In this document: positions 1 to 64,000 of the stretch, piece after piece | Position numbering within the stretch: position 1 is the first letter of the stretch | Layout of the letters: every line of letters starts with the position of its first letter | Virus record (IMG/VR): IMGVR_UViG_3300043464_001162 | Coordinates: 1-64,000 of that record | Strand: one strand, 5' to 3' | Origin: a virus | Taxonomy: Duplodnaviria > Caudoviricetes | Length of the DNA: 64,000 nucleotides | Translations under genes and position numbers: made by a program | Notes under the pieces: model-generated | The model's database searches: none | Told to the model about the DNA's origin: nothing | What the model saw: only the letters and a program-made list of their open reading frames with translations

Positions 1-2
1 GT

Positions 3-443
3 AAAGAAATTGATTTTATTTTAAATTATGGTGTTAAGAAATGTATAGAATTATTTAAAAAAGATAAAAACGTTGAAGAAGTTGATTATTGTTTATATCC
101 ATGGATTTTTATTTCAAGAAATGAGAACACACAATCTCATTATCATAATCACACAATGTTTTCTCCACATGTAAAAAAATCAATAGAAAGCAATTATACA
201 TTCACATATTATGTACAAATGCCGAATAATTTAAATGGGAACGATGGTAAATTATTTTTTGTGGATAACGAAGATAATGTACAAAGGATGTTTTTACCAG
301 AAGAAAATGAACTCGTTATTTTCCCCGCAGATGTATATCATAGACCTGATACTTCTATTAATTCTACTATCGATAGAATTGTAATTGCAGGAAATGTATT
401 ATTTGATTTTCCAATTTTAAAAGAGAAAAAAACATTGATGTGA
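3..443 (+). CDS. 2OG-Fe(II) oxygenase-like protein, 5'-truncated by the window edge
   Basis: Frame is open from base 3, upstream of the ORF-track start at 156. HYHNH metal motif, GKLFF, distal YH and RIVIAGN pattern of DSBH oxygenases. Confidence 0.7.
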   Translation, partial: KEIDFILNYGVKKCIELFKKDKNVEEVDYCLYPWIFISRNENTQSHYHNHTMFSPHVKKSIESNYTFTYYVQMPNNLNGNDGKLFFVDNEDNVQRMFLPEENELVIFPADVYHRPDTSINSTIDRIVIAGNVLFDFPILKEKKTLM

Positions 444-1498
444 GTCAAAAGGAAGAAATACTAAAAAAATATCTATGTACAACTCCATTTGTTTATTTAG
501 AGGCACATAAAAATGGAGTTTATAGTTGTTGTCCCTCATGGTTACCTGATAGATTATGTAGTTTAGATGATATTGAAACCGCTTGGGAAAGTGAAACACT
601 AAAAAATATTCAAGAATCCATTATAGATGGTTCGTATAAATATTGTTCAAAAACGCAATGCCCATATTTATCAAATTTAATAAATAATAAACAAATACCC
701 CAAGGTTTTATTTCTAAAGAAAATTTTAAATACGAAAAATACAAAAAAGGGCCTACTAATATAAATTTTGCATTTGACAGAAGTTGTAATTTATCATGTC
801 CATCTTGTAGAAATGTTGCAATTATGGCAGATGGAAGTGAATTAGAATTTATTGATAATACAATAAATAAAATTGCCGATGTTTATGGTAAAAATATAAA
901 GATGTTATATCTTTCAGGGTCAGCTGACCCATTTGCTTCAAAATCAATTAGAAAATTGTTACTAAATTTTGATAATAAAAAATTCCCAAATGTAAAACAA
1001 ATTCATTTACATACCAATGGATTATTATTAAATGAAAAAATGTGGAATAGTTTAAGCCACATACACCATTTAATAAAAACAATAGAAATAAGTATAGATG
1101 CATCAACTCAAAAAACATATGAAATTATTAGAAGAGGTGGGGATTGGGGTGTTTTAATTGAAAACTTAAATTTTATTTCTAAATGTGAAACAATAAAAAA
1201 AGTTAGAGCTTCATTCGTTGTGCAAGATACAAATTACACAGAGATGGACTCATTTTATAAATTGATGAAAAATATACTTAAAGAAAAGGTTGAAATATAT
1301 TTTAATAAAATTACAAATTGGGGAACATATAGTGATGGTGAATTTTTAATAAAACAAATATGGTCAGAATCACATCCTGAATTTAAAGAATTTTTAAATG
1401 AAATAAATAAAGTTTGTTTTAATCAAATGTGTATTCATAATATGAATGATATAATTAAAAAACACAAATTAAGAAAAAACTTATCAAAACTTTTATGA
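440..1498 (+). CDS. Radical SAM protein with N-terminal SPASM/Twitch-like Cys cluster
   Basis: CNLSCPSC (CxxxCxxC), GSADPF, HTNG, ISIDA. N-terminal C..CC..C..C. GTG start overlaps the upstream stop. Confidence 0.85.
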   Translation: MSQKEEILKKYLCTTPFVYLEAHKNGVYSCCPSWLPDRLCSLDDIETAWESETLKNIQESIIDGSYKYCSKTQCPYLSNLINNKQIPQGFISKENFKYEKYKKGPTNINFAFDRSCNLSCPSCRNVAIMADGSELEFIDNTINKIADVYGKNIKMLYLSGSADPFASKSIRKLLLNFDNKKFPNVKQIHLHTNGLLLNEKMWNSLSHIHHLIKTIEISIDASTQKTYEIIRRGGDWGVLIENLNFISKCETIKKVRASFVVQDTNYTEMDSFYKLMKNILKEKVEIYFNKITNWGTYSDGEFLIKQIWSESHPEFKEFLNEINKVCFNQMCIHNMNDIIKKHKLRKNLSKLL

Positions 1499-1995
1499 TA
1501 TTAAAACAAAAAATATTATTTAATCAAGAAGAATGTCAATCAATTATTGATATATCAAAATCAAAAAAACAAAATTGGAACTATAAAGATAGAATGTATG
1601 AATCAATGAGTATAGAATATAATAAAAATACTATTTGGTTATTTGATAAGTTGAAGGAGTTTTTACAAAAGGAAACAAACATTCAAATCAGAACAATAAA
1701 CAAAAGGATACATTTTCATAAATTTACGAAAGGTGATTGGTTCGGAAAACATAACGATATTAGAGACGATAGGGTATATGCTGTTGGTGTTTTATTAAAT
1801 AATGATTTTAGTGGTGGTGATTTTAAATTATACAATCCAGATGAAATAATTTTAAATAAAGTAGTTGGAAACACCTATTTATTTGATGTAAGAATTGAAC
1901 ATGAAATAACATCTATTTTAGATGGGGAAAGATATTCATTACTTTGGTTTTTACAAAATGAACATATAAAATTAGAAACGAATAAATTAATATGA
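1495..1995 (+). CDS. 2OG-Fe(II) oxygenase, prolyl-4-hydroxylase-like
   Basis: HND ... LNNDFSGGDF ... EHE ... GERYSL (HxD..H..RxS). Confidence 0.85.
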   Translation: MILKQKILFNQEECQSIIDISKSKKQNWNYKDRMYESMSIEYNKNTIWLFDKLKEFLQKETNIQIRTINKRIHFHKFTKGDWFGKHNDIRDDRVYAVGVLLNNDFSGGDFKLYNPDEIILNKVVGNTYLFDVRIEHEITSILDGERYSLLWFLQNEHIKLETNKLI

Positions 1996-2501
1996 AAATT
2001 CTAATAATATGTTTACCTAGAACGGGGTCTACATCTTTAACAAATAAAATAGCCGATGATAATAATTTAAATCCTATATTTGAACCATTTGATGGTCAAA
2101 ATAGAGTTATTTATAATGGAGAAGATAATGTAGTTTTAAAAACAATTATAGACCAAACATACCCAATAGGCCAAAAAGATTATGTAAATTATTGGTTTAA
2201 TAAATCTAAAGAATTTGATAAAATTATTTTATTATCAAGAAAGGATTTAAAAGCATGTGCAGAGAGTTTATCGTTTTTGGATTATAATCACCGAAATGGA
2301 TTTCAATATAATGAAAAATATGAATGGCATTCAACTCCAAATTTTAATCAATGGTATAAATATGTAATTAGTAAAAATGAAGATTTACATATATTGGGTA
2401 AATTATTGAATATTGATATTATTTATTATGAAGATATATTCGATTTAAATTCAACAGAAAGATTAAGGGTAGGTAATTTAAAATTAAGTTCATTAATTTA
2501 A
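1992..2501 (+). CDS. Sulfotransferase-like protein
   Basis: N-terminal LPRTGSTSL (5'-PAPS-binding loop), FEPF, ILLSRKD and YYEDI motifs. Confidence 0.7.
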   Translation: MKILIICLPRTGSTSLTNKIADDNNLNPIFEPFDGQNRVIYNGEDNVVLKTIIDQTYPIGQKDYVNYWFNKSKEFDKIILLSRKDLKACAESLSFLDYNHRNGFQYNEKYEWHSTPNFNQWYKYVISKNEDLHILGKLLNIDIIYYEDIFDLNSTERLRVGNLKLSSLI

Positions 2502-2502
2502 A

Positions 2503-2534
2503 TTTGGTATTATCAAATATTTTTCGTATATTAG
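2503..2534 (+). promoter_or_regulatory. Bacteroidota-type sigma70 promoter (early/middle)
   Basis: TTTG(2503)-N20-TATATTAG(2527), resembling the -33 TTTG / -7 TAnnTTTG consensus. Same motif and spacing recur at 3651, 5052, 27202 and 42733. Confidence 0.7.
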
Positions 2535-2563
2535 AGTATTATAAATGATTAAACTCTAAAATT

Positions 2564-3205
2564 ATGAAAACAGAACAAGAATTAAAAGTAAATTACGATA
2601 GATTTATCGGAATTATCAAAAAATATTTCAAAGGAGAAAGATTGGAGAAATTACTCCATATGTATTCCGAAGATGAATTGGGTGTTAACCTTACACTATC
2701 TGCCGCATCTGGCTCAAAACACTATCATAACGCATATATAGGTGGGTATATAGACCACATCTTTAATGTATGTAAGAACGCTCTTAAAATGAGAGACCTG
2801 TTCGTAATGCAAGGTGGAGAGATTGATTTCACCGAAGAAGAATTGATATTTAGTTGTCTACACCACGACTTAGGAAAGTTAGGTGTTAAAGGTGAATTAC
2901 ATTATTTACCAAATCAGGAAGAATGGTCTCAAAAGAAATACGGAACTTTGTTTGTTCGCAATGAGAATATTCCATATATGACATTAACTGATAGAACTTT
3001 CTTTACATTGAACCATTATGGTATTCAGTATAATGAGAAAGAGTATTTTGCAATCAAACTTACCGATGGTATGTATGATGAAGATAATCAAAAGTATTTA
3101 GCAGGTCACGACTTAAAGAAACAATTAGTTTATAAGTTACAATTTATTATGCATTGGGCAGACCATATGTCTACAATCATTGAAAGACAAGATAACATAC
3201 TTTAA
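2564..3205 (+). CDS. HD-domain phosphohydrolase
   Basis: H...GGYIDH...HHDLGK...HWAD metal-binding pattern. Confidence 0.75.
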   Translation: MKTEQELKVNYDRFIGIIKKYFKGERLEKLLHMYSEDELGVNLTLSAASGSKHYHNAYIGGYIDHIFNVCKNALKMRDLFVMQGGEIDFTEEELIFSCLHHDLGKLGVKGELHYLPNQEEWSQKKYGTLFVRNENIPYMTLTDRTFFTLNHYGIQYNEKEYFAIKLTDGMYDEDNQKYLAGHDLKKQLVYKLQFIMHWADHMSTIIERQDNIL

Positions 3206-3245
3206 TGTCAAAATGTCAAAAGTAGTCCTTTGGTATAGTATTTGG
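3205..3245 (+). promoter_or_regulatory. Putative heat-shock/sigma54-like promoter with tandem ATGTCAAA repeat
   Basis: ATGTCAAA x2 (3205-3220), then TGGTATAGTATTTGG (GG-N10-GG), directly upstream of Hsp20. Confidence 0.35.
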
Positions 3246-3281
3246 ACTATATAGAGTATTATTAACAAAAAAACATTTATT

Positions 3282-3659
3282 ATGTACACAATTGATTACA
3301 GTAAATTATTCGAAGAGTTCTTTAATGAACCAAAAACAACAACTTATGTTCCAAACAAATTCGCAGTAGACATTAAAGATGAATCTGCAACAATTGCATT
3401 ATCGGTATTAGGCCACGACCCTAAAGATATTGAAATTAATTGCTTTGAGGACAAAATAGAAATTAAAGCTAAAAAGATAGGAGAGGATAAAGAAAGTCCT
3501 TTTAATCAATTAGTTTCAGACATCGAAGAACGAATCCAAGTAGGTAAAAACTTTGATGGTAAAAAAGCAAAAGCTGATATTAAAAATGGAATTCTTTTAA
3601 TTACCATTGAAAGAAAGGAAGAGTCCAAACCAAAAAAATTAACCTTAAAATTAGGTTAA
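3282..3659 (+). CDS. Small heat shock protein (Hsp20/alpha-crystallin)
   Basis: 125 aa; VLGHDPKDIEI and AKADIKNGILLITI alpha-crystallin motifs, plus a C-terminal LTL (IxI-like) motif. Confidence 0.85.
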   Translation: MYTIDYSKLFEEFFNEPKTTTYVPNKFAVDIKDESATIALSVLGHDPKDIEINCFEDKIEIKAKKIGEDKESPFNQLVSDIEERIQVGKNFDGKKAKADIKNGILLITIERKEESKPKKLTLKLG

Positions 3660-3682
3660 TTCAGTTATTTTTCGTATATTGA
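3651..3682 (+). promoter_or_regulatory. Bacteroidota-type promoter (variant)
   Basis: TTAG(3651)-N20-TATATTGA(3675), preceded by TTTTCG as in the other copies. Confidence 0.5.
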
Positions 3683-3716
3683 AAAGGTAGGAGATTAAAC
3701 ACTTCTACCTTTTTTA
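3682..3716 (+). terminator. Rho-independent terminator after Hsp20
   Basis: Stem AAAAGGTAGGAG / CTTCTACCTTTT (one G-U pair), 8-nt loop, followed by a T run. Confidence 0.75.
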
Positions 3717-3726
3717 TTATAAACAA

Positions 3727-3736
3727 ATATTTATTA
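3727..3736 (+). promoter_or_regulatory. Putative late promoter ATATTTAT(T/A)
   Basis: CAAATATTTATTACTA is identical over 16 bp to 12082-12097. Confidence 0.5.
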
Positions 3737-3738
3737 CT

Positions 3739-3915
3739 ATGATATACAACGAAAAAATACAAATGTTATTAGAATCTTTAGACGGAAAATTAAGGATTTT
3801 ACAAAACGGAATTACTGGTGCACAATCAATGACACCATCGGTTGCTCACACTACTTTGGAAGATGCAAGAAAGATAGTAGAGCGCGTTGCCGAATTAACC
3901 AGAATCAATCGATAA
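3739..3915 (+). CDS. Hypothetical 58-aa protein (not in ORF track)
   Basis: MIYNEKIQMLLESLDGKLRILQNG...RINR*. Fills the gap, and its stop abuts the next ATG. Confidence 0.7.
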   Translation: MIYNEKIQMLLESLDGKLRILQNGITGAQSMTPSVAHTTLEDARKIVERVAELTRINR

Positions 3916-5049
3916 ATGAATTGGCTTAAATATTTAGTCGGATTTTCTGCACTAATTATTGCCGGATGTGCAGCTTATTTCTCCGTAACAGGTTTGGGTG
4001 TTCTATTTAGTGGTGCGGCAGTATCGGTTATGGTAATGGCAGGTGCATTGGAGTTTGCAAAGTTAGTTGCTGCAACTTATCTAAAACAAGAGTGGGAAAA
4101 CATAAAAGGATTTAATAAGTGGTATTTGACCTCTGCCGTTGCATTATTGATGTTAATCACTTCTGCAGGTATATTTGGATATCTTTCCAATGCATTCCAA
4201 TCTCAGTCCTTAAAATTGCAACAGGTAGATAGAGAAGTTTTAGTATATTCTACTAAAATTGACCAAAATACTGCACAAATTACTCAATTAAACACCCAAT
4301 TGGGTCAGTTATCGTCAACTCAAAACACAATTTTAGATAAAGGTAAGGTAAATTCTCGTCTTTTGCGTTCAATAGACCAAAAAGATAGACAAACTGCTCA
4401 AATTAACAAAAAAATCGAAATTTTACAAACGGAAAATGCTAAAAATAACGAAAAAATCAACGAAATTAAGACCTCAAACTTAGATTTGGAGAAAGAAGTG
4501 GGTGGTTTTAGGTTTATTGCCGAAGCATTTGGTATGGAACTAAAAAATGTAGTAAAATTCTTTATATTTTTGATTGTAATTGTGTTTGACCCACTGGCAG
4601 TTGCTTTAATTATCGCATTTAATGGTTTAATTGAAACTAAAAAACAAAAACAAAGAAGGCTTTTGGGTGAAATTATAGAAAATGACGAAAAATTAGGTTT
4701 ATATGATAATTTAGATGATTTAATGGAAGAAAACTATAAAGGTTACGAAGTTTACGGAGATAATATTGTTAACGAAATCGAAAAAAATGAGATTAACGAG
4801 AAAAAAGAAGATACAAATGTTGAATCTACTGATGTTGTGGTTGATGATACACCTACTTCTGAAAATGTAGAAGAAACCCTTCCAGATTTAAAATGGGAAG
4901 AATACATGCATCCAGAATTTCCTTGGAATAAAAGAAATTTATGGATAAATAACCCAAAGGCCGTTAATTATTGGTTATCAACTAAGGGTGGTAATGTTAG
5001 AGAGTTATCCAGATTGAGAAGTGAAAATGAAAATATTAAAACTTATTAA
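3916..5049 (+). CDS. Membrane protein with coiled-coil region
   Basis: Three N-terminal hydrophobic segments, a Q/N/K-rich heptad region, a further TM (FFIFLIVIVFDPLAVALIIA) and an acidic tail. Confidence 0.75.
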   Translation: MNWLKYLVGFSALIIAGCAAYFSVTGLGVLFSGAAVSVMVMAGALEFAKLVAATYLKQEWENIKGFNKWYLTSAVALLMLITSAGIFGYLSNAFQSQSLKLQQVDREVLVYSTKIDQNTAQITQLNTQLGQLSSTQNTILDKGKVNSRLLRSIDQKDRQTAQINKKIEILQTENAKNNEKINEIKTSNLDLEKEVGGFRFIAEAFGMELKNVVKFFIFLIVIVFDPLAVALIIAFNGLIETKKQKQRRLLGEIIENDEKLGLYDNLDDLMEENYKGYEVYGDNIVNEIEKNEINEKKEDTNVESTDVVVDDTPTSENVEETLPDLKWEEYMHPEFPWNKRNLWINNPKAVNYWLSTKGGNVRELSRLRSENENIKTY

Positions 5050-5051
5050 TA

Positions 5052-5083
5052 TTTGGTAAATTAGAATTATTTTCGTATATTAG
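5052..5083 (+). promoter_or_regulatory. Bacteroidota-type sigma70 promoter
   Basis: TTTG(5052)-N20-TATATTAG(5076). Confidence 0.7.
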
Positions 5084-5102
5084 AAATACGAAATTATAAT
5101 TT

Positions 5103-5510
5103 ATGAAAAAATATGCATTATTCATCGGAAGATGGCAAACATGGCACAAAGGACATGAGTGGTTAATCAATCAACAATTAGAAAACGGAAAAAATTGTTG
5201 GGTTGCAATTAGAGATGTACAAAAGGATGAAAATAATCCAAAATCAGCACAAGAAGTATTACAAGAATTACAAAATGAACCATTTTTTACTCAAAATTGG
5301 AATAAAATCTTATTATCAATAATTCCAGATATTGAATCGGTAAACTATGGTAGAGGAGTGGGATATGAGGTAATTTATCACGAACCACCAAAAGAAATCG
5401 AAAAAATTAGTGGAACTGCAATTAGACAAAAATACATTGACTCAAATGGTGATGTAATTGTTTATAATATTGAAAAAAATGATAGTAGAGAGGAAACGAC
5501 ACATAGCTAA
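5103..5510 (+). CDS. HIGH-superfamily (cytidylyltransferase-like) nucleotidyltransferase
   Basis: FIGRWQTWHKGH (HxGH) and ISGTAIR motifs. Confidence 0.8.
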   Translation: MKKYALFIGRWQTWHKGHEWLINQQLENGKNCWVAIRDVQKDENNPKSAQEVLQELQNEPFFTQNWNKILLSIIPDIESVNYGRGVGYEVIYHEPPKEIEKISGTAIRQKYIDSNGDVIVYNIEKNDSREETTHS

Positions 5511-5688
5511 AACTATTTCTTATCGTGTTATATCTACATTAGTCGGATTTGGTATAATGTGGTGGGTAAGTGGTGATATAAAAGTAGGTGCAGCATTTGG
5601 AATTGCAGAATTGGTGTATAAACCTATTCAATATTACCTACACGAAAGAATTTGGTATAAATTTATAAAATACGGACTTAAAAAATAA
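5479..5688 (+). CDS. DUF2061-like small membrane protein
   Basis: KRHIAKTISYR ... YYLHERIW pattern. ATG at 5479 is preferred over the ORF-track start. Confidence 0.7.
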   Translation: MIVERKRHIAKTISYRVISTLVGFGIMWWVSGDIKVGAAFGIAELVYKPIQYYLHERIWYKFIKYGLKK

Positions 5689-5691
5689 AAA

Positions 5692-6327
5692 ATGAAATTA
5701 GTAGTAGACAAAAATCAATTTGGTTTAGAAACTCAGGAATTTAGAGAATATCTAAAAACACCTGTATTAAAAAGTGAAATCACACAAGATGAAGCTGATG
5801 AGTTAAGAATGAAATTAACACAAGCTTTGATAGAAAATCCAGGCTTAGGTATATCGGCAACACAAATTGGTATTAAAAAAAGAGCATGTTATATTCAATT
5901 TGGAGATGAAGAATTATTCTTAGTAAATCCAATTATAAAAGAAAAGTCAAAAGAAGGATTCTTATTTATGGAAGGATGTTTATCAATTCCATCAACATTA
6001 AGGTCACCAATTAGAACTATTAGAGCTTCTAAAGTTGTAATAGATACGGATAATTTGGGAGAATTAACTTTTGAAATCAATCCAGAAGGGGATGAGGCAA
6101 ACAAAACAGTTTCAAAGGAAACAATGATGACGGTTATAGTTCAACATGAAATTGACCATTTAGACGGAATTACAATTAAAGATAGAGTATATAATACACA
6201 AATTGTCAAAAAAACTACATATGGTAGAAATGACAAGATTGTTATGAAGTCTCCAAAAGGTAATTTGGAAGAGATTAAATACAAACATGCAAACAAATAT
6301 TTTTTACAAGGATACGAAATCGTTTAA
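5692..6327 (+). CDS. def: Peptide deformylase
   Basis: All three PDF motifs are present: GLGISATQ, EGCLS, QHEIDHLDG. Confidence 0.93.
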   Translation: MKLVVDKNQFGLETQEFREYLKTPVLKSEITQDEADELRMKLTQALIENPGLGISATQIGIKKRACYIQFGDEELFLVNPIIKEKSKEGFLFMEGCLSIPSTLRSPIRTIRASKVVIDTDNLGELTFEINPEGDEANKTVSKETMMTVIVQHEIDHLDGITIKDRVYNTQIVKKTTYGRNDKIVMKSPKGNLEEIKYKHANKYFLQGYEIV

Positions 6328-6330
6328 TTT

Positions 6331-6606
6331 ATGGAATTAATGATAATAATTTTAACTATATTTTTAGCAATTGCGGGATATAGTGTATGGATTCTTCTAA
6401 ATAAATTAGAAAAATACGAAGATATCATTGAAGAAAATGATATATTTTTACAAACAGAGTTGGAAAGAAACGAAGCATTACTGGAGGCATTACGAGAAAT
6501 TGATACTCGTCAAATGTTTGAGAAGGATGATGAAGTAGGTTCTATATTTTATCAAATAAAAGAAACTATCGAAAAATTCAAAACAAAACAAAATGCCAGT
6601 AACTAA
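6331..6606 (+). CDS. Small single-TM coiled-coil protein
   Basis: N-terminal hydrophobic helix and an acidic heptad region; in operon. Confidence 0.7.
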   Translation: MELMIIILTIFLAIAGYSVWILLNKLEKYEDIIEENDIFLQTELERNEALLEALREIDTRQMFEKDDEVGSIFYQIKETIEKFKTKQNASN

Positions 6607-7297
6607 GAGGAAAAAGAGAGGCCCGAATAGACAATACTTTACAAAAGATACGGAAGATGCTATCATTGAATACAATCTAACCGATGACCAATCCATTAAG
6701 GATAAGTTATATAGAGAAAGAATTGCATCTGCATTCGACAAACTTGCAGAGATAGTTTATAACAAATGGAAATTTACTTACTTTGATGATGACCCCAAAG
6801 ATGTAATGGCAGAAGTTGTTACATTTATGATTGAAAAAATTCACATGTATAAAAGTGGTAAAGGTAAAGCATTCTCTTACTTTACAATTGTTGCAAGAAA
6901 CTATTTAATTTTAAATAATAATGCAAACTACAAAAGATATAAAGATACAGATATAATGTCTGGTTTACCTGAGTCTTTTGATACTGAAAATAACTTTAGA
7001 GAAGAGGAAAGAAATGATGAATTTAGAACTTTCAATGTTAGAATGTTGCAATATTGGGATAAACACTTAGAAAACTATTTCCCAAAGAAAAGAGATATGC
7101 AAATTGCAGATTCGGTATTAGAATTATTTAGAAGAGCAAATTATATAGAAAACTTTAATAAAAAATCATTATATCTTTTAATTAGAGAAATGACAGGACA
7201 TCCTACACATTATATAACCAAAGTTGTCAACAAAATGAAAGAAAGACAAATGGAATTATATAATGAATTTGATAAGTATGGTGATATAAAAATTTAA
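6593..7297 (+). CDS. Phage RNA polymerase sigma factor (T4 gp55-like)
   Basis: YFT...DVMAEVVTFMIEKIHMY...KAFSYFTIVARNY resembles sigma region 2 of phage late sigmas. Confidence 0.65.
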   Translation: MPVTKRKKRGPNRQYFTKDTEDAIIEYNLTDDQSIKDKLYRERIASAFDKLAEIVYNKWKFTYFDDDPKDVMAEVVTFMIEKIHMYKSGKGKAFSYFTIVARNYLILNNNANYKRYKDTDIMSGLPESFDTENNFREEERNDEFRTFNVRMLQYWDKHLENYFPKKRDMQIADSVLELFRRANYIENFNKKSLYLLIREMTGHPTHYITKVVNKMKERQMELYNEFDKYGDIKI

Positions 7298-7299
7298 AT

Positions 7300-9003
7300 A
7301 TGATACAATTAGGTTTATCAGGATTTTACCACGATTCAGCTGCAACAATCGTAATAGATGGTAAAGTGATATGTGCCATCGAAGAAGAGAAACTATCTGG
7401 AATTAAACATGATAGTTCTTTTCCGTTTAAGGCAATTCAATGGTGTTTAGAATACACAAAGATAACAATTGACGAAGTTGATATGGTTTGTTGGTATGAA
7501 GACCCGAATTTGAAATATGAAAGAGTTAAAGAAACGATTGGTAAATGGGGTGGTTTAAGATTTCCAATGAAATGGAGACAATTTAATAAAAGATGGAATG
7601 AAAATGAAGGTAATTTAAAGAAAATATTAAAATCCATCGGTTATGATGGAATTATTACTTATACCAAACATCATTTATCACATTTAGCACTATCTTATTA
7701 CACATCACCATTTGATTCAGCAATAGGGTTGTCAATTGATGGTGTAGGTGAAAGGGAAACGATATATGCGGCAATGTGTGATAACAAAGGATTTCACAAA
7801 ATACAAACATTACATTTTCCTCATTCATTGGGGTTAATCTATTCGGCATTTACTGCATATTTGGGATTCAAACCAAACGAAGGTGAGTATAAAGTAATGG
7901 GATTGGCACCATATGGTGATAAACAAAGATATCATAGTGTATTTGATAAGGTTGCAATAATAGGTGGTGAAATTGATATTGTAAAGATGGATATGTCTTA
8001 TTTTACATGGCATACATCTGATAATGATATGTTTAATAATAAGTTAATTGATTTGATTGGATTTCCTCCAAGATTTAAAGATGAACCCATAGAACAATGT
8101 CACAAAGATTTGGCTGCATCATTACAAAGATGGTATGAAGGTGCATTATACTTTGTTATTAATAGAATTACAAATATTTGGGAATGTGAAAATTTAGTAT
8201 TAGGTGGTGGTTGTGCATATAATGGAACAGCAAATGGTAAAATTAAAACATACACATCAATTAAAAATGTTTGGATTCCATTTGCACCATCCGATGCAGG
8301 TTCTGCAATTGGTGCATGTTTATATCATTATCACCAAACATTGGGTCACCCAAAAGTAAAAGGTGGTGATAATCAAAATCCATATTTGGGTGAAGAGTGG
8401 AGTAATGCCGAATTACTTAAAATTATCTTACAAAAGAGAGTTGGAGGTAATAATATTATGATGTATGATACTATGGATTTCTTATGTAAAGATGTTGCAA
8501 AATTGATTAATGATGGAAATATAGTTGGTTGGTTTCAAGGTAGAACTGAATTTGGTGCAAGAGCATTGGGTAATCGTTCTATATTGGGCAACCCACACCT
8601 ATCCGATATTAGAGATAGAATTAATAAGGTTGTCAAAAAGAGAGAAATGTTTAGACCATTTGCCCCTTCAGTTACAATTGAAGATTATAAAAAATATTTT
8701 ATATCACAAGAAGACGTTCCGTATATGAATCAGGTTGTCAAAGTTAGAAGTGGAGTAAACATTCCATCAGTAACCCATGTTGACAATTCTGCAAGAATAC
8801 AGACACTTAAAAGAGAAGATAACCCACTTTACTATGACTTACTAAAGGAGTTCGAAAAACTAACAGGAACACCTATTCTATTGAATACATCATTTAATTT
8901 AAAAGACCACACAATGACAAATGACCCAGAAAAAGCAATTTGGACGTTCCATAATTGTGATATGGATTACTTAGTTTTGGGTAAGTTTTTAATAAGTAAA
9001 TAA
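7300..9003 (+). CDS. Carbamoyltransferase (NodU/CmcH/TobZ family)
   Basis: HDSAA, EEEK, HHLSH, DGVGE, EYKVMGLAPYG, GGCAYN, GARALGNRS, KKREMFRPFAP and NTSFN motifs. Confidence 0.93.
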   Translation: MIQLGLSGFYHDSAATIVIDGKVICAIEEEKLSGIKHDSSFPFKAIQWCLEYTKITIDEVDMVCWYEDPNLKYERVKETIGKWGGLRFPMKWRQFNKRWNENEGNLKKILKSIGYDGIITYTKHHLSHLALSYYTSPFDSAIGLSIDGVGERETIYAAMCDNKGFHKIQTLHFPHSLGLIYSAFTAYLGFKPNEGEYKVMGLAPYGDKQRYHSVFDKVAIIGGEIDIVKMDMSYFTWHTSDNDMFNNKLIDLIGFPPRFKDEPIEQCHKDLAASLQRWYEGALYFVINRITNIWECENLVLGGGCAYNGTANGKIKTYTSIKNVWIPFAPSDAGSAIGACLYHYHQTLGHPKVKGGDNQNPYLGEEWSNAELLKIILQKRVGGNNIMMYDTMDFLCKDVAKLINDGNIVGWFQGRTEFGARALGNRSILGNPHLSDIRDRINKVVKKREMFRPFAPSVTIEDYKKYFISQEDVPYMNQVVKVRSGVNIPSVTHVDNSARIQTLKREDNPLYYDLLKEFEKLTGTPILLNTSFNLKDHTMTNDPEKAIWTFHNCDMDYLVLGKFLISK

Positions 9004-9026
9004 TTATTAGTACATAAACATATAAA

Positions 9027-9431
9027 ATGGCAACAGAATTTCAACTATTTGATGGTAAAAACTTATCATCACTATTCAAAGATATATACGAAAACCAACA
9101 AAACAAAAAGAAAAACATTTCAGATTTAATTGAATCATTGAGAAAATTAATTCGTAATGTTGGTGAAGCAACGGTTATTGCACCTATCATAAAAGACTTA
9201 ATTGAGGTATCGGTTAAAAATGATGACCACTTAATTAAACTTGCAACTATTGCACAAAGACTTGCAGCTGCAGAAGCTAAAGGTATTGGTGAGGATGGTT
9301 GGTTGAGTGAACAAGAAAAAGAACAATTACTTGCAGATATGGAAGATACTATCAATGCCGTTGAAGAAAAGGCAAAAGAAAGAATGGGTGATTTACAAAT
9401 AGAAATTGAAGAAATTAAAACTAAATTATAA
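9027..9431 (+). CDS. Hypothetical helical phage protein
   Basis: 134-aa ORF whose stop overlaps the next start; no diagnostic motif recognised. Confidence 0.7.
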   Translation: MATEFQLFDGKNLSSLFKDIYENQQNKKKNISDLIESLRKLIRNVGEATVIAPIIKDLIEVSVKNDDHLIKLATIAQRLAAAEAKGIGEDGWLSEQEKEQLLADMEDTINAVEEKAKERMGDLQIEIEEIKTKL

Positions 9432-10645
9432 TGATTGGTGAAACTTATTTGGCAACCGTATATAGAGTTTATACTGAATCGGATAAATCTATAAAAAACG
9501 ACTTAGAGAAAAAACTGGTACCGGTATACAATGAAAATAGTGATTTTACGGATACTGATGTTAGATTTTTGGGTGCAATAGAATATAGAAGAGAAAGTTT
9601 TATTAATAAAGAAGACTATGCATTTCCATTTGACAAAAATAATATAACATATCCACTAATAGGTGAAACGGTATTGATATTAAACATTGAAAATTCACAC
9701 TATTGGTTACCATACTCCGCAACACAATATCCAAATTTTAGAGAATCTTTATTAGTTTCGGAAGTGTCTAGAGAAAAGAATATATCTACTGGAAATTCAG
9801 AAAACAAAAATAGGAATTACACAGAAACCAAAACAGGTTCAACGGGTCAAACAGGTACTCCTAAAAAATCAGATGAGAAAAGTTATAAAGTAAATGAAAA
9901 GATTAAATTCTTAAAACCAAGAAGTGGAGATACCATTTTAAGTGGTAGAGTTGGTAATACAATTCGTTTTAGTGAATTCTTTTTAACGGAAGATGGTAAA
10001 ACATCATCACCTGGTATTTTTATAAGAAATAAACAAAACCCACAACTTGATAATTCAAAAATAGGAACACTAATAGACGAAGATATCAATGGAGATGGTA
10101 CATCCGTATATTTTACGTCTAATAAAATTAAAGTACCATTTAGAGAAAATATAAATAAAACCAAAATAGCTTTTAGAGAATATCCTAATTCGGAAAAACT
10201 AACAGGTAATCAACTATTTGTAAATTCCGATAGAATAGTATTATCTGCAAAGGCAAGTGAGTTTATTATATTTGGAAAAGGAAATACTGGAGTTATAACT
10301 GATGGCAGATATAGTATAGATTCTGCAAAAGAGATATATGCACATTCCGATAGTGACATCGTATTACATACCAATAAAAATATAGTATTAAATAGTGATG
10401 CATCCGGAGTTGTTTATATTGGTAAAGTTGGAAATCCAGGTGGTGCAGGTTCCGAAGTTCAAAGAATGGTATTATCAGGTGAATTGATTGATTTGATGGG
10501 TGAAATGTTGGATGCTATAAATAAAATGGTATTTGCAACAGGTGTCGGCCCAACGGGTGCAGGCCCCCATAATTCTGCAATATTCACATCAATTAAACAA
10601 AGATTATCTAAGATACAATCATCTAGAAACTTTTTAAGTAAGTAA
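9431..10645 (+). CDS. Baseplate hub/spike protein (gp5/VgrG-like)
   Basis: N-terminal YPLIGETV OB-fold-like motif, GDTILSGRVGNTIRF, beta-repeat region, C-terminal GPTG; lies upstream of gp25/gp6-like genes. Confidence 0.55.
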   Translation: MIGETYLATVYRVYTESDKSIKNDLEKKLVPVYNENSDFTDTDVRFLGAIEYRRESFINKEDYAFPFDKNNITYPLIGETVLILNIENSHYWLPYSATQYPNFRESLLVSEVSREKNISTGNSENKNRNYTETKTGSTGQTGTPKKSDEKSYKVNEKIKFLKPRSGDTILSGRVGNTIRFSEFFLTEDGKTSSPGIFIRNKQNPQLDNSKIGTLIDEDINGDGTSVYFTSNKIKVPFRENINKTKIAFREYPNSEKLTGNQLFVNSDRIVLSAKASEFIIFGKGNTGVITDGRYSIDSAKEIYAHSDSDIVLHTNKNIVLNSDASGVVYIGKVGNPGGAGSEVQRMVLSGELIDLMGEMLDAINKMVFATGVGPTGAGPHNSAIFTSIKQRLSKIQSSRNFLSK

Positions 10646-10646
10646 T

Positions 10647-12071
10647 ATGTGGGCAATTTTTAAATTGAATGTATTAACTGCAATGCTTACCGGCCAATTT
10701 AAAGCTGACCCGGATACATTTGCTGAATTTTATGCAAATGAATACGATAAGGCAATTAAAAGTGGTGGTGATTTATTATACGGTGTAAATGTTATCAATG
10801 GCAATGTTAAAGGTATGGCAGATGCTATAAAAATTGCATTAAAAAAAGGAACAGATAGTGTAGGTAGTAATTTTAATGTATTGGCCGAAATATATCCATC
10901 TGCATTTGATGCATATTGGTCAGGTGCAGAAATGTCACCATTACCAAACCCCTTAGTAAAACCTTTAGGATGGCCTTCAACACCACCTGCACCTGGAGCT
11001 ATTCAAAACATTGGACCAGACCCAATTACATTAGCTTCAACTACTGCAGCACATAAAGCGGAAGTAGAAGCATTGAAAATTTTAGAGGATGAATTAAAAA
11101 AACAAACAATTACTCTACCATCCGTTCCACCTCTACCACCGATTGCAATTCCGGTATATGAAACTGCACAAAAGATAATTAAGAAAGAAGAAGTTACACC
11201 GGATATTAAAAATAATCCAATAGTTAAGGGTGCGGTAGAAATAATAAAAAAATTAAAAGAAGCAAAAAAGAAAAAAGCAGCAATTGGAAAACAAATTAAA
11301 AAGTCATTAAAAATTGAATTTCCAAAACTACCAGATAGAAAGAAAATAATAGAAGAAAATAAAGAAAAATTGTTAGAAAAAGCTATTGAAGAAGTTAAAA
11401 AACAAATAATTCCTCCAATTGAAGATATCATACTACAACCAATATATCAATATGTTCAAGTGGTTGTAGCGTTATTAGATTCTATTCCAAAACCAAAACC
11501 AACACTTACAGAAATTAAAAAATTTGTAAAAGATACGGCAAATGGATTAGTGCCTGATATTGATATCCCAATCGACATACCCAATATTCCAACAAAAGAA
11601 GAATTAAAAAAACAAGTTGATGCAAAAACACCAACGGAAGAAGAAATAAGAGCATTGGCTGAAGATAAAATAAAAGGGTTAATACCAGACCCGCCTTTTA
11701 TCAGTTTTACACCACCGAGTTTTGTATTTAGTACAAAAACAAATGTGTTACTTGACCCGTTTTTATCATTGGCACAATTACACTTATTAAATGTCGGTGG
11801 AAATATGGTAGTTACGGCACAATATCCCGGAGCACCTCCAGCACCTGCTATTTTAAATTATACGGGATATCAAGTTAAAACGGGCCCACCCGTTCCTGAT
11901 TTCCCATCTACGGTTGAGTTCCCTCAAGTTGATTTGGGTAGTTTAGAATTACCACAATTTCCTGAGTTACCACAATTACCAAATATAAGTGTTACCGATT
12001 TGGCATCATTATTAACAATATCTTTGCCAAACATAGACATTAAAACACCAACCATACCGAATGTTGGATAA
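10647..12071 (+). CDS. Proline-rich putative structural protein
   Basis: 474 aa with many PP/LP/IP motifs and a central Lys-rich helix; lies in the baseplate module. Confidence 0.65.
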   Translation: MWAIFKLNVLTAMLTGQFKADPDTFAEFYANEYDKAIKSGGDLLYGVNVINGNVKGMADAIKIALKKGTDSVGSNFNVLAEIYPSAFDAYWSGAEMSPLPNPLVKPLGWPSTPPAPGAIQNIGPDPITLASTTAAHKAEVEALKILEDELKKQTITLPSVPPLPPIAIPVYETAQKIIKKEEVTPDIKNNPIVKGAVEIIKKLKEAKKKKAAIGKQIKKSLKIEFPKLPDRKKIIEENKEKLLEKAIEEVKKQIIPPIEDIILQPIYQYVQVVVALLDSIPKPKPTLTEIKKFVKDTANGLVPDIDIPIDIPNIPTKEELKKQVDAKTPTEEEIRALAEDKIKGLIPDPPFISFTPPSFVFSTKTNVLLDPFLSLAQLHLLNVGGNMVVTAQYPGAPPAPAILNYTGYQVKTGPPVPDFPSTVEFPQVDLGSLELPQFPELPQLPNISVTDLASLLTISLPNIDIKTPTIPNVG

Positions 12072-12084
12072 ATTATTAAATCAA

Positions 12085-12094
12085 ATATTTATTA
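12085..12094 (+). promoter_or_regulatory. Putative late promoter ATATTTATTA
   Basis: Intergenic copy of the recurring motif. Confidence 0.5.
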
Positions 12095-12118
12095 CTAAAA
12101 CATATATAAACAATTATT

Positions 12119-12613
12119 ATGAAATCAGAAATTTTACTAACTTTAATTAAAGAAGTTGTTAAAAACGAAGTTAAGTTACAAGTAAAAGAAGAACTTGTTA
12201 AACTTATCAAATCTGGTGCAGTTACTTTAAACTCACAAACAAAATCAACTCCATCATTGAAGGAGATGACGGAAGTTACTCCTGCACCGGTTAAAAAACA
12301 ACAACCGGTTCAACAAACACAAAGACCACAAAAAGAATTTTCAAAAGACCCGATGATAAATGAGATTTTGAATATGACACAACCATTTACTGCAGAACAA
12401 AGAAAAGAAGGTGCACAGGCCGTAGGTAGTGTATTGGATATGATTAAACCAGAAATGAGAGTGGACGAAAGTGAGTGGGAAACAATGGATTATAGAGATG
12501 TGAATGTACCATCGAATGTTCCAAATTTTGAATCAACCGGAGATGGTTTACAAGATGCTACAATAAAAGCATTAACGAGAGATTATTCGGAATTAGTAAA
12601 GAGATTTAAATAA
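12119..12613 (+). CDS. Hypothetical protein (virion module)
   Basis: LIKEVVKNEVK N-terminus and ALTRDYSELVK C-terminus; coupled to the gp25-like gene. Confidence 0.7.
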   Translation: MKSEILLTLIKEVVKNEVKLQVKEELVKLIKSGAVTLNSQTKSTPSLKEMTEVTPAPVKKQQPVQQTQRPQKEFSKDPMINEILNMTQPFTAEQRKEGAQAVGSVLDMIKPEMRVDESEWETMDYRDVNVPSNVPNFESTGDGLQDATIKALTRDYSELVKRFK

Positions 12614-13050
12614 TGGCAATAGAGTTAGGTAGAATTAACGTAAATGACTTAAAAGAAAATGATTATAAATCATTGGGGATTGGTTTCGGTAGGAAATCTA
12701 ATTCTGGTGGTATATTTGCAGTTAATTACACTACTCTAACACAGGCAAAAGATAATTTAGTAAATTTAATATTAACTAAAAAGGGTGAAAGAGAAATGCA
12801 ACCTGAATTTGGATGTGATATTCATAATTTAATCTTTGAACAAATTGTTGAAAACTCTATTGCAGTTGATATTGAAAATTCCATATTAGATGCAGTAAAT
12901 ATTTGGTTACCTTATATAAATGTAGATAATATAATATTTGATTATAATGATAATGATATAGATACAAATAGAATTACTTTAGAAGTAAAATTTTCATTAA
13001 AGTCAAATCCATCATTAACCGAAACACTAAATGTTAGTATAAATAATTGA
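12613..13050 (+). CDS. Baseplate wedge protein, gp25/GPW family
   Basis: NLILTKKGEREMQPEFGCDI...WLPYI signature. Confidence 0.88.
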   Translation: MAIELGRINVNDLKENDYKSLGIGFGRKSNSGGIFAVNYTTLTQAKDNLVNLILTKKGEREMQPEFGCDIHNLIFEQIVENSIAVDIENSILDAVNIWLPYINVDNIIFDYNDNDIDTNRITLEVKFSLKSNPSLTETLNVSINN

Positions 13051-13053
13051 TAA

Positions 13054-15066
13054 ATGGCTATTAAACCTGTTAAAAAAAGTTGGGGGAGTGAAAAAAATAT
13101 AAATTATTTAGGTAAAGATTTTAATACTTTAAAACAAAACCTAATTGATTATACTAAAACATATTTTCCAAGTACATATTCTGATTTCAATGAATCGTCA
13201 CCTGGTATGGTGTTTTTGGAACAAGCTGCTGTTATAGGAGATATTTTATCTTTCTATCAAGATGTTCAATTAAAAGAATCAATGTTGGCAAATGCAACGG
13301 AAAGAAAAAATGTTGTTGCATTGGCACAAACAATGGGATATAAACCAAAAACATCCTCTCCTGCAGTTACAACATTAACGGTGTATCAATTGATTCCATC
13401 CAAAAACTCAGGTTCAAGTGTTGTCCCGGATGAAAGTTATTGTTTAAGAATAAAAGATGGAATGGAAGTTGCATCTACTACAAATTCGAGTATAGTATTT
13501 AGAACGGTAGATTCTTTGGATTTTTCAAATACAACTGACAGAGAAATTGATGTTCATGAAAGAGACACAACAGGTAATCCGACTTTTTACTTATTAACAA
13601 AAAGAATTAAAGCAATATCTGCACAAGAAGTAACCACTACTAAGACTTTTGGTGACTCAACCGATTATCCTACAACTACACTAAGTGATACGAATATAAT
13701 TGGTATAACATCAGTTGCGGACCAGGATAATTTAAAATACTATGAAGTTCCTTATTTGGCACAAGAAAGTATATTTGTTGAAAAACCAAATACAGAATCA
13801 AATAGTGAATTATATCAATCATCATCGGTTGTACCTTACATTTTGGAAGTACAAAAAGTACCTCGTAGATTTTCGGTTAAGGTAAATTCAGACAATACCT
13901 TAGATTTAGAATTTGGAAGTGGTGATACTACATTAAGTGATGAAATATTACTACCTAATCCAAAAAATGTAGGATTGGGATTGGCTAATTCAATACAAAG
14001 ATTAAATCAAGGTATAGACCCATCGAATTTTTTAAAAACAAATACATTTGGAATTGCACCTGTAAATAAAACATTGACTATAAAATACTTAGTTGGTGGT
14101 GGTGTAGAATCTAATGTAAATACGGGTGACTTAACTAGTATTTCTAGAATAGAATATGATGAAGATTTATTAGCAGTTGATAATGAAGTTTTATATAACT
14201 CAATGAAACAATCCGTTGCAGTTGAAAACTTAGAACCTGCAGCAGGTGGTAGAGGTGTGGAAACAATAGAGGAAATTAGACAAAATGCATTAGCAACTTT
14301 TGGTTCTCAAAATAGAGCAGTTACTAAAGAGGATTACATAGTAAGAGCTTTATCGATGCCAGAAAGATATGGTAGTGTAACTAAGGCATATGTTAGTGCA
14401 GACGGAGAGATAGATAATAATTCACCTTCGTCAATTTTGGCAAACCCTAAAAACATATCTGAGTTTGTAAATTTGGTAGATAGTCTTAAAAATAGTAATA
14501 AAGAAAATATTCAAAAAGAATTAGTTAAGTATCTTACTCAAAAGAAATCTAATCTAAGTGAAGTTAATAACCCATTTGCAATAAACTTATATATTTTAGG
14601 ATACGATTCAAATAAAAAATTGACAAACCTAAATAGAGCTGTTAAGGAGAATTTAAAAACTTATATTTCCGAATATAGAATGTTAACCGATGGTGTTAAT
14701 ATCATAGATGGTTTTATTATAAACATAGGTGTAGATTTTGAGATAATTTGTTATTCAAACTACAATAAAAGAGAAGTTGTAACAAATTGTTTAACCGAAT
14801 TACAAGAGTATTTTAATATAGATAATTGGACATTTAATAAACCAATCAATATTTCAGAAATAGAATTGATTCTTGCAAATGTAGACGGAGTAATGAGTGT
14901 ACCATCGGTAAAGCTTTCAAATTTATGTGGTGGAGATGGTAATTATTCACCAAATAGATACAACATAGATGAGGCAACTAAAGGTAAGATAGTTTATCCT
15001 TCGTTAGACCCATCAATATTCGAAATAAAATATCCAAACAAAGACATAAAAGGGAGGGCTTTATAA
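13054..15066 (+). CDS. Baseplate wedge subunit (T4 gp6/baseplate J-like)
   Basis: KDFNTLKQNL, DFNESSPG, LAQTMGYKP, FGSG, GGRGVETIEEIR and QNRAVTKEDY motifs. Confidence 0.85.
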   Translation: MAIKPVKKSWGSEKNINYLGKDFNTLKQNLIDYTKTYFPSTYSDFNESSPGMVFLEQAAVIGDILSFYQDVQLKESMLANATERKNVVALAQTMGYKPKTSSPAVTTLTVYQLIPSKNSGSSVVPDESYCLRIKDGMEVASTTNSSIVFRTVDSLDFSNTTDREIDVHERDTTGNPTFYLLTKRIKAISAQEVTTTKTFGDSTDYPTTTLSDTNIIGITSVADQDNLKYYEVPYLAQESIFVEKPNTESNSELYQSSSVVPYILEVQKVPRRFSVKVNSDNTLDLEFGSGDTTLSDEILLPNPKNVGLGLANSIQRLNQGIDPSNFLKTNTFGIAPVNKTLTIKYLVGGGVESNVNTGDLTSISRIEYDEDLLAVDNEVLYNSMKQSVAVENLEPAAGGRGVETIEEIRQNALATFGSQNRAVTKEDYIVRALSMPERYGSVTKAYVSADGEIDNNSPSSILANPKNISEFVNLVDSLKNSNKENIQKELVKYLTQKKSNLSEVNNPFAINLYILGYDSNKKLTNLNRAVKENLKTYISEYRMLTDGVNIIDGFIINIGVDFEIICYSNYNKREVVTNCLTELQEYFNIDNWTFNKPINISEIELILANVDGVMSVPSVKLSNLCGGDGNYSPNRYNIDEATKGKIVYPSLDPSIFEIKYPNKDIKGRAL

Positions 15067-16139
15067 TGCATAAATTTTACACATCATCATATGACGCTAG
15101 TATTTACTTACAACAACCTGACCAAAATACTGGTAGGGATGAAATATTGGAAGTAGGTAAACTTTATTATGGTTCATCTATGGATATCAATAGAACATTG
15201 ATTAAATTTGATGTTAATAATATTGAAACCGAAAATGGTTGGAAGGCTTTCTTAAATCTTAAGTCTGCAAATTCATCCGAAATACCATTGGAATATACAA
15301 TTTATGCAAATGCAGTTTCTCAAAGTTGGACAATGGGAACTGGTACTAAATTTGATAATATAACATCGGATGGTGTGAGTTGGTATTATAAAAATGGAAC
15401 CGATAAATGGATGGATTATAATGTAACTCCAGATTCATATGTAAGTGGCTCCGATACCGGTTCACTATCAAATGGTGGAGGTGGTACTTGGTATACTGCA
15501 TCTATGTCATCACAATCGTTTAGTAATGAACCCGATGATGTTAGAATGGATGTTACAAATATTGTAAAACTATGGTTGAGTGGGTCTTTACCTAATAATG
15601 GGTTTATAATACATCACCATACATCTGCATCAATCGACTCAAATGATTATGGAGTATTAAAATTCTTTTCAAAGGAAACCAATACAATATACGAACCTAA
15701 ATTAGAAATTGTATATGACGATTACTCATTCACAACTGGAAGTTTACAACCAGTAGTTGGTTCACTATATGATGGTGATTATAAAGTAATAGTTAATAAT
15801 TTAAAAAATCAATATTTTAAAAATACAAAAGTTAGAGTAAGAGTTAAAGGTAGAGAATCATATCCATCAAAGTCGTTTGGAACAACATTTTCATACGAAC
15901 AAATTAAAAGTTTACCTGCAGGTTCAACTTATTATCAATTGGAAGACTATATAACCGGTGAGATTATATTTCCATTTGGTGAATATACTAAAGTTAGTTG
16001 TGATTCAACATCTAATTATTTTGATATGGATTTAAATTCACTTTCGGCTGGTAGGGTATATAAATTGAAATTGAAAATAGAAGAAGATAATATATCAACT
16101 ATTATAGACGAAAAAATGGTTTTTGAAATAATTGAATAA
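15066..16139 (+). CDS. Structural protein with DNRLRE-like domain
   Basis: DASIY...N.G...LEVG...RTLIKFD...DVTNIV..W...NNGF...FFSKE...PKLEI pattern. Confidence 0.55.
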   Translation: MHKFYTSSYDASIYLQQPDQNTGRDEILEVGKLYYGSSMDINRTLIKFDVNNIETENGWKAFLNLKSANSSEIPLEYTIYANAVSQSWTMGTGTKFDNITSDGVSWYYKNGTDKWMDYNVTPDSYVSGSDTGSLSNGGGGTWYTASMSSQSFSNEPDDVRMDVTNIVKLWLSGSLPNNGFIIHHHTSASIDSNDYGVLKFFSKETNTIYEPKLEIVYDDYSFTTGSLQPVVGSLYDGDYKVIVNNLKNQYFKNTKVRVRVKGRESYPSKSFGTTFSYEQIKSLPAGSTYYQLEDYITGEIIFPFGEYTKVSCDSTSNYFDMDLNSLSAGRVYKLKLKIEEDNISTIIDEKMVFEIIE

Positions 16140-16144
16140 CTCAT

Positions 16145-17290
16145 ATGACTGGATTAGAAGCTATAAACGAAAAATTACAACAAATAAAATCAGAATCACT
16201 TGAAAAAATATTGAGTGTTTCCGGTTCCGCAGTTATTAGTAAAAATGAGTATGGAATAAATGTTGTCGATTCTAATAATATTGCATCATCTTTGGTATTT
16301 AAAGAATTAACAAAAGATAAATACGATGATGAGGAGTTAAAAAAGGCCGTTGATGTTACCGTTGTGGAATTACTTCCAAATATACCATCAACTAATTTAG
16401 ATTTAGTTCCTAGGCCTGTGTATAATGCCGAATTAACAACTTCGTTAAATTTGAGAACCCAAGTAATTAATTTAACAAATACAATTGGAACATTAAATGT
16501 AAGAATAACCGATTTAGAATCACAGGTTCAAATAGAAATAAATAATAGACTATCAATTGAACAAACTAACGATTTATTAGTTAATCAAATAGAAACTCTA
16601 AATGCAACGATTGAAGATTTCTCAAGTCAAATTTCAACATCACTACAAAAGTCAGTTGATGAGAGTATTTTGAGAGCATCATTACAATCACAAAAAACAG
16701 GATTTAAAGCACAGATTGAGGCATTGATTCAACAAATAAATTCATTAAATGCAATCATAGAAGGTTTACAATCTCAATTGGGTGCAGTAAGACAACAAAA
16801 AGACTTAGAACAAACTGCACAAAGTCAAGGTGGAACTATAATAAATAAAATAGTAAGTGCAAACTTCTCACCAAAGGGAGGTGCAAATGACCCAGTAATG
16901 TCTTATAAAATTGAAAATGCAAGAAAAGATAGAAGAGAATGGGTTAATGGTAGAATTTTAAGATTGGTCAATAATGATTTGGAACCTGTAACTGTTACTT
17001 TAACTGCATCATTTCCAAAAGCAAAAGTAAGTTCTATATTCAGTACGGTAGATGTGGCCCAAGCTTGGTTTAGTATACCTAAATCAACATTTACGATAAC
17101 AGCGGGCTCGTTTGAAGAAATAACCTTCATAGATACTCCGAACAAGTTGGCTATTGAGAAAAGGGATAAAACTATTTTTTACGATGGTGCACTTAACATA
17201 GCAGTAAAAAGAGCAGATGGTTTTTCTGACACCAAAACATTTAAAACTAAATTAAAGGTTGCACATCCTAAATCGTATGATGGTTTTTAA
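16145..17290 (+). CDS. Coiled-coil structural protein with C-terminal beta domain
   Basis: Long heptad region followed by a beta-rich (Ig-like) C-terminus; in the virion operon. Confidence 0.65.
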   Translation: MTGLEAINEKLQQIKSESLEKILSVSGSAVISKNEYGINVVDSNNIASSLVFKELTKDKYDDEELKKAVDVTVVELLPNIPSTNLDLVPRPVYNAELTTSLNLRTQVINLTNTIGTLNVRITDLESQVQIEINNRLSIEQTNDLLVNQIETLNATIEDFSSQISTSLQKSVDESILRASLQSQKTGFKAQIEALIQQINSLNAIIEGLQSQLGAVRQQKDLEQTAQSQGGTIINKIVSANFSPKGGANDPVMSYKIENARKDRREWVNGRILRLVNNDLEPVTVTLTASFPKAKVSSIFSTVDVAQAWFSIPKSTFTITAGSFEEITFIDTPNKLAIEKRDKTIFYDGALNIAVKRADGFSDTKTFKTKLKVAHPKSYDGF

Positions 17291-17303
17291 ATTTAAATAG
17301 ATT

Positions 17304-18608
17304 ATGAGTATTACAAAATATACAAATATAGATGATATAAATAATAAATCATCAAATGAGGGTAAATTTATCCAAGCGGATGATTTGTTTATAGTTTCAA
17401 AAAACGAAATTGAAAAAACCGATTTTGGAATGGGTAGATACGATGTAATGGAAGTTTCCGTATATGACATCAATAACAATTTATTACCACAAAAATCAGG
17501 AAATAATGTTGCGTATATAAAAAAAGGTGACATTCAAAATTATCTTTATAATATAACAAATAAAGTAGGTCAAAAAGAACTTGCAATCAATATTGAAAAA
17601 TTATTAAACGATATAGGATTTAAAAACGGCATTCTTAAAGTTAATATAAATTTTGTAAAACAAAAAGTAGGTAGTGAAAATGAACTAATGAAAGTTTGGA
17701 TACAGGAAGTTTCACCATCCAGAAATGAGATAAGAATTTTACCTTTGAAAACCAAAGACTCTAATATCAATGCAACAACTACTAGACAATTTAAGAATCT
17801 TAAAAGTTTAAATAAAGATTTTTTATATTATAAAACTTCTATATTAGATTCTTTAAATGCATATGAAAATTCTTTTTTAACTAAAATAGATTCGTATTTA
17901 GAAAGTAAGTTTGGTAAAGATTTTTTTGCAATTTTAAGAAAAGACTTTGGATTGAGTAAATTTGATACTTTTAGAACAAAAATATTTGAAGATTTTAAAT
18001 TATCCGTTGGATATTATTTAACTAACAAATATTATAATGTTGGTGAATCTAATTTTGGAAAACAATCTGAAACTAGATTTGATGATTTTGAAGTATATGA
18101 TTATGATGTAATGTTAAATGAAATACAAAAAATACTAAATAATTGCATTGACAATAATTCTAAAATATTAAAAAGAAGAAGTATTGAAACAAAACAATTA
18201 CCAAAAGAGTTTGCAATTACTGAGTTACAAAAACAAATACAAAATAATTTAGAATCTTTTTCAACGTTCACAGAAACTAAAGTAAATGTTTATTCACCGA
18301 CAGGAGAAGTTGCAGTATTTGATGATTCTAATTTAGGAATAACATACCCTGCAAAGGGAGTATTACTTTCAACATTGTGTAAAGGATATGACCAGTATGG
18401 AAAATATGCAGATGGTAGTGGTGGTTCATACGAATCATTAATTGCATCAAATTCTTCAAATTGTGGATATACACCCCCACCTCCTCCAGATGGTGGTAGT
18501 GGAGGTGGTGGAGGCAACTCTGGTGGTGGAGGAAATCCATTTAATGGCCCGGATGATGGGCCAGAGAGAAGAGACGGTGGATTGGGTAGAGTAGAAAATA
18601 TTAGATAA
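17304..18608 (+). CDS. Putative baseplate-associated protein with Cys/Pro/Gly-rich tail
   Basis: IQEVSPSRNEIRI motif; C-terminal C..YADGSGG..CGY-P5-G-rich tail. Confidence 0.65.
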   Translation: MSITKYTNIDDINNKSSNEGKFIQADDLFIVSKNEIEKTDFGMGRYDVMEVSVYDINNNLLPQKSGNNVAYIKKGDIQNYLYNITNKVGQKELAINIEKLLNDIGFKNGILKVNINFVKQKVGSENELMKVWIQEVSPSRNEIRILPLKTKDSNINATTTRQFKNLKSLNKDFLYYKTSILDSLNAYENSFLTKIDSYLESKFGKDFFAILRKDFGLSKFDTFRTKIFEDFKLSVGYYLTNKYYNVGESNFGKQSETRFDDFEVYDYDVMLNEIQKILNNCIDNNSKILKRRSIETKQLPKEFAITELQKQIQNNLESFSTFTETKVNVYSPTGEVAVFDDSNLGITYPAKGVLLSTLCKGYDQYGKYADGSGGSYESLIASNSSNCGYTPPPPPDGGSGGGGGNSGGGGNPFNGPDDGPERRDGGLGRVENIR

Positions 18609-18612
18609 TAAA

Positions 18613-18621
18613 ATATTTATA
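18613..18621 (+). promoter_or_regulatory. Putative late promoter ATATTTATA
   Basis: Intergenic, 12 nt before the ATG at 18634. Confidence 0.55.
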
Positions 18622-18633
18622 AAAAAACAATAA

Positions 18634-21600
18634 ATGGTAGAAAGTACAGAAGATATAGGATTAGGGTATGGTGGTGTAAATACCGGAGGCGAGATTGGGT
18701 TTGTTCCACTTCCACCGGTTGAACAAACGGCCGATGAAATATTGACTGCAGATTATTCTGTTAATTATGAAATTGTATTTGCATCTAATTTTCAAAATGA
18801 AATTGGTAGTTTATTAAAATTAAAATATGAAATAGTTTCTGGTGATAATATAATAACCACCGATACTATAAGTTTGGCCGATTATAATACGGATGGTAAA
18901 TCGACACTAAAATCCAATCTTACAAATTCGACTTTAAGAATCTATGTAGAAGGAACACTTCCGAGTAATTATAAAATTTTAAAAATATTTTATGCAAATA
19001 GACAGGTTGCAGAAAAAAATTCAAAAGATGTTTCGAAGTGGACAATTGGGGACAAAGTTATATCAGTACCAGCTACCGAATTATTAACAGGTGGATTTGC
19101 GGTTTCGGTTGTAATGGAAAAAACAATATTAGCTCCACAACCAATTGTATCTATTAAGGATACAAAATACGACTATAATGTAAAAGATTCCGATTTAGAT
19201 ACAATAGTTAATGTACCATTTAATTCATCTAATGCAGACTTTGTTGATTTTTATTTAAACACAAATAGTAAAATAAGAGTTGATGCAACTAAAGGGTTTA
19301 TTGACTTTTCATTTAAAAAAGATTTTTTAGGAGTATATGGTAGTAAAAAACTAATAGTAGTTCCATATAGTGATGAATATGGTACGGGAAACAAAGAAGA
19401 GATTATTGTTAATTTTAATAGTGTAAATGATTTTCCATCAATTACACAAATTATATTTCCTGATGTTATAGATGTTCCTTCGTTTTCCGATTTAAATTTG
19501 GATATTGATGTAGAATGGAATTCATTTGCAGTTTCTTCGGTTGACATTGATTTAATTGCAAAGGATAAAAGTAGAATTCAATTATTTAAGTCATTACCTG
19601 CAAATGGTAAAATTAAAATAAATTTAAAAGATTTAACTAATAAATTTGCAAAATGGAGTGGTAGTGATAATGTAACACTTATCTTAAAACCATATAATAG
19701 AAGTGGTGCAGTAGAATTGGTTGGAAATGAATATGAAATAAAAACATCATTATTATTATCAAGTATAAAATTAGATGAAGATATACTTAAAAAGACTTTG
19801 TTTGATGCGTTCACTGCAAATATAAAATTCACAGAACCAGAGAAAGAAAGTAAATATCTAACACATCTTGCAAATTTTGGTAATGATGAACAAATAATAA
19901 TTTCATCATGGGAAGAGGATAATTTTACATTATCGGATAAAGGACAAGATAATTTAGGAAATACAATTGTTACCAAAGAAGTTGAGTCTTTGATATTAAA
20001 ATTATACTCAACACTTCCTGCAAATATAACGGAAAATTCAACACTTTGGATTACTAAGTTGTTGACTAACCCACTAATTGAAACGGTAGTTTTATCGGAA
20101 CAATCGGATTTAATATGTCCTCCATTAAAAGGCCCGAATTTCGACATAGATATAGACTTTACAAAAGGTAAATCTACTAACTATGAATCATTAGATGAAT
20201 TGATACTAAATGCATCAGTTTCGTCATCAAGTGGATTAGTTTCACAATATTTAAGTTCATCTTTGGTAAGTACCGATGGTTTGAATATCGAATATGTAAG
20301 TGGTTCAACGTATCTTTGGGATAATTTTGTACACTTTAGTTCTGCAAAAGAAAGAGTTGACAATTTTGTATATAAAGTACAATTGATTGAGGAATATGAG
20401 AGTTTAATATTAAGTTCATCTACTGATGCTGCAAACTTTACGGCATTTCCATCGTCATATACATCATCAATATCATCTATTCAGGATGTTGAAAGAAATA
20501 GAATAAAAAAAGAACAAATTATACAAGGGTTTGATGGATTAGATACATTCTTATACACATCTTCATCAATGTCTTGGCCGTATTCCGGTGATAATAGACA
20601 ACCAAGTACTAATAATAGTGTAACCCAATGGTATACCGATATAATAGATTTAGCTACTGATTATGATTTAGAAAATAGAGATAATATAATAAACAATATA
20701 CCTCAACATATTGTAAACAATACTGAAAATGAAGATGTTTTATTATTTTTATCAATGATAGGTCATCACTTTGATAATATATACTTTCATACAAAGGCAA
20801 TAGAAAGAAGTAGAGGTTTGGGTTATAAATCAAAAAATGTTTCCGATAAGTTATTATTTGACATATTGAAATCATTTAATTGGGATGCTAAAAACTTAGC
20901 TGCAGATTCACAACTTTGGAATTATGTATTTGGTATGGATTCCAATGGTAATCAACAATATAAATCATATGATGCCGAAGGGAGATTAATAAAAAGTAAT
21001 CCTGCAAAGGAAAGAACATACCAAGTTTGGAGAAGAATTGCAAATAACATACCATACTTACTAAAACACAAAGGTACAAGGAGAGGTGTTTATGCATTAT
21101 TAGCATGTTATGGAGTACCTGCATCAAATCTTTCAATTTTAGAGTTTGGTGGTCCTGAAGTTACTGATACGAATAAAACTAAGTTTGAATTTGAAAATAT
21201 AACTACTGCATTAAAAATGATTAGTGGTTCATATGTTCAAATTGATTGGCAAAATACAGAAAAAAATAGAAAACCAGATACGATTGAATTATTTGTAAAA
21301 CCGGCATATAGTGGTAACTTTACTTTAATATCTGGAAGTGGATGGGATGTTAAATTAAGTGGTTCTGTCGATTCTAAATTTGGTAATGTCATTCTTAATA
21401 TTGCATCACAATCCCTATCATCAAGTTTATTACCGATTTTTAACGATTCTTTTTTTGGTATTGAAATTAGTAGATTGACTGGAAGTGGTGGTGATGTTAC
21501 TATGTCTTTAAATTTAAGACAGGCAGATAAAGAAAAAACTATATTCCAAACAACATCCACATTATCATTAACATCTTCAAATTGGGAAAGTGGTTCTACA

Positions 21601-23271
21601 ATTAGATTGGGTGGAAATTATACAGGTAGTTTAGATGAATTCCGTTTATGGAGTACACCATTGGATAAGGAAAGATTCTTTGAACACGTTTCCTTTCCAG
21701 AAATGATTAACGGAAACCATACATCTTCATCTACTGATGATTTGTATTTTAGATTAGATTTTGAATATCCTAAAAATTTGGCAACATATACAACTTTGCC
21801 AAATGTGGATACCAACATATATTTTGAAAGTGGATTGACTAGAAATGATTATGAAACAGGTACAACATCTTCATTATATTCAATGAATGTGCAACCATTA
21901 TTATCAGCTTCAGTTTATTATCCAATATCAATAACAACATATCCTTATCAATTTGAAGCAATAGATAGAAGTGTAATATTGGAAATTCCGGATGTAGGTT
22001 CTACAAGATACTCAACTAATAAAGTTAGATTTGAAGAACAAACTTTAATTGCAGATTTATCATCAAAGGGTAGAGCAACTAAAAAAGCATTTGACCAATC
22101 TCCAACGGATTCCAATAGAGTTGGTCTATTTTTCTCACCTACAAAGGAATTGAATATTGATATTGCCAAATCTTTGGGTGGATTAAATTTAGATAACTAC
22201 ATTGGTGACCCTGCGGACAAATATAGGTCAAATTATAAGAGATTGGATGAATTGAGACATTATTATTTCCAAAGATATGATAATAGAGACATCTATGCAT
22301 ACATTAACTTAATCAAACTATATGAGAAATCAATGTTTGAGGATATTAAGAAAATGTTACCTGCAAGAGTTAAAGCAACTACTGGTTTATTAATTGAACC
22401 ACATATTTTGGAAAGAAGTAAGATTGCACAGAAAAGACCAATAGGTGAAGAGTATCAAGAAGAAGCAATAATACATTATGAGGACACTACTATAATGACT
22501 TCTGACAATAATCAATACGATGCATTGGTTGATGCAAATCTTTCAGAAAATTTAATAGGTGAAAATAATCAATTAAATACAACAATAACCGATACTACTA
22601 TTGACGAAATTATAGCTGAAAACTATCAATTAGACGGATTATATGAATACTTAGATGAGGCTGATATAAATGCAGACTCTTATCAACAACATGTAACAAT
22701 AGATGCAGGATTGGATGAACCAACTATAACAACCGAAATTAATTTAGGTATAGAAACATATGGTCAAACTGCATATGAAATGATTGGATTTGGTATTTAT
22801 GCACAAAGTGGTTCTGCTATTAGAACTTATTTTGATAAAGATAATAGAAGAGTGACGGAAAGAATTAGAGTTCAATTAATTACGGAAGAGAAGGAAAGAA
22901 TTGTTACTAAATTCGCAGTAACAGCATCGGTTAATGGTTTGGGTGACCCACGTGGCGGATATATTTCGGATATTCAAACATATACCGAAACTAAATTAAA
23001 TGTTCAACCATTTAGTGGTTCAATTGTTCCAAATGTGCAAGGTAATATAATTGCAGTAAAACCTGTTAATGGATATTTACCAACACATTATAGAAATACA
23101 TCAGATTTGACAAGAGGATTGGAAAATTCTTTCTTTAAGGGTTCAAAAAATACTGCAGCTACGACTTTGGATGGTGCACCACCGGTTGAAACATTTGTAT
23201 CTAATCCAAATACATTGACAGTAAATAGAACAGGTAGAAATACTTCTGAACCAATTTTAGAAGTAGAATAA
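18634..23271 (+). CDS. Large baseplate wedge-like protein with LamG-like domain
   Basis: 1545 aa. LLKHKGTRRG (gp7/P2 gpI-like KGT motif) and TIELFVKP...YTGSLDEFRLWSTPL (LamG pattern). Confidence 0.65.
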   Translation: MVESTEDIGLGYGGVNTGGEIGFVPLPPVEQTADEILTADYSVNYEIVFASNFQNEIGSLLKLKYEIVSGDNIITTDTISLADYNTDGKSTLKSNLTNSTLRIYVEGTLPSNYKILKIFYANRQVAEKNSKDVSKWTIGDKVISVPATELLTGGFAVSVVMEKTILAPQPIVSIKDTKYDYNVKDSDLDTIVNVPFNSSNADFVDFYLNTNSKIRVDATKGFIDFSFKKDFLGVYGSKKLIVVPYSDEYGTGNKEEIIVNFNSVNDFPSITQIIFPDVIDVPSFSDLNLDIDVEWNSFAVSSVDIDLIAKDKSRIQLFKSLPANGKIKINLKDLTNKFAKWSGSDNVTLILKPYNRSGAVELVGNEYEIKTSLLLSSIKLDEDILKKTLFDAFTANIKFTEPEKESKYLTHLANFGNDEQIIISSWEEDNFTLSDKGQDNLGNTIVTKEVESLILKLYSTLPANITENSTLWITKLLTNPLIETVVLSEQSDLICPPLKGPNFDIDIDFTKGKSTNYESLDELILNASVSSSSGLVSQYLSSSLVSTDGLNIEYVSGSTYLWDNFVHFSSAKERVDNFVYKVQLIEEYESLILSSSTDAANFTAFPSSYTSSISSIQDVERNRIKKEQIIQGFDGLDTFLYTSSSMSWPYSGDNRQPSTNNSVTQWYTDIIDLATDYDLENRDNIINNIPQHIVNNTENEDVLLFLSMIGHHFDNIYFHTKAIERSRGLGYKSKNVSDKLLFDILKSFNWDAKNLAADSQLWNYVFGMDSNGNQQYKSYDAEGRLIKSNPAKERTYQVWRRIANNIPYLLKHKGTRRGVYALLACYGVPASNLSILEFGGPEVTDTNKTKFEFENITTALKMISGSYVQIDWQNTEKNRKPDTIELFVKPAYSGNFTLISGSGWDVKLSGSVDSKFGNVILNIASQSLSSSLLPIFNDSFFGIEISRLTGSGGDVTMSLNLRQADKEKTIFQTTSTLSLTSSNWESGSTIRLGGNYTGSLDEFRLWSTPLDKERFFEHVSFPEMINGNHTSSSTDDLYFRLDFEYPKNLATYTTLPNVDTNIYFESGLTRNDYETGTTSSLYSMNVQPLLSASVYYPISITTYPYQFEAIDRSVILEIPDVGSTRYSTNKVRFEEQTLIADLSSKGRATKKAFDQSPTDSNRVGLFFSPTKELNIDIAKSLGGLNLDNYIGDPADKYRSNYKRLDELRHYYFQRYDNRDIYAYINLIKLYEKSMFEDIKKMLPARVKATTGLLIEPHILERSKIAQKRPIGEEYQEEAIIHYEDTTIMTSDNNQYDALVDANLSENLIGENNQLNTTITDTTIDEIIAENYQLDGLYEYLDEADINADSYQQHVTIDAGLDEPTITTEINLGIETYGQTAYEMIGFGIYAQSGSAIRTYFDKDNRRVTERIRVQLITEEKERIVTKFAVTASVNGLGDPRGGYISDIQTYTETKLNVQPFSGSIVPNVQGNIIAVKPVNGYLPTHYRNTSDLTRGLENSFFKGSKNTAATTLDGAPPVETFVSNPNTLTVNRTGRNTSEPILEVE

Positions 23272-23290
23272 ACGGAATTTTAAAATAATT

Positions 23291-23299
23291 ATATTTATA
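23291..23299 (+). promoter_or_regulatory. Putative late promoter ATATTTATA
   Basis: Intergenic copy before 23320. Confidence 0.55.
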
Positions 23300-23319
23300 A
23301 CAAAAGATAATATTATACT

Positions 23320-23943
23320 ATGGGATATTTAAGTAACACAGAATTAACCGTTGATGCAATTCTTACCAAAAAAGGTAGAGAAAAGTTAGCAGCAGGTCAA
23401 GGATTAAACATCACTCAATTTGCATTAGCAGATGATGAAATTGATTACACACTTTACGAACCAGCACATCCATTGGGTTCGGCTTATTATGATGCAGCTA
23501 TTAAAAATATGCCTGTATTAGAAGCTAATCCGGATGAGACTCAAGTAATGAAGTATAAGTTAGTAACTTTACCAAAAAATACAACCAGAATTCCGGTTGT
23601 TGAATTTGGTGTTCCTAACATTTCAGTTAATCAAAGAAGTGGTGAGGTTGCATTATCGCCAACTACATCTCCAGCAGGAAATAGAAGTTTAGGATATACA
23701 ATTGTATTATCTAATAAAAATGCAGGTGATATTATCGGTGAAGGTGTAACATCAGAAATTGGTTCAGTTCCAGTATTTATCGGTGACGATGTATCTGCAA
23801 CTGCAGCAATAGCTAAAGGATTATCATTCAAATTTATTCCAAACCCATCATTAACGTCAACCATTAGAACTACAATTACAGTTTATGGCAACGAAACGGG
23901 TGGTTCACAAACAATTCCAATAACAGTAACTTACGTTCAATAA
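23320..23943 (+). CDS. Virion structural protein (baseplate/tail-fibre attachment-like)
   Basis: ILTKKGREKLA...ITQFALADDEIDY resembles the N-termini of tail-fibre attachment proteins. Confidence 0.55.
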   Translation: MGYLSNTELTVDAILTKKGREKLAAGQGLNITQFALADDEIDYTLYEPAHPLGSAYYDAAIKNMPVLEANPDETQVMKYKLVTLPKNTTRIPVVEFGVPNISVNQRSGEVALSPTTSPAGNRSLGYTIVLSNKNAGDIIGEGVTSEIGSVPVFIGDDVSATAAIAKGLSFKFIPNPSLTSTIRTTITVYGNETGGSQTIPITVTYVQ

Positions 23944-23952
23944 TAAAATACT

Positions 23953-25191
23953 ATGGCAGTAATAAGAGACAGTAGAGGAAGCCTTTTAGCAAGTAATATA
24001 TCAAATTACTTAGCAGGTGCAGCAAACACCGCAGGGACTCCAGTAGATACTAACGAATTAGTTAGAATCGTAAACCAATTTTTAGGAACCGGTGAACAAA
24101 TCAGTTCCGACATAACTACCATCACAAATGGTATTTATAAAAAATTTGGAACAATTGACAAAGTAACCAACAGAACTGAAATCGTAACTTCTGGAATATG
24201 GAGTGGTGATAATGGTTCGTTAAATTTATTTTTCACTTCATCGGAACAACAATCTAGTGTTAGTGGTAAATATTATTTAGATGTATATAATGAAAATGCA
24301 ACATCTGCATCTGCAGAAGTTCAATTCTCAATCGCTTATGGTGATGTGAATGGATATGGTGCACCTACATTACAACAAACTGATACATCAAACTTGCCAA
24401 CAAAGGCAACTTATAATCAATTTAAGAATGTTTTATTAGATAGTTCTGATGCGTTCTTTAGTGTTTATACAGGTTCAGTTGCTGGTGGCCACAATTTAGA
24501 GAACTTCTATGTAATCAATGTAAATAGAGCTAGATACAAAGAAAGATTAGACCCAGGTAATTTTTCAATAGAATTATCAGGTTCAGTAGGTTCTTTGACA
24601 CTTATTGATGATAGTGGTGGTTCTGATGAAAATGTGACAACTGCAGGTAGAGTTTATAATGTAGTTGAAGGAACTTTAAATATAGGTTCTGCATTGACTT
24701 CAAGTATTACATCGGTTTTTGATTCAACTTCTGGACAAGGATATGGTTTATTCTATCCTGATATGGGAATTATATTATTAAACCCAACAGCTTTAAAAAA
24801 TACCGTTGATATAAAATTATCACCGGCTAACTCATCTATAACAGATATATATCACCAAAACAATGGTGCAAACTCTGGTTCAATTGCATTATTAAATTCA
24901 ATGGCAGGTGGTGCAGACTTCCAAATGAGAAGAACTGAGAATGTTTCTACATCTCACTACTTTGTAAGAGCAAACAATAGAGAATTTAACTTCTCAAACA
25001 ACCCAACATTCGTAACAGGATTAGTAGGTGAGTTTGTTCAACCATTATTTGAAAGAGACCCTAAAGTTTACATTACAACGGTTGGTCTTTATGATGATGC
25101 AAACGAATTATTAGCAGTAGCTAAAGTTTCTAAACCAATTGAAAAATCATTTGATAAAGAAATTGCTATCAAAGTTAAATTAGACTTCTAA
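23953..25191 (+). CDS. Virion structural protein
   Basis: S/T/G-rich. C-terminal YITTVGLYDDANELLAVAK..PI.K is shared with 25265..26464. Confidence 0.65.
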   Translation: MAVIRDSRGSLLASNISNYLAGAANTAGTPVDTNELVRIVNQFLGTGEQISSDITTITNGIYKKFGTIDKVTNRTEIVTSGIWSGDNGSLNLFFTSSEQQSSVSGKYYLDVYNENATSASAEVQFSIAYGDVNGYGAPTLQQTDTSNLPTKATYNQFKNVLLDSSDAFFSVYTGSVAGGHNLENFYVINVNRARYKERLDPGNFSIELSGSVGSLTLIDDSGGSDENVTTAGRVYNVVEGTLNIGSALTSSITSVFDSTSGQGYGLFYPDMGIILLNPTALKNTVDIKLSPANSSITDIYHQNNGANSGSIALLNSMAGGADFQMRRTENVSTSHYFVRANNREFNFSNNPTFVTGLVGEFVQPLFERDPKVYITTVGLYDDANELLAVAKVSKPIEKSFDKEIAIKVKLDF

Positions 25192-25214
25192 TCGGAGAAT
25201 ATATTAAAAAATGT

Positions 25215-25239
25215 AAAGCCCCCTCTTTTGGGGGTTTTT
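25215..25239 (+). terminator. Rho-independent terminator
   Basis: AAAGCCCCC-tctttt-GGGGGTTTTT hairpin with T tail, just after the stop at 25191. Confidence 0.8.
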
Positions 25240-25249
25240 CATTAAAAGA

Positions 25250-25258
25250 ATATTTATA
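25250..25258 (+). promoter_or_regulatory. Putative late promoter ATATTTATA
   Basis: Immediately after the terminator and 6 nt before the ATG at 25265. Confidence 0.6.
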
Positions 25259-25264
25259 TACGAT

Positions 25265-26464
25265 ATGTTAAAAAGAATACCAAAGTCGGATATTAGTATA
25301 AGGCCATTTAAGGCCTACAAAGAATGGAGTTTCAATGAAAGTTCTACGGGAAGTATTTCATTATTAGAAGCAGATATATCTTCGGGGGACATTAATCTAT
25401 TCAATGACAATTCAGGGTCCGTACCAAAAAGTTCATTATATGGTCAACTTAGGGCCCAATTTTACAATGATTTGGGGGATAATCCATTTTTAAGAACTGG
25501 AAATAAAACAAAATCATATTCCAATGCATTTTTCGTTAAGGAGAGATTTTTAAGTGGTTCTGCAAAAGTAATATCAATTCCAAATGTATATGTTGGTGAG
25601 GGCATAAAAAAAGGGTCTGTTGTTTTAACTGATAATATTGATGAATTGGATGAAATTTCATATTTTGATGATTCATTTGGAAATCTACAAGATAGTAGAG
25701 ACAAATTATTATTATCTAGATTGGGGGTAAATGAAGAGGTAATTCAATTTGAGGATTTGGCAGAATATGGATATACGGGTTCAATATTGGATTTGTTAGG
25801 TGATTTCGATGTTGAATCAAAGACATTAAATATAACATACAATGGTGAATCATATGACTTAATAGTAGATTCTATTGACATTAATAATGGAGCTATTATT
25901 GCAAAAAATATTCCATTTTTACCAGAAGAATCACAAGGTATAAAAATTGGTAACATATTCTATAATCAAGGATTAGTCGTATTAACCAGAGATTCTGAAT
26001 TAAAATTACAAAATCAATGGAAGTTGGATTATAAATCTACACAAACAATATACGAACATGAGTATTTATTGATTGCAAATGAGGATGAATTTAATGTGTC
26101 ACAAAATCCATCGGCAATAATTGAGGTTGGTAAAGAAACGCAAAGATACATAACTTCCGATGGTAAAACTATGAGTGTTATTACAAATCCTGGAGTAAGT
26201 TATATCAAAAAGAAATCGGTATTAGAAAATGGTAATATATTAGATTATGGGTATACGGGTTCTATTGGACATTCAAAGGCGGGATTTGAACATTATGAAT
26301 TAAGTGGTTCGGTAGATAGTACGGGTTCATTCTTAGCACCATTCATTACAACCATTGGACTATATGATGACAATTGTGATTTAGTTGCAGTTGCTAAACT
26401 TCCACAACCTATTAAGTCGGAACCAGATATTCCGGTAAACTTTATTATTCGTTTTGATACATAA
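25265..26464 (+). CDS. Virion structural protein, paralog of 23953..25191
   Basis: GNIFYNQGLVVL, EFNVSQNPS and FITTIGLYDDNCDLVAVAKLPQPIK match the upstream gene. Confidence 0.65.
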   Translation: MLKRIPKSDISIRPFKAYKEWSFNESSTGSISLLEADISSGDINLFNDNSGSVPKSSLYGQLRAQFYNDLGDNPFLRTGNKTKSYSNAFFVKERFLSGSAKVISIPNVYVGEGIKKGSVVLTDNIDELDEISYFDDSFGNLQDSRDKLLLSRLGVNEEVIQFEDLAEYGYTGSILDLLGDFDVESKTLNITYNGESYDLIVDSIDINNGAIIAKNIPFLPEESQGIKIGNIFYNQGLVVLTRDSELKLQNQWKLDYKSTQTIYEHEYLLIANEDEFNVSQNPSAIIEVGKETQRYITSDGKTMSVITNPGVSYIKKKSVLENGNILDYGYTGSIGHSKAGFEHYELSGSVDSTGSFLAPFITTIGLYDDNCDLVAVAKLPQPIKSEPDIPVNFIIRFDT

Positions 26465-26467
26465 TTT

Positions 26468-26476
26468 ATATTTATA
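26468..26476 (+). promoter_or_regulatory. Putative late promoter ATATTTATA
   Basis: Intergenic copy before 26496. Confidence 0.5.
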
Positions 26477-26495
26477 AGTAAATAAAACAAAAAAC

Positions 26496-26759
26496 ATGTC
26501 AAATATTTTAAAAAAATACGATGAACTAAAAGATACTGCGAGATTAGATGCTCCACAACCAAAGATGGTGGATGGTAATAAATTAAAAGATTTAACTCCA
26601 TATACTAAAGGTAATAGAGATAAACAAGTTGCTGATGATGAATCTGGTATAATTGATTTAGAAAAAAGAACTGGATTACCTAGATATGGTTTGGCTTCTG
26701 CAATTGGTGCATTGGGATATACCGATAAGAAAAAATATGGTGATACTCCTAGAAAATAA
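26496..26759 (+). CDS. Hypothetical protein
   Basis: 87-aa ORF with an A-rich leader; fills the gap between genes. Confidence 0.65.
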   Translation: MSNILKKYDELKDTARLDAPQPKMVDGNKLKDLTPYTKGNRDKQVADDESGIIDLEKRTGLPRYGLASAIGALGYTDKKKYGDTPRK

Positions 26760-26768
26760 AACATTTTA

Positions 26769-27197
26769 ATGGTTAAGAAAAAAGTTACAAAAAAGAACAA
26801 TCCAAAGTGGGTTGCTAAAAAGTATGGATTTAAGTCTGGTTTAGAGGAATCCATATCATCACAAATAGAAAGTAGAGGAATAGTAGTAGAATATGAAACC
26901 GAAAAGGTTGCATATATTATACCTGCATCCGAACATAACTACCATCCTGATTTCAAACTACCCAATGGTATTAGAGTCGAGACCAAAGGTAGATTTGTTG
27001 CAGCAGACCGCAAGAAACACCAATTAGTAAAGGAACAAAACCCTAATTTGGATATTCGTTTCGTATTTTCCAATTCAAAGAACAAAATCAGCAAAAACTC
27101 CAAAACTACATACGGAATGTGGTGTGAAAAGAACGGATTTAAGTATGCCGATAAATTCATCCCAGAAGATTGGTTTTTAGAGGAAAATAGACCATAA
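26769..27197 (+). CDS. T7 endonuclease I-like Holliday junction resolvase
   Basis: FKSGLEE...YHPDFKLPNGIRVETKG...DRKKH...DIRFVFSNS...YGMWCEKNGFKYADKFIPEDW closely follows T7 gp3. Confidence 0.9.
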   Translation: MVKKKVTKKNNPKWVAKKYGFKSGLEESISSQIESRGIVVEYETEKVAYIIPASEHNYHPDFKLPNGIRVETKGRFVAADRKKHQLVKEQNPNLDIRFVFSNSKNKISKNSKTTYGMWCEKNGFKYADKFIPEDWFLEENRP

Positions 27198-27201
27198 ATT
27201 A

Positions 27202-27233
27202 TTTGGTAATATCAAATATTTGTCGTATATTTA
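27202..27233 (+). promoter_or_regulatory. Bacteroidota-type sigma70 promoter
   Basis: TTTG(27202)-N20-TATATTTA(27226). Confidence 0.7.
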
Positions 27234-27237
27234 GGGG

Positions 27238-28179
27238 GTGTTGAAGCAAAATGATAAGAATATAGTCGTATCTACCCTAACTGGTGTTTTAGGTAGTCAT
27301 CTCACTCTAAAAGGGAATGAGCTAGCATTTTATTGTCCTTTTTGCAATCATCACAAACCAAAACTACAAGTTAATACGGAAACTCAAAAGTGGCATTGTT
27401 GGACTTGTAATAGTGGTGGTAAAAAATTGACCTCTTTATTAAAGAAATTAGATGTTGATAGAAAGACTATTTCAATCATTAGAGAAATCTACGGAGATAG
27501 TAATTATAACCCACAATTAGAGGATGCCGATACAAAGGTGTTCATTTCCCTACCAAAAGAATTTATATCACTTAGTGAGACTCCCAAAGGGTTTAATCCA
27601 GAATATAAACATGCAATACATTACCTTACTCAAAGAGGTATTACTGAAAAGGACATAATCAAATATAACATAGGATATTGTAAAGAAGGATTATATGGAC
27701 AAAGAGTAATTATACCATCATACAATTCCGATGGTTCGTTAAATTACTTTGTTTCTCGTTCGTATTATCCGGACAACAAAATGAAATACAAAAATCCTCC
27801 AATCAGTAAAAATGTAATATGTTTTGATTCACAAGTTAATTGGAACGAACCGATTATATTATGTGAGGGTGTATTTGACGCAATCACAATTAAAAGAAAT
27901 GCAATTCCATTATTAGGTAAGTTTCCATCCAGAACATTGGTGGAGAAAATCTTTATGAGTGGAATTACTGACATTATTATTTCATTGGATAACGATGCTA
28001 TCAACGAAGCACTTAAAGCTGCTGAGTATTTTAGAAAACAAGGTATTCATGTAAAAATGATGTATCTTAAAGATAAAGATGCCGCCGATATGGGGTATGA
28101 AAAATTCTACGAAGAGTTAAAGGAGGCCAAAGAGTTTTCATCGGAAGAATTATTATTGAACAAAATAAATTCATTATGA
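27238..28179 (+). CDS. DNA primase (Zn finger + TOPRIM)
   Basis: CPFC...WHCWTC zinc finger, YLTQRGI, and ILCEGVFDA / LDND TOPRIM motifs; GTG start. Confidence 0.9.
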   Translation: MLKQNDKNIVVSTLTGVLGSHLTLKGNELAFYCPFCNHHKPKLQVNTETQKWHCWTCNSGGKKLTSLLKKLDVDRKTISIIREIYGDSNYNPQLEDADTKVFISLPKEFISLSETPKGFNPEYKHAIHYLTQRGITEKDIIKYNIGYCKEGLYGQRVIIPSYNSDGSLNYFVSRSYYPDNKMKYKNPPISKNVICFDSQVNWNEPIILCEGVFDAITIKRNAIPLLGKFPSRTLVEKIFMSGITDIIISLDNDAINEALKAAEYFRKQGIHVKMMYLKDKDAADMGYEKFYEELKEAKEFSSEELLLNKINSL

Positions 28180-31100
28180 GTTTAAGAAAAATTTATCATA
28201 TAGCGGATGTACATATCCGCAATGTGAAAAGACACAAAGAGTATAGACAGGTATTTGAATTGATGTTTGAGGAAATCCGTAAAAGAGGAACCGAAGACGC
28301 AATTATATATTTAGCAGGTGATATTGCACATGCGAAATTGGAAATGAGTCCAGAATTAGTCAACGAAATAAGTTGGTTATTCAAAGAGTGTGCTAAAACT
28401 TGTCCTACAATTCTTATTACTGGAAATCACGATTGTAATATGAACAATATGGATAGAATGGATGTTCTTACTCCTATCGTAGATGCATTGGAATTAAAAG
28501 ACTTTTATTACCTAAAAGATACACAGGTATTTTCTATTGGTGGTGTTGATTTTTCAGTATTTTCAATTTTGGATAACAAAGACAATTGGATTACTGCTGA
28601 TAAACTATTTGGTAATAAAAAAATTGCATTATTCCACGGACCTGTTGATAATTCTCAAACTGATATAGGTTATGTAGTAAGTAGTAGACATTTTACAACG
28701 GATATATTTGATGGTTTTGATTTAGCCTTATTGGGTGATATTCATAAGCGTCAGGAGATGATTTCTCCAAAAGGATGTAAGGTGGTTTATGCAGGTTCAT
28801 TGGTTCAACAAAACTTTGGTGAAACATTGGGTAGACATGGTTTTTTAGCATGGGATTTGGACACAATGACTTACGAAGAAATTGACTTACAAAATGATTA
28901 TGGTTATTATACAATGGATATTGACAATGGTAAAGTTCCAGTTGTAAATGATATGCCAAAACACCCTCGTTTAAGAGTAAGATTGTCAAACACCGATACT
29001 GCCGATACTAAAAAGGTAATTGCAGAAATCAAAATGAAATATGGTGTTGAAGATTTTACAATTATTAGAACGGACTCATTATCAAAAAAGAAAACAGGAG
29101 ATAGACAAAATAAATTAGACTTTGAAGACATTTCCGATATCAATTATCAAAACTCTTTAATCAATGAGTATGTAGAAAGGATGATGCCATTCGTTGATAA
29201 GAAAGATTTGGCAGAATTGGAAAATATTAACAGAGATGTAAATAGTAGAATTGTACATGAAGATACTTTAAGAAACATTATGTGGAAACCAATTAGATTT
29301 GAGTTTTCTAATATGTTTAGTTATGGTGAAGATAATAAAATTGACTTTAATAAGTTAAATGGGTTGATGGGATTGTTTGCACCAAACGCACAAGGTAAGT
29401 CATCTATATTTGATGCTATTTCATTTTGTCTTTATGATAAAAGTAGTAGAGCATTCAAAGCTGCTAACATTCTAAACAATCGTAAGACTGATTTTAGATG
29501 TTATTTGAATTTCCAAGTTAATGGTGTAGATTACTTTATTGAAAGAACTGCAAAAACAATTAACAAAGGTAAGAATGTAAAAGTTGATGTAAACTTTTGG
29601 TATATTGATGGTGATGAGAAAATATCTTTGAACGGAACTGAAAGGAGAGATACAAATCAGGTCATTGAACAATATGTTGGTAAGTATGAAGATTTTGTAT
29701 TGACTACATTATCTTTACAAGGTAATAACTCTATATTCATTGATAAGTCACAAAGTGAGAGGAAAGACTTACTTGCTCAATTTATGGGATTAAATGTTTT
29801 TGATAAATTATATGAAACTGCAACCGAAGATATTAAAGAAGTTTCAGTATTGATTAAGAACTTTAAGAAAACGGACTTTACAACGGAACTTGTAGATAAA
29901 GCAAATGAGTTGAAAGATAAGAAAGGTGAATTAAAAGAATTTGAGAAAGAATTGGCTAAGTTGAATGGTAATAAGGGTGGGTTAGATGGTATTATATTGG
30001 AATTAAGTAGAAACCTTACTCCAATTGACTCTAATTTGGACTTACCTAAATTGGAAGAAAAAAGAAAGGGTTTGGGTGAAGATATTCAAAACAATACAAC
30101 TTTAATTGGGACAAAAGAAACATTCATTAAAATATTAGAAGGAAAAATTGAAGAAATTTCACAATCAATAGATGAAAAGAAACAATCAAATGGTATTGAT
30201 ATAGAAATTGTCTATTCAAACTATCAACGAGAACAAAAATCTTTAATTGAAGCTACTAAAGTATATGACACTGCAAAAGTGTATTTAAGGGGTGCAGAAG
30301 AAAAGATTAAACATTTGGATAAACATGAATATGACCCAAATTGTAAATTTTGTTGTGATAACACATTTGTAAAAGATGCAATGAAGTCAAAAGAAGCATT
30401 GCCTCAATTACAAGAAATAGTTAAACAAGCAATGATTGATTGTGTTGGTATTCAACAAACCATAGATACGATGGAAGGTGTTGAGGAACAATATAATGAA
30501 TTGACCGACTTAAAAATAAAACTTGGACAATCCAAAGGTATCTTAAAAACGGCAGAGGCCGAATTGAAGGGGTTGGAAACAAAAGAAGAATTATTACAAA
30601 CTCAATTAGATAAAGTTGAAGAAGATATTGAGAAGTATTTTGAAAATGAAGAAACAATTGAAAGCAATAAAGAGTTAGAAAAACAAATCAAAGAATTAGA
30701 GGTAGAGAAACATAAAATTGAGTTGGATATTAAAGATATCAGTAAACAGATAGCTACTACAAATGGTTCTATTTCATCATTACAGACCTATATAGAGGGT
30801 ATAAAGCAGAAGATGAGTGATGTTAAGGACTTAGAAGAAAAGAACCGATTATACACCTATTATTTAGATGCTGTGAAGAGAGATGGTATTCCATATGAGT
30901 TGATTAGTAAAGCACTTCCGGTAATTGAAAATGAAATCAATAACATTCTTGCACAAGTAGTAGACTTTGGTGTGACAATGGAAATGGATGGCAAATCTAT
31001 CAATGCAAAGATTGTTTACGAAGACCAGGAATGGCCATTGGAGATGTGTAGTGGTATGGAGAAGTTTGTAAGTGGGTTGGCTATTAGAGTTGCACTTATT

Positions 31101-31319
31101 AATGTATGTAATTTGCCTCGTCCAAACTTCTTAGTGGTGGATGAAGGATTTGGAACATTAGATGCAGACAATTTATCATCTTTATTTATGATGATGCAAT
31201 ATTTGAAAACTCAATTCGATTTTATATGGATGATTTCTCACTTAGAACAAATGAGAGACATCGTAGACGGATTAATTGAAATAAAAAAAGAAAATGGATT
31301 TAGTAAGATTGATTTCTAA
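28176..31319 (+). CDS. Fused Mre11/SbcD nuclease - Rad50/SbcC ATPase
   Basis: ADVH, GD, GNHD, FHG and GDIH phosphoesterase motifs. These are followed by Walker A APNAQGKSS, Q-loop, coiled coil with CKFC hook, signature CSGME, Walker B VVDEGFGTLD and ISH. Confidence 0.92.
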   Translation: MSLRKIYHIADVHIRNVKRHKEYRQVFELMFEEIRKRGTEDAIIYLAGDIAHAKLEMSPELVNEISWLFKECAKTCPTILITGNHDCNMNNMDRMDVLTPIVDALELKDFYYLKDTQVFSIGGVDFSVFSILDNKDNWITADKLFGNKKIALFHGPVDNSQTDIGYVVSSRHFTTDIFDGFDLALLGDIHKRQEMISPKGCKVVYAGSLVQQNFGETLGRHGFLAWDLDTMTYEEIDLQNDYGYYTMDIDNGKVPVVNDMPKHPRLRVRLSNTDTADTKKVIAEIKMKYGVEDFTIIRTDSLSKKKTGDRQNKLDFEDISDINYQNSLINEYVERMMPFVDKKDLAELENINRDVNSRIVHEDTLRNIMWKPIRFEFSNMFSYGEDNKIDFNKLNGLMGLFAPNAQGKSSIFDAISFCLYDKSSRAFKAANILNNRKTDFRCYLNFQVNGVDYFIERTAKTINKGKNVKVDVNFWYIDGDEKISLNGTERRDTNQVIEQYVGKYEDFVLTTLSLQGNNSIFIDKSQSERKDLLAQFMGLNVFDKLYETATEDIKEVSVLIKNFKKTDFTTELVDKANELKDKKGELKEFEKELAKLNGNKGGLDGIILELSRNLTPIDSNLDLPKLEEKRKGLGEDIQNNTTLIGTKETFIKILEGKIEEISQSIDEKKQSNGIDIEIVYSNYQREQKSLIEATKVYDTAKVYLRGAEEKIKHLDKHEYDPNCKFCCDNTFVKDAMKSKEALPQLQEIVKQAMIDCVGIQQTIDTMEGVEEQYNELTDLKIKLGQSKGILKTAEAELKGLETKEELLQTQLDKVEEDIEKYFENEETIESNKELEKQIKELEVEKHKIELDIKDISKQIATTNGSISSLQTYIEGIKQKMSDVKDLEEKNRLYTYYLDAVKRDGIPYELISKALPVIENEINNILAQVVDFGVTMEMDGKSINAKIVYEDQEWPLEMCSGMEKFVSGLAIRVALINVCNLPRPNFLVVDEGFGTLDADNLSSLFMMMQYLKTQFDFIWMISHLEQMRDIVDGLIEIKKENGFSKIDF

Positions 31320-31485
31320 GAACCATCTTATCAGCCTTCAACACACTTGATTGTGGTTTTGAGACACCAATGTGTTTCTTAATTAGATTTTCAACTAGAC
31401 TACCCATTTTAAACCCGTGTTCTTCACAATATTCTTTGAGAAGTTCATGGGTTTCTTTTTTGATTTGTAACATTGCGTATTTCAT
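31300..31485 (-). CDS. Ribbon-helix-helix-like DNA-binding protein
   Basis: MKYAMLQIKKETHELLKEYCEEHGFKMGSLVENLIKKHI fits a beta-strand/helix/G-turn/helix pattern. It has its own upstream motif on the minus strand. Confidence 0.7.
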   Translation of the reverse strand: MKYAMLQIKKETHELLKEYCEEHGFKMGSLVENLIKKHIGVSKPQSSVLKADKMVLRNQSY

Positions 31486-31492
31486 AACTTAT

Positions 31493-31530
31493 TTAGTTTT
31501 CTTTAGTTTTTTAAAGACTTTATTAGTTTT
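31493..31530. repeat. Helically phased direct repeats (TTAGTTTT x3), putative operator
   Basis: TTAGTTTT at 31493, 31503 and 31523 (10 and 20 bp apart); TTAGTTTTCTTTA occurs twice. Confidence 0.6.
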
Positions 31531-31535
31531 CTTTA

Positions 31536-31544
31536 TATAAATAT
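31536..31544 (-). promoter_or_regulatory. Putative late promoter ATATTTATA (minus strand) for the RHH gene
   Basis: TATAAATAT on the + strand is the motif in reverse orientation, facing the only minus-strand gene. Confidence 0.55.
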
Positions 31545-31565
31545 GAGATAATAATTTTTTTGAAG

Positions 31566-31574
31566 ATATTTATA
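31566..31574 (+). promoter_or_regulatory. Putative late promoter ATATTTATA for the tail fibre
   Basis: 12 nt before the ATG at 31587; divergent from the copy at 31536. Confidence 0.55.
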
Positions 31575-31586
31575 GAAAAGATTTAA

Positions 31587-34500
31587 ATGGCTGTTATAAA
31601 GAAAACCTTATTTCCAAAAAATTTAGAAAAGTTTGCAGTATTAGTAAACGATACACAGGCTGATAGTAAATATTTTAAAATAACAGAATTACCTGACACA
31701 TTTACAGGTGGTAAGAATGCATTCTTAATAGCGGGTTCAGAATATTTGGTTCCTGATACTAAAATACAAATTGAATTAAAAGACTCAGCTGGTAATGTAA
31801 TTTATCACGAACCAGGTGAGGGTTTAATTTCATCATCGGTTAATGGTGAGTCATTTATAACGGAATATTATGAAGGTGTTTCTAAGGTCGTTGCAGTATA
31901 TGTTTATCCGGATACTGCATATGGCCCTTGTACACTTACTATATTAGGTGAATTGAGTGAATACGAAGATGCAAATGGTCTTACACTTCCCGTACCTTTG
32001 GATTGGGAGAATAAGTATAATGTAAAATGGCAAAAGCAAATTGATGTAAACCCATCTCTTGCAAATACCACTAAGATTAGATTTTATAAAAGACCAATTG
32101 CAAGTATTACCGAATTGTTAGAACCGGTTTATAGAATAGAAAGTGGTTCTAAGGTAAGTTCAGGAATAAATCAATCGTTTGCAAACATAAAAATTTCACA
32201 ATTAGAAACATTTGCGGGAGATGTGAAAAGAGTAAAAGTATTTAGAACTTCGTTGGGTGATATATCCGATTTTAGTTTGATACAAGATATATTGGTTGAG
32301 TCAAAAGAATTATTAACTACATTTGCATTATCTGGAAGTGTTATTGGAAATACAGGAACATTTACATCGGAAACCTTTAAAAACTTTTGGAATACCGGTT
32401 CATTGAATGTACAATTGTCAAATAGTAGAGTTGAAAATGGTATAAAGATGAATGGTAGCGGAAAATTAACATACACATCATCTTTAGATTTAAAAAGTGC
32501 AAATACATATGAATTAAATTTAGATGCATTTTATTCGGCATCCACATCTAGTAATTTGGGGATATATTTAAGTTATGTTTCTCAATCTACAACATTTACA
32601 AGTAGTCTTGCAACATTAACAGGAACACAACCAACTAAAAATTTATTAGACACTACTATACCATTTAAAATTGATAGAGATTATCCATCTGCAAGTTTAT
32701 ACTTTTCACAATCACAGGGTGAGTGGCATTTAGGAAATATTAGTTTACGATTATCACAAGATACTGCATTTTCTCCTGATGAGATTTCTTTTATAACTCC
32801 AATGCCTACGGTAATTGGTAATGAAGATTTTAATTTTAAGTTTGAATTTTTTGATGTTAATAATAACTATGTACCTGTATTTGTTACACAAAGTGCAAAT
32901 TTTACAGGTGGTTCAAATACAATTACAAAATTATTAACTTTTGAGTCCGATAGAACTGCATTTAGATTTTCATCTGGGTCTTTTGCAAATCCACCAAATC
33001 AATCGGTAAGATTTAAAACTATAAGAACTAATTTTACAGGTTCCATAACATATGCATCATCTGCATTTGATGTTGGTGGTAATTATATTCAACCATCAAC
33101 TTACGCCGGTGCATATCCAGGTGCATTTGTATCTCAAAATGATAATGGTGCACTTTTAAATATAGCCAGTTTTAGTGGAAGTGTTGCAAGTGTATTAGTT
33201 GGTTCAATTGTTTATACAGCATCATGTGAAGGATTTCAGGAATTTGAAACAATTTATAGATTTGAAGATGGGGATAATGCTCCGGGTGTATTCGTAACTG
33301 CAAATACAAATCAATTTATTTATAAAGCAACCGATTTATCTTTAAACCCAACAGGACAGGTTATTACAATAGAGGCTAAAAGAAAAAATTTGGCATCGGC
33401 AACTACACCTTTAACTGTAAATTCTGGAAGTGGTAAACCACCATTAACATTGGTATCTACGAATGCAACCAATGGTGTGGATACTTATACGATATCTGGA
33501 ACTTCATATCCATATTCAACTGGTGAGACAATTTATTCTATTTCTGGTTCCGACCAATTTGGTAATGTATTTTCCGATGCAATCAAAATAAGTCCTGTAA
33601 AAATATTGGATGGATTATCCGTATCTTTGACAAACGATAATGCATCACTACCGGCACGTTCTACTGGATTTGTAGAAAGTGGTTCTTTCGTATTGAGTAG
33701 TGGTTCAGTTAGTGTTAAAGTTGGTAATGAAATTATAGCACATAGTAATGGATTAACTGCAAATAATAGATTTGATGTTATATCGGCTGTTGCAACAAAT
33801 GTTCAAACTGGTTCATTGAATTATTCAACAACCGATTATTTCATAACAAGATTAGATGCTGATAGTGGTTCTTTGAATTTGACTATACGATATAAAGATG
33901 GTGCAGGTGATACATCTGATACAACAAAATTAGTAACATATACTAAATCAAAAGTAGGAACTCCAAATGTTGTTGTCGCAGTATCTCCATCCGCACAATC
34001 AATATCTTCAAATTCACGAGGTAGCGGTTCTGCATCACCTACAACTTTGACAATAACGGCATTGGAAGGTAATACTAGTCGTTTCACATCAATAGGTACT
34101 CCAACATATACAAACGGATTGGCAGGTACAGTTTCGACCAATACCATAACATTTACATCAACGGCTTCTTCGATGTTTTCCGATACGGGTCAAGTAACAA
34201 TACCTGTTAATTATACAGATAGTGAAGGAGTATCGGGTACTAAAAATATAATTGCAACTGTTTCAAAATCAAAAACGGCAGTTCCAAATGTAGTTATATC
34301 TGCAACTCCACAAGCACAATCGGTATTAGCAAATGCATCTGGTGTTCAAACTGGAATTTTGTCAAATGTGACAGTATCTGCATTAGAAGGAACTACGAGT
34401 AGATTCACATCTATGACTGCAACTTATACCGGATTTTCTACTAACCCAACAATTAGTGGTGCAACATTAACAATGACATCTGCGGTAATGAATGCAGCTG

Positions 34501-36137
34501 AAGCATCTGCTACAATTGTTGTAACACATAGTGATAGTGAAGGTACTACTGGTCAAACACAAACGATTGTAGTAAGATTTACAAAAGTGAATACGGGAGC
34601 TGCAGGGACACCTGGTTTGGATGGTGCAGATGGTGGTACAGGACCAGGTGTAGTTTATAGAGGAGATTGGGCACCAAATACGGCATATTTTTCATCATCC
34701 GTTAGAATAGATGTTGTACGAGGTAGTAATTCACAATACTATTTAACAAAAGTAGGACACACATCTACTGCAGATGGTGCAGTGGATAAACCAATAACTG
34801 GTACATCATATTTAAATCAATGGAGTTCATTTGGTGCAACATTTAGTTCGGTTGCAACAGATATCCTTTTGGCACAAGATGCAACTATTACAAGAGGTTT
34901 AGTAATGGGAACATATGGTGTAAGTGATAAAGGATTTATTAGAAGTGCAAACGCAACTGCATTGATGGCCGGGAAAGGATATTACTTAGATACAACGGGT
35001 AGTATGAGATTTGGTGACCCGTCTGGTGCATATATTAAATTTACTGAGTCCGAAGGTGTTACAATAGCAGGAAGTGTTTCAATTTCAGGAACTGCAACTA
35101 TTGGTGGTACATCTGCAACAACCGTTAAAGATGGTGCTGCAGCAGGTGCAACTGCTCAACAAAATAATTCGAACAAAACTGCGGGTCAGGTTGGTGGTTG
35201 GAAAATAGATAGTGATTCAATATTTAGTGGAACAAAAGATACATCTGGATATTCAACAGCAGGTATAACTTTATATAGTGGTGGTTCCATACATGCACCT
35301 CAATTCTACATTGATACATCAGGTAATGCATTTTTCAAAGGAGATATTACGGGTGCAAGTGGTACATTTAGTGGAACATTAAGTGGTGCTACTATAACAG
35401 GTGGTACTATTAATATCGGCCCTAATAAATTTCAAGTAGATAGTAGTGGTAATGTTAGTATATCCGGTAATACTACCATAGGTGGAACTTTAAATTACTC
35501 TGGTCAAAATAATATCATAGGATATCACTATATAAATGGTGGTACATGTACATCACCATCATTTTTTTTAGAACCTGGTTCGGATTTTAGATTTATTGAC
35601 CAAAAAAATAGTAGTTTACTTGGTGCTATAAGAGGATATACTATTGTAACAAATTGTGGAGTACCTGGATTAGAAACAACAAGTAGGACAATCGTAAGTA
35701 TAGCAGAAAATGGGTTTTCGTGGGGTAAAATAAATGGAGATACATGGGCAACATTAGATGGAACGGAATTGCGTGTTCTTGGTGATGTAGTTGCAAATAC
35801 GTCCGATAAAAGATTAAAAACAAACATAATTAACATAGATTCACCTTTGGAAAAATTATCTAAAATAAATGGTGTATACTTTAATTGGAACGAAACAGCT
35901 AAAGAACTAAATCAAAAAAATACAAATAAAAGAGAAGTTGGATTTATTGCACAAGAAGTTCAAGAGGTTATGCCTGAAATCGTTTCACTTGCACCATTTG
36001 ATACAATAAATCATACCAACCAAAGTAAATCGGGTGAAAATTATCTAACAATTCAATATGAAAAAATAGTTCCATTATTAGTGGAATCTATTAAAGAATT
36101 AAAAAAAGAAATCGAAGAATTAAAAAAGAATAAATAA
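31587..36137 (+). CDS. Long tail fibre with C-terminal peptidase S74 intramolecular chaperone
   Basis: S/T/G-rich beta repeats and a short G-X-Y stretch. SDKRLKTNI...GFIAQEV...YEKIVPLLVESIKEL S74 signature starts at about 35802. Confidence 0.88.
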   Translation: MAVIKKTLFPKNLEKFAVLVNDTQADSKYFKITELPDTFTGGKNAFLIAGSEYLVPDTKIQIELKDSAGNVIYHEPGEGLISSSVNGESFITEYYEGVSKVVAVYVYPDTAYGPCTLTILGELSEYEDANGLTLPVPLDWENKYNVKWQKQIDVNPSLANTTKIRFYKRPIASITELLEPVYRIESGSKVSSGINQSFANIKISQLETFAGDVKRVKVFRTSLGDISDFSLIQDILVESKELLTTFALSGSVIGNTGTFTSETFKNFWNTGSLNVQLSNSRVENGIKMNGSGKLTYTSSLDLKSANTYELNLDAFYSASTSSNLGIYLSYVSQSTTFTSSLATLTGTQPTKNLLDTTIPFKIDRDYPSASLYFSQSQGEWHLGNISLRLSQDTAFSPDEISFITPMPTVIGNEDFNFKFEFFDVNNNYVPVFVTQSANFTGGSNTITKLLTFESDRTAFRFSSGSFANPPNQSVRFKTIRTNFTGSITYASSAFDVGGNYIQPSTYAGAYPGAFVSQNDNGALLNIASFSGSVASVLVGSIVYTASCEGFQEFETIYRFEDGDNAPGVFVTANTNQFIYKATDLSLNPTGQVITIEAKRKNLASATTPLTVNSGSGKPPLTLVSTNATNGVDTYTISGTSYPYSTGETIYSISGSDQFGNVFSDAIKISPVKILDGLSVSLTNDNASLPARSTGFVESGSFVLSSGSVSVKVGNEIIAHSNGLTANNRFDVISAVATNVQTGSLNYSTTDYFITRLDADSGSLNLTIRYKDGAGDTSDTTKLVTYTKSKVGTPNVVVAVSPSAQSISSNSRGSGSASPTTLTITALEGNTSRFTSIGTPTYTNGLAGTVSTNTITFTSTASSMFSDTGQVTIPVNYTDSEGVSGTKNIIATVSKSKTAVPNVVISATPQAQSVLANASGVQTGILSNVTVSALEGTTSRFTSMTATYTGFSTNPTISGATLTMTSAVMNAAEASATIVVTHSDSEGTTGQTQTIVVRFTKVNTGAAGTPGLDGADGGTGPGVVYRGDWAPNTAYFSSSVRIDVVRGSNSQYYLTKVGHTSTADGAVDKPITGTSYLNQWSSFGATFSSVATDILLAQDATITRGLVMGTYGVSDKGFIRSANATALMAGKGYYLDTTGSMRFGDPSGAYIKFTESEGVTIAGSVSISGTATIGGTSATTVKDGAAAGATAQQNNSNKTAGQVGGWKIDSDSIFSGTKDTSGYSTAGITLYSGGSIHAPQFYIDTSGNAFFKGDITGASGTFSGTLSGATITGGTINIGPNKFQVDSSGNVSISGNTTIGGTLNYSGQNNIIGYHYINGGTCTSPSFFLEPGSDFRFIDQKNSSLLGAIRGYTIVTNCGVPGLETTSRTIVSIAENGFSWGKINGDTWATLDGTELRVLGDVVANTSDKRLKTNIINIDSPLEKLSKINGVYFNWNETAKELNQKNTNKREVGFIAQEVQEVMPEIVSLAPFDTINHTNQSKSGENYLTIQYEKIVPLLVESIKELKKEIEELKKNK
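33940..34595 (+). repeat. Two tandem ~108-aa Ig-like repeats inside the tail fibre
   Basis: KSK..PNVV....P.AQS...N..G...ALEG.TSRFTS...TYT...DSEG..G occurs twice. Confidence 0.75.
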
Positions 36138-36138
36138 T

Positions 36139-36621
36139 ATGTATACAAATTTAATAGAAAACTTTCTAACAATAGAGGAGTGTAATTTTATAATAAATCA
36201 ATATAAATTTAATTCACAACCAGTATTTAACTCAATAAATGTTATAGAAAGAAGGTGTACGTTTGTAGAATCAATACAATTTGATATTGAAAATAAAATA
36301 ATTAATAAATTAAATGAATTAGATATATTTGATAAACAATATACTAATATACAATATTTTGTATTTAATTCTTATGATATTGACAATGAATTAGAATTAC
36401 ATCCAGATAGTAGTGAAGTTGCAAGAGGTGGAACTATTACTATTATTATTCAATTAAATGAAGAGTATGATGGTGGTGATTTTTACTATTTACTAAATGA
36501 TGTAGAAATTATGTTACCCAAAAAACAGGGAAGTATATTTATTTTTGATTCAAATATTTTACATGGAGTTAAAAAATTAACCGATGGAAAAAGATATTCA
36601 TTAAATTGTTGGCCTAAATAA
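36139..36621 (+). CDS. 2OG-Fe(II) oxygenase, prolyl-4-hydroxylase-like
   Basis: IENFLTIEEC, HPD, LNEEYDGGDF, LHGV and GKRYSLNCW motifs. Confidence 0.85.
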   Translation: MYTNLIENFLTIEECNFIINQYKFNSQPVFNSINVIERRCTFVESIQFDIENKIINKLNELDIFDKQYTNIQYFVFNSYDIDNELELHPDSSEVARGGTITIIIQLNEEYDGGDFYYLLNDVEIMLPKKQGSIFIFDSNILHGVKKLTDGKRYSLNCWPK

Positions 36622-36629
36622 AATAATAT

Positions 36630-37325
36630 ATGGCGTTACAAAGTACCGGACCTATATCGATGTCACAAATTAAAGCTGAATTGGGTTCTACATCTAATAT
36701 ATTAAGAGTATATTCCGAAGCTGCTGGAAAAACTGCACCACATGGTATGAAAGAATTTTTAGGATATAGTAAACCCGGCCCTCCTCCTCCACCACCGCCT
36801 CCTCCGCCACCACCACCTCCACCGGCTCCGACATATTATTCATTTCCAGCTATTCGTAGTACAACAAGTGCACAGGATGCATGTGATTCATTAGGCCCTA
36901 TTATCACTATTTATAGTACCTGTCAAACTTTGATTGCAAATTGTATATTATATACATATTTTGATGCAGAACCAGAGCTATTAAGAACTGTTCTATCTGG
37001 TTGGTATTCAATAGGGGACAATTGGTATTATGTTAATAATAATTCAGGAACTATTAATAGTACAGGAACATGTGATGGTGGTACATCACCTGAATGTGAA
37101 TGTTATAGGGTTACTAATGAGGGTGGACGTAACGATGGTGGTATAACATTCACATATAATAGATGTTCGGATGGTATTTTAGACGAATTGACTGTTGGAC
37201 CAGGGTCTTCTAGAACAGTATGTGTGCAAAATGGTACAGATATAAACTCTGATTCTGGATTAATGACAGTATCATCTTGTCCAGACCCATGTACTACAAA
37301 TGGTGATTGTGTGGAGTGTGCATAA
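36630..37325 (+). CDS. Putative tail-fibre tip/adhesin with Pro15 linker and Cys-rich C-terminus
   Basis: MALQSTGPISMSQIKAELG N-terminus, typical of small proteins encoded after S74 fibres; 15 consecutive Pro; 12 Cys. Confidence 0.6.
   Translation: MALQSTGPISMSQIKAELGSTSNILRVYSEAAGKTAPHGMKEFLGYSKPGPPPPPPPPPPPPPPPAPTYYSFPAIRSTTSAQDACDSLGPIITIYSTCQTLIANCILYTYFDAEPELLRTVLSGWYSIGDNWYYVNNNSGTINSTGTCDGGTSPECECYRVTNEGGRNDGGITFTYNRCSDGILDELTVGPGSSRTVCVQNGTDINSDSGLMTVSSCPDPCTTNGDCVECA
36780..36824 (+). repeat. Polyproline (CCN)15 tract
   Basis: Mixed CCT/CCA/CCG codons, forming a GC-rich island. Confidence 0.95.
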
Positions 37326-37335
37326 TAAATAAATT

Positions 37336-37911
37336 ATGATTATAAAAGAAAATTTAATTTTTAAGTACGATAATATTATATCAAGTTTAGAGTGTGATAC
37401 TATTTTTAATTACTATAAAAATAATCATAGTAATGGTATAAATGATATTCATATTTTACCTTGGTTTGAAGAAAACACTTTGTATTGGAATCTTTTAAAA
37501 AATACCGAAATTAAAAATGAAATAGGTAAATGTAGAGAAATTATAACAAATTTAATAAAAAAATCGTATGGTGTAAATGTATTCCCAAATGTTACCACAT
37601 TAGTAATGTGGAAGGAAGGTAAATCAATGGCAATTCATAAAGATAATGGATATGACAATGACAAACATATTTTACATATGAGAACCTTCACTGCAGTGAT
37701 GTATATTAATGATGATTTTGAAGGAGGTGAAACTATAATAATGAAAGAAAACTCAAATGAAATAGAATATGAATGTACACCACAAAAAGGTTCAGTTTTA
37801 ATATTTAAAAGTGATGAGAGTTGTTTGCATGGGGTAAAAATGATTGAAAAAGGTGAAAGATTAACATTATCAATGTGGTTTACAATGGATAAACAATATT
37901 TAGAAAATTAA
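37336..37911 (+). CDS. 2OG-Fe(II) oxygenase, prolyl-hydroxylase-like
   Basis: HKDN, YINDDFEGGE, LHGV and GERLTLSMWFT motifs. Confidence 0.85.
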   Translation: MIIKENLIFKYDNIISSLECDTIFNYYKNNHSNGINDIHILPWFEENTLYWNLLKNTEIKNEIGKCREIITNLIKKSYGVNVFPNVTTLVMWKEGKSMAIHKDNGYDNDKHILHMRTFTAVMYINDDFEGGETIIMKENSNEIEYECTPQKGSVLIFKSDESCLHGVKMIEKGERLTLSMWFTMDKQYLEN

Positions 37912-37918
37912 ATAAGTT

Positions 37919-38893
37919 ATGATAGTTTTTATTACAACAGGTTACGGAAAAAATATTATTGGTGGTGCCGATTTGTGGTGCAATAATTTTATAGAAAATA
38001 TTTTACCATTAGTCAAAGAAGATTACAAAATCGTAATTGATGGTAGACCTTTAATTAAAGAATTTGGTGCAATCTACACTTACGAAAACGAAAAAGAAGT
38101 TGATAGGATATTAAAAGAATGTGATAAGATTATTTTCTTACACCATTCTTACAAACCAAATCCTGTTATTAAAAACTATTTACACAAAACTTATCTTACA
38201 TTTGTCCATGCTTTCATTCCTGATATGTTGGGATTAAATTCCGATTATGAAAATTTAATGACAAAAGTAGATTGGGAATGGCAAAAAGAAATATTAGATA
38301 ATTCCGATAACATAGTTTGGATAGGATATGAGAACGATACGATACACAACGAATATCCAAAAACAAAAACAATTACAAATTATTACGAATGGAAACATGG
38401 TAAACCATTTACAGGCATTGTAAGTGATAAAATTGGATATGCTGCAAGATGTGAGACCAGAAAGAATGCACATTATTTAGATTACATTCCATCAATTATA
38501 TTTTCAAACAAATATGATTATAAAAGAATGTTAGAAGGGTCAAATACAAATTCCGACTATCATAGGTTTATGGAGTTTGATTACACATTTCATAATAAAT
38601 TCTTTGAAGGAAACTTTCAAATATTTCATGGATGTTATACAAAAGAACCATTTGGTTATGCAATATTTGATGCAGTGGATAGTGGTAAGGTTCCAATTAT
38701 ACATACCGATTGGATGAAACATATTGATTACAAATATCGAGCAAATTCTAAAGGAGAATTTCATCAAAGATATTTAGAATTACAAGAAGATAGTTTTGAA
38801 AAAGTAAATTTAGAATTTTGTAAATTAAGAGACGGACTAACAAAGTATACAAATAAACAAAATTGGATTAAAGAAATAATAGAAATAATATGA
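37919..38893 (+). CDS. Glycosyltransferase, GT-B (GT4-like)
   Basis: N-terminal GGAD, RKN, and EPFGYAIFDAVDSGKVPI (variant of the ExFG...EA motif). Confidence 0.7.
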   Translation: MIVFITTGYGKNIIGGADLWCNNFIENILPLVKEDYKIVIDGRPLIKEFGAIYTYENEKEVDRILKECDKIIFLHHSYKPNPVIKNYLHKTYLTFVHAFIPDMLGLNSDYENLMTKVDWEWQKEILDNSDNIVWIGYENDTIHNEYPKTKTITNYYEWKHGKPFTGIVSDKIGYAARCETRKNAHYLDYIPSIIFSNKYDYKRMLEGSNTNSDYHRFMEFDYTFHNKFFEGNFQIFHGCYTKEPFGYAIFDAVDSGKVPIIHTDWMKHIDYKYRANSKGEFHQRYLELQEDSFEKVNLEFCKLRDGLTKYTNKQNWIKEIIEII

Positions 38894-40242
38894 AGTATCT
38901 AAACATATTGTGTAATAGTTTTGAATTGAATTGTTTATTTCCGGAAGCTGACTTAGTAAAATCGGAATATGTAAACAATTACTATAATACATTAACTATA
39001 AAATACGGAGATGATTTGATTGATATAAATCATTATTTAGATGATATATTTTTGAAAATATCAAATTCAAAAAATTTAATTGATATTGATTCATATTATT
39101 TAAATCCACCAAATGATTTGACTATAATATGTGATAGAAAATTGTGGTATGAATTATATTTTCCATTGTTAAAAAACAATAAATCAGATTTCTATAAATT
39201 AGAACAAATATATGTTGAAAGAAATGTAGAAGTATTTTTTAATTTTGCAATATTAGAAGCTGTAAACTATGAAGATGAAGAAGAATACTTTTTATATGAT
39301 TTTAAATTTAAACATATAAAAATATCAGATTATGAATTATTTAAAGATAAGAAAAATTTTTACTATGATTCTTTTTATTCATTGTTTCATTTATTAGCAG
39401 AAGGACAAATGATGCGAGTTTTATATCCAAATATGGCATACGCTTCTGCAGAATACCATATTGATTTTAAAACAATATTTTCAAAATTTAATATAAATAA
39501 TAAATTACATAGGTCAAAGGTATACTCACATACTTGTTTAAAACCAAGATACCATAGAATTAAATTTTTATTAGATGCAGATAAAAATAATGTTTTACAT
39601 ATTGGGGAAAACAATGTAAATGAAAGATTTATTGATGAATACAATGTTGCAACCAAAGAGGATAAAATATATACAGATGGTACACAAAAACATAATAATA
39701 ACCACAAAATATATTTTAATAAAGAATATTATCAAAAATTTTTAAAAATTATAGATAGAATAAATGTCACCAAAGATGACCATGATTTTTTATTTAATCA
39801 TTTACGAAATTATTTTTTAAATGAAGAGTATAATAATTCTTATATAGATGTGGTTGGTGAAACTCATGCAATATTTAATTTAAAGTATGGATTTTTTACT
39901 GAAAAGTCATTGAAGCCGATATTGGCCGAAAAGTTTTTTATGATATATGGTTCTAAAAAAGTATATGAAGAATATAAAAGAATTGGTATTGATTTATTTT
40001 TAGATGAATTTGAATTAAATGGAATTGAAGACAAAAATGAATTTGAACAAATAGATATGATAATAAAATCTTTAAAAAAATTAAACCAAAATAAATTAAA
40101 AAAATTATATATTGAAAAATATAAAATAATTAAACAAAACAAAGAAAAATTATTTAATCATTATTGTAAAATAATAAATGATGTAAATGGTTTACTTCTA
40201 AGAAATACAGTTTTAAAAAACAAAAAAAATAAATTAATATGA
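38890..40242 (+). CDS. Putative glycosyltransferase (GT10-like C-terminus), paralog 1
   Basis: YIDVVGET...FFTEKSLKPI motif shared with 52698 and 59643. Confidence 0.5.
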   Translation: MKYLNILCNSFELNCLFPEADLVKSEYVNNYYNTLTIKYGDDLIDINHYLDDIFLKISNSKNLIDIDSYYLNPPNDLTIICDRKLWYELYFPLLKNNKSDFYKLEQIYVERNVEVFFNFAILEAVNYEDEEEYFLYDFKFKHIKISDYELFKDKKNFYYDSFYSLFHLLAEGQMMRVLYPNMAYASAEYHIDFKTIFSKFNINNKLHRSKVYSHTCLKPRYHRIKFLLDADKNNVLHIGENNVNERFIDEYNVATKEDKIYTDGTQKHNNNHKIYFNKEYYQKFLKIIDRINVTKDDHDFLFNHLRNYFLNEEYNNSYIDVVGETHAIFNLKYGFFTEKSLKPILAEKFFMIYGSKKVYEEYKRIGIDLFLDEFELNGIEDKNEFEQIDMIIKSLKKLNQNKLKKLYIEKYKIIKQNKEKLFNHYCKIINDVNGLLLRNTVLKNKKNKLI

Positions 40243-41147
40243 TTTTAGTAAATGGGTGCTCTTTTTCAACACCATCTGACGTTGATGGTGCATGGGTTGC
40301 AGGGTTTTATAAAAATGGATTGAGTCCGTTTAAACATGGATTACCCATTGATAGTTTCCAATATAATGTTGTAAGAAATGTATCTGCAGGAGGTACTTCA
40401 AATATGGCCATAAGAAGAAAAACTTTTTGGTATTTAAATGATTCGTATAATGTTCAAAAACCAGATTATGCAATAATTCAATGGTCTACAATTGATAGGT
40501 GGGATTATCCAGTTTTCGTAACAGAAGATAAAGCAAAAAATTACCCTTTTATGGATATGTTTCCCGAAAGGATAAATAAGATAAATTATATGAACAATGG
40601 AACCGATGTATTTGGTTTTGCAAAAGATTTTTATGAAAAATATTATTCATTATATGGTGCTGTATTAGAAACTTTAGAAAACATATATCACACTCAAAAA
40701 TATTTAGAGGAAAGAAATATACCATATAAAATGATTACTATTGGTAATTTATTTGATATGGACACTAGTGTTGAAAAATTAAAAAATCTGCAAAAAAATC
40801 CAGATAAGTTGCAAATAGGCAATTATGCAAATTTAAAAACAAATAATGGTATTTTTGAAAAATTAGAAGCTTTGGATGGTTCTTGGCATGAATTGAACAT
40901 TTTGAATGCATTGATAGATAAGATAGATTTCACTAAATTTTTATTTACAGATGATGTGAATATCCGCGGATTTGGTGGTGGTATTATAGAATGGTTTTTA
41001 AATAAAAATGAAATGTTAACAGGTGGTCGCTGGCATCCAGACGGAGAACAACATATGAGATTTTTTGATGAATTTTTATGGCCTAAAATAAAAGATGAAA
41101 TAAATGCAATTACTAAACAAAACACTAATAAAAGATTACTTATCTAA
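40239..41147 (+). CDS. SGNH-fold protein (putative acyltransferase/esterase), paralog 1
   Basis: NGCSFS, GTSN..I.R, IIQWS..DR and C-terminal WHP motifs. Confidence 0.55.
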   Translation: MILVNGCSFSTPSDVDGAWVAGFYKNGLSPFKHGLPIDSFQYNVVRNVSAGGTSNMAIRRKTFWYLNDSYNVQKPDYAIIQWSTIDRWDYPVFVTEDKAKNYPFMDMFPERINKINYMNNGTDVFGFAKDFYEKYYSLYGAVLETLENIYHTQKYLEERNIPYKMITIGNLFDMDTSVEKLKNLQKNPDKLQIGNYANLKTNNGIFEKLEALDGSWHELNILNALIDKIDFTKFLFTDDVNIRGFGGGIIEWFLNKNEMLTGGRWHPDGEQHMRFFDEFLWPKIKDEINAITKQNTNKRLLI

Positions 41148-41862
41148 TAATCATATAATTGATGAAAATGGTAATACGATATTAGACCCTGTTAAATATC
41201 GTTGGTCACATGGTGCAACTGATTTACATTTGGGAGATGGACTTATGATTTATTCTCTTATAATGTTCAATCGTGCCAAAGTTTGTGTCTGTATTGGTTC
41301 TGGAGGTGGGTTTATTCCACGTTTAATGACACAAGCTAGATGTGACCTTTGGGAACAGGGAATATTTGAAGGAAATAACTCTCCAGAATGGGGTGACATA
41401 GGTACTACTATAATTGTAGATGCTGCTAATGGTATTGGTGGGTTTGTAGATTGGTCAAATGAAAATTCATTTTTAAGAAAACATTTTAATCCTCAAATTA
41501 TTTTACAAACATCAGAAAAAGCTTATTACGATTATTTTATAAGACAAGATATTAAAATAGATTATTTACATATTGACGGAGACCATTCATATGATGGTGT
41601 TAAACTGGATTTTGATTTATACTCAAAGATAATGTCTGAAAATGGTATTATAACTATACATGATACCGATGAAACTTATCATAAGACTTTTGTAGTAACT
41701 GAAAATTCAAAAGAAGATTTTGTTCCATTTGATGGCCCAACGAAATTTATTAAAGAATTAGAAAAAAATGAGGAGTGGAATTTGGTAAATTTAAAAAATT
41801 TCCGTATGTTTGATAAAAAAGTTACAAGTACTGGTTTAGCACTGCTAACAAGAAAGCTTTAA
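41104..41862 (+). CDS. Class I SAM-dependent methyltransferase (Methyltransf_24-like)
   Basis: IGSGGGF, LHIDGDHSYDGVKLDF and GIITIHD motifs. Confidence 0.85.
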   Translation: MQLLNKTLIKDYLSNNHIIDENGNTILDPVKYRWSHGATDLHLGDGLMIYSLIMFNRAKVCVCIGSGGGFIPRLMTQARCDLWEQGIFEGNNSPEWGDIGTTIIVDAANGIGGFVDWSNENSFLRKHFNPQIILQTSEKAYYDYFIRQDIKIDYLHIDGDHSYDGVKLDFDLYSKIMSENGIITIHDTDETYHKTFVVTENSKEDFVPFDGPTKFIKELEKNEEWNLVNLKNFRMFDKKVTSTGLALLTRKL

Positions 41863-41883
41863 AAAAGATTAATAAAAAATTAA

Positions 41884-42732
41884 ATGAATAAAATAAGATT
41901 AGTTACTGTTACTGGCAGTAGGGTAGACACTTTGTGGCATATGCTGAATCATTATAAAGATTTGGTAGATGAAATGTATGTAGTAGTTTATGAGTGGGAA
42001 GGGTTTAGTTTATTTGATGAAGTTTCTAAAATTACAAAACAATTTGAGAATGCACATATTATAGAAAGAGTAACTAAAGAAAAATTCAATTGGGAATATG
42101 TTACTCAATTATACAATGAAACCAAAATGTTATTTCCTAACGACTGGTGGGTAGTTTCGGATGATGATGAATTGCATATTTACTCAAAACCACTAAAAGA
42201 AATTATTTCAGCTTGTGATAGAAATGGTTGGGAATTGGTTAGAGGTGGTTTTATAGATAGAATTGGCCAAACGGGTAATTTTCCAAAAATAAATAAAAAA
42301 GAAAATATATTTGACCAATTTCCGGTTGCAGGTTTTTTTAGATATCCAATGAGTGGTGCCTGTCCAAATAAAGTGTGTATAATGAAAGGTTATATTGAAA
42401 TAACATCAGGACAACATTACGCAAAAATAGATGGACAAACTACATGGAAATGGCAAGGCTGGAATCACCCACTAATCGCACCGGTAGATGAATACAATGT
42501 TCAAGTTCATCATTTCAAATGGGATTCCACTTGCATTAAAAGAATTAAAGAAGTTGCAGATATTAAAAAAGATTATTCTTATTCAACTGAATATTTAAAA
42601 ATGTATCAATCCTTAAGAAGTAATAATTTTGAAATAGATGTTACCCAATGTGAATATATGTTTGAATATATTGGAAAAGAATTTGGGTATAAACAATGGA
42701 ATAAATTATTTAAAAAAATTATTGCAATATAA
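41884..42732 (+). CDS. GT-A/GT2-like glycosyltransferase
   Basis: LNHYKDLVD, WWVVSDDDE (DxD), GQH and HHFKW motifs. Confidence 0.7.
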   Translation: MNKIRLVTVTGSRVDTLWHMLNHYKDLVDEMYVVVYEWEGFSLFDEVSKITKQFENAHIIERVTKEKFNWEYVTQLYNETKMLFPNDWWVVSDDDELHIYSKPLKEIISACDRNGWELVRGGFIDRIGQTGNFPKINKKENIFDQFPVAGFFRYPMSGACPNKVCIMKGYIEITSGQHYAKIDGQTTWKWQGWNHPLIAPVDEYNVQVHHFKWDSTCIKRIKEVADIKKDYSYSTEYLKMYQSLRSNNFEIDVTQCEYMFEYIGKEFGYKQWNKLFKKIIAI

Positions 42733-42764
42733 TTTGGCAATACAAATAAAAAATCATATATTAC
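42733..42764 (+). promoter_or_regulatory. Bacteroidota-type sigma70 promoter
   Basis: TTTG(42733)-N20-TATATTAC(42757). Confidence 0.6.
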
Positions 42765-42780
42765 TAAAAATAAATAAGTT

Positions 42781-43032
42781 ATGGCTTTAAAGAAAAAAGA
42801 AGTTACAGAAGTTGTAAAGAATGAAATTCCACAACAAACTAATATCATTTCAAATGAAGAGTTATTAATGCTTGAAACTAAAAAAGTTAAAGCTTTGGAA
42901 AAGATTGCAAATTCATTAGATGCTCTTACGGTTTGGTTTGAAGAAATTGATAAAGACGATTGGAGTAGTAGAATTCAATACTATTTGTCTGAATTTCACA
43001 AGGTAGTACCAAAAGACAAAAACGATGCATAA
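42781..43032 (+). CDS. Hypothetical protein
   Basis: 83-aa helical ORF behind its own promoter. Confidence 0.7.
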   Translation: MALKKKEVTEVVKNEIPQQTNIISNEELLMLETKKVKALEKIANSLDALTVWFEEIDKDDWSSRIQYYLSEFHKVVPKDKNDA

Positions 43033-44320
43033 ACTTGGTGTAATAGTTCCATACAGAAACAGGTATGAACATTTACAAGAGTTTAAAAAAAGTATAGTAG
43101 AATATTTAGAATCTAAAAATATAGATTTTAAAATTATTATTGTTGAACAAGACAATGCTAAACTTTTTAATAGAGGAATGTTATGCAACATTGGATTTAT
43201 AGAAGCACAAAAAGAAAATTGTGATTATATAGTAATTCACGATGTTGATATGATACCAGTTGATGTTGATTATTCATACTCAAATGTGCCAGTCCATTTG
43301 GCAACTGATAATATTCCATTTGAATCTTATTTTGGCGGAATGACTTTGTTTCCTACCGATATATTTCAAAAAATAAATGGTTTTTCTAATTTATATTGGG
43401 GTTGGGGATTTGAAGATGATGATTTGCGATATAGATGTGTAAGAAAGAGTGTACCTTTTGCAAAAATTATAAATGATACATTTACTAAACAAAAATTACC
43501 TATTTTCAATGGGGTAAATGCTTTTGCAAAAATTCCTAATATTATAAATTATAATAGAAGTTTTAAAATAGAATTGGATATAAATTTATCCAGAGTTGTT
43601 TATGATGAAAACTTACAATTTGATATATTTCCTATTTTATCAATAAAGGGTTATGATTTCAAACTTTTTTATAATTCTTTTAATAGATTTTATTTACAAT
43701 TGTTTGATAAAAAGGGTAATTACTATGATGTTTATTCGGATATAGTAACTGTATCGAATAATAAAATATCGATTGAATATCTTAAAGAAAACAACACCAT
43801 AAATTTTTCAGTAAACGATAGTTTACATAGTATTGAACTTTCTAATCACATATACAATTATTCAAATGTAGATAATATAATAATTGGCTCGGATGATGAG
43901 AAAAAACATTTTTTCAAAGGTAGTGTAAATGAATTTTTATTAACACAAAATGATGATGTAAAAATGCACTATCAAAATTATGATATTGAAGAATATAAAT
44001 TTATTGATATTTCTGGTAATGAAAATCACGGAGAATTTTTTAATATCTATATAGACCATTTTAAGCCATTTGTAAATTATTATTCATATATTCCATTTAG
44101 ACGAAATAGTAAATTAATAAAATTGGAACATAAAGATTGTGGATTTAATGATGGTAGATGGCAAGATGATAATAGTAGGTGGAATCAATTAAGATATAAT
44201 AATGAAGTACAGATAGGTTCTAGAGATAGAAAAATAGATGGCCTTTCAACTTTAGTAAAATATAAATTATATGGTAAGACTAACCAAAATAATATAATGC
44301 ATTTAAATGTTGGAATATAA
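43025..44320 (+). CDS. GT7 (beta-1,4-galactosyltransferase family) with inserted LamG-like domain
   Basis: VPYRNR, FNRG, HDVD, YFGG and NGFSNLYWGWGFEDDD, then a beta-sandwich insert, then the GT7 C-terminal DGL..Y. Confidence 0.85.
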   Translation: MHKLGVIVPYRNRYEHLQEFKKSIVEYLESKNIDFKIIIVEQDNAKLFNRGMLCNIGFIEAQKENCDYIVIHDVDMIPVDVDYSYSNVPVHLATDNIPFESYFGGMTLFPTDIFQKINGFSNLYWGWGFEDDDLRYRCVRKSVPFAKIINDTFTKQKLPIFNGVNAFAKIPNIINYNRSFKIELDINLSRVVYDENLQFDIFPILSIKGYDFKLFYNSFNRFYLQLFDKKGNYYDVYSDIVTVSNNKISIEYLKENNTINFSVNDSLHSIELSNHIYNYSNVDNIIIGSDDEKKHFFKGSVNEFLLTQNDDVKMHYQNYDIEEYKFIDISGNENHGEFFNIYIDHFKPFVNYYSYIPFRRNSKLIKLEHKDCGFNDGRWQDDNSRWNQLRYNNEVQIGSRDRKIDGLSTLVKYKLYGKTNQNNIMHLNVGI

Positions 44321-45738
44321 TGAAATTAGGAGTTTGTGTACCATATAGAAATAGAGAAGCTCATATGAATGAGTTTGTTCCTCACGTTTCAAAGTTTTTG
44401 GAAGAGAGAGGAATTGAACATACAATTTATTTAGCACACCAATGTGATGATAAACTTTTTAATAGAGGTTTAATGAAAAATATTGCCGCTAAACATGCAT
44501 TTGATGATGGGTGTGATTATATTGTATGGCACGACATTGATATGGTTCCTGAAGATGAGAGTTGTGACTATTCATTTCCAAAAGACAATCCACAACACAT
44601 AGCAGTTCGTATATCACAATCAGACTATCAATTAAAATATGAGGAATACTTTGGTGGTGCAGTTGTATTCTCAAAAGAACAAGTAGAAAGAACTAACGGA
44701 TATTCAAATGATTATTGGGATTGGGGAATGGAGGATGATGACCTTTTTTGGAGATGTGTAATGGAAGGATACGCTGAAAAAACTAAATTAGATTTCAATA
44801 AAGAAATGTATGTGGCAAATTTTAATGGTGTAAACTCAAAGATACAATTTAGGCCAAGTAGAGAACAAAAAGATTCAATCTCAAACTCACATACCATTTC
44901 AGTATTAGTAAAGGCAGACCAACAAATTGAAAAAGTTCCTATTTGGTTAATCGGTGATGAAGATAGACAATTTATAGAATACCCAATTTTCAGAAAACCT
45001 GGATATGATTGGGGATTGTCATTTAATAATAGTAGAGCATATACAATGCAACTATGGGATAGAATGAAGGGACATTTATATCAATGGATTAAAAGATATG
45101 AAAATCAATGGAGTTGGATAACAATGTCAGTTGACGCTGAAAATAAAAAAGTACATTTTTATTTAAATGGTAGAGAAAGTGATGCAAGATTAGGAACTGG
45201 AACACAATCACCACTATATTTTAATGAAACATTGAAACGATATGGAATGGAACCATTTTATGTTGGATACTCAAAATCACCAGTCGAATCTTTTTTCAAA
45301 GGTGGTATTGCAAGTATACAAATGTGGAATAGGTGTTTGACTCCAGAAGAAATAAAAAATATACATAAAGAAACACCTGAAGATAATTTAATATTAGATA
45401 TATTCACTATGAATTTAGAGTTTGGTGAAATGGAAAATATTAAATTAACAAAAGAAACAATAGAAATACCACATACAATATTACCCCATAGACGAGATGG
45501 TAAATTTAAATGTTTACCACATCAAACGGAAGGATTGATAAGTGTTGGTGGTATTGACAAATGGGCAAAAGGTGAAACTACTGCAAGAAACGAAAGGCGA
45601 TATATATTAAAAATGCAACAAGGTGAAATTGATTATAAAACGGATGGTATCAATAATATGAAATACCAATTTATTTCAATTGACACTATTTATGATAGAC
45701 ATAAAATGATAAATGTTAAAACAATAAGTTATGAGTGA
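44320..45738 (+). CDS. GT7 glycosyltransferase with inserted LamG-like domain, paralog
   Basis: VPYRNR, FNRG, HDID and NGYSNDYWDWGMEDDD; insert HTISVLVK...FYLNG...FKGGIASIQMWNRCL. Confidence 0.85.
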   Translation: MKLGVCVPYRNREAHMNEFVPHVSKFLEERGIEHTIYLAHQCDDKLFNRGLMKNIAAKHAFDDGCDYIVWHDIDMVPEDESCDYSFPKDNPQHIAVRISQSDYQLKYEEYFGGAVVFSKEQVERTNGYSNDYWDWGMEDDDLFWRCVMEGYAEKTKLDFNKEMYVANFNGVNSKIQFRPSREQKDSISNSHTISVLVKADQQIEKVPIWLIGDEDRQFIEYPIFRKPGYDWGLSFNNSRAYTMQLWDRMKGHLYQWIKRYENQWSWITMSVDAENKKVHFYLNGRESDARLGTGTQSPLYFNETLKRYGMEPFYVGYSKSPVESFFKGGIASIQMWNRCLTPEEIKNIHKETPEDNLILDIFTMNLEFGEMENIKLTKETIEIPHTILPHRRDGKFKCLPHQTEGLISVGGIDKWAKGETTARNERRYILKMQQGEIDYKTDGINNMKYQFISIDTIYDRHKMINVKTISYE

Positions 45739-47146
45739 TGATAAAACATATATAGAGAACCCCCTATATGTAAAAGTAAGAGATGAATTAAATACGGTTG
45801 GTACGGGTATGTGTTTGGCAAAATGGACACAAGTAACCCTACAATTACAAAGTGGTCATAATCACTCATGTCACCATCCAAAAACCCATAAAATTTCAGA
45901 AGTCGAAATAGCTAGAAATCCATCTGCACTTCACAACACTAGATTTAAGAAATTAAAAAGAAAAGAGATGTTGAGTGGTGCAAGACCTAGTGAGTGTGAT
46001 TATTGTTGGAATGTAGAGGATAACTCCGATAGATTTAGTGATAGAGTTTTTAAATCAGGAGAAAGTTGGTCATACCCATTCAAAGAAGAAATTTTTAATT
46101 CAGATTGGAGAGAAGACTACAACCCAAAATATGTGGAAGTTTCTTTCTCAAATGCATGTAATTTTAAATGTTCATATTGTGGCCCTGCATATAGTTCTAA
46201 ATGGGTAGAAGAGGTTGAAGAATTTGGCCACTACCCAACAACTGATAGATTTAATTCAAATGAATGGCTTAAAATAGAAGATAAATTTCCAATTCCACAT
46301 AAAGATGCAAATCCATATGTAGAAGCATTTTGGAAATGGTGGCCAGAACTATATAGAGATTTACATACATTTAGAATAACTGGAGGAGAACCATTATTGT
46401 CAAAAGATACTTGGGGTGTATTGGATTTTATTATAAATGAACCAAATCCAAACACAGAGCTAAAATTAGCAATAAATTCTAATTTAGGAATACCTGATAG
46501 TTTGGTTGATAAATTTATTGAAAAAATAAAAAAAATCGAAGATGGTGGTAAAGTAAAAGAAATCGTAATTTTCACATCAGTAGATACTTGGGGAGAACAG
46601 GCAGAATATATTAGAACTGGATTAGAATTTAATAGATGGTGGAATAATATAAATAAAATAATGACGAAATGTCCAAGAGTTATTATTACATTTATGTCAA
46701 CTTATAATGCATTGAGTATTTTTAATTATGAGAAATTAATTCATAATGTTTATAAATTAAAAGACGAATATGCATCAACCGATAGATATTGGTCATCTGC
46801 AGTATTCTTAGACTCATCGTATCTTAGATACCCATTCCATCAAGCAGTGCAAGTTTTACCAATGGATTTTTCTAAATACATTTTAGACCAAGCAAAATTG
46901 ATTACATATTATGCAGCACCTAATTTTAGTCACGAACATATTGGGTATAGTGATGTAGAAGTTCAGAAAGTAAAAAGAATTTATGATTGGATGAATGCAC
47001 CACAAGATGCTGAAACACAAATGAAAAATAGATATAATTTTTATCAATACTTTTCAAATCACGATATTAGAAGAGGAACTAATTTTCTAAAAACATTTCC
47101 TGAATTAGAAGAATTTTACAACTTCTGTAAAACAATACAATTATGA
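45731..47146 (+). CDS. Radical SAM protein with N-terminal Twitch-like Cys domain
   Basis: CNFKCSYC, YSSKW and ITGGEPLL; N-terminal C..SCHH..CDYCW. Confidence 0.88.
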   Translation: MSDDKTYIENPLYVKVRDELNTVGTGMCLAKWTQVTLQLQSGHNHSCHHPKTHKISEVEIARNPSALHNTRFKKLKRKEMLSGARPSECDYCWNVEDNSDRFSDRVFKSGESWSYPFKEEIFNSDWREDYNPKYVEVSFSNACNFKCSYCGPAYSSKWVEEVEEFGHYPTTDRFNSNEWLKIEDKFPIPHKDANPYVEAFWKWWPELYRDLHTFRITGGEPLLSKDTWGVLDFIINEPNPNTELKLAINSNLGIPDSLVDKFIEKIKKIEDGGKVKEIVIFTSVDTWGEQAEYIRTGLEFNRWWNNINKIMTKCPRVIITFMSTYNALSIFNYEKLIHNVYKLKDEYASTDRYWSSAVFLDSSYLRYPFHQAVQVLPMDFSKYILDQAKLITYYAAPNFSHEHIGYSDVEVQKVKRIYDWMNAPQDAETQMKNRYNFYQYFSNHDIRRGTNFLKTFPELEEFYNFCKTIQL

Positions 47147-47895
47147 GTTTAAGAATAAATAAAGATAATATAGTTTTTGTATTACCTGAAAGTAGATATG
47201 CGGTATCAAGTAGAATTGATACTTGGATGGATGAGGACTTTACACTACATGTAACTGCAAAAATATTCGAAGAAGTATTAACGGAAAGAGAAACATTTAT
47301 AATTTCTAGAAATGGAATGCATTCGGGAATCTCCGCATTCAAAGATTCGTATGGTAATTGTAATATAGTATTTACATATTGGTTCAAAAAACCAGATGGT
47401 TCTGCAATTCCAAAACAAGTTATTTATTTATTAAAAAAAGACCAGTTAAATGATTTTAATGAATATACTATGATTTGTGACCATAATGATGAAAAAACAA
47501 TTACATGTTATGTTAATGGATTTGAGATTGGAAAAATTGAATATGAAAAAGACATTAAAGAATCATATAAAAATTGTTTTTATTGGTTTGCATGTGGTAG
47601 TATGATAGGGCCCGAAGAACATAATGCAATTGGTGATTTTGAATATAAACTATCTTTTGTTTTAAATAAAAAATTAGACATAGTTGATACACAGGATATA
47701 ATCGATACTTACTATGACAAATATAGTCATATTATATTTGAAAATAATTTAAGAAAATTAAATTATGACCATCCACTTAGAGATAATTTTGCATTCTTAT
47801 GTGATTTTCAAAATCATAATAGATATAAAATATGGGATATAAGTTTTAGTGGAAATTATCCACAATTTTATATAGATAAAAATATTTATTTTTAA
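47143..47895 (+). CDS. Stand-alone LamG-like beta-sandwich protein
   Basis: DFTLHV...IISRNG...ITCYVNG pattern resembles the inserts in the GT7 genes. Confidence 0.45.
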   Translation: MSLRINKDNIVFVLPESRYAVSSRIDTWMDEDFTLHVTAKIFEEVLTERETFIISRNGMHSGISAFKDSYGNCNIVFTYWFKKPDGSAIPKQVIYLLKKDQLNDFNEYTMICDHNDEKTITCYVNGFEIGKIEYEKDIKESYKNCFYWFACGSMIGPEEHNAIGDFEYKLSFVLNKKLDIVDTQDIIDTYYDKYSHIIFENNLRKLNYDHPLRDNFAFLCDFQNHNRYKIWDISFSGNYPQFYIDKNIYF

Positions 47896-47905
47896 AAGTA
47901 AATTT

Positions 47906-48877
47906 ATGAAAATACTAATTACGGGTGGTGCTGGTTATTTAGGTTCGGTTATAACAAAAAGAATGTTAGACGAAGGACATGAAGTTATTGTTTTGGATAA
48001 GTTAATATTTAACCAAACATCTTTATTGGGATACACATACACTTCTAAGTTTCGATTTATCTATGGTGATGTTAGAAATGAATCACTATTAGAAAAATTA
48101 TGTAATGAAGTTGATGTAATAATTCCATTGGCTGCAATAGTAGGATTCCCTGCATGTTCTGCAGACCCAAAATTAGCAAAAGAAATTAATTTTCAACAAA
48201 TAGTAAACATAGTTAAATTTACAAACGGAAAAGGTAAAAAGATTTTATATCCAAATACAAATAGTGGATATGGTTTAGGTTTAGGACAAACGGAATGTAC
48301 CGAAGAATCTCCACTTACACCAATATCAGTTTATGGCCAAACCAAATGTGACGCTGAAAACTTTTTAAGAACCTCTACCGATGCAATTATTTTCAGATTA
48401 GCTACGGTATTTGGAGTATCTACAAGAATGAGGACGGATTTATTGGTAAATGACTTTGTTTATAAAGCAATAACGGACAAATATATCGTTGTATTTGAAA
48501 AGACTTTTAAAAGAAACTTTATACACATTAGAGATGTTGCATCTGTATTTTGTTTTATGTTAGAAAGATACGACAAATATAAAGGAGAAATTTTTAATAT
48601 AGGATTGAGTGATGCAAATCTTTCAAAACAAGAGTTATTAGAAAAAATACAAACTCATGTAAAAGATTTTGCAGTTTCTTATAACGATTATTACGAAGAC
48701 CCAGATAAAAGAGATTATGTAGTATCAAACGAAAAAGTAGAGTCAACAGGATGGAGACCACATATGGATTTAGACAAAGGTATTAAAGAACTTATAATGG
48801 CATATCAAATGATTGTACCTAAAATGGGTGCAGAATTTAGAAATGGTTTCCCGTTGGGTTACGCAAATCAAACATAA
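47906..48877 (+). CDS. NAD-dependent sugar epimerase/dehydratase (extended SDR)
   Basis: TGGAGYLG, LAAIVG, YGQTK (intact YxxxK) and RNFIHIRD motifs. Confidence 0.92.
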   Translation: MKILITGGAGYLGSVITKRMLDEGHEVIVLDKLIFNQTSLLGYTYTSKFRFIYGDVRNESLLEKLCNEVDVIIPLAAIVGFPACSADPKLAKEINFQQIVNIVKFTNGKGKKILYPNTNSGYGLGLGQTECTEESPLTPISVYGQTKCDAENFLRTSTDAIIFRLATVFGVSTRMRTDLLVNDFVYKAITDKYIVVFEKTFKRNFIHIRDVASVFCFMLERYDKYKGEIFNIGLSDANLSKQELLEKIQTHVKDFAVSYNDYYEDPDKRDYVVSNEKVESTGWRPHMDLDKGIKELIMAYQMIVPKMGAEFRNGFPLGYANQT

Positions 48878-48878
48878 T

Positions 48879-49424
48879 ATGAGTAATAAATGGGATGAGT
48901 TTCAAATTACTCCATCGAAAAAATTTGGTTATGAAGTACCAACATATACTCCATCAATTTATAGAGAATATAGAGGTGAAATATTTACAACCTTTCATTC
49001 GGAAGAACATCCTGTAATGACACAAATCCACTACGATAAAAGTGAGATTAGTATTCATGGTAGATTCTCAAAATCATACAAAGGTGTGTTAAGAGGATTA
49101 CATTGGGATAGTAAAACGTGGAAGTTAGTTCAAGCTGCAGTTGGTGACATTTATTTAGTCGTTTTAGATATGAGATTAAACTCACCAACATCAGGAGAGT
49201 GGGAAAGTTTTATTTTATCTGAAAGAAATAGAAATCAAGTATTAGTTCCACCAGGATTTGCAAATGGACACTACGCATTGACTGATTGTATGTTTCATTA
49301 TAACTTATTTTATAAAGATGGTTATGTGGATGCAGACGAGCAGGGTGTAGTCAAATGGAACGACCCGGAATATCAAATGGAATGGCCAACAAATAATCCA
49401 ATATTACAAAAAAGAGACAAATGA
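48879..49424 (+). CDS. rmlC: dTDP-4-dehydrorhamnose 3,5-epimerase family (cupin)
   Basis: RG.IF, SYKGVLRGLH, VVLDMR..SPT, VPPGFANG and WNDP motifs. ATG at 48879 is preferred. Confidence 0.85.
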   Translation: MSNKWDEFQITPSKKFGYEVPTYTPSIYREYRGEIFTTFHSEEHPVMTQIHYDKSEISIHGRFSKSYKGVLRGLHWDSKTWKLVQAAVGDIYLVVLDMRLNSPTSGEWESFILSERNRNQVLVPPGFANGHYALTDCMFHYNLFYKDGYVDADEQGVVKWNDPEYQMEWPTNNPILQKRDK

Positions 49425-50059
49425 TAAAAAATTTAGAACAATATCCAATAGTAAGAACGGAAAACAAAATTGGATGGACACCGGAAAAACTTATTAGATT
49501 TGAAAATAGAATAGTTGAACATTGGGAAGCTGGTAAAATAAGAGGCCCTATTCATTTATCAAACGGAAACGAAGAACAACTAATTGAAATATTCAAAAGA
49601 GTATCAGAAAACGATTGGGTATTTTCAACATGGCGTTCACATTATCATTGGTTATTAAAGGGTATTTCGTCCGATTATGCAGAGTCACTTATATTGGATG
49701 GTAAATCTATCACCTTATGTGATATAGATGATAAATTCTACTCATCTGCAATTGTGGGAGGTACTCTATCCATTGCATTAGGTGTTGCAATAGGAATTAA
49801 ACAAAAAGGTGGGGATGAAAAAGTGTTTGTATTCATTGGTGATATGTCATTTGAAAGTGGCATATTCTACGAAGTTCACAAATATGCAAGAAATTTTGAC
49901 TTACCAATTGTATTTGTAGTTGAAGATAATGCAGTATCAACTTATACACCAACAGAAGCAACTTGGAATAAAAAAAGAGAAATTCCATCCGATGTAATCC
50001 ATTACACTTATAAATCAAAGTATCCACATTACGGAAGTGGTAAGTGGGTAGTATTTTAG
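49421..50059 (+). CDS. ThDP-dependent E1 alpha-like subunit (short)
   Basis: IHLSNGNE, STWRSH, AIVGG and GDMSFESG...VVEDN ThDP-binding motif; only 212 aa. Confidence 0.85.
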   Translation: MIKNLEQYPIVRTENKIGWTPEKLIRFENRIVEHWEAGKIRGPIHLSNGNEEQLIEIFKRVSENDWVFSTWRSHYHWLLKGISSDYAESLILDGKSITLCDIDDKFYSSAIVGGTLSIALGVAIGIKQKGGDEKVFVFIGDMSFESGIFYEVHKYARNFDLPIVFVVEDNAVSTYTPTEATWNKKREIPSDVIHYTYKSKYPHYGSGKWVVF

Positions 50060-50060
50060 T

Positions 50061-51266
50061 ATGTTATATAATCCAACAAAAGATAATTTTGACAGATTTA
50101 TATCTGATTGGGATATAGAAACCGAGTATGTTTTATTTGGTGCAAGTAAAGAGTGCGTCCAATTCATTAGAAGTTTAGACTTACTAATGGGTGATAAAAA
50201 ATTAAAAATTAAATATATTGTAGACCATAATATAAAGGATACTACAACATTGGATAGTATAAATGAAATTAGTAAATTTTTCAGACAATCAAAAGATATT
50301 AAAACCAATAGAACGGATTTAAAATTAATTCATATTGATGACTTTGATGTAACTAAAAATGAACAAGTTATTATAACAACCGATGTTTATAGACAATTTT
50401 ATAAAGAGTATTTAGAAAAACATAATATTCAATATACTTGGTATAAAAATATAGCATCTATCTGGCCACTCAAATATGAAAACAAAGTTCACATATTTCA
50501 AACGGATGTATTGGTTACGGAAAAATGTACATTAGCATGTTCTCATTGTAATATGTTTATGCCACATTTTGTTTCACCAAACCATAGAGATTTAGAAATA
50601 ATAAAATCCGACATTGATTTATTTTTTAACAAAGTAGATTATGTTAGTGTATTTCATTTAGTAGGTGGTGAACCATTTTTATATCCACACATAGAAGATG
50701 TTATTCGTTATGTTCTTACAAATTATATAAGTAAAATTGACAAATTAATAATCACAACAAATGGTACAATAAAACCAAAACAAAGTATATTAGACTTATT
50801 AAAAAGTAATGATATTATTTTAAGTATTAGTGACTATACCGATAAATTAGAAAATATAAAATCAAAAGTTTCAAAAGTATTGGAAACTTATAAAACCGAA
50901 AATATAAATCATTATGTTCGAACTGAAATTGAATGGTATGATTTTGGTGATTTAAGAATTAAAAAGAATTTAGAAACGGATACGTTAATTAAGCACTTTG
51001 ATAGTTGTACGGCACCATTCAGAGGTTTGAACGATGGTAAGTTTTATTATTGTCATTTAAATACATCAGCGGTATTAACAAAATTATTTCCATTAAATGA
51101 TAATGATTATGTTGGTTTAAAAGATGTATCAAAAGAAGATTTAATTAAATTTGACTTAGGTTATACCGATTTAGGATATATTACATTTTGTGATAATTGT
51201 AATGGATGTAATACTGGAATAAAAGTACCAGTAAGTTATGAAAAACAAGGTTTAAGAGATTTATGA
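50061..51266 (+). CDS. Radical SAM protein with N-terminal Rossmann-like domain
   Basis: CTLACSHC, LVGGEPF and TTNGT; C-terminal C..C..CDNCNGC; N-terminal YVLFGAS. Confidence 0.85.
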   Translation: MLYNPTKDNFDRFISDWDIETEYVLFGASKECVQFIRSLDLLMGDKKLKIKYIVDHNIKDTTTLDSINEISKFFRQSKDIKTNRTDLKLIHIDDFDVTKNEQVIITTDVYRQFYKEYLEKHNIQYTWYKNIASIWPLKYENKVHIFQTDVLVTEKCTLACSHCNMFMPHFVSPNHRDLEIIKSDIDLFFNKVDYVSVFHLVGGEPFLYPHIEDVIRYVLTNYISKIDKLIITTNGTIKPKQSILDLLKSNDIILSISDYTDKLENIKSKVSKVLETYKTENINHYVRTEIEWYDFGDLRIKKNLETDTLIKHFDSCTAPFRGLNDGKFYYCHLNTSAVLTKLFPLNDNDYVGLKDVSKEDLIKFDLGYTDLGYITFCDNCNGCNTGIKVPVSYEKQGLRDL

Positions 51267-51700
51267 AAGTAATAATTGATATAGATAATACATTGTCAAT
51301 CGCCACCGATAGATTTAAATTATCTGAAAAAGAAAACGGAAAAACCGATTGGGATTTTGTCCATGCACCTGAAAATCTTATAAAAGACAAACCAAATTTA
51401 CCAATGATTGAATTGGCAAAAAATTATAAAGAAAATGGTTTTGAAGTTATCATACTAACAGGCAGACCAGAATCTACAAGAAAGGTAACAAAAGAGTGGT
51501 TACAAAAATACAATATACCATACGATAAATTATATATGAGAAGTTGGGAAGATAATTTTTTAAAAGCACCTGTTTTTAAAAGAAAAATATATGAAAATGA
51601 AATAAAAGAAAATGTATTTTGTGCATATGATGATGACCAACGAATAATAGATGTTTGGGTTGATTTAGGAATAACCAGTTTTAAAGTTTTTGTGATATAA
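51263..51700 (+). CDS. HAD phosphatase (T4 PNK 3'-phosphatase-like)
   Basis: DIDNTL, LTGRPE, LYMR, K and DDD motifs. Confidence 0.85.
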   Translation: MKVIIDIDNTLSIATDRFKLSEKENGKTDWDFVHAPENLIKDKPNLPMIELAKNYKENGFEVIILTGRPESTRKVTKEWLQKYNIPYDKLYMRSWEDNFLKAPVFKRKIYENEIKENVFCAYDDDQRIIDVWVDLGITSFKVFVI

Positions 51701-52692
51701 TGAAATCAATAGACCATTATACTAAATTATTATTAAAAGATAAAGCTTTACAAAACCCAAACTCATTTGAAGAATTGGGTTATATTTTTTTTGGGCCACT
51801 ACTATTCAATTTTTTTATTTGGTTAAAATTCGAAGTAAAAGGAAGTGACCTCATATTGTTTAATTCTAGAGAAGGGTATTTTTTAAAAGATATTTATGAA
51901 TTATTCAAAATAAAATATAACTTACCAACGGGAGTATATTTTAAAACATCTAGAAAGATATCGTCTATTGCATCACTTTTTACCAATGAAGATATTTACA
52001 AAACATTTGACTCACATAGATATTCAGGAATTTTATCAAATTTAATGAAAGATAGATTCGGAATAGAATGTGATAAAAATGATAATATAGATACTAAAAC
52101 AGAAATTCCAAATATAGATGAATATGTTGAATCGATTTTAAATAATGCAAAAAGAGTTAGAAATGACTACGGTAAGTATATAAATAATACAATAGTAAAT
52201 CATAATAATATAGTAATGATTGATAGTGGATATCAGGGTACAACACAATATAATTTACAAAAAGCCTTTGGTCTATATGTAAGTGGTAGATATATAAATT
52301 ACAAAGGAAATGAAAATTTATTAGATGTAGTTGGGTTATATGATTTTAATAAAACCAATTTTCAAAAAAACATAATATTCTTTGAATCCATTTTTACCGA
52401 TAAAGTTGGTTCATATATTGATATTGTAGATGGTAATTTTATAAACGAAAAAATAGATGAAGATAATCACCATTTTGAAGAAAAGATAAAAATTATAAAT
52501 GGTATAAAATTATTTATAAATGATATGTTTGTTGTTAATTTTGATGAAACATCCGTATCATACGAATACTCCGATTATCTTTTTGATTTAATGTGTAAAG
52601 ATGGTTTTATTAAAAATGAAAAGTTATTTGATATTTTTTTTCACGATAATTATTATGTAAGAGATAGTGTCAAAAAAATAGTAAGACAATAA
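51700..52692 (+). CDS. Protein resembling the C-terminal part of HAD-like hydrolases in polysaccharide loci
   Basis: LGY..FGPLL, FNSREGYFL, SRK and IDSGYQGTTQ motifs. Confidence 0.55.
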   Translation: MKSIDHYTKLLLKDKALQNPNSFEELGYIFFGPLLFNFFIWLKFEVKGSDLILFNSREGYFLKDIYELFKIKYNLPTGVYFKTSRKISSIASLFTNEDIYKTFDSHRYSGILSNLMKDRFGIECDKNDNIDTKTEIPNIDEYVESILNNAKRVRNDYGKYINNTIVNHNNIVMIDSGYQGTTQYNLQKAFGLYVSGRYINYKGNENLLDVVGLYDFNKTNFQKNIIFFESIFTDKVGSYIDIVDGNFINEKIDEDNHHFEEKIKIINGIKLFINDMFVVNFDETSVSYEYSDYLFDLMCKDGFIKNEKLFDIFFHDNYYVRDSVKKIVRQ

Positions 52693-52697
52693 TTGTT

Positions 52698-54089
52698 ATG
52701 GAAAATATGCAGGGTTCTAAATTTAAGTTTATTTATACGGATTGGTTTATCCATCATGGAGAAAGAAAACCATTTGGCAATGCTATTCATCCAGTTATTA
52801 GAGAATTTATTCAGCATATTCATAAGAATAATCTTAATATAGATTATTATAAAATATTACAATATAGTGAAAACGAAAAGGGCATAAAATTTGACCATTC
52901 GGAGTTAATAAATTATATTGATAGAAATTTTCCAAAAAATATAATATCATTAAATCAAATACAAGAAGATGATTTTACATACATCTATCCTATTGAAGTA
53001 AAAGACACATTGGGTGCAATTAATAATCATAATGGATTTGAATTAAATGGTGAAAAATATAAATGGTATTTAAGAGATATAATACCAACTGAAATATTAG
53101 ATGGTTGTAGAAGTGGTAAAATAAAAATTTTAATAAGCATAATTCACGACCCATTATACGATGATTATAATATAAAACAATTCGAAACACAAATGAATCA
53201 ATTGGGAATAGATGGTTCTAATATTATAATTTTAGGTGGAAGTAATTTTCAAGAATATTATGAAAAACATCCGGAAAGTAAAATAAAAATATATAATGGC
53301 CATCTTTTTATAAAAGGATATGCGGATATGATGTTATCATTTCCAACCATTGGTAATTTGGGATATATTTGTGAATTAGTGGATGCATCCGATTTGGATG
53401 AAAATGAAATCAGACCATATAAATTTTTGTGTAATAACAAAACAATGACAAAGGAACACAGAGTATCCATGGCCTATTTTGCAATAAAATATGATTTATT
53501 GAATGAGGGCAAATTTTCCTTTATACAAAAAACAAACAAAGATGATTTAATATCACATATATCAAAAATAATTCAAAATCCAAAAGAAGAATATATACAA
53601 AAAATAGTTGATATATTACCATATGAATTAGATACACATCACCTTTCACCAAATGAAAAAACTAATTTTGGTGCAACCAATAATATGAAAGATTGGTATA
53701 CTGATACTTACATAAATTTAGTTACTGAAACTTTCTTTGGTAGAAATGTATTTTTATCTGAAAAAATATTTAAACCACTTTCAAACTTGCAACCATTTAT
53801 TGTTTTGGGAGATTATAGAACTATTCATGAATTAAAAAGATTAGGATTTAAATCATTTGAACCATTTATAGATGAAAGCTACGATTTAGAAATAGACCCA
53901 AAAGAAAGAATAAAAAAGATTGAAATTGAAATTGAAAAATTAAAAAACAAATCAATTGAAGAAATACACAATTGGTATTATTCTATAAAAGATATATTAT
54001 TATACAATCAAAAACATATGTATTCATTTAAAAACTATGAATGTTTTGAAGAGATATTTGAAAAAATAAAATTAGATTACGAAAAATAA
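52698..54089 (+). CDS. Putative glycosyltransferase (GT10-like C-terminus), paralog 2
   Basis: HR...YINLVTET...FLSEKIFKP...QPFI...GFKSFEPFIDESYD motifs. Confidence 0.55.
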   Translation: MENMQGSKFKFIYTDWFIHHGERKPFGNAIHPVIREFIQHIHKNNLNIDYYKILQYSENEKGIKFDHSELINYIDRNFPKNIISLNQIQEDDFTYIYPIEVKDTLGAINNHNGFELNGEKYKWYLRDIIPTEILDGCRSGKIKILISIIHDPLYDDYNIKQFETQMNQLGIDGSNIIILGGSNFQEYYEKHPESKIKIYNGHLFIKGYADMMLSFPTIGNLGYICELVDASDLDENEIRPYKFLCNNKTMTKEHRVSMAYFAIKYDLLNEGKFSFIQKTNKDDLISHISKIIQNPKEEYIQKIVDILPYELDTHHLSPNEKTNFGATNNMKDWYTDTYINLVTETFFGRNVFLSEKIFKPLSNLQPFIVLGDYRTIHELKRLGFKSFEPFIDESYDLEIDPKERIKKIEIEIEKLKNKSIEEIHNWYYSIKDILLYNQKHMYSFKNYECFEEIFEKIKLDYEK

Positions 54090-54093
54090 AACT

Positions 54094-55092
54094 ATGGAAC
54101 TCACAGGAAAAAAAATTATTGTAACCGGAGCAAACGGACTAGTTGGTCTACCGGCAGTTAAAAAATGTTTAGAAGAAGGTGCTGCAAAAGTATATGCGGT
54201 AGACTTAAGATTTAGTGAAAATTTAAACTTTCTAAAAGGTCAATACCAAGATAGATTAGAATTAGTTAAGACGGATTTAACATATCTTTCTCATTGTGAA
54301 AATTTATTTACAATGGATAAGATTGATATCGTATTACACATAGCCGGAGTAAAAGGCTCACCCGCTAGGTCATCAACACAACCTGCAGATTATTTATTCC
54401 CAATGTTAATGTTTAATACAAATATGATTAAAGCATCTTTTGATGCTAAAGTTGATTGGTTTGTTTATCTTTCATCGGTTGGAGTTTATAAGCCGGCAGA
54501 AGTAATGAACGAAGAAGATACTTGGTCACAAGAAGAAACTTGGGCATCAACTCCATCTCGTTTAGATTGGCATCCGGGTTGGACAAAAAGAATGGGAGAA
54601 CTTACTTTGGATTCTTTAAGAGTTCAGTATGGTTGGAAAAACTATACCGTTATTAGACCTTCAAACATTTATGGTATCAATGATAACTTTGCACAAGACG
54701 CAACAGTAATCAGTTCTAATATTTGGAAATTATTCAATGTAGAAGGTGATGATATGGTGTGTTGGGGCAATGGTTCATCTCGTAGAGATTTTGTATTTGG
54801 TGATGATGTTGCACAAGCTTCAATAGATGTAGTTAAAAAAGAAGTTAGTGATATTATTAATTTTGGATGTGCAGAGGCAGTGACAATTAAAGAGACAATT
54901 GAAACTATTGTTGAATGTTATACCGAAATTACTGGTAAAACTAAAAATATTGTTTGGGATGAGAGTAAAACAAATGGTGACCCAATTAGATGTTTGGGTG
55001 CAAAAAAACAAAAAGAATATGGTATTCTTCCAAAAACTACATTAAAGGAGGGTATTAAACAATCTATTAAAGAATATAAAAGTAGATTATAA
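54094..55092 (+). CDS. Extended SDR epimerase/reductase (GDP-fucose synthase-like) with atypical active site
   Basis: TGANGLVG, RPSNIYG..DNF and WGNGSSRRDFV; PGWTK replaces YxxxK. Confidence 0.85.
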   Translation: MELTGKKIIVTGANGLVGLPAVKKCLEEGAAKVYAVDLRFSENLNFLKGQYQDRLELVKTDLTYLSHCENLFTMDKIDIVLHIAGVKGSPARSSTQPADYLFPMLMFNTNMIKASFDAKVDWFVYLSSVGVYKPAEVMNEEDTWSQEETWASTPSRLDWHPGWTKRMGELTLDSLRVQYGWKNYTVIRPSNIYGINDNFAQDATVISSNIWKLFNVEGDDMVCWGNGSSRRDFVFGDDVAQASIDVVKKEVSDIINFGCAEAVTIKETIETIVECYTEITGKTKNIVWDESKTNGDPIRCLGAKKQKEYGILPKTTLKEGIKQSIKEYKSRL

Positions 55093-55811
55093 TGAAATTA
55101 TTTACAATAGGATGTTCATTTACAGAAGGACAAGAATTGGAAAACATGAGAACGGAATGTTATGCACACCAGCTAGCAGAAAAATTAAATTTAGAATATT
55201 TTAATTTTGGAGCATGTGGTGCATCAAATGATTATATTTTTAGGAAAGTTTTTGAATTAATTAATTCAAATACATTACAAAGTGATGACATTATTATAAT
55301 TCAATGGACTCATTACAATAGAAAAGAATTACCTGTAATGTTTAATGATAAAGAATGGTATCATTATCTTCCAAATTCATTTCACGCCTATCAAGATAAA
55401 ACCATACTTAGACAAGGCAAAAATTTAAATGTTCAAAATCAATATATGAACCATGATTTGCATAACGATAGAATAGAACTTGAATCCAAAAATAAAAAAG
55501 CATTGGATGAATATATTGTTTCTTTTTTACAAGAAGAATACCAAAAAAATACTACTATAAATTATATAAATGCACTATACACTTACTTAGAACACTTTGG
55601 TTATAATCATTTACATTTTTTTGGTTGGGATAGATGTATAATTAATTCCGTTTATGATAATGGCCACTGCTTTTTAAATAAATCATTCGGTGGTTATACG
55701 GATACATTGTTAAATAATCATCCAGATAAAGAATCTCACAATAGATGGGCCCACCTATTATTTGAAAAACTAAATGAAATATACAAAAATAATTTAAAAA
55801 ATTTAATTTAA
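55092..55811 (+). CDS. SGNH-fold protein, paralog 2
   Basis: IGCSFTEG, NFGACGASNDYIFR, IQWT..R.E and NHP motifs. Confidence 0.6.
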   Translation: MKLFTIGCSFTEGQELENMRTECYAHQLAEKLNLEYFNFGACGASNDYIFRKVFELINSNTLQSDDIIIIQWTHYNRKELPVMFNDKEWYHYLPNSFHAYQDKTILRQGKNLNVQNQYMNHDLHNDRIELESKNKKALDEYIVSFLQEEYQKNTTINYINALYTYLEHFGYNHLHFFGWDRCIINSVYDNGHCFLNKSFGGYTDTLLNNHPDKESHNRWAHLLFEKLNEIYKNNLKNLI

Positions 55812-55812
55812 A

Positions 55813-56850
55813 ATGAAACATATAGTAGTATCGGGTTGTTCTTTTACAAACAATTTTAGAATCAACATAGGTGATGAAAGAAGATGGGAGAGAGACCCGA
55901 TTGAAGATTGGACGTGGGCAAATTGGTTGCAAGATTATTTAAAAGAAACACATATTTTACACAATTATGGAACGGTGACACATGATAATAAAAGTATTGT
56001 TCGTTCTATAATTTATAAAGTTTCAAACTTATTAAAAGAAGGTATATCACCTGAAGATATTATGGTAGTTGCACAATTTACCACATTGATAAGAAATTCA
56101 TTTTTTATAACTCCAGAAAAATATCATCCTGTAAATCCTGAAATTAGATATAGAAAAAATGACGAAAGTTGGGCACATACAACGGATTATCTAATCAATG
56201 GTAAAGATAAAAACTCACCCTACGAACATGGATACTTTCACCTAACGGGAGGATACAATAAAACAAATAATCCAATAAATGTAGACCCAGTAGTTTTTGA
56301 ATGGTTGGATGGTGTTATGACTTATACTGAAAGATATTTTGAGTGGTTTGAATATATTAATATGTTATTAAATTTTCTTCATGTAAATGGAATTACGAAA
56401 ATTAAATTCTTTAATATGAATAATAACTTCAGCAAAAAATATTTAAATGAAGGTAGAACCCCACCATATTATCATACACCCAAAGAAAAGTCTGTTTACG
56501 AATGTATTATAGAGAATAGAGATATTTGTGATACATGGGAACAAAAAGAACTGGAATTTGAAAACTCATATGTAAAATCGTATGCAGATAAAATAGACTT
56601 TAAAAAATATTTTTGGTTTTTTGAAGAAAATTCCTTACATTTATATGGTGGCATGATTGAATGGAGTATTAGAAATTTTGATTATAATATGGAAGGTAAT
56701 TTACCAAAAGTATTATGGAGAGAAATGAATGGTATGGATTTAGATGAACAAAAAAAATATTTAGAAAGAAGTTGGTATGGTCACACATCATCTATACTAA
56801 CGAAAAAATTTGTAGAAGATGTGGTATTAAATTGGGATATTTTAAAATAA
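55813..56850 (+). CDS. SGNH-fold protein, paralog 3
   Basis: SGCSFT, N..I.R, AQFT..R, GGMIEW (cf. GGIIEW in 40239) and C-terminal GH motifs. Confidence 0.5.
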   Translation: MKHIVVSGCSFTNNFRINIGDERRWERDPIEDWTWANWLQDYLKETHILHNYGTVTHDNKSIVRSIIYKVSNLLKEGISPEDIMVVAQFTTLIRNSFFITPEKYHPVNPEIRYRKNDESWAHTTDYLINGKDKNSPYEHGYFHLTGGYNKTNNPINVDPVVFEWLDGVMTYTERYFEWFEYINMLLNFLHVNGITKIKFFNMNNNFSKKYLNEGRTPPYYHTPKEKSVYECIIENRDICDTWEQKELEFENSYVKSYADKIDFKKYFWFFEENSLHLYGGMIEWSIRNFDYNMEGNLPKVLWREMNGMDLDEQKKYLERSWYGHTSSILTKKFVEDVVLNWDILK

Positions 56851-56855
56851 ATTAT

Positions 56856-57848
56856 ATGAAAAAAACAGACAAGGTTTTAGTTACAGGAGCAAGTGGATTT
56901 ATAGGTTCACACTTATTAAGGTTATTATATGAAAAAGGTTATAGAAACCTTCGTTCAACATCATTCAGTAGAGATTTGAGAAACGATTTCGAAGGAACAT
57001 CGGAAGTAGAACATATTAAAGGAGATTTACAAAATGCAGAGTTTTGTGAATTGATTAGTAAAGATGTTGATGTAGTATTCCATTGTGCAGCAAACACTTC
57101 AAACGCATTAGATACCAAATTCAATCCATTATTACACGTTACTCCGAATGTGGAGATGAATGTAAACTTAATGGAACAAAGTTGGAAAAACAAAGTTAGA
57201 AAGTTTTTATTCATATCATCTAACACAACTTACCCTGATATGGGAACTGAGTTTTGTACCGAAGATATCAACGTACACGCTACACCAATGTTGCCTGTTT
57301 ACAAAGCAGTTGGTGGTATGAAAAGATATGGTGAAATGTTATGTGATTTCTTTTCTAATCAGATTCACGAACCAATGCAATGTTTGATTGTTAGACCCTC
57401 AAACGCATTCGGCCCTAATGATAAATTTGATTTTGAAAAATGCCACGTTACTCCTGCAAATATCCGTAAGGTAGCAGATGGTTTAAATCCAATTCCAGTT
57501 TGGGGTGATGGTACGGAAGTAAGAGATTTGTTGCATGTTGAAGATATGGCAGATGGTTTCATCTTTGTAGCAGAAAATAACGATACATATGATATTTTCA
57601 ATGTATGTTATGGTGAAGGGTTTACAGTAAATGAAACACTTGCAACTATTAAAGAATTGGATAACAATACAAATCCAATTGAATATGTAAATAATAAAGC
57701 ACCAATGATTCCTATTAGATTGTTATCTTCTAAAAAGATTAATGATTTAGGATGGAAACCAAAGAGAAACTTAAAAGAAGCTTTAAAAGAAACTATTGAG
57801 TGGTATAAAGCAAATAAGCATTTATATAACCCAAATTCAAAGCCATAG
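56856..57848 (+). CDS. Extended SDR epimerase/reductase (GDP-fucose synthase-like) with atypical active site
   Basis: TGASGFIG, HCAA, RPSNAFGPNDKF and WGDGTEVRDLLHVED; VGGMK replaces YxxxK. ATG at 56856 is preferred. Confidence 0.88.
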   Translation: MKKTDKVLVTGASGFIGSHLLRLLYEKGYRNLRSTSFSRDLRNDFEGTSEVEHIKGDLQNAEFCELISKDVDVVFHCAANTSNALDTKFNPLLHVTPNVEMNVNLMEQSWKNKVRKFLFISSNTTYPDMGTEFCTEDINVHATPMLPVYKAVGGMKRYGEMLCDFFSNQIHEPMQCLIVRPSNAFGPNDKFDFEKCHVTPANIRKVADGLNPIPVWGDGTEVRDLLHVEDMADGFIFVAENNDTYDIFNVCYGEGFTVNETLATIKELDNNTNPIEYVNNKAPMIPIRLLSSKKINDLGWKPKRNLKEALKETIEWYKANKHLYNPNSKP

Positions 57849-58966
57849 TGGAGGATAACAAAGATATATTAAAAAAATATGTTTGTGAAATGCCATTTAT
57901 GTATAGTGATGTACAATGGTTATCACAATTTGTATGTTGCCCTTCTTGGGCCCCACAAACAATTAGAGTCCACGAAGATGGTAGAGAGAAATGGTCACCC
58001 ATAGATGAGAGTGATGATGTTATGAGAAATTGGACATCACCACAAGCACAAGATATTCGTAAATCGGTATTGGATGGTAGTTACAAATATTGCAATCATA
58101 CAGTATGTCCAAGACTAAATGAATTAATCAACACAGGTAGAAAACCATATCTTTTTAAAGAAATAGATGAATTTAGAGAAGTTTATAATATACATACGGA
58201 AGAAGATATTATAAATTATAAAACACCTCCTGAAGAAATACTTTTTGGATTTGACAGAAGTTGTAATTTAAAATGTCCATCTTGTAGAGTTAATTTAATA
58301 CCAAATGATGATTTAGAATCACTAGAACATAAAGCAAAACTACATTTATTAAAATCAATCGAAGATAATTTTGCAAGTGGGCTAAAACGAATAATGGTTA
58401 CTGGAAGTGGTGACCCATTTTATTCAAAAATATACAGAGATTACTTAATTAATTTTGATATAAAAAAATATCCTAAATTAGAACAACTGCAAATAATTAC
58501 AAATGGTAATTTGTTAGATGAAAAATTGTGGAATCAAATGAAAGCAACTCCTTACATTAAAACAATAGAAATTAGTATAGATGCAGCTACTAAAGATACT
58601 TATGAAAATAAAACAAGACTAAATGGTAATTGGGATAGATTGATAAATAACTTAAAATTTTTATCAACTCAAGGACATATAATAGAAGAATTTGTTTGTT
58701 CAATGGTTGTTAGTAAACAAAATTACAAAGAGATGTATGATTTTTACGAATTAATATCTAATATATTTAAAAATTCTAATTTTAAATGGGGAATATCTAT
58801 AAATTATAGACAGATAGTAGATTGGGGAACATATTCTGCAGAAGATTTAAAAGAATTGCAAATATTTAATGAAGACCACACTTTATTTAATGAATTTTTA
58901 CAAGAACTAAATAAAATACATAATAGAAAATATGTAAATCATAATTTTCACCACTTAATAAATTAA
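57848..58966 (+). CDS. Radical SAM protein, paralog of 440..1498
   Basis: CCPSW, FDRSCNLKCPSCR, GSGDPF, IKTIEISIDA and WGTYS all shared with 440..1498; GTG start. Confidence 0.88.
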   Translation: MEDNKDILKKYVCEMPFMYSDVQWLSQFVCCPSWAPQTIRVHEDGREKWSPIDESDDVMRNWTSPQAQDIRKSVLDGSYKYCNHTVCPRLNELINTGRKPYLFKEIDEFREVYNIHTEEDIINYKTPPEEILFGFDRSCNLKCPSCRVNLIPNDDLESLEHKAKLHLLKSIEDNFASGLKRIMVTGSGDPFYSKIYRDYLINFDIKKYPKLEQLQIITNGNLLDEKLWNQMKATPYIKTIEISIDAATKDTYENKTRLNGNWDRLINNLKFLSTQGHIIEEFVCSMVVSKQNYKEMYDFYELISNIFKNSNFKWGISINYRQIVDWGTYSAEDLKELQIFNEDHTLFNEFLQELNKIHNRKYVNHNFHHLIN

Positions 58967-58967
58967 T

Positions 58968-59510
58968 ATGAGTACACCACAATTTTCACCATATAAGGAT
59001 GAATTAACAAAAGCAATGACATTCCTTGCAGAAAAGGAAGATACAATTTTTATAGGTCAACAAATAGTTTACGCGGGAAATCCAATGAGCACAACCTTAA
59101 CGGAAGTACCAAAGGAAAAAATGATTGAAGTTCCTGTTATGGAAGAAACACAAATGGGTATGAGTTTAGGACTTGCAATGACCGGTAAATCGGTTATTAC
59201 ATTTTATCCTCGTTGGGACTTTTTAGTATCAGCTGCAAACCAATTAATAAACCATGCTGACAAATTTGAACATATGACTGATAAAAAAGTTAATATTATC
59301 ATTAGAGTTGGAGTAGGAAGTAAAGACCCATTAGACCCAGGTATCCAACATAGAAACGATTATACACAAGAATTTAAATCTATATTGCAATTCACAAAAG
59401 TACATGAATTAAAATCTTATGAAGATATTTATAACATATACACAAATGCTTATAACGAAGGTGGTGTTCATATTATTGTTGAATGGCCTGAATTATATTA
59501 TAAAAATTAA
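58968..59510 (+). CDS. ThDP-dependent E1 beta/transketolase pyrimidine-binding domain (stand-alone)
   Basis: FIGQ, PVMEETQMGMSLGLAMTG, NQLIN and GIQH motifs; no C-terminal domain. Confidence 0.85.
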   Translation: MSTPQFSPYKDELTKAMTFLAEKEDTIFIGQQIVYAGNPMSTTLTEVPKEKMIEVPVMEETQMGMSLGLAMTGKSVITFYPRWDFLVSAANQLINHADKFEHMTDKKVNIIIRVGVGSKDPLDPGIQHRNDYTQEFKSILQFTKVHELKSYEDIYNIYTNAYNEGGVHIIVEWPELYYKN

Positions 59511-59513
59511 ATT

Positions 59514-59642
59514 ATGATAAAAAAATTACCTATTATTTCTTTTTTTGTAAAATGGTATGAAAATTACAAAATGAAAAAGAAATTAAAGAAAAAACTAGAA
59601 GAACTTAAAAAAAGAGACCCATTTATTTATAAAAGTTTTTAA
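59514..59642 (+). CDS. Small basic 42-aa protein (not in ORF track)
   Basis: MIKKLPIISFFVKWYENYKMKKKLKKKLEELKKRDPFIYKSF*; exactly fills the gap between genes. Confidence 0.6.
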   Translation: MIKKLPIISFFVKWYENYKMKKKLKKKLEELKKRDPFIYKSF

Positions 59643-61064
59643 ATGAATAGAATAGTACTTGGGTATGATGTTATGACATATAATGGTGAACAACCAAATT
59701 GTCAAAACCCAAAATTTTTGAGCACAATCCATACCGCATCTGATTTTTATTTTTCTGACTCTTTAGAGTTTTTCTCAAAAAGATGGAATAATGAATGGGC
59801 CCTATATAATAGTAATCTATATAATAATTTTGCCGAAAAAAAATCAATATATGAGATAAAGCAAGATGCGAAAAAAAATCTAAATTATAGTTGGTTTTAT
59901 ATCGTAGAACCCTTTTCAAATTTGGAAAATTTCTTTGGCAATGGTTCTTTCTATAAAGATTTTTCTTTAAATGGTATTTCAAAAGTTGCATTAGACGAAA
60001 TAATAAATGGAAATGGTAATTTACTTATAAACTATATAATAGATGGAGGAACTGCATTTAGAGTAGAAAATTTCCAAAAAATTATAAATTATACAAAAGA
60101 AAACAATATACCAGATAATAAAGTATATTTTGTTTTTGCAGATTTTAAGTTAAAAGAAAATTTAGAAAAATTAGGAGCAAATTATAATGTAATTGATTAT
60201 AGTTACAATATGATTGCAAAGTCTCAAGAATTTAATAATACAATCAATATACCAAATTATTCATATTGGGGAAAGGGTTCTTATGAACCACAATTTGGTA
60301 CGATAGAGAATTCATATTCATCAGTTGCAACTTCCGAAGAATTTTTGGAAAGTATTGGAAAGGATAAAAAAGATTTCCTATTATTAAATAGACATTGGAA
60401 ATTACATAGATTATTTTTATTAAGCCAATTACATAAATTGGGACTTGAAAAAAGCTTAGTTTCTTGGGATAACAAATTTGCATATCAATTGCAAAGAGAA
60501 GCTTTTTTACAATATGATAATAACGAAGAATTTTTAAAATTAATCACAGAAACTTCATCATTGTTGGATATTCATGATTTAACAAAAATAGCAGGATTTG
60601 GATTTGAAAATAAAGACATATATTTAAACACATATTTAAGTATAGTAACGGAATCTGTCTTTTTGCAAGAAGATATTAATTTCCCAAGTGGATATCTTTC
60701 TGAAAAAATATGGAAACCAATTGGCCATTGCCAACCATTCATTTTAGCAGGGCCATCAAAATCATTACAACATATTAAAGAGAGATTTGGTTATAAAACA
60801 TTTCATCCATACATTGATGAAAGTTATGATTTAGTTGAAGATGATATGGAAAGACTTTATTTAATTCAAATAGAAATAGATAAATTTTCAAATAAATCAA
60901 AAGAAGAAAAAGACCAATTTTTAAATGATGTAAAAGACATTTGTGTTTATAATCAAAATTTATTTTTACAATATGGTCGTAATAGTTGGAAGTCATCATC
61001 AGAAAATACTGAAATGGAAAAAATCATAAATTTTTTAATGGATGGTAAAAAGAGTTTAATTTAG
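59643..61064 (+). CDS. Putative glycosyltransferase (GT10-like C-terminus), paralog 3
   Basis: LNR..K.HR...YLSIVTES...LSEKIWKPI...QPFI...GYKTFHPYIDESYD motifs. Confidence 0.55.
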   Translation: MNRIVLGYDVMTYNGEQPNCQNPKFLSTIHTASDFYFSDSLEFFSKRWNNEWALYNSNLYNNFAEKKSIYEIKQDAKKNLNYSWFYIVEPFSNLENFFGNGSFYKDFSLNGISKVALDEIINGNGNLLINYIIDGGTAFRVENFQKIINYTKENNIPDNKVYFVFADFKLKENLEKLGANYNVIDYSYNMIAKSQEFNNTINIPNYSYWGKGSYEPQFGTIENSYSSVATSEEFLESIGKDKKDFLLLNRHWKLHRLFLLSQLHKLGLEKSLVSWDNKFAYQLQREAFLQYDNNEEFLKLITETSSLLDIHDLTKIAGFGFENKDIYLNTYLSIVTESVFLQEDINFPSGYLSEKIWKPIGHCQPFILAGPSKSLQHIKERFGYKTFHPYIDESYDLVEDDMERLYLIQIEIDKFSNKSKEEKDQFLNDVKDICVYNQNLFLQYGRNSWKSSSENTEMEKIINFLMDGKKSLI

Positions 61065-61065
61065 G

Positions 61066-61074
61066 ATATTTATA
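61066..61074 (+). promoter_or_regulatory. Putative late promoter ATATTTATA
   Basis: Occupies the 13-nt intergenic gap before the ATG at 61078. Confidence 0.5.
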
Positions 61075-61077
61075 GGT

Positions 61078-63330
61078 ATGAATTCAGAAAATACTATGAT
61101 GGGATTGCCGGCAGGATATCCATCTAAATCACAAGTTGATAAAATAGAAAAGAAAAATAAAGAAATTCGTAAAAAATCAGATACGGATTCCGAATATGTC
61201 TACAATATTGTGGATGAAATTACGGATGATGTAAATAATTTTATAGATGAATATTTCGACCTACCCTTAAACGAATCATTACTTTTGGAAGGTGGTGCAG
61301 CGGGTCACTTAGCACATCCGTTTGAAGATGGTGATTTGACATTCAACGACATGAAGGAAATGATAAAGAGGGGGCTAGTAGGTGGGTTGGATAAGGAAGC
61401 ACCTGTTACTGAAAAATTAGACGGACAAAACATAGCATTCAGTTTTAAAGATGGTAAAATTATATTTGGTAGAAATAAAGGACATGTTAGAGATGGTGGT
61501 AAAAATGCATTAGATGTAAAAGGTATAACACAACAATTTGCAGGAAGAGGTGGCATTGAAAAGGCATTCGTTGGAGCTGCAGAAGATTTACAAAGTGCAA
61601 TTTCAAAATTAACACCACAACAAACTAAGAATATGTTTAAAAATGGTTCCAAATTTATGAGTTTGGAAATCATATTACCAGATACTCAAAATGTAATCCC
61701 ATATGGTAAGAGTGTATTAGTAATGCATGGTACTATTGAATATAACAAAGAAGGTGAACAAATAAATCGTTCCTCTACTGATGGTGAAGAATTTGCACAA
61801 GCAGTTCAAAAAGTAGGTGCAGATAAACAAAAAACATTTGGAATAGAAGGCCCAAAAGTAATAGCATTTAGTGATGCAGAAAGTTTGAAATATGCAAAAC
61901 TGGCAAAAGAATACAATTCTAACTTAAATGATATTGCAAAACAATATGGTCTAAATAGTAAATCTAAATTAGAAGACTATCGTAATAAATGGTGGCAGAG
62001 AAAAATAGATAGTGAAAACAAAGAATCAAATCTTAATCTTTCTCCTAAAGAAAAAAAAGGTTTAGTAAATAGATGGGCAAATGGTGATAAAACTTTTGGT
62101 GTAAAATCTTTTGATGATAATACTAAATCGGATTGGTTCAGAAACTTTGAAACAAACGAATTACAACAATCTCAAAAAGAAATGATTAAACCTATTGAGA
62201 ATATATTTCTTAATGCAGGTGCACAAACATTAAAACGAGTTAGTAATTTTTTATCAACCAATAGTCCAACTGCAGCTAAAGAATTAAAAAGAGATACACT
62301 TACTGCAATAAAAGCTATTAGAGATAGTAAAGACCCAGATAAGATTGCAAAACTTCAAAAAGAATTAGAAAGATTGGATAGTATTGGATTGGATAATTTA
62401 GTACCATCGGAAGGTGTAGTTTTTATGTATAATGGAAATCCATATAAATACACAGGAACTTTTGCACCTATAAACCAAATTCAAGGAACTTTCAAATTTG
62501 ATAAACCTGCAAAAAAAGAAGATAAGGTAGAGAAAAACGAAATAGCAATTTTCTCAGGTAGATTCCAACCATTTCATGCAGGACATTATAGTATCTATAA
62601 ATCATTAGTTGACAAATTTGGTAAAGATAATGTTTATATATCATCATCGAATATAACTGACCCTGTTAAATCTCCTTTTCCATTTAAAGATAAAAAGGCA
62701 ATAATGAATAAAATGTTTGGTATTCCAACAAGCAAAATTGTTCAGGTTAAAAATCCATATTCACCAGCTGAAATACTAAGTAAATACCCAGAGGATACAA
62801 AATATGTAACTGCAGTATCCGAAAAGGATGCAGAAAGATTGGAAATGGGTGGTAAATATTTCAAAAACTATGATAAAGTTCCTGACAATAAAAAGAAAGG
62901 ATATGAAGATGAGGGATATTATATAATTGCACCTGAAATGCAATTAAAAGTAAATAGAAAAAATATAAGTGGTACACAATTAAGAGCTACTTTTGGAAAT
63001 GATTTATTAACTACAAAAGAAAAGAAAGATATATTTAATCAAGTTTATCCAAAATTTGACAAAGATGTTTTTGCAAATATAGTAGCTACAACCAAAAAAG
63101 CAGAAGCATTAAAAAAATCAAAACAAGTTACCAAAGATACAGCTTTAAAATCAAAATTAAAATCATTAGACCCTAAAACTAAAAAGAAAGTACAAAAAGC
63201 TTTACAAACTAAAATTAAAAATCCTGTTACTGGAAATACAATATTAGTTAAATCTGCATTAAAATATGATGATAGTCAATCGGTAAAAAAACTTGCAGTT
63301 GGTCTAATAAAACAAGCTATGAAAAAATAA
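61078..63330 (+). CDS. Fusion of a ligase-like (KxDG) domain and a HIGH nucleotidyltransferase; possible head-packaged protein
   Basis: LLLEGGAAGHLAHP, TEKLDGQN, SEGVV; then SGRFQPFHAGH and ISGTQLR; C-terminal KIKNPVTGNTILVKSAL. Confidence 0.7.
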   Translation: MNSENTMMGLPAGYPSKSQVDKIEKKNKEIRKKSDTDSEYVYNIVDEITDDVNNFIDEYFDLPLNESLLLEGGAAGHLAHPFEDGDLTFNDMKEMIKRGLVGGLDKEAPVTEKLDGQNIAFSFKDGKIIFGRNKGHVRDGGKNALDVKGITQQFAGRGGIEKAFVGAAEDLQSAISKLTPQQTKNMFKNGSKFMSLEIILPDTQNVIPYGKSVLVMHGTIEYNKEGEQINRSSTDGEEFAQAVQKVGADKQKTFGIEGPKVIAFSDAESLKYAKLAKEYNSNLNDIAKQYGLNSKSKLEDYRNKWWQRKIDSENKESNLNLSPKEKKGLVNRWANGDKTFGVKSFDDNTKSDWFRNFETNELQQSQKEMIKPIENIFLNAGAQTLKRVSNFLSTNSPTAAKELKRDTLTAIKAIRDSKDPDKIAKLQKELERLDSIGLDNLVPSEGVVFMYNGNPYKYTGTFAPINQIQGTFKFDKPAKKEDKVEKNEIAIFSGRFQPFHAGHYSIYKSLVDKFGKDNVYISSSNITDPVKSPFPFKDKKAIMNKMFGIPTSKIVQVKNPYSPAEILSKYPEDTKYVTAVSEKDAERLEMGGKYFKNYDKVPDNKKKGYEDEGYYIIAPEMQLKVNRKNISGTQLRATFGNDLLTTKEKKDIFNQVYPKFDKDVFANIVATTKKAEALKKSKQVTKDTALKSKLKSLDPKTKKKVQKALQTKIKNPVTGNTILVKSALKYDDSQSVKKLAVGLIKQAMKK

Positions 63331-63397
63331 AAAATTATTTTTGATAGATTATTTTGATATATATAATATAAAGAAACAGTTATAAAAGTATAGAAAT

Positions 63398-64000
63398 ATG
63401 GCAAAAAGAAAAAGTTTTGATGAGAAATCAAAAGGGATGCACAAATCTCGTAAACTCATCATAGACACGGTTTTTGGAAGAACGGATAATAATCAAACTC
63501 ATTTTGGTTATGAAGGTGAGGTTGAACAAAAAAGAGAAGTAGGTGAAAGATGGGTTGACAACGATGGTAAAGAGTGGGAACAAAAAGAAGGTTTCAAAGT
63601 TGCAGTCACTCAAATGGACGATGTTAGACAATTTTTACAAAAGCTGAGTACATGTTCAGTTGAAGATTGTAAAACAGAAACATATAGTTCTGCAGACAAA
63701 AAACTAATTCGTAAAACAGGAATGTGTATAGTTTGTCTTGCAAAATTTGAACAAGGTTTAAAACAAGATGGAACATATCCTTTCTATGAAGATTATAAGA
63801 TAACAAGAAATAAACTTGCTTATGTTAGAGAATTGAAAGATAGATATGAAGAAGCTTTGGGTGGTATTAAAAAACAAATGGAAATTATCACCGAAGATGG
63901 TAGAACCGAAACTTGGACATGGGATGTGGATATTGAAAAAGTAAAACAAGATTTAAAAAAAGATATAGATGGTGCATATGATGCCATTGAATTATTAATA
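63398..64000 (+). CDS. Hypothetical protein with Cys4 motif, 3'-truncated by the window edge (not in ORF track)
   Basis: Frame is open from the ATG at 63398 to the end: MAKRKSFDEK...REVGERW...CSVEDC...CIVC... Confidence 0.8.
   Translation, partial: MAKRKSFDEKSKGMHKSRKLIIDTVFGRTDNNQTHFGYEGEVEQKREVGERWVDNDGKEWEQKEGFKVAVTQMDDVRQFLQKLSTCSVEDCKTETYSSADKKLIRKTGMCIVCLAKFEQGLKQDGTYPFYEDYKITRNKLAYVRELKDRYEEALGGIKKQMEIITEDGRTETWTWDVDIEKVKQDLKKDIDGAYDAIELLI

Follow-up and report, generated by a model that had tools for sequence, protein, structure and literature searches.

A Leu-Ile-type C-terminal tail common to unrelated phage tailoring enzymes, a possible portable recognition tag

Eight proteins encoded in the window (the whole stretch of 64,000 nucleotides of phage DNA analyzed here) end in a common short tail, in which a Lys/Asn-rich, acid-poor linker of about five residues precedes [L/I]-[I/L]-COOH. 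The terminal pair is the constant part of this motif; the linker is basic or polar. We consider the chances about even that the tail is a portable recognition tag, plugging interchangeable tailoring enzymes into one pathway via a shared candidate reader. The literature that we searched contained no description of such a C-terminal tag on phage tailoring enzymes.

All eight tagged genes are on the plus strand (tail, last two codons, and stop are given for each). A 2OG-Fe(II) oxygenase (3..443; Pfam PF13640, E = 1.6e-6; ..KEKKTLM-COOH, TTG ATG TGA), whose gene is missing its 5′ end at the end of the contig, has orthologs (37 to 63% identity) ending in ..KKTLM, ..KKTFL, ..TSSLI, ..KQKSLI, and ..KETLL. 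It is followed by a radical SAM enzyme (440..1498; PF04055, PF13353; ..NLSKLL-COOH, CTT TTA TGA), a second 2OG-Fe(II) oxygenase (1495..1995; PF13640, E = 2.3e-5; ..ETNKLI-COOH, TTA ATA TGA), and a 169-amino-acid (aa) protein of unknown family (1992..2501; ..KLSSLI-COOH, TTA ATT TAA). Homologs of the last protein (28 to 46% identity) end in ..RENLI, ..EKKLI, and ..HAYLI, and those in the complete related genome G003 end in ..TKKLI and ..RPKLI. Farther along are a 450-aa protein (38890..40242; ..KKNKLI-COOH, TTA ATA TGA) and a 302-aa DUF6071/SGNH-like protein (40239..41147; ..NKRLLI-COOH, CTT ATC TAA), both with the same tail in their L022 orthologs (88% and 94% identity, respectively). The label of the 302-aa protein derives solely from DUF6071/SGNH-like clusters in the protein atlas (score, 0.97). 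A 239-aa DUF6071 protein (55092..55811; PF19547, E = 6.3e-7; ..NLKNLI-COOH, TTA ATT TAA) is paralogous to the 302-aa protein over the N-terminal 100 residues only; 7 of 10 members of its family in relatives are tagged, with ends including ..KQNLI, ..KQSLI, and ..KKDLI. The eighth, a 473-aa protein without a match in the Pfam search (59643..61064; ..DGKKSLI-COOH, TTA ATT TAG), is 42% identical over 149 residues to the product of 52698-54089, which is also the untagged paralog of 38890..40242.

The earlier note had assigned folds to these enzymes. Pfam bears out the 2OG oxygenases and the radical SAM enzyme, whereas two other labels are leads only. The putative sulfotransferase (1992..2501) had no Pfam match at E = 0.001, and its weak P-loop similarity (PF13469) reached E = 0.2 over 20 residues. 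The possibly GT10-like 38890..40242 protein had no match in the Pfam search, and the GT10 clusters scored 0.79 to 0.80 in the protein atlas, under the 0.9 bar. Two borderline genes, also on the plus strand, were left out of the tagged count. A metal-dependent phosphohydrolase-like protein (2564..3205; PHROG matches) ends in ..RQDNIL, its close relatives in ..DNII/..DNVI, and its distant ones in ..VGKF/..TKPF. A 324-aa protein of unknown family (37919..38893) ends in ..EIIEII, with ..KIKKII in a relative, and fits only a wider form of the motif with two hydrophobic terminal residues.

The eight C termini flagged earlier are present in the sequence with the stops and codons reported, and they are exactly the L[ILM] ends among the 84 plus-strand genes of the 87-kb contig. 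The consensus then proposed, K-x-L-[ILM], was too narrow: taken literally it fits only three of the eight, although all eight have a Lys within the last six residues and then L-[ILM]. Internal dipeptide frequencies predict 1.05 such ends (binomial P = 1e-5), and 2,000 spurious open reading frames (ORFs) from the same AT-rich DNA, 3.0% of which end in L[ILM], predict 2.5 (P = 0.004); adding the Lys condition, which was picked post hoc, lowers the latter expectation to 0.46 (P = 2.5e-8). The predicted enrichment over shuffled ends was also found, with a column shuffle of the real C termini giving a mean of 4.2 (probability of eight or more, 0.022). The contrast between functional classes held as well: 8 of 31 tailoring-cluster genes in the contig are tagged versus 0 of the 53 others (Fisher P = 1.8e-4). 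Support from the window alone is moderate; relatives make the case decisive.

Across those relatives, L[ILM] ends occur in 97 of 114 full-length best homologs of the radical SAM enzyme, and all 114 end in two hydrophobic residues; for the 2OG oxygenase at 1495..1995, 120 of the 120 homologs listed end in L[IL]. The tag is retained in orthologs at 45 to 70% identity while its codons drift synonymously. Loci found through the radical SAM enzyme contain 355 unique ORFs, 99 of them tagged. The carriers fall into at least 12 protein families distinct in sequence, several being subfamilies of 2OG oxygenases, and represent at least five Pfam-recognized folds; they include 2OG oxygenases, radical SAM enzymes, GDSL/DUF6071 hydrolases, Trp halogenase, glycosyltransferases, and several unknown families. 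Families are bimodal: the hydrophobic pair is almost always present (radical SAM, 32/32; a 229-aa family, 53/53; a 186-aa family, 32/32; 2OG, 101/118) or never (carbamoyltransferase, 0/25; APS kinase, 0/24; DUF2061, 0/23; Hsp20, 0/18; and 0/58 for the head gene described below). Neighboring housekeeping and structural genes never have the tag. The radical SAM tag dwindles with distance, from 8/25 to 2/25, 0/25, 0/25, 1/25, and 0/25 in successive sets of 50%-identity cluster representatives of falling similarity. In the complete genome G003, 20 of 438 ORFs end in L[ILM], with up to 7 per 10 consecutive ORFs. Flavobacterium phage immuto, which has a 52% identical capsid protein and is without the head gene, has 4 such ends in 228 ORFs (1.8%), never more than 1 in any 10 consecutive ORFs.

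The tail extends enzyme folds that are already complete without it. In AlphaFold2 models it belongs to a disordered stretch of about 12 residues that closes the protein; in the model of the 1495..1995 oxygenase (pLDDT 89.4), residues 160 to 166 are coil, and residues 163 to 166 fall below 50. Among 2OG proteins, the median number of residues after the last Trp of the fold is 14 in tagged and 2 in untagged members. The tail of the 59643..61064 protein is likewise an add-on, because its 53% identical G003 ortholog ends in ..DFLST without it.

Tagged genes are arranged in a polar manner relative to one untagged gene, which we call the head gene. In 80 related contigs, collected through this gene, they lie directly downstream of it; in the window contig it is cut off just upstream of base 1. 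Strict tags occupied downstream ranks +1 to +4 in 29/55, 40/55, 27/52, and 30/51 cases and ranks +5 to +8 in 25/51, 20/54, 23/51, and 20/46, compared with 10/49, 6/49, and 3/50 at ranks −1, −2, and −3 on the upstream side; at greater distances they were found in 1/80 cases at rank −12 or beyond and 9/127 at +12 or beyond. Because part of these 80 loci come from the same contigs, they are not fully independent of the radical SAM locus sample. Tagged genes also occur remote from the head gene, at 38 to 61 kb in the window and at approximately 20, 126, 259 to 274, and 334 kb in G003; these fit a reader acting in trans but weaken the operon argument.

The head protein combines an ATP-grasp ligase-like domain, a self-cutting Hint/BIL domain, and a hypervariable peptide of about 36 residues with eight Cys, and the gene had no match among 50,697 cultured phage records. 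In its AlphaFold2 model (pLDDT 82.7), residues 280 to 460 form a Hint fold (Z = 15.1 to the TvoVMA intein, 14.6 to hedgehog, 14.1 to BIL2), and 115 of 120 homologs retain its terminal His-Asn. Residues 1 to 278 resemble ATP-grasp enzymes at the fold level only (Z = 5 to 9), in a domain apparently permuted or truncated: YgiC scores 8.8 over 200 residues, glutathione and glutathionylspermidine synthetases score 7.8 to 8.8, and RimK, LysX/ArgX, and TTLL score 5 to 6. The N-terminal motif aligns with the E-x-N Mg/ATP motif of 5/5 PDB matches, all of them ATP-grasp carboxylases, at weak E values (0.8 to 1.5). E22, N24, K169, K185, and R225 are invariant.

In the mechanism that we propose, the Lys/Asn-rich residues and the [L/I]-[I/L] pair with its free carboxylate would mark interchangeable tailoring enzymes of a single phage-encoded modification pathway, whose core array would be the run of genes directly downstream of the untagged head gene. 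One shared partner may read the tag in trans and gather each phage's enzymes at a common substrate or complex. The head protein is the first candidate for this role, because binding of free peptide C termini is known from ATP-grasp enzymes of the same fold class; likely substrates would be the 8-Cys peptide, collagen-like fiber proteins, or both. Ligases of this kind that recognize a protein's free C-terminal tail include RimK, acting on ribosomal protein S6, LysX/ArgX, acting on LysW, and tubulin tyrosine ligase (TTL). However, the tails on which RimK, TTL, and LysX act are acidic, ending in Glu rather than Leu-Ile, and this preference would lower the case for the head protein as the candidate reader. 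Tag flavor (LI, LL, or II) is constant along the head-protein tree (46 loci), and thus no covariation points to the head protein.

Several known systems resemble parts of this arrangement. Short terminal peptides unite tailoring enzymes with carrier or substrate in NRPS/PKS docking tails and in RiPP leader-peptide/RRE recognition, and the phage likewise has a candidate 8-Cys peptide substrate beside radical SAM, oxygenase, and halogenase genes. In RiPP systems, however, the recognition peptide is on the substrate and a reader on each enzyme, whereas every phage enzyme carries the peptide, and a single reader would therefore suffice. The tripeptide [LIM]-[DES]-[WF]-COO−, described for the CIA targeting complex on eukaryotic cytosolic Fe-S client proteins, is similarly a tiny motif at the extreme C terminus with a free carboxylate, on many unrelated clients of one receptor complex (PMC10245660). 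That system belongs to eukaryotes, its motif ends in acidic/aromatic residues, and its role is to deliver cofactors; the phage tag has a basic stretch and a Leu-Ile end, and its clients are phage tailoring enzymes, mostly not Fe-S proteins. Cyanophages such as Syn9 encode a comparable tandem run of several distinct 2OG dioxygenases and Trp halogenases, whose predicted target is a peptide or a collagen-like/tail protein, and the available portion of that report does not mention a shared C-terminal tail (Iyer et al. 2010, PMC2938197). In the dioxygenase array of cyanophage ACG-2014g, which is without the head gene, 0 of the 20 coding sequences examined (7 of them 2OG-like) end in L[ILM].

The earlier note had proposed a docking or sorting peptide or, alternatively, a degron. 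Protein-level selection, the disordered end, the many families, and the polarity to the head gene agree with a peptide that some protein partner recognizes, but no link of the tagged enzymes to a scaffold, virion, or compartment was found. A degron, read by a phage or host AAA+ protease and limiting the lifetime of tailoring enzymes during infection, appears unlikely. The tail is disordered, and its free C terminus, with basic residues leading into a hydrophobic end, broadly resembles the ClpX signal of the phage protein MuA (-RRKKAI). ClpP matches occur in two of five related records (E = 2e-56 in G002 and 4e-58 in the complete G003), with a ClpC-like double AAA+ protein adjoining an Hsp20 in G003. 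Yet no Clp gene lies in or near the arrays (in G003, 110 and 212 kb versus 280 kb), and G001, the closest relative, has an AAA+ match of the MoxR/CbbQ type rather than Clp. ClpX and tail-specific signals such as ssrA -LAA end in small residues, in contrast to the invariant Leu-Ile pair here; it is also hard to see why a lytic phage would destabilize 10 to 25 of its own enzymes, and a degron does not account for tagged genes lined up behind one ATP-grasp/Hint/peptide gene.

Another reading, which we hold to be quite unlikely, makes the tail itself a ligase substrate. The head ATP-grasp domain is predicted in this case to activate the Leu-Ile carboxylate and couple it with an amine, such as the N terminus that the Hint domain would create on releasing the 8-Cys peptide; the conserved His-Asn of the Hint domain would allow C-terminal cleavage freeing such an amine. 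The folds closest to the ATP-grasp domain (glutathione/glutathionylspermidine synthetase, YgiC, RimK, LysX, and TTLL) all acyl-phosphorylate a carboxylate, several at a peptide or protein C terminus; the invariant residues and aligned E-x-N motif, and the confinement of the tag to the extreme protein end, are as expected. Against this stand the acidic nature of known protein substrates, the middling similarity of the altered domain, and the head protein's own peptide, which would be an equally good substrate, e.g., for cyclization.

It is improbable that the tail sends enzymes to the capsid or virion, a membrane, or another compartment. Unrelated enzymes are sorted to one destination by a common C-terminal peptide in the case of PTS1 (-SKL-COOH, read by Pex5) and by cargo-loading peptides in the case of encapsulins; the phage tail is basic and hydrophobic, and G003 has a small tagged ORF (126835-127140) directly after its major capsid gene. 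However, those systems use their own consensus sequences, the phage arrays cluster behind a ligase/Hint/peptide gene rather than a shell or import gene and do not adjoin capsid, scaffold, or portal genes, and a membrane anchor would call for a longer and less specific tail, with aromatic residues rather than Leu-Ile.

Returning to the recognition tag, codon usage indicates that selection maintains the tail at the level of the protein rather than the DNA. Five Leu codons and all three stop codons are in use, and position −2 has Ser from both codon boxes and Thr as ACA, ACT, and ACG. In 6,511 within-family tail pairs the codon differs in 62.5% at position −1 and 68.1% at position 0, as much as at neighboring codons, yet 47% and 30% of these differences are synonymous versus 4 to 10% at −7 to −3. 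A by-product of AT-rich gene ends, next-gene translation initiation, or cassette-shuffling sequences is thus largely refuted and hardly credible, despite AT-rich tail codons (AAA, AAT, TTA, and ATA), given also the low rates in spurious ORFs and in the related AT-rich phage and the untagged families that never gain the tail in the same tight operons. Some DNA-level influence exists. ATGA/TAATG overlaps with the next start are about twice as common in tagged (50/110) as in untagged genes (82/350), but 60 of the 110 tagged genes do without any such overlap, and 19 lack an ATG within 25 nucleotides; in the window, ATGA/GTGA overlap occurs at four of the eight stops (443, 1498, 1995, and 40242), in line with the view of the earlier note that it explains only some cases. 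The final Ile is encoded by ATA in 72.6% of cases versus 42.1% internally (P = 7e-7), an excess in part forced by the ATGA overlaps.

All eight C-terminal ends listed in the earlier note, with their codons, were found in the sequence as described, on plus-strand genes at 3-443, 440-1498, 1495-1995, 1992-2501, 38890-40242, 40239-41147, 55092-55811, and 59643-61064; among the 84 genes of the contig, exactly these eight end in L-[I/L/M] (the strict tag). The K-x-L-[ILM] motif proposed for them occurs literally in only three of the eight ends, whereas the L-[I/L/M] terminus is common to all. For this contig, 1.05 such ends are expected from internal dipeptide frequencies (P = 1e-5) and 2.5 from the ends of 2000 spurious ORFs in the same DNA (P = 0.004), and shuffling the real C-termini column by column gave P = 0.022. 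The suggested enrichment by functional class was borne out (tailoring-cluster genes, 8/31; others, 0/53; Fisher P = 1.8e-4). Given the outcomes of the four nulls, the window taken alone provides moderate support for a tag, and the relatives decide the case. Fold labels fared unevenly: those of both 2OG-Fe(II) oxygenases (2OG; 3-443 and 1495-1995), the radical SAM enzyme (440-1498), and DUF6071 hold, the sulfotransferase and GT10-like labels were unconfirmed, and the label of 40239-41147 is a lead from a protein atlas. We dropped paralogy as the source of the tails: BLAST alignments of the tagged window paralogs end short of the tails, and the window also has paralogs with no tag, at 52698-54089 (..LDYEK), 36139-36621 (..CWPK), 37336-37911 (..YLEN), and 57848-58966 (..HNFHHLIN). 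The last is a radical SAM paralog whose database relatives end in ..NFHHLL, ..NFHHLLT, and ..NFHHLLK; Leu-Leu/Ile lies at the end in this subfamily or one to three residues short of it, and the end of 57848-58966 may be a decayed or different tail.

We collected 19 IMG/VR loci through the radical SAM gene and one through 38890-40242. Among their 355 unique ORFs, 99 end in L[ILM]. Orthologs at only 40-60% identity keep the tag end while the preceding residues vary: radical SAM orthologs end in ..NKTLI, ..INNLI, ..INGLI, or ..HTSLI, 2OG orthologs in ..TNKLI or ..NKNKLI, and the family of 1992-2501 in ..RENLI or ..EKKLI. In a collection of 5.8 billion proteins, the best full-length homologs of the radical SAM enzyme end in L[ILM] in 97 of 114 cases and in two hydrophobic residues in all 114; for the 2OG oxygenase 1495-1995, L[IL] closes 120 of 120 among the matches listed. 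Weighted by family, the profile of 127 tails (32 families) shows L (0.66) or I (0.25) at -1 and I (0.65) or L (0.26) at 0, positions fixed by the selection of the set, with K (0.40) or N (0.23) at -3, K, S, N, or T at -2, and acidic residues depleted (0.02-0.12) at -4 to -2. The four tags at 0-2.5 kb are backed by more relatives than the four at 38-61 kb, since no relatives of 55092-55811 were found in viral contigs and 38890-40242 has only one relative locus there, which is near-identical.

Arrays of tagged genes in relatives start directly after an untagged gene of ~500 codons with no Pfam match (the head gene; L041:280-1770 in the complete relative genome G003, L003:3885-5393 and L004:6196-7704 in the closest relatives). 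It has 770 homologs in a large protein collection (the radical SAM, 2OG, and head families have 685-1147 database homologs each) and none among 50,697 cultured phage records. We used it to find 80 loci, some of which share contigs with those found through the radical SAM gene, so that the samples overlap. Strict tags are polar to this gene. From rank +1 to rank +8 downstream, they were carried by 29/55, 40/55, 27/52, 30/51, 25/51, 20/54, 23/51, and 20/46 genes, and by 9/127 at rank +12 or further; upstream, the counts were 10/49, 6/49, and 3/50 at ranks -1, -2, and -3 and 1/80 at rank -12 or further. The closest relative (G001, ~90% protein identity) has three tagged genes, then the head gene, then eight tagged genes that include orthologs of 3-443, 440-1498, 1495-1995, and 1992-2501. 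The window's contig begins inside this array; no head gene occurs in its 87 kb, and the gene would lie immediately ahead of base 1. Some tags are distant from the head gene, and no covariation of tag flavor with the head-protein tree was seen. One 211-kb viral contig carries the head gene twice, ~38 kb apart (L084, L108). Directly upstream of the gene in relatives stands a conserved, untagged trio of APS kinase (L014:4094-4531), a 128-135-aa protein, and a 70-76-aa DUF2061 membrane protein; the window holds members of the latter two at 5103-5510 and 5458-5688 (span, 5103-5688).

The AlphaFold2 model of the head protein (pLDDT 82.7) has three parts; by sequence, the whole protein had no significant match in the PDB. 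Residues 1-278 form an ATP-grasp-like domain, closest to YgiC (Z 8.8 over 200 residues), with glutathione/glutathionylspermidine synthetases at Z 7.8-8.8 and RimK, LysX/ArgX, and TTLL at Z 5-6. The N-terminal motif DF.YD.DGNL.PIE.NT aligns with the E-x-N Mg/ATP motif in five of five PDB sequence matches, weak ones (E 0.8-1.5) that are all ATP-grasp carboxylases. Residues 280-460 form a Hint/intein-like domain (Foldseek BIL2, E 2e-7; VIA-align Z 15.1 to the TvoVMA intein, 14.6 to hedgehog, 14.1 to BIL2) that ends in [IVL]EHN in 115 of 120 homologs. Past ..EHN runs a tail with a median of 36 residues, distinct in 114 of 115 cases, built on the eight-cysteine frame C-P-x3-C-x3-C-x3-C-P-S-C-P-K-x3-C-x4-C-x-P-x-C. 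The residue following the Hint Asn is mostly F, Y, or L, not C, S, or T, and a Cys/Ser nucleophile was not seen at the N-terminal junction (consensus ..PKLLDTD..); therefore, at most C-terminal cleavage is expected. The combination of ATP-grasp, Hint, and a hypervariable eight-cysteine peptide is an undescribed gene architecture.

The [L/I][I/L] end occurs in at least 12 sequence families, among them 2OG subfamilies, radical SAM, GDSL, DUF6071, GT2, Trp halogenase, UDP-glucose dehydrogenase, and uncharacterized families. Carriage in the 80 loci, scored there as any two terminal hydrophobic residues, is bimodal by family. It was found in 101/118 2OG proteins, 17/18 of a second 2OG family, all 32 radical SAM enzymes, and all six GT2 proteins, as well as in families of 229 aa (53/53), 186 aa (32/32), 93 aa (46/50), and 176 aa (21/22). 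DUF6071 (25/36), GDSL (20/27), and a 430-aa family (15/24) are mixed. The tag was carried by none of the 58 head genes, 25 carbamoyltransferases, 24 APS kinases, 23 DUF2061 proteins, 18 Hsp20 proteins, or 29 members of a 128-aa family. In some phages, the tag is also present on Trp halogenase, an Asp/Arg hydroxylase, a UDP-glucose dehydrogenase, and a SET-domain protein (..KKII).

Models and alignments suggest that the tail is not needed for the fold. In the AlphaFold2 model of 1495-1995 (mean pLDDT 89.4), residues 160-166 are coil and the last four fall below 50, even though the alignment shows an invariant tail. Within the related loci, tagged members of the 2OG family extend a median of 14 residues beyond the last conserved Trp of the fold, and untagged ones 2. 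The G003 ortholog of 59643-61064, 53% identical, lacks the tail, and among representatives of radical SAM clusters (50% identity) taken by falling similarity, the strict tag declines from 8/25 to 2/25, 0/25, 0/25, 1/25, and 0/25. From its disorder, the extra length, the untagged paralogs and orthologs, and the fading in distant radical SAM enzymes, the tail is a lineage-specific addition rather than a feature of the enzyme families.

The earlier note had read the shared ends as a docking or sorting peptide or a degron. The part of this claim that describes the peptide stands: the tail is a selected, terminal, disordered, and portable peptide found on many unrelated enzymes within a single gene neighborhood, polar to one gene that encodes ATP-grasp, Hint, and peptide parts. 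We infer that a single reader would bind the free Leu-Ile end and gather the enzymes of a phage at a common substrate or complex. The head protein ranks first among candidate readers because its fold class binds peptide C-termini; the tags far from its gene and the missing covariation of tag flavor weigh against it. A predicted complex of the head protein with a window 2OG oxygenase, ATP, and Mg scored 0.00 against a mark of 0.32 with the controls not folded, and counts neither for nor against this reading.

The tail could instead be a degron for a ClpX/AAA+-type protease. ClpP occurs in two of five related records (G002 and G003), full-length in G003 (L037:12530-13207, E 3.5e-57), which also encodes, on the minus strand at L032:9705-11717 and beside Hsp20 (L032:11814-12230), a ClpC-like protein of 670 aa with a double AAA+ module and a UVR motif but no N-domain. 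These Clp genes lie away from the arrays, however, and the polarity to the head gene would go unexplained by a degron. A phage ClpX in the closest relative was considered and rejected, the AAA+ match there being MoxR/CbbQ-like. The ATP-grasp-like domain encoded beside the tagged genes (ranks +1 to +8) would fit a tail that is a true ligase substrate site, but the protein C-terminal ATP-grasp ligases of the RimK, TTL, and LysX type use an acidic acceptor (Glu), whereas the phage tails end in Leu-Ile and are poor in acidic residues at -4 to -2. We give a slim chance to an elaborate form of this chemistry, a phage protein-conjugation system in which Hint would free the knottin-like eight-cysteine peptide, ATP-grasp would ligate the Leu-Ile carboxylate of tagged enzymes to the peptide or another amine, and the covalent cystine-knot module would fix each enzyme to a fiber or virion target; if real, such a system would parallel ubiquitin- or Pup-like tagging but be directed at the C-terminus and work without E1-E3 enzymes. 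A localization signal is a further rival.

That the tail is a by-product at the DNA level is largely refuted. Leu at -1 is written with TTA, TTG, CTT, CTA, and CTC, Ser at -2 comes from both codon boxes and Thr from ACA, ACT, or ACG, and tagged genes use each of the three stop codons. When distinct tails were compared within families (6511 pairs), codons differed at -1 in 62.5% and at 0 in 68.1%; synonymous changes made up 47% and 30% of these, respectively, versus 4-10% at -7 to -3. Translational coupling was dropped as an artifact, since 60 of the 110 tagged genes stop clear of the following start and 19 lack any ATG within 25 nt; consistent with the earlier view that ATGA overlap explains only some cases, four of the eight tagged window genes lack it. 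Some DNA-level pull on the tag exists: operons are tighter around tagged genes, and ATA is overused for the final Ile (72.6% versus 42.1%), partly because the ATGA overlap forces ATA. In Flavobacterium phage immuto, which lacks the head gene, L[ILM] ends occur in 4 of 228 ORFs, with at most 1 per 10 consecutive ORFs. The corresponding counts are 20/438 with 7 in one run of 10 for G003 (335,630 bases) and 8/84 with 4 in one run of 10 for this contig. In the dioxygenase array of cyanophage ACG-2014g, none of the 20 coding sequences examined, 7 of them 2OG-like, carries the tag. The spurious-ORF null, the immuto control, and the synonymous codon drift led us to drop AT-rich ends or a DNA motif of the cassette. 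We conclude that the tail is kept by selection on the protein.

Two familiar C-terminal ligands were rejected. The tail is not a sliding-clamp-binding peptide (bacterial QL[SD]LF or T4 polymerase type), because PolB of G003 ends in ..HDYAFHAIEI and no Gln-Leu consensus is present; in tags, Gln is missing from the top seven residues at -3 and has a frequency of 0.07 at -4, a position taken mainly by K, N, T, I, G, and R. Nor is it a class I PDZ ligand (S/T-x-hydrophobic-COOH), given family-weighted frequencies of 0.28 for S plus T at -2 and 0.91 for L or I at -1; no PDZ or TPR family was detected in 318 scanned G003 ORFs, a set exclusive of 16 boundary-crossing ORFs and 104 ORFs of <90 aa.

PTS1 and encapsulin cargo peptides are C-terminal client tags with one receptor. 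By analogy, the phage tail resembles such a tag, joined to an undescribed head gene: client tags, cargo-loading peptides and the TCR tripeptide of the CIA system included, are likewise short motifs at the extreme C-terminus of unrelated folds, and the docking tails of assembly lines follow a similar logic. The CIA tripeptide (PMC10245660) is another such tag with one receptor. Tandem dioxygenase and halogenase arrays of cyanophages were described by Iyer et al. in 2010 (PMC2938197), in passages that mention no shared tail. We found no description of the tag or the head gene in a literature search that stopped short of supplementary data (e.g., those of PMC2938197). If one reader recognizes the tail, these abundant freshwater and marine phages would have a plug-and-play rule by which any enzyme gaining ~12 residues that end in Leu-Ile joins the pathway, which would explain the free swapping of oxygenases, radical SAM enzymes, halogenases, and hydrolases in the arrays. 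Such a rule would offer a way to learn what the tandem dioxygenase arrays of phages, a long-standing puzzle, act on and make, and would yield a minimal peptide tag possibly useful for enzyme colocalization.

Candidate substrates of the tagged enzymes are the eight-cysteine peptide and collagen-repeat fiber proteins. G003 has four giant collagen-repeat proteins and a collagen-bearing tail fiber; the hydroxylases and glycosyltransferases may act on these five proteins with collagen triple-helix repeats (675-1631 aa; L038:6505-9186, L038:9201-14096, L038:14196-17798, L039:1699-5424, and L041:14170-16197). The tail fiber, directly behind the tagged array, has an S74 chaperone domain. At 36139-37911 of the window, right behind a 1516-aa tail fiber, two untagged 2OG oxygenases flank a proline-rich protein of 231 aa, a trio that looks like prolyl hydroxylases and their substrate.

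The virus contig is 87,044 bases long (G+C, 30%; completeness 48% by CheckV estimate), the window covers its initial 64 kb, and nearly all genes lie on the plus strand. Its genes encode a gp25-type baseplate wedge, tail fiber, portal, prohead protease, major capsid protein, and terminase, as well as primase, a fused Mre11/Rad50-like nuclease, T7-type endonuclease I, Hsp20, peptide deformylase, and carbamoyltransferase; sugar-nucleotide and tailoring enzymes form a large block at 36-63 kb. Among cultured phages, capsid protein identity is highest to Microcystis phage Mel-JY01 (54%) and Flavobacterium phage immuto (52%), on the strength of which we assign the phage as a distant T4-like myovirus, probably of an AT-rich host. 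In the nuclease, a single ORF of 1047 aa at 28176-31319, a calcineurin-like phosphoesterase (Mre11/SbcD-like, residues 5-191) is combined with an SMC/AAA_23 part resembling Rad50/SbcC, and the whole looks like a fused gp47-gp46. A PDB sequence search with the protein at 3916-5049 gave no significant match. A TPP-dependent enzyme is split in two at 49421-50059 and 58968-59510, 9 kb apart, the E1/TPP-binding and transketolase pyrimidine-binding parts being halves of one PHROG (phrog_34187). At 43025-45738 lies a tandem pair of paralogs of eukaryote-type GT7 (beta-1,4-galactosyltransferase-like), of which the second carries a fused Laminin_G_3 lectin-like domain; in G003, too, such a pair stands beside several Laminin_G_3 proteins. 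Beyond the window, a 58-aa ORF (L001:9576-9752; contig 72576-72752) matches a phage ribosomal protein S21 family (phrog_21469, E 5e-6) and adjoins a gene resembling a starvation-inducible regulator.
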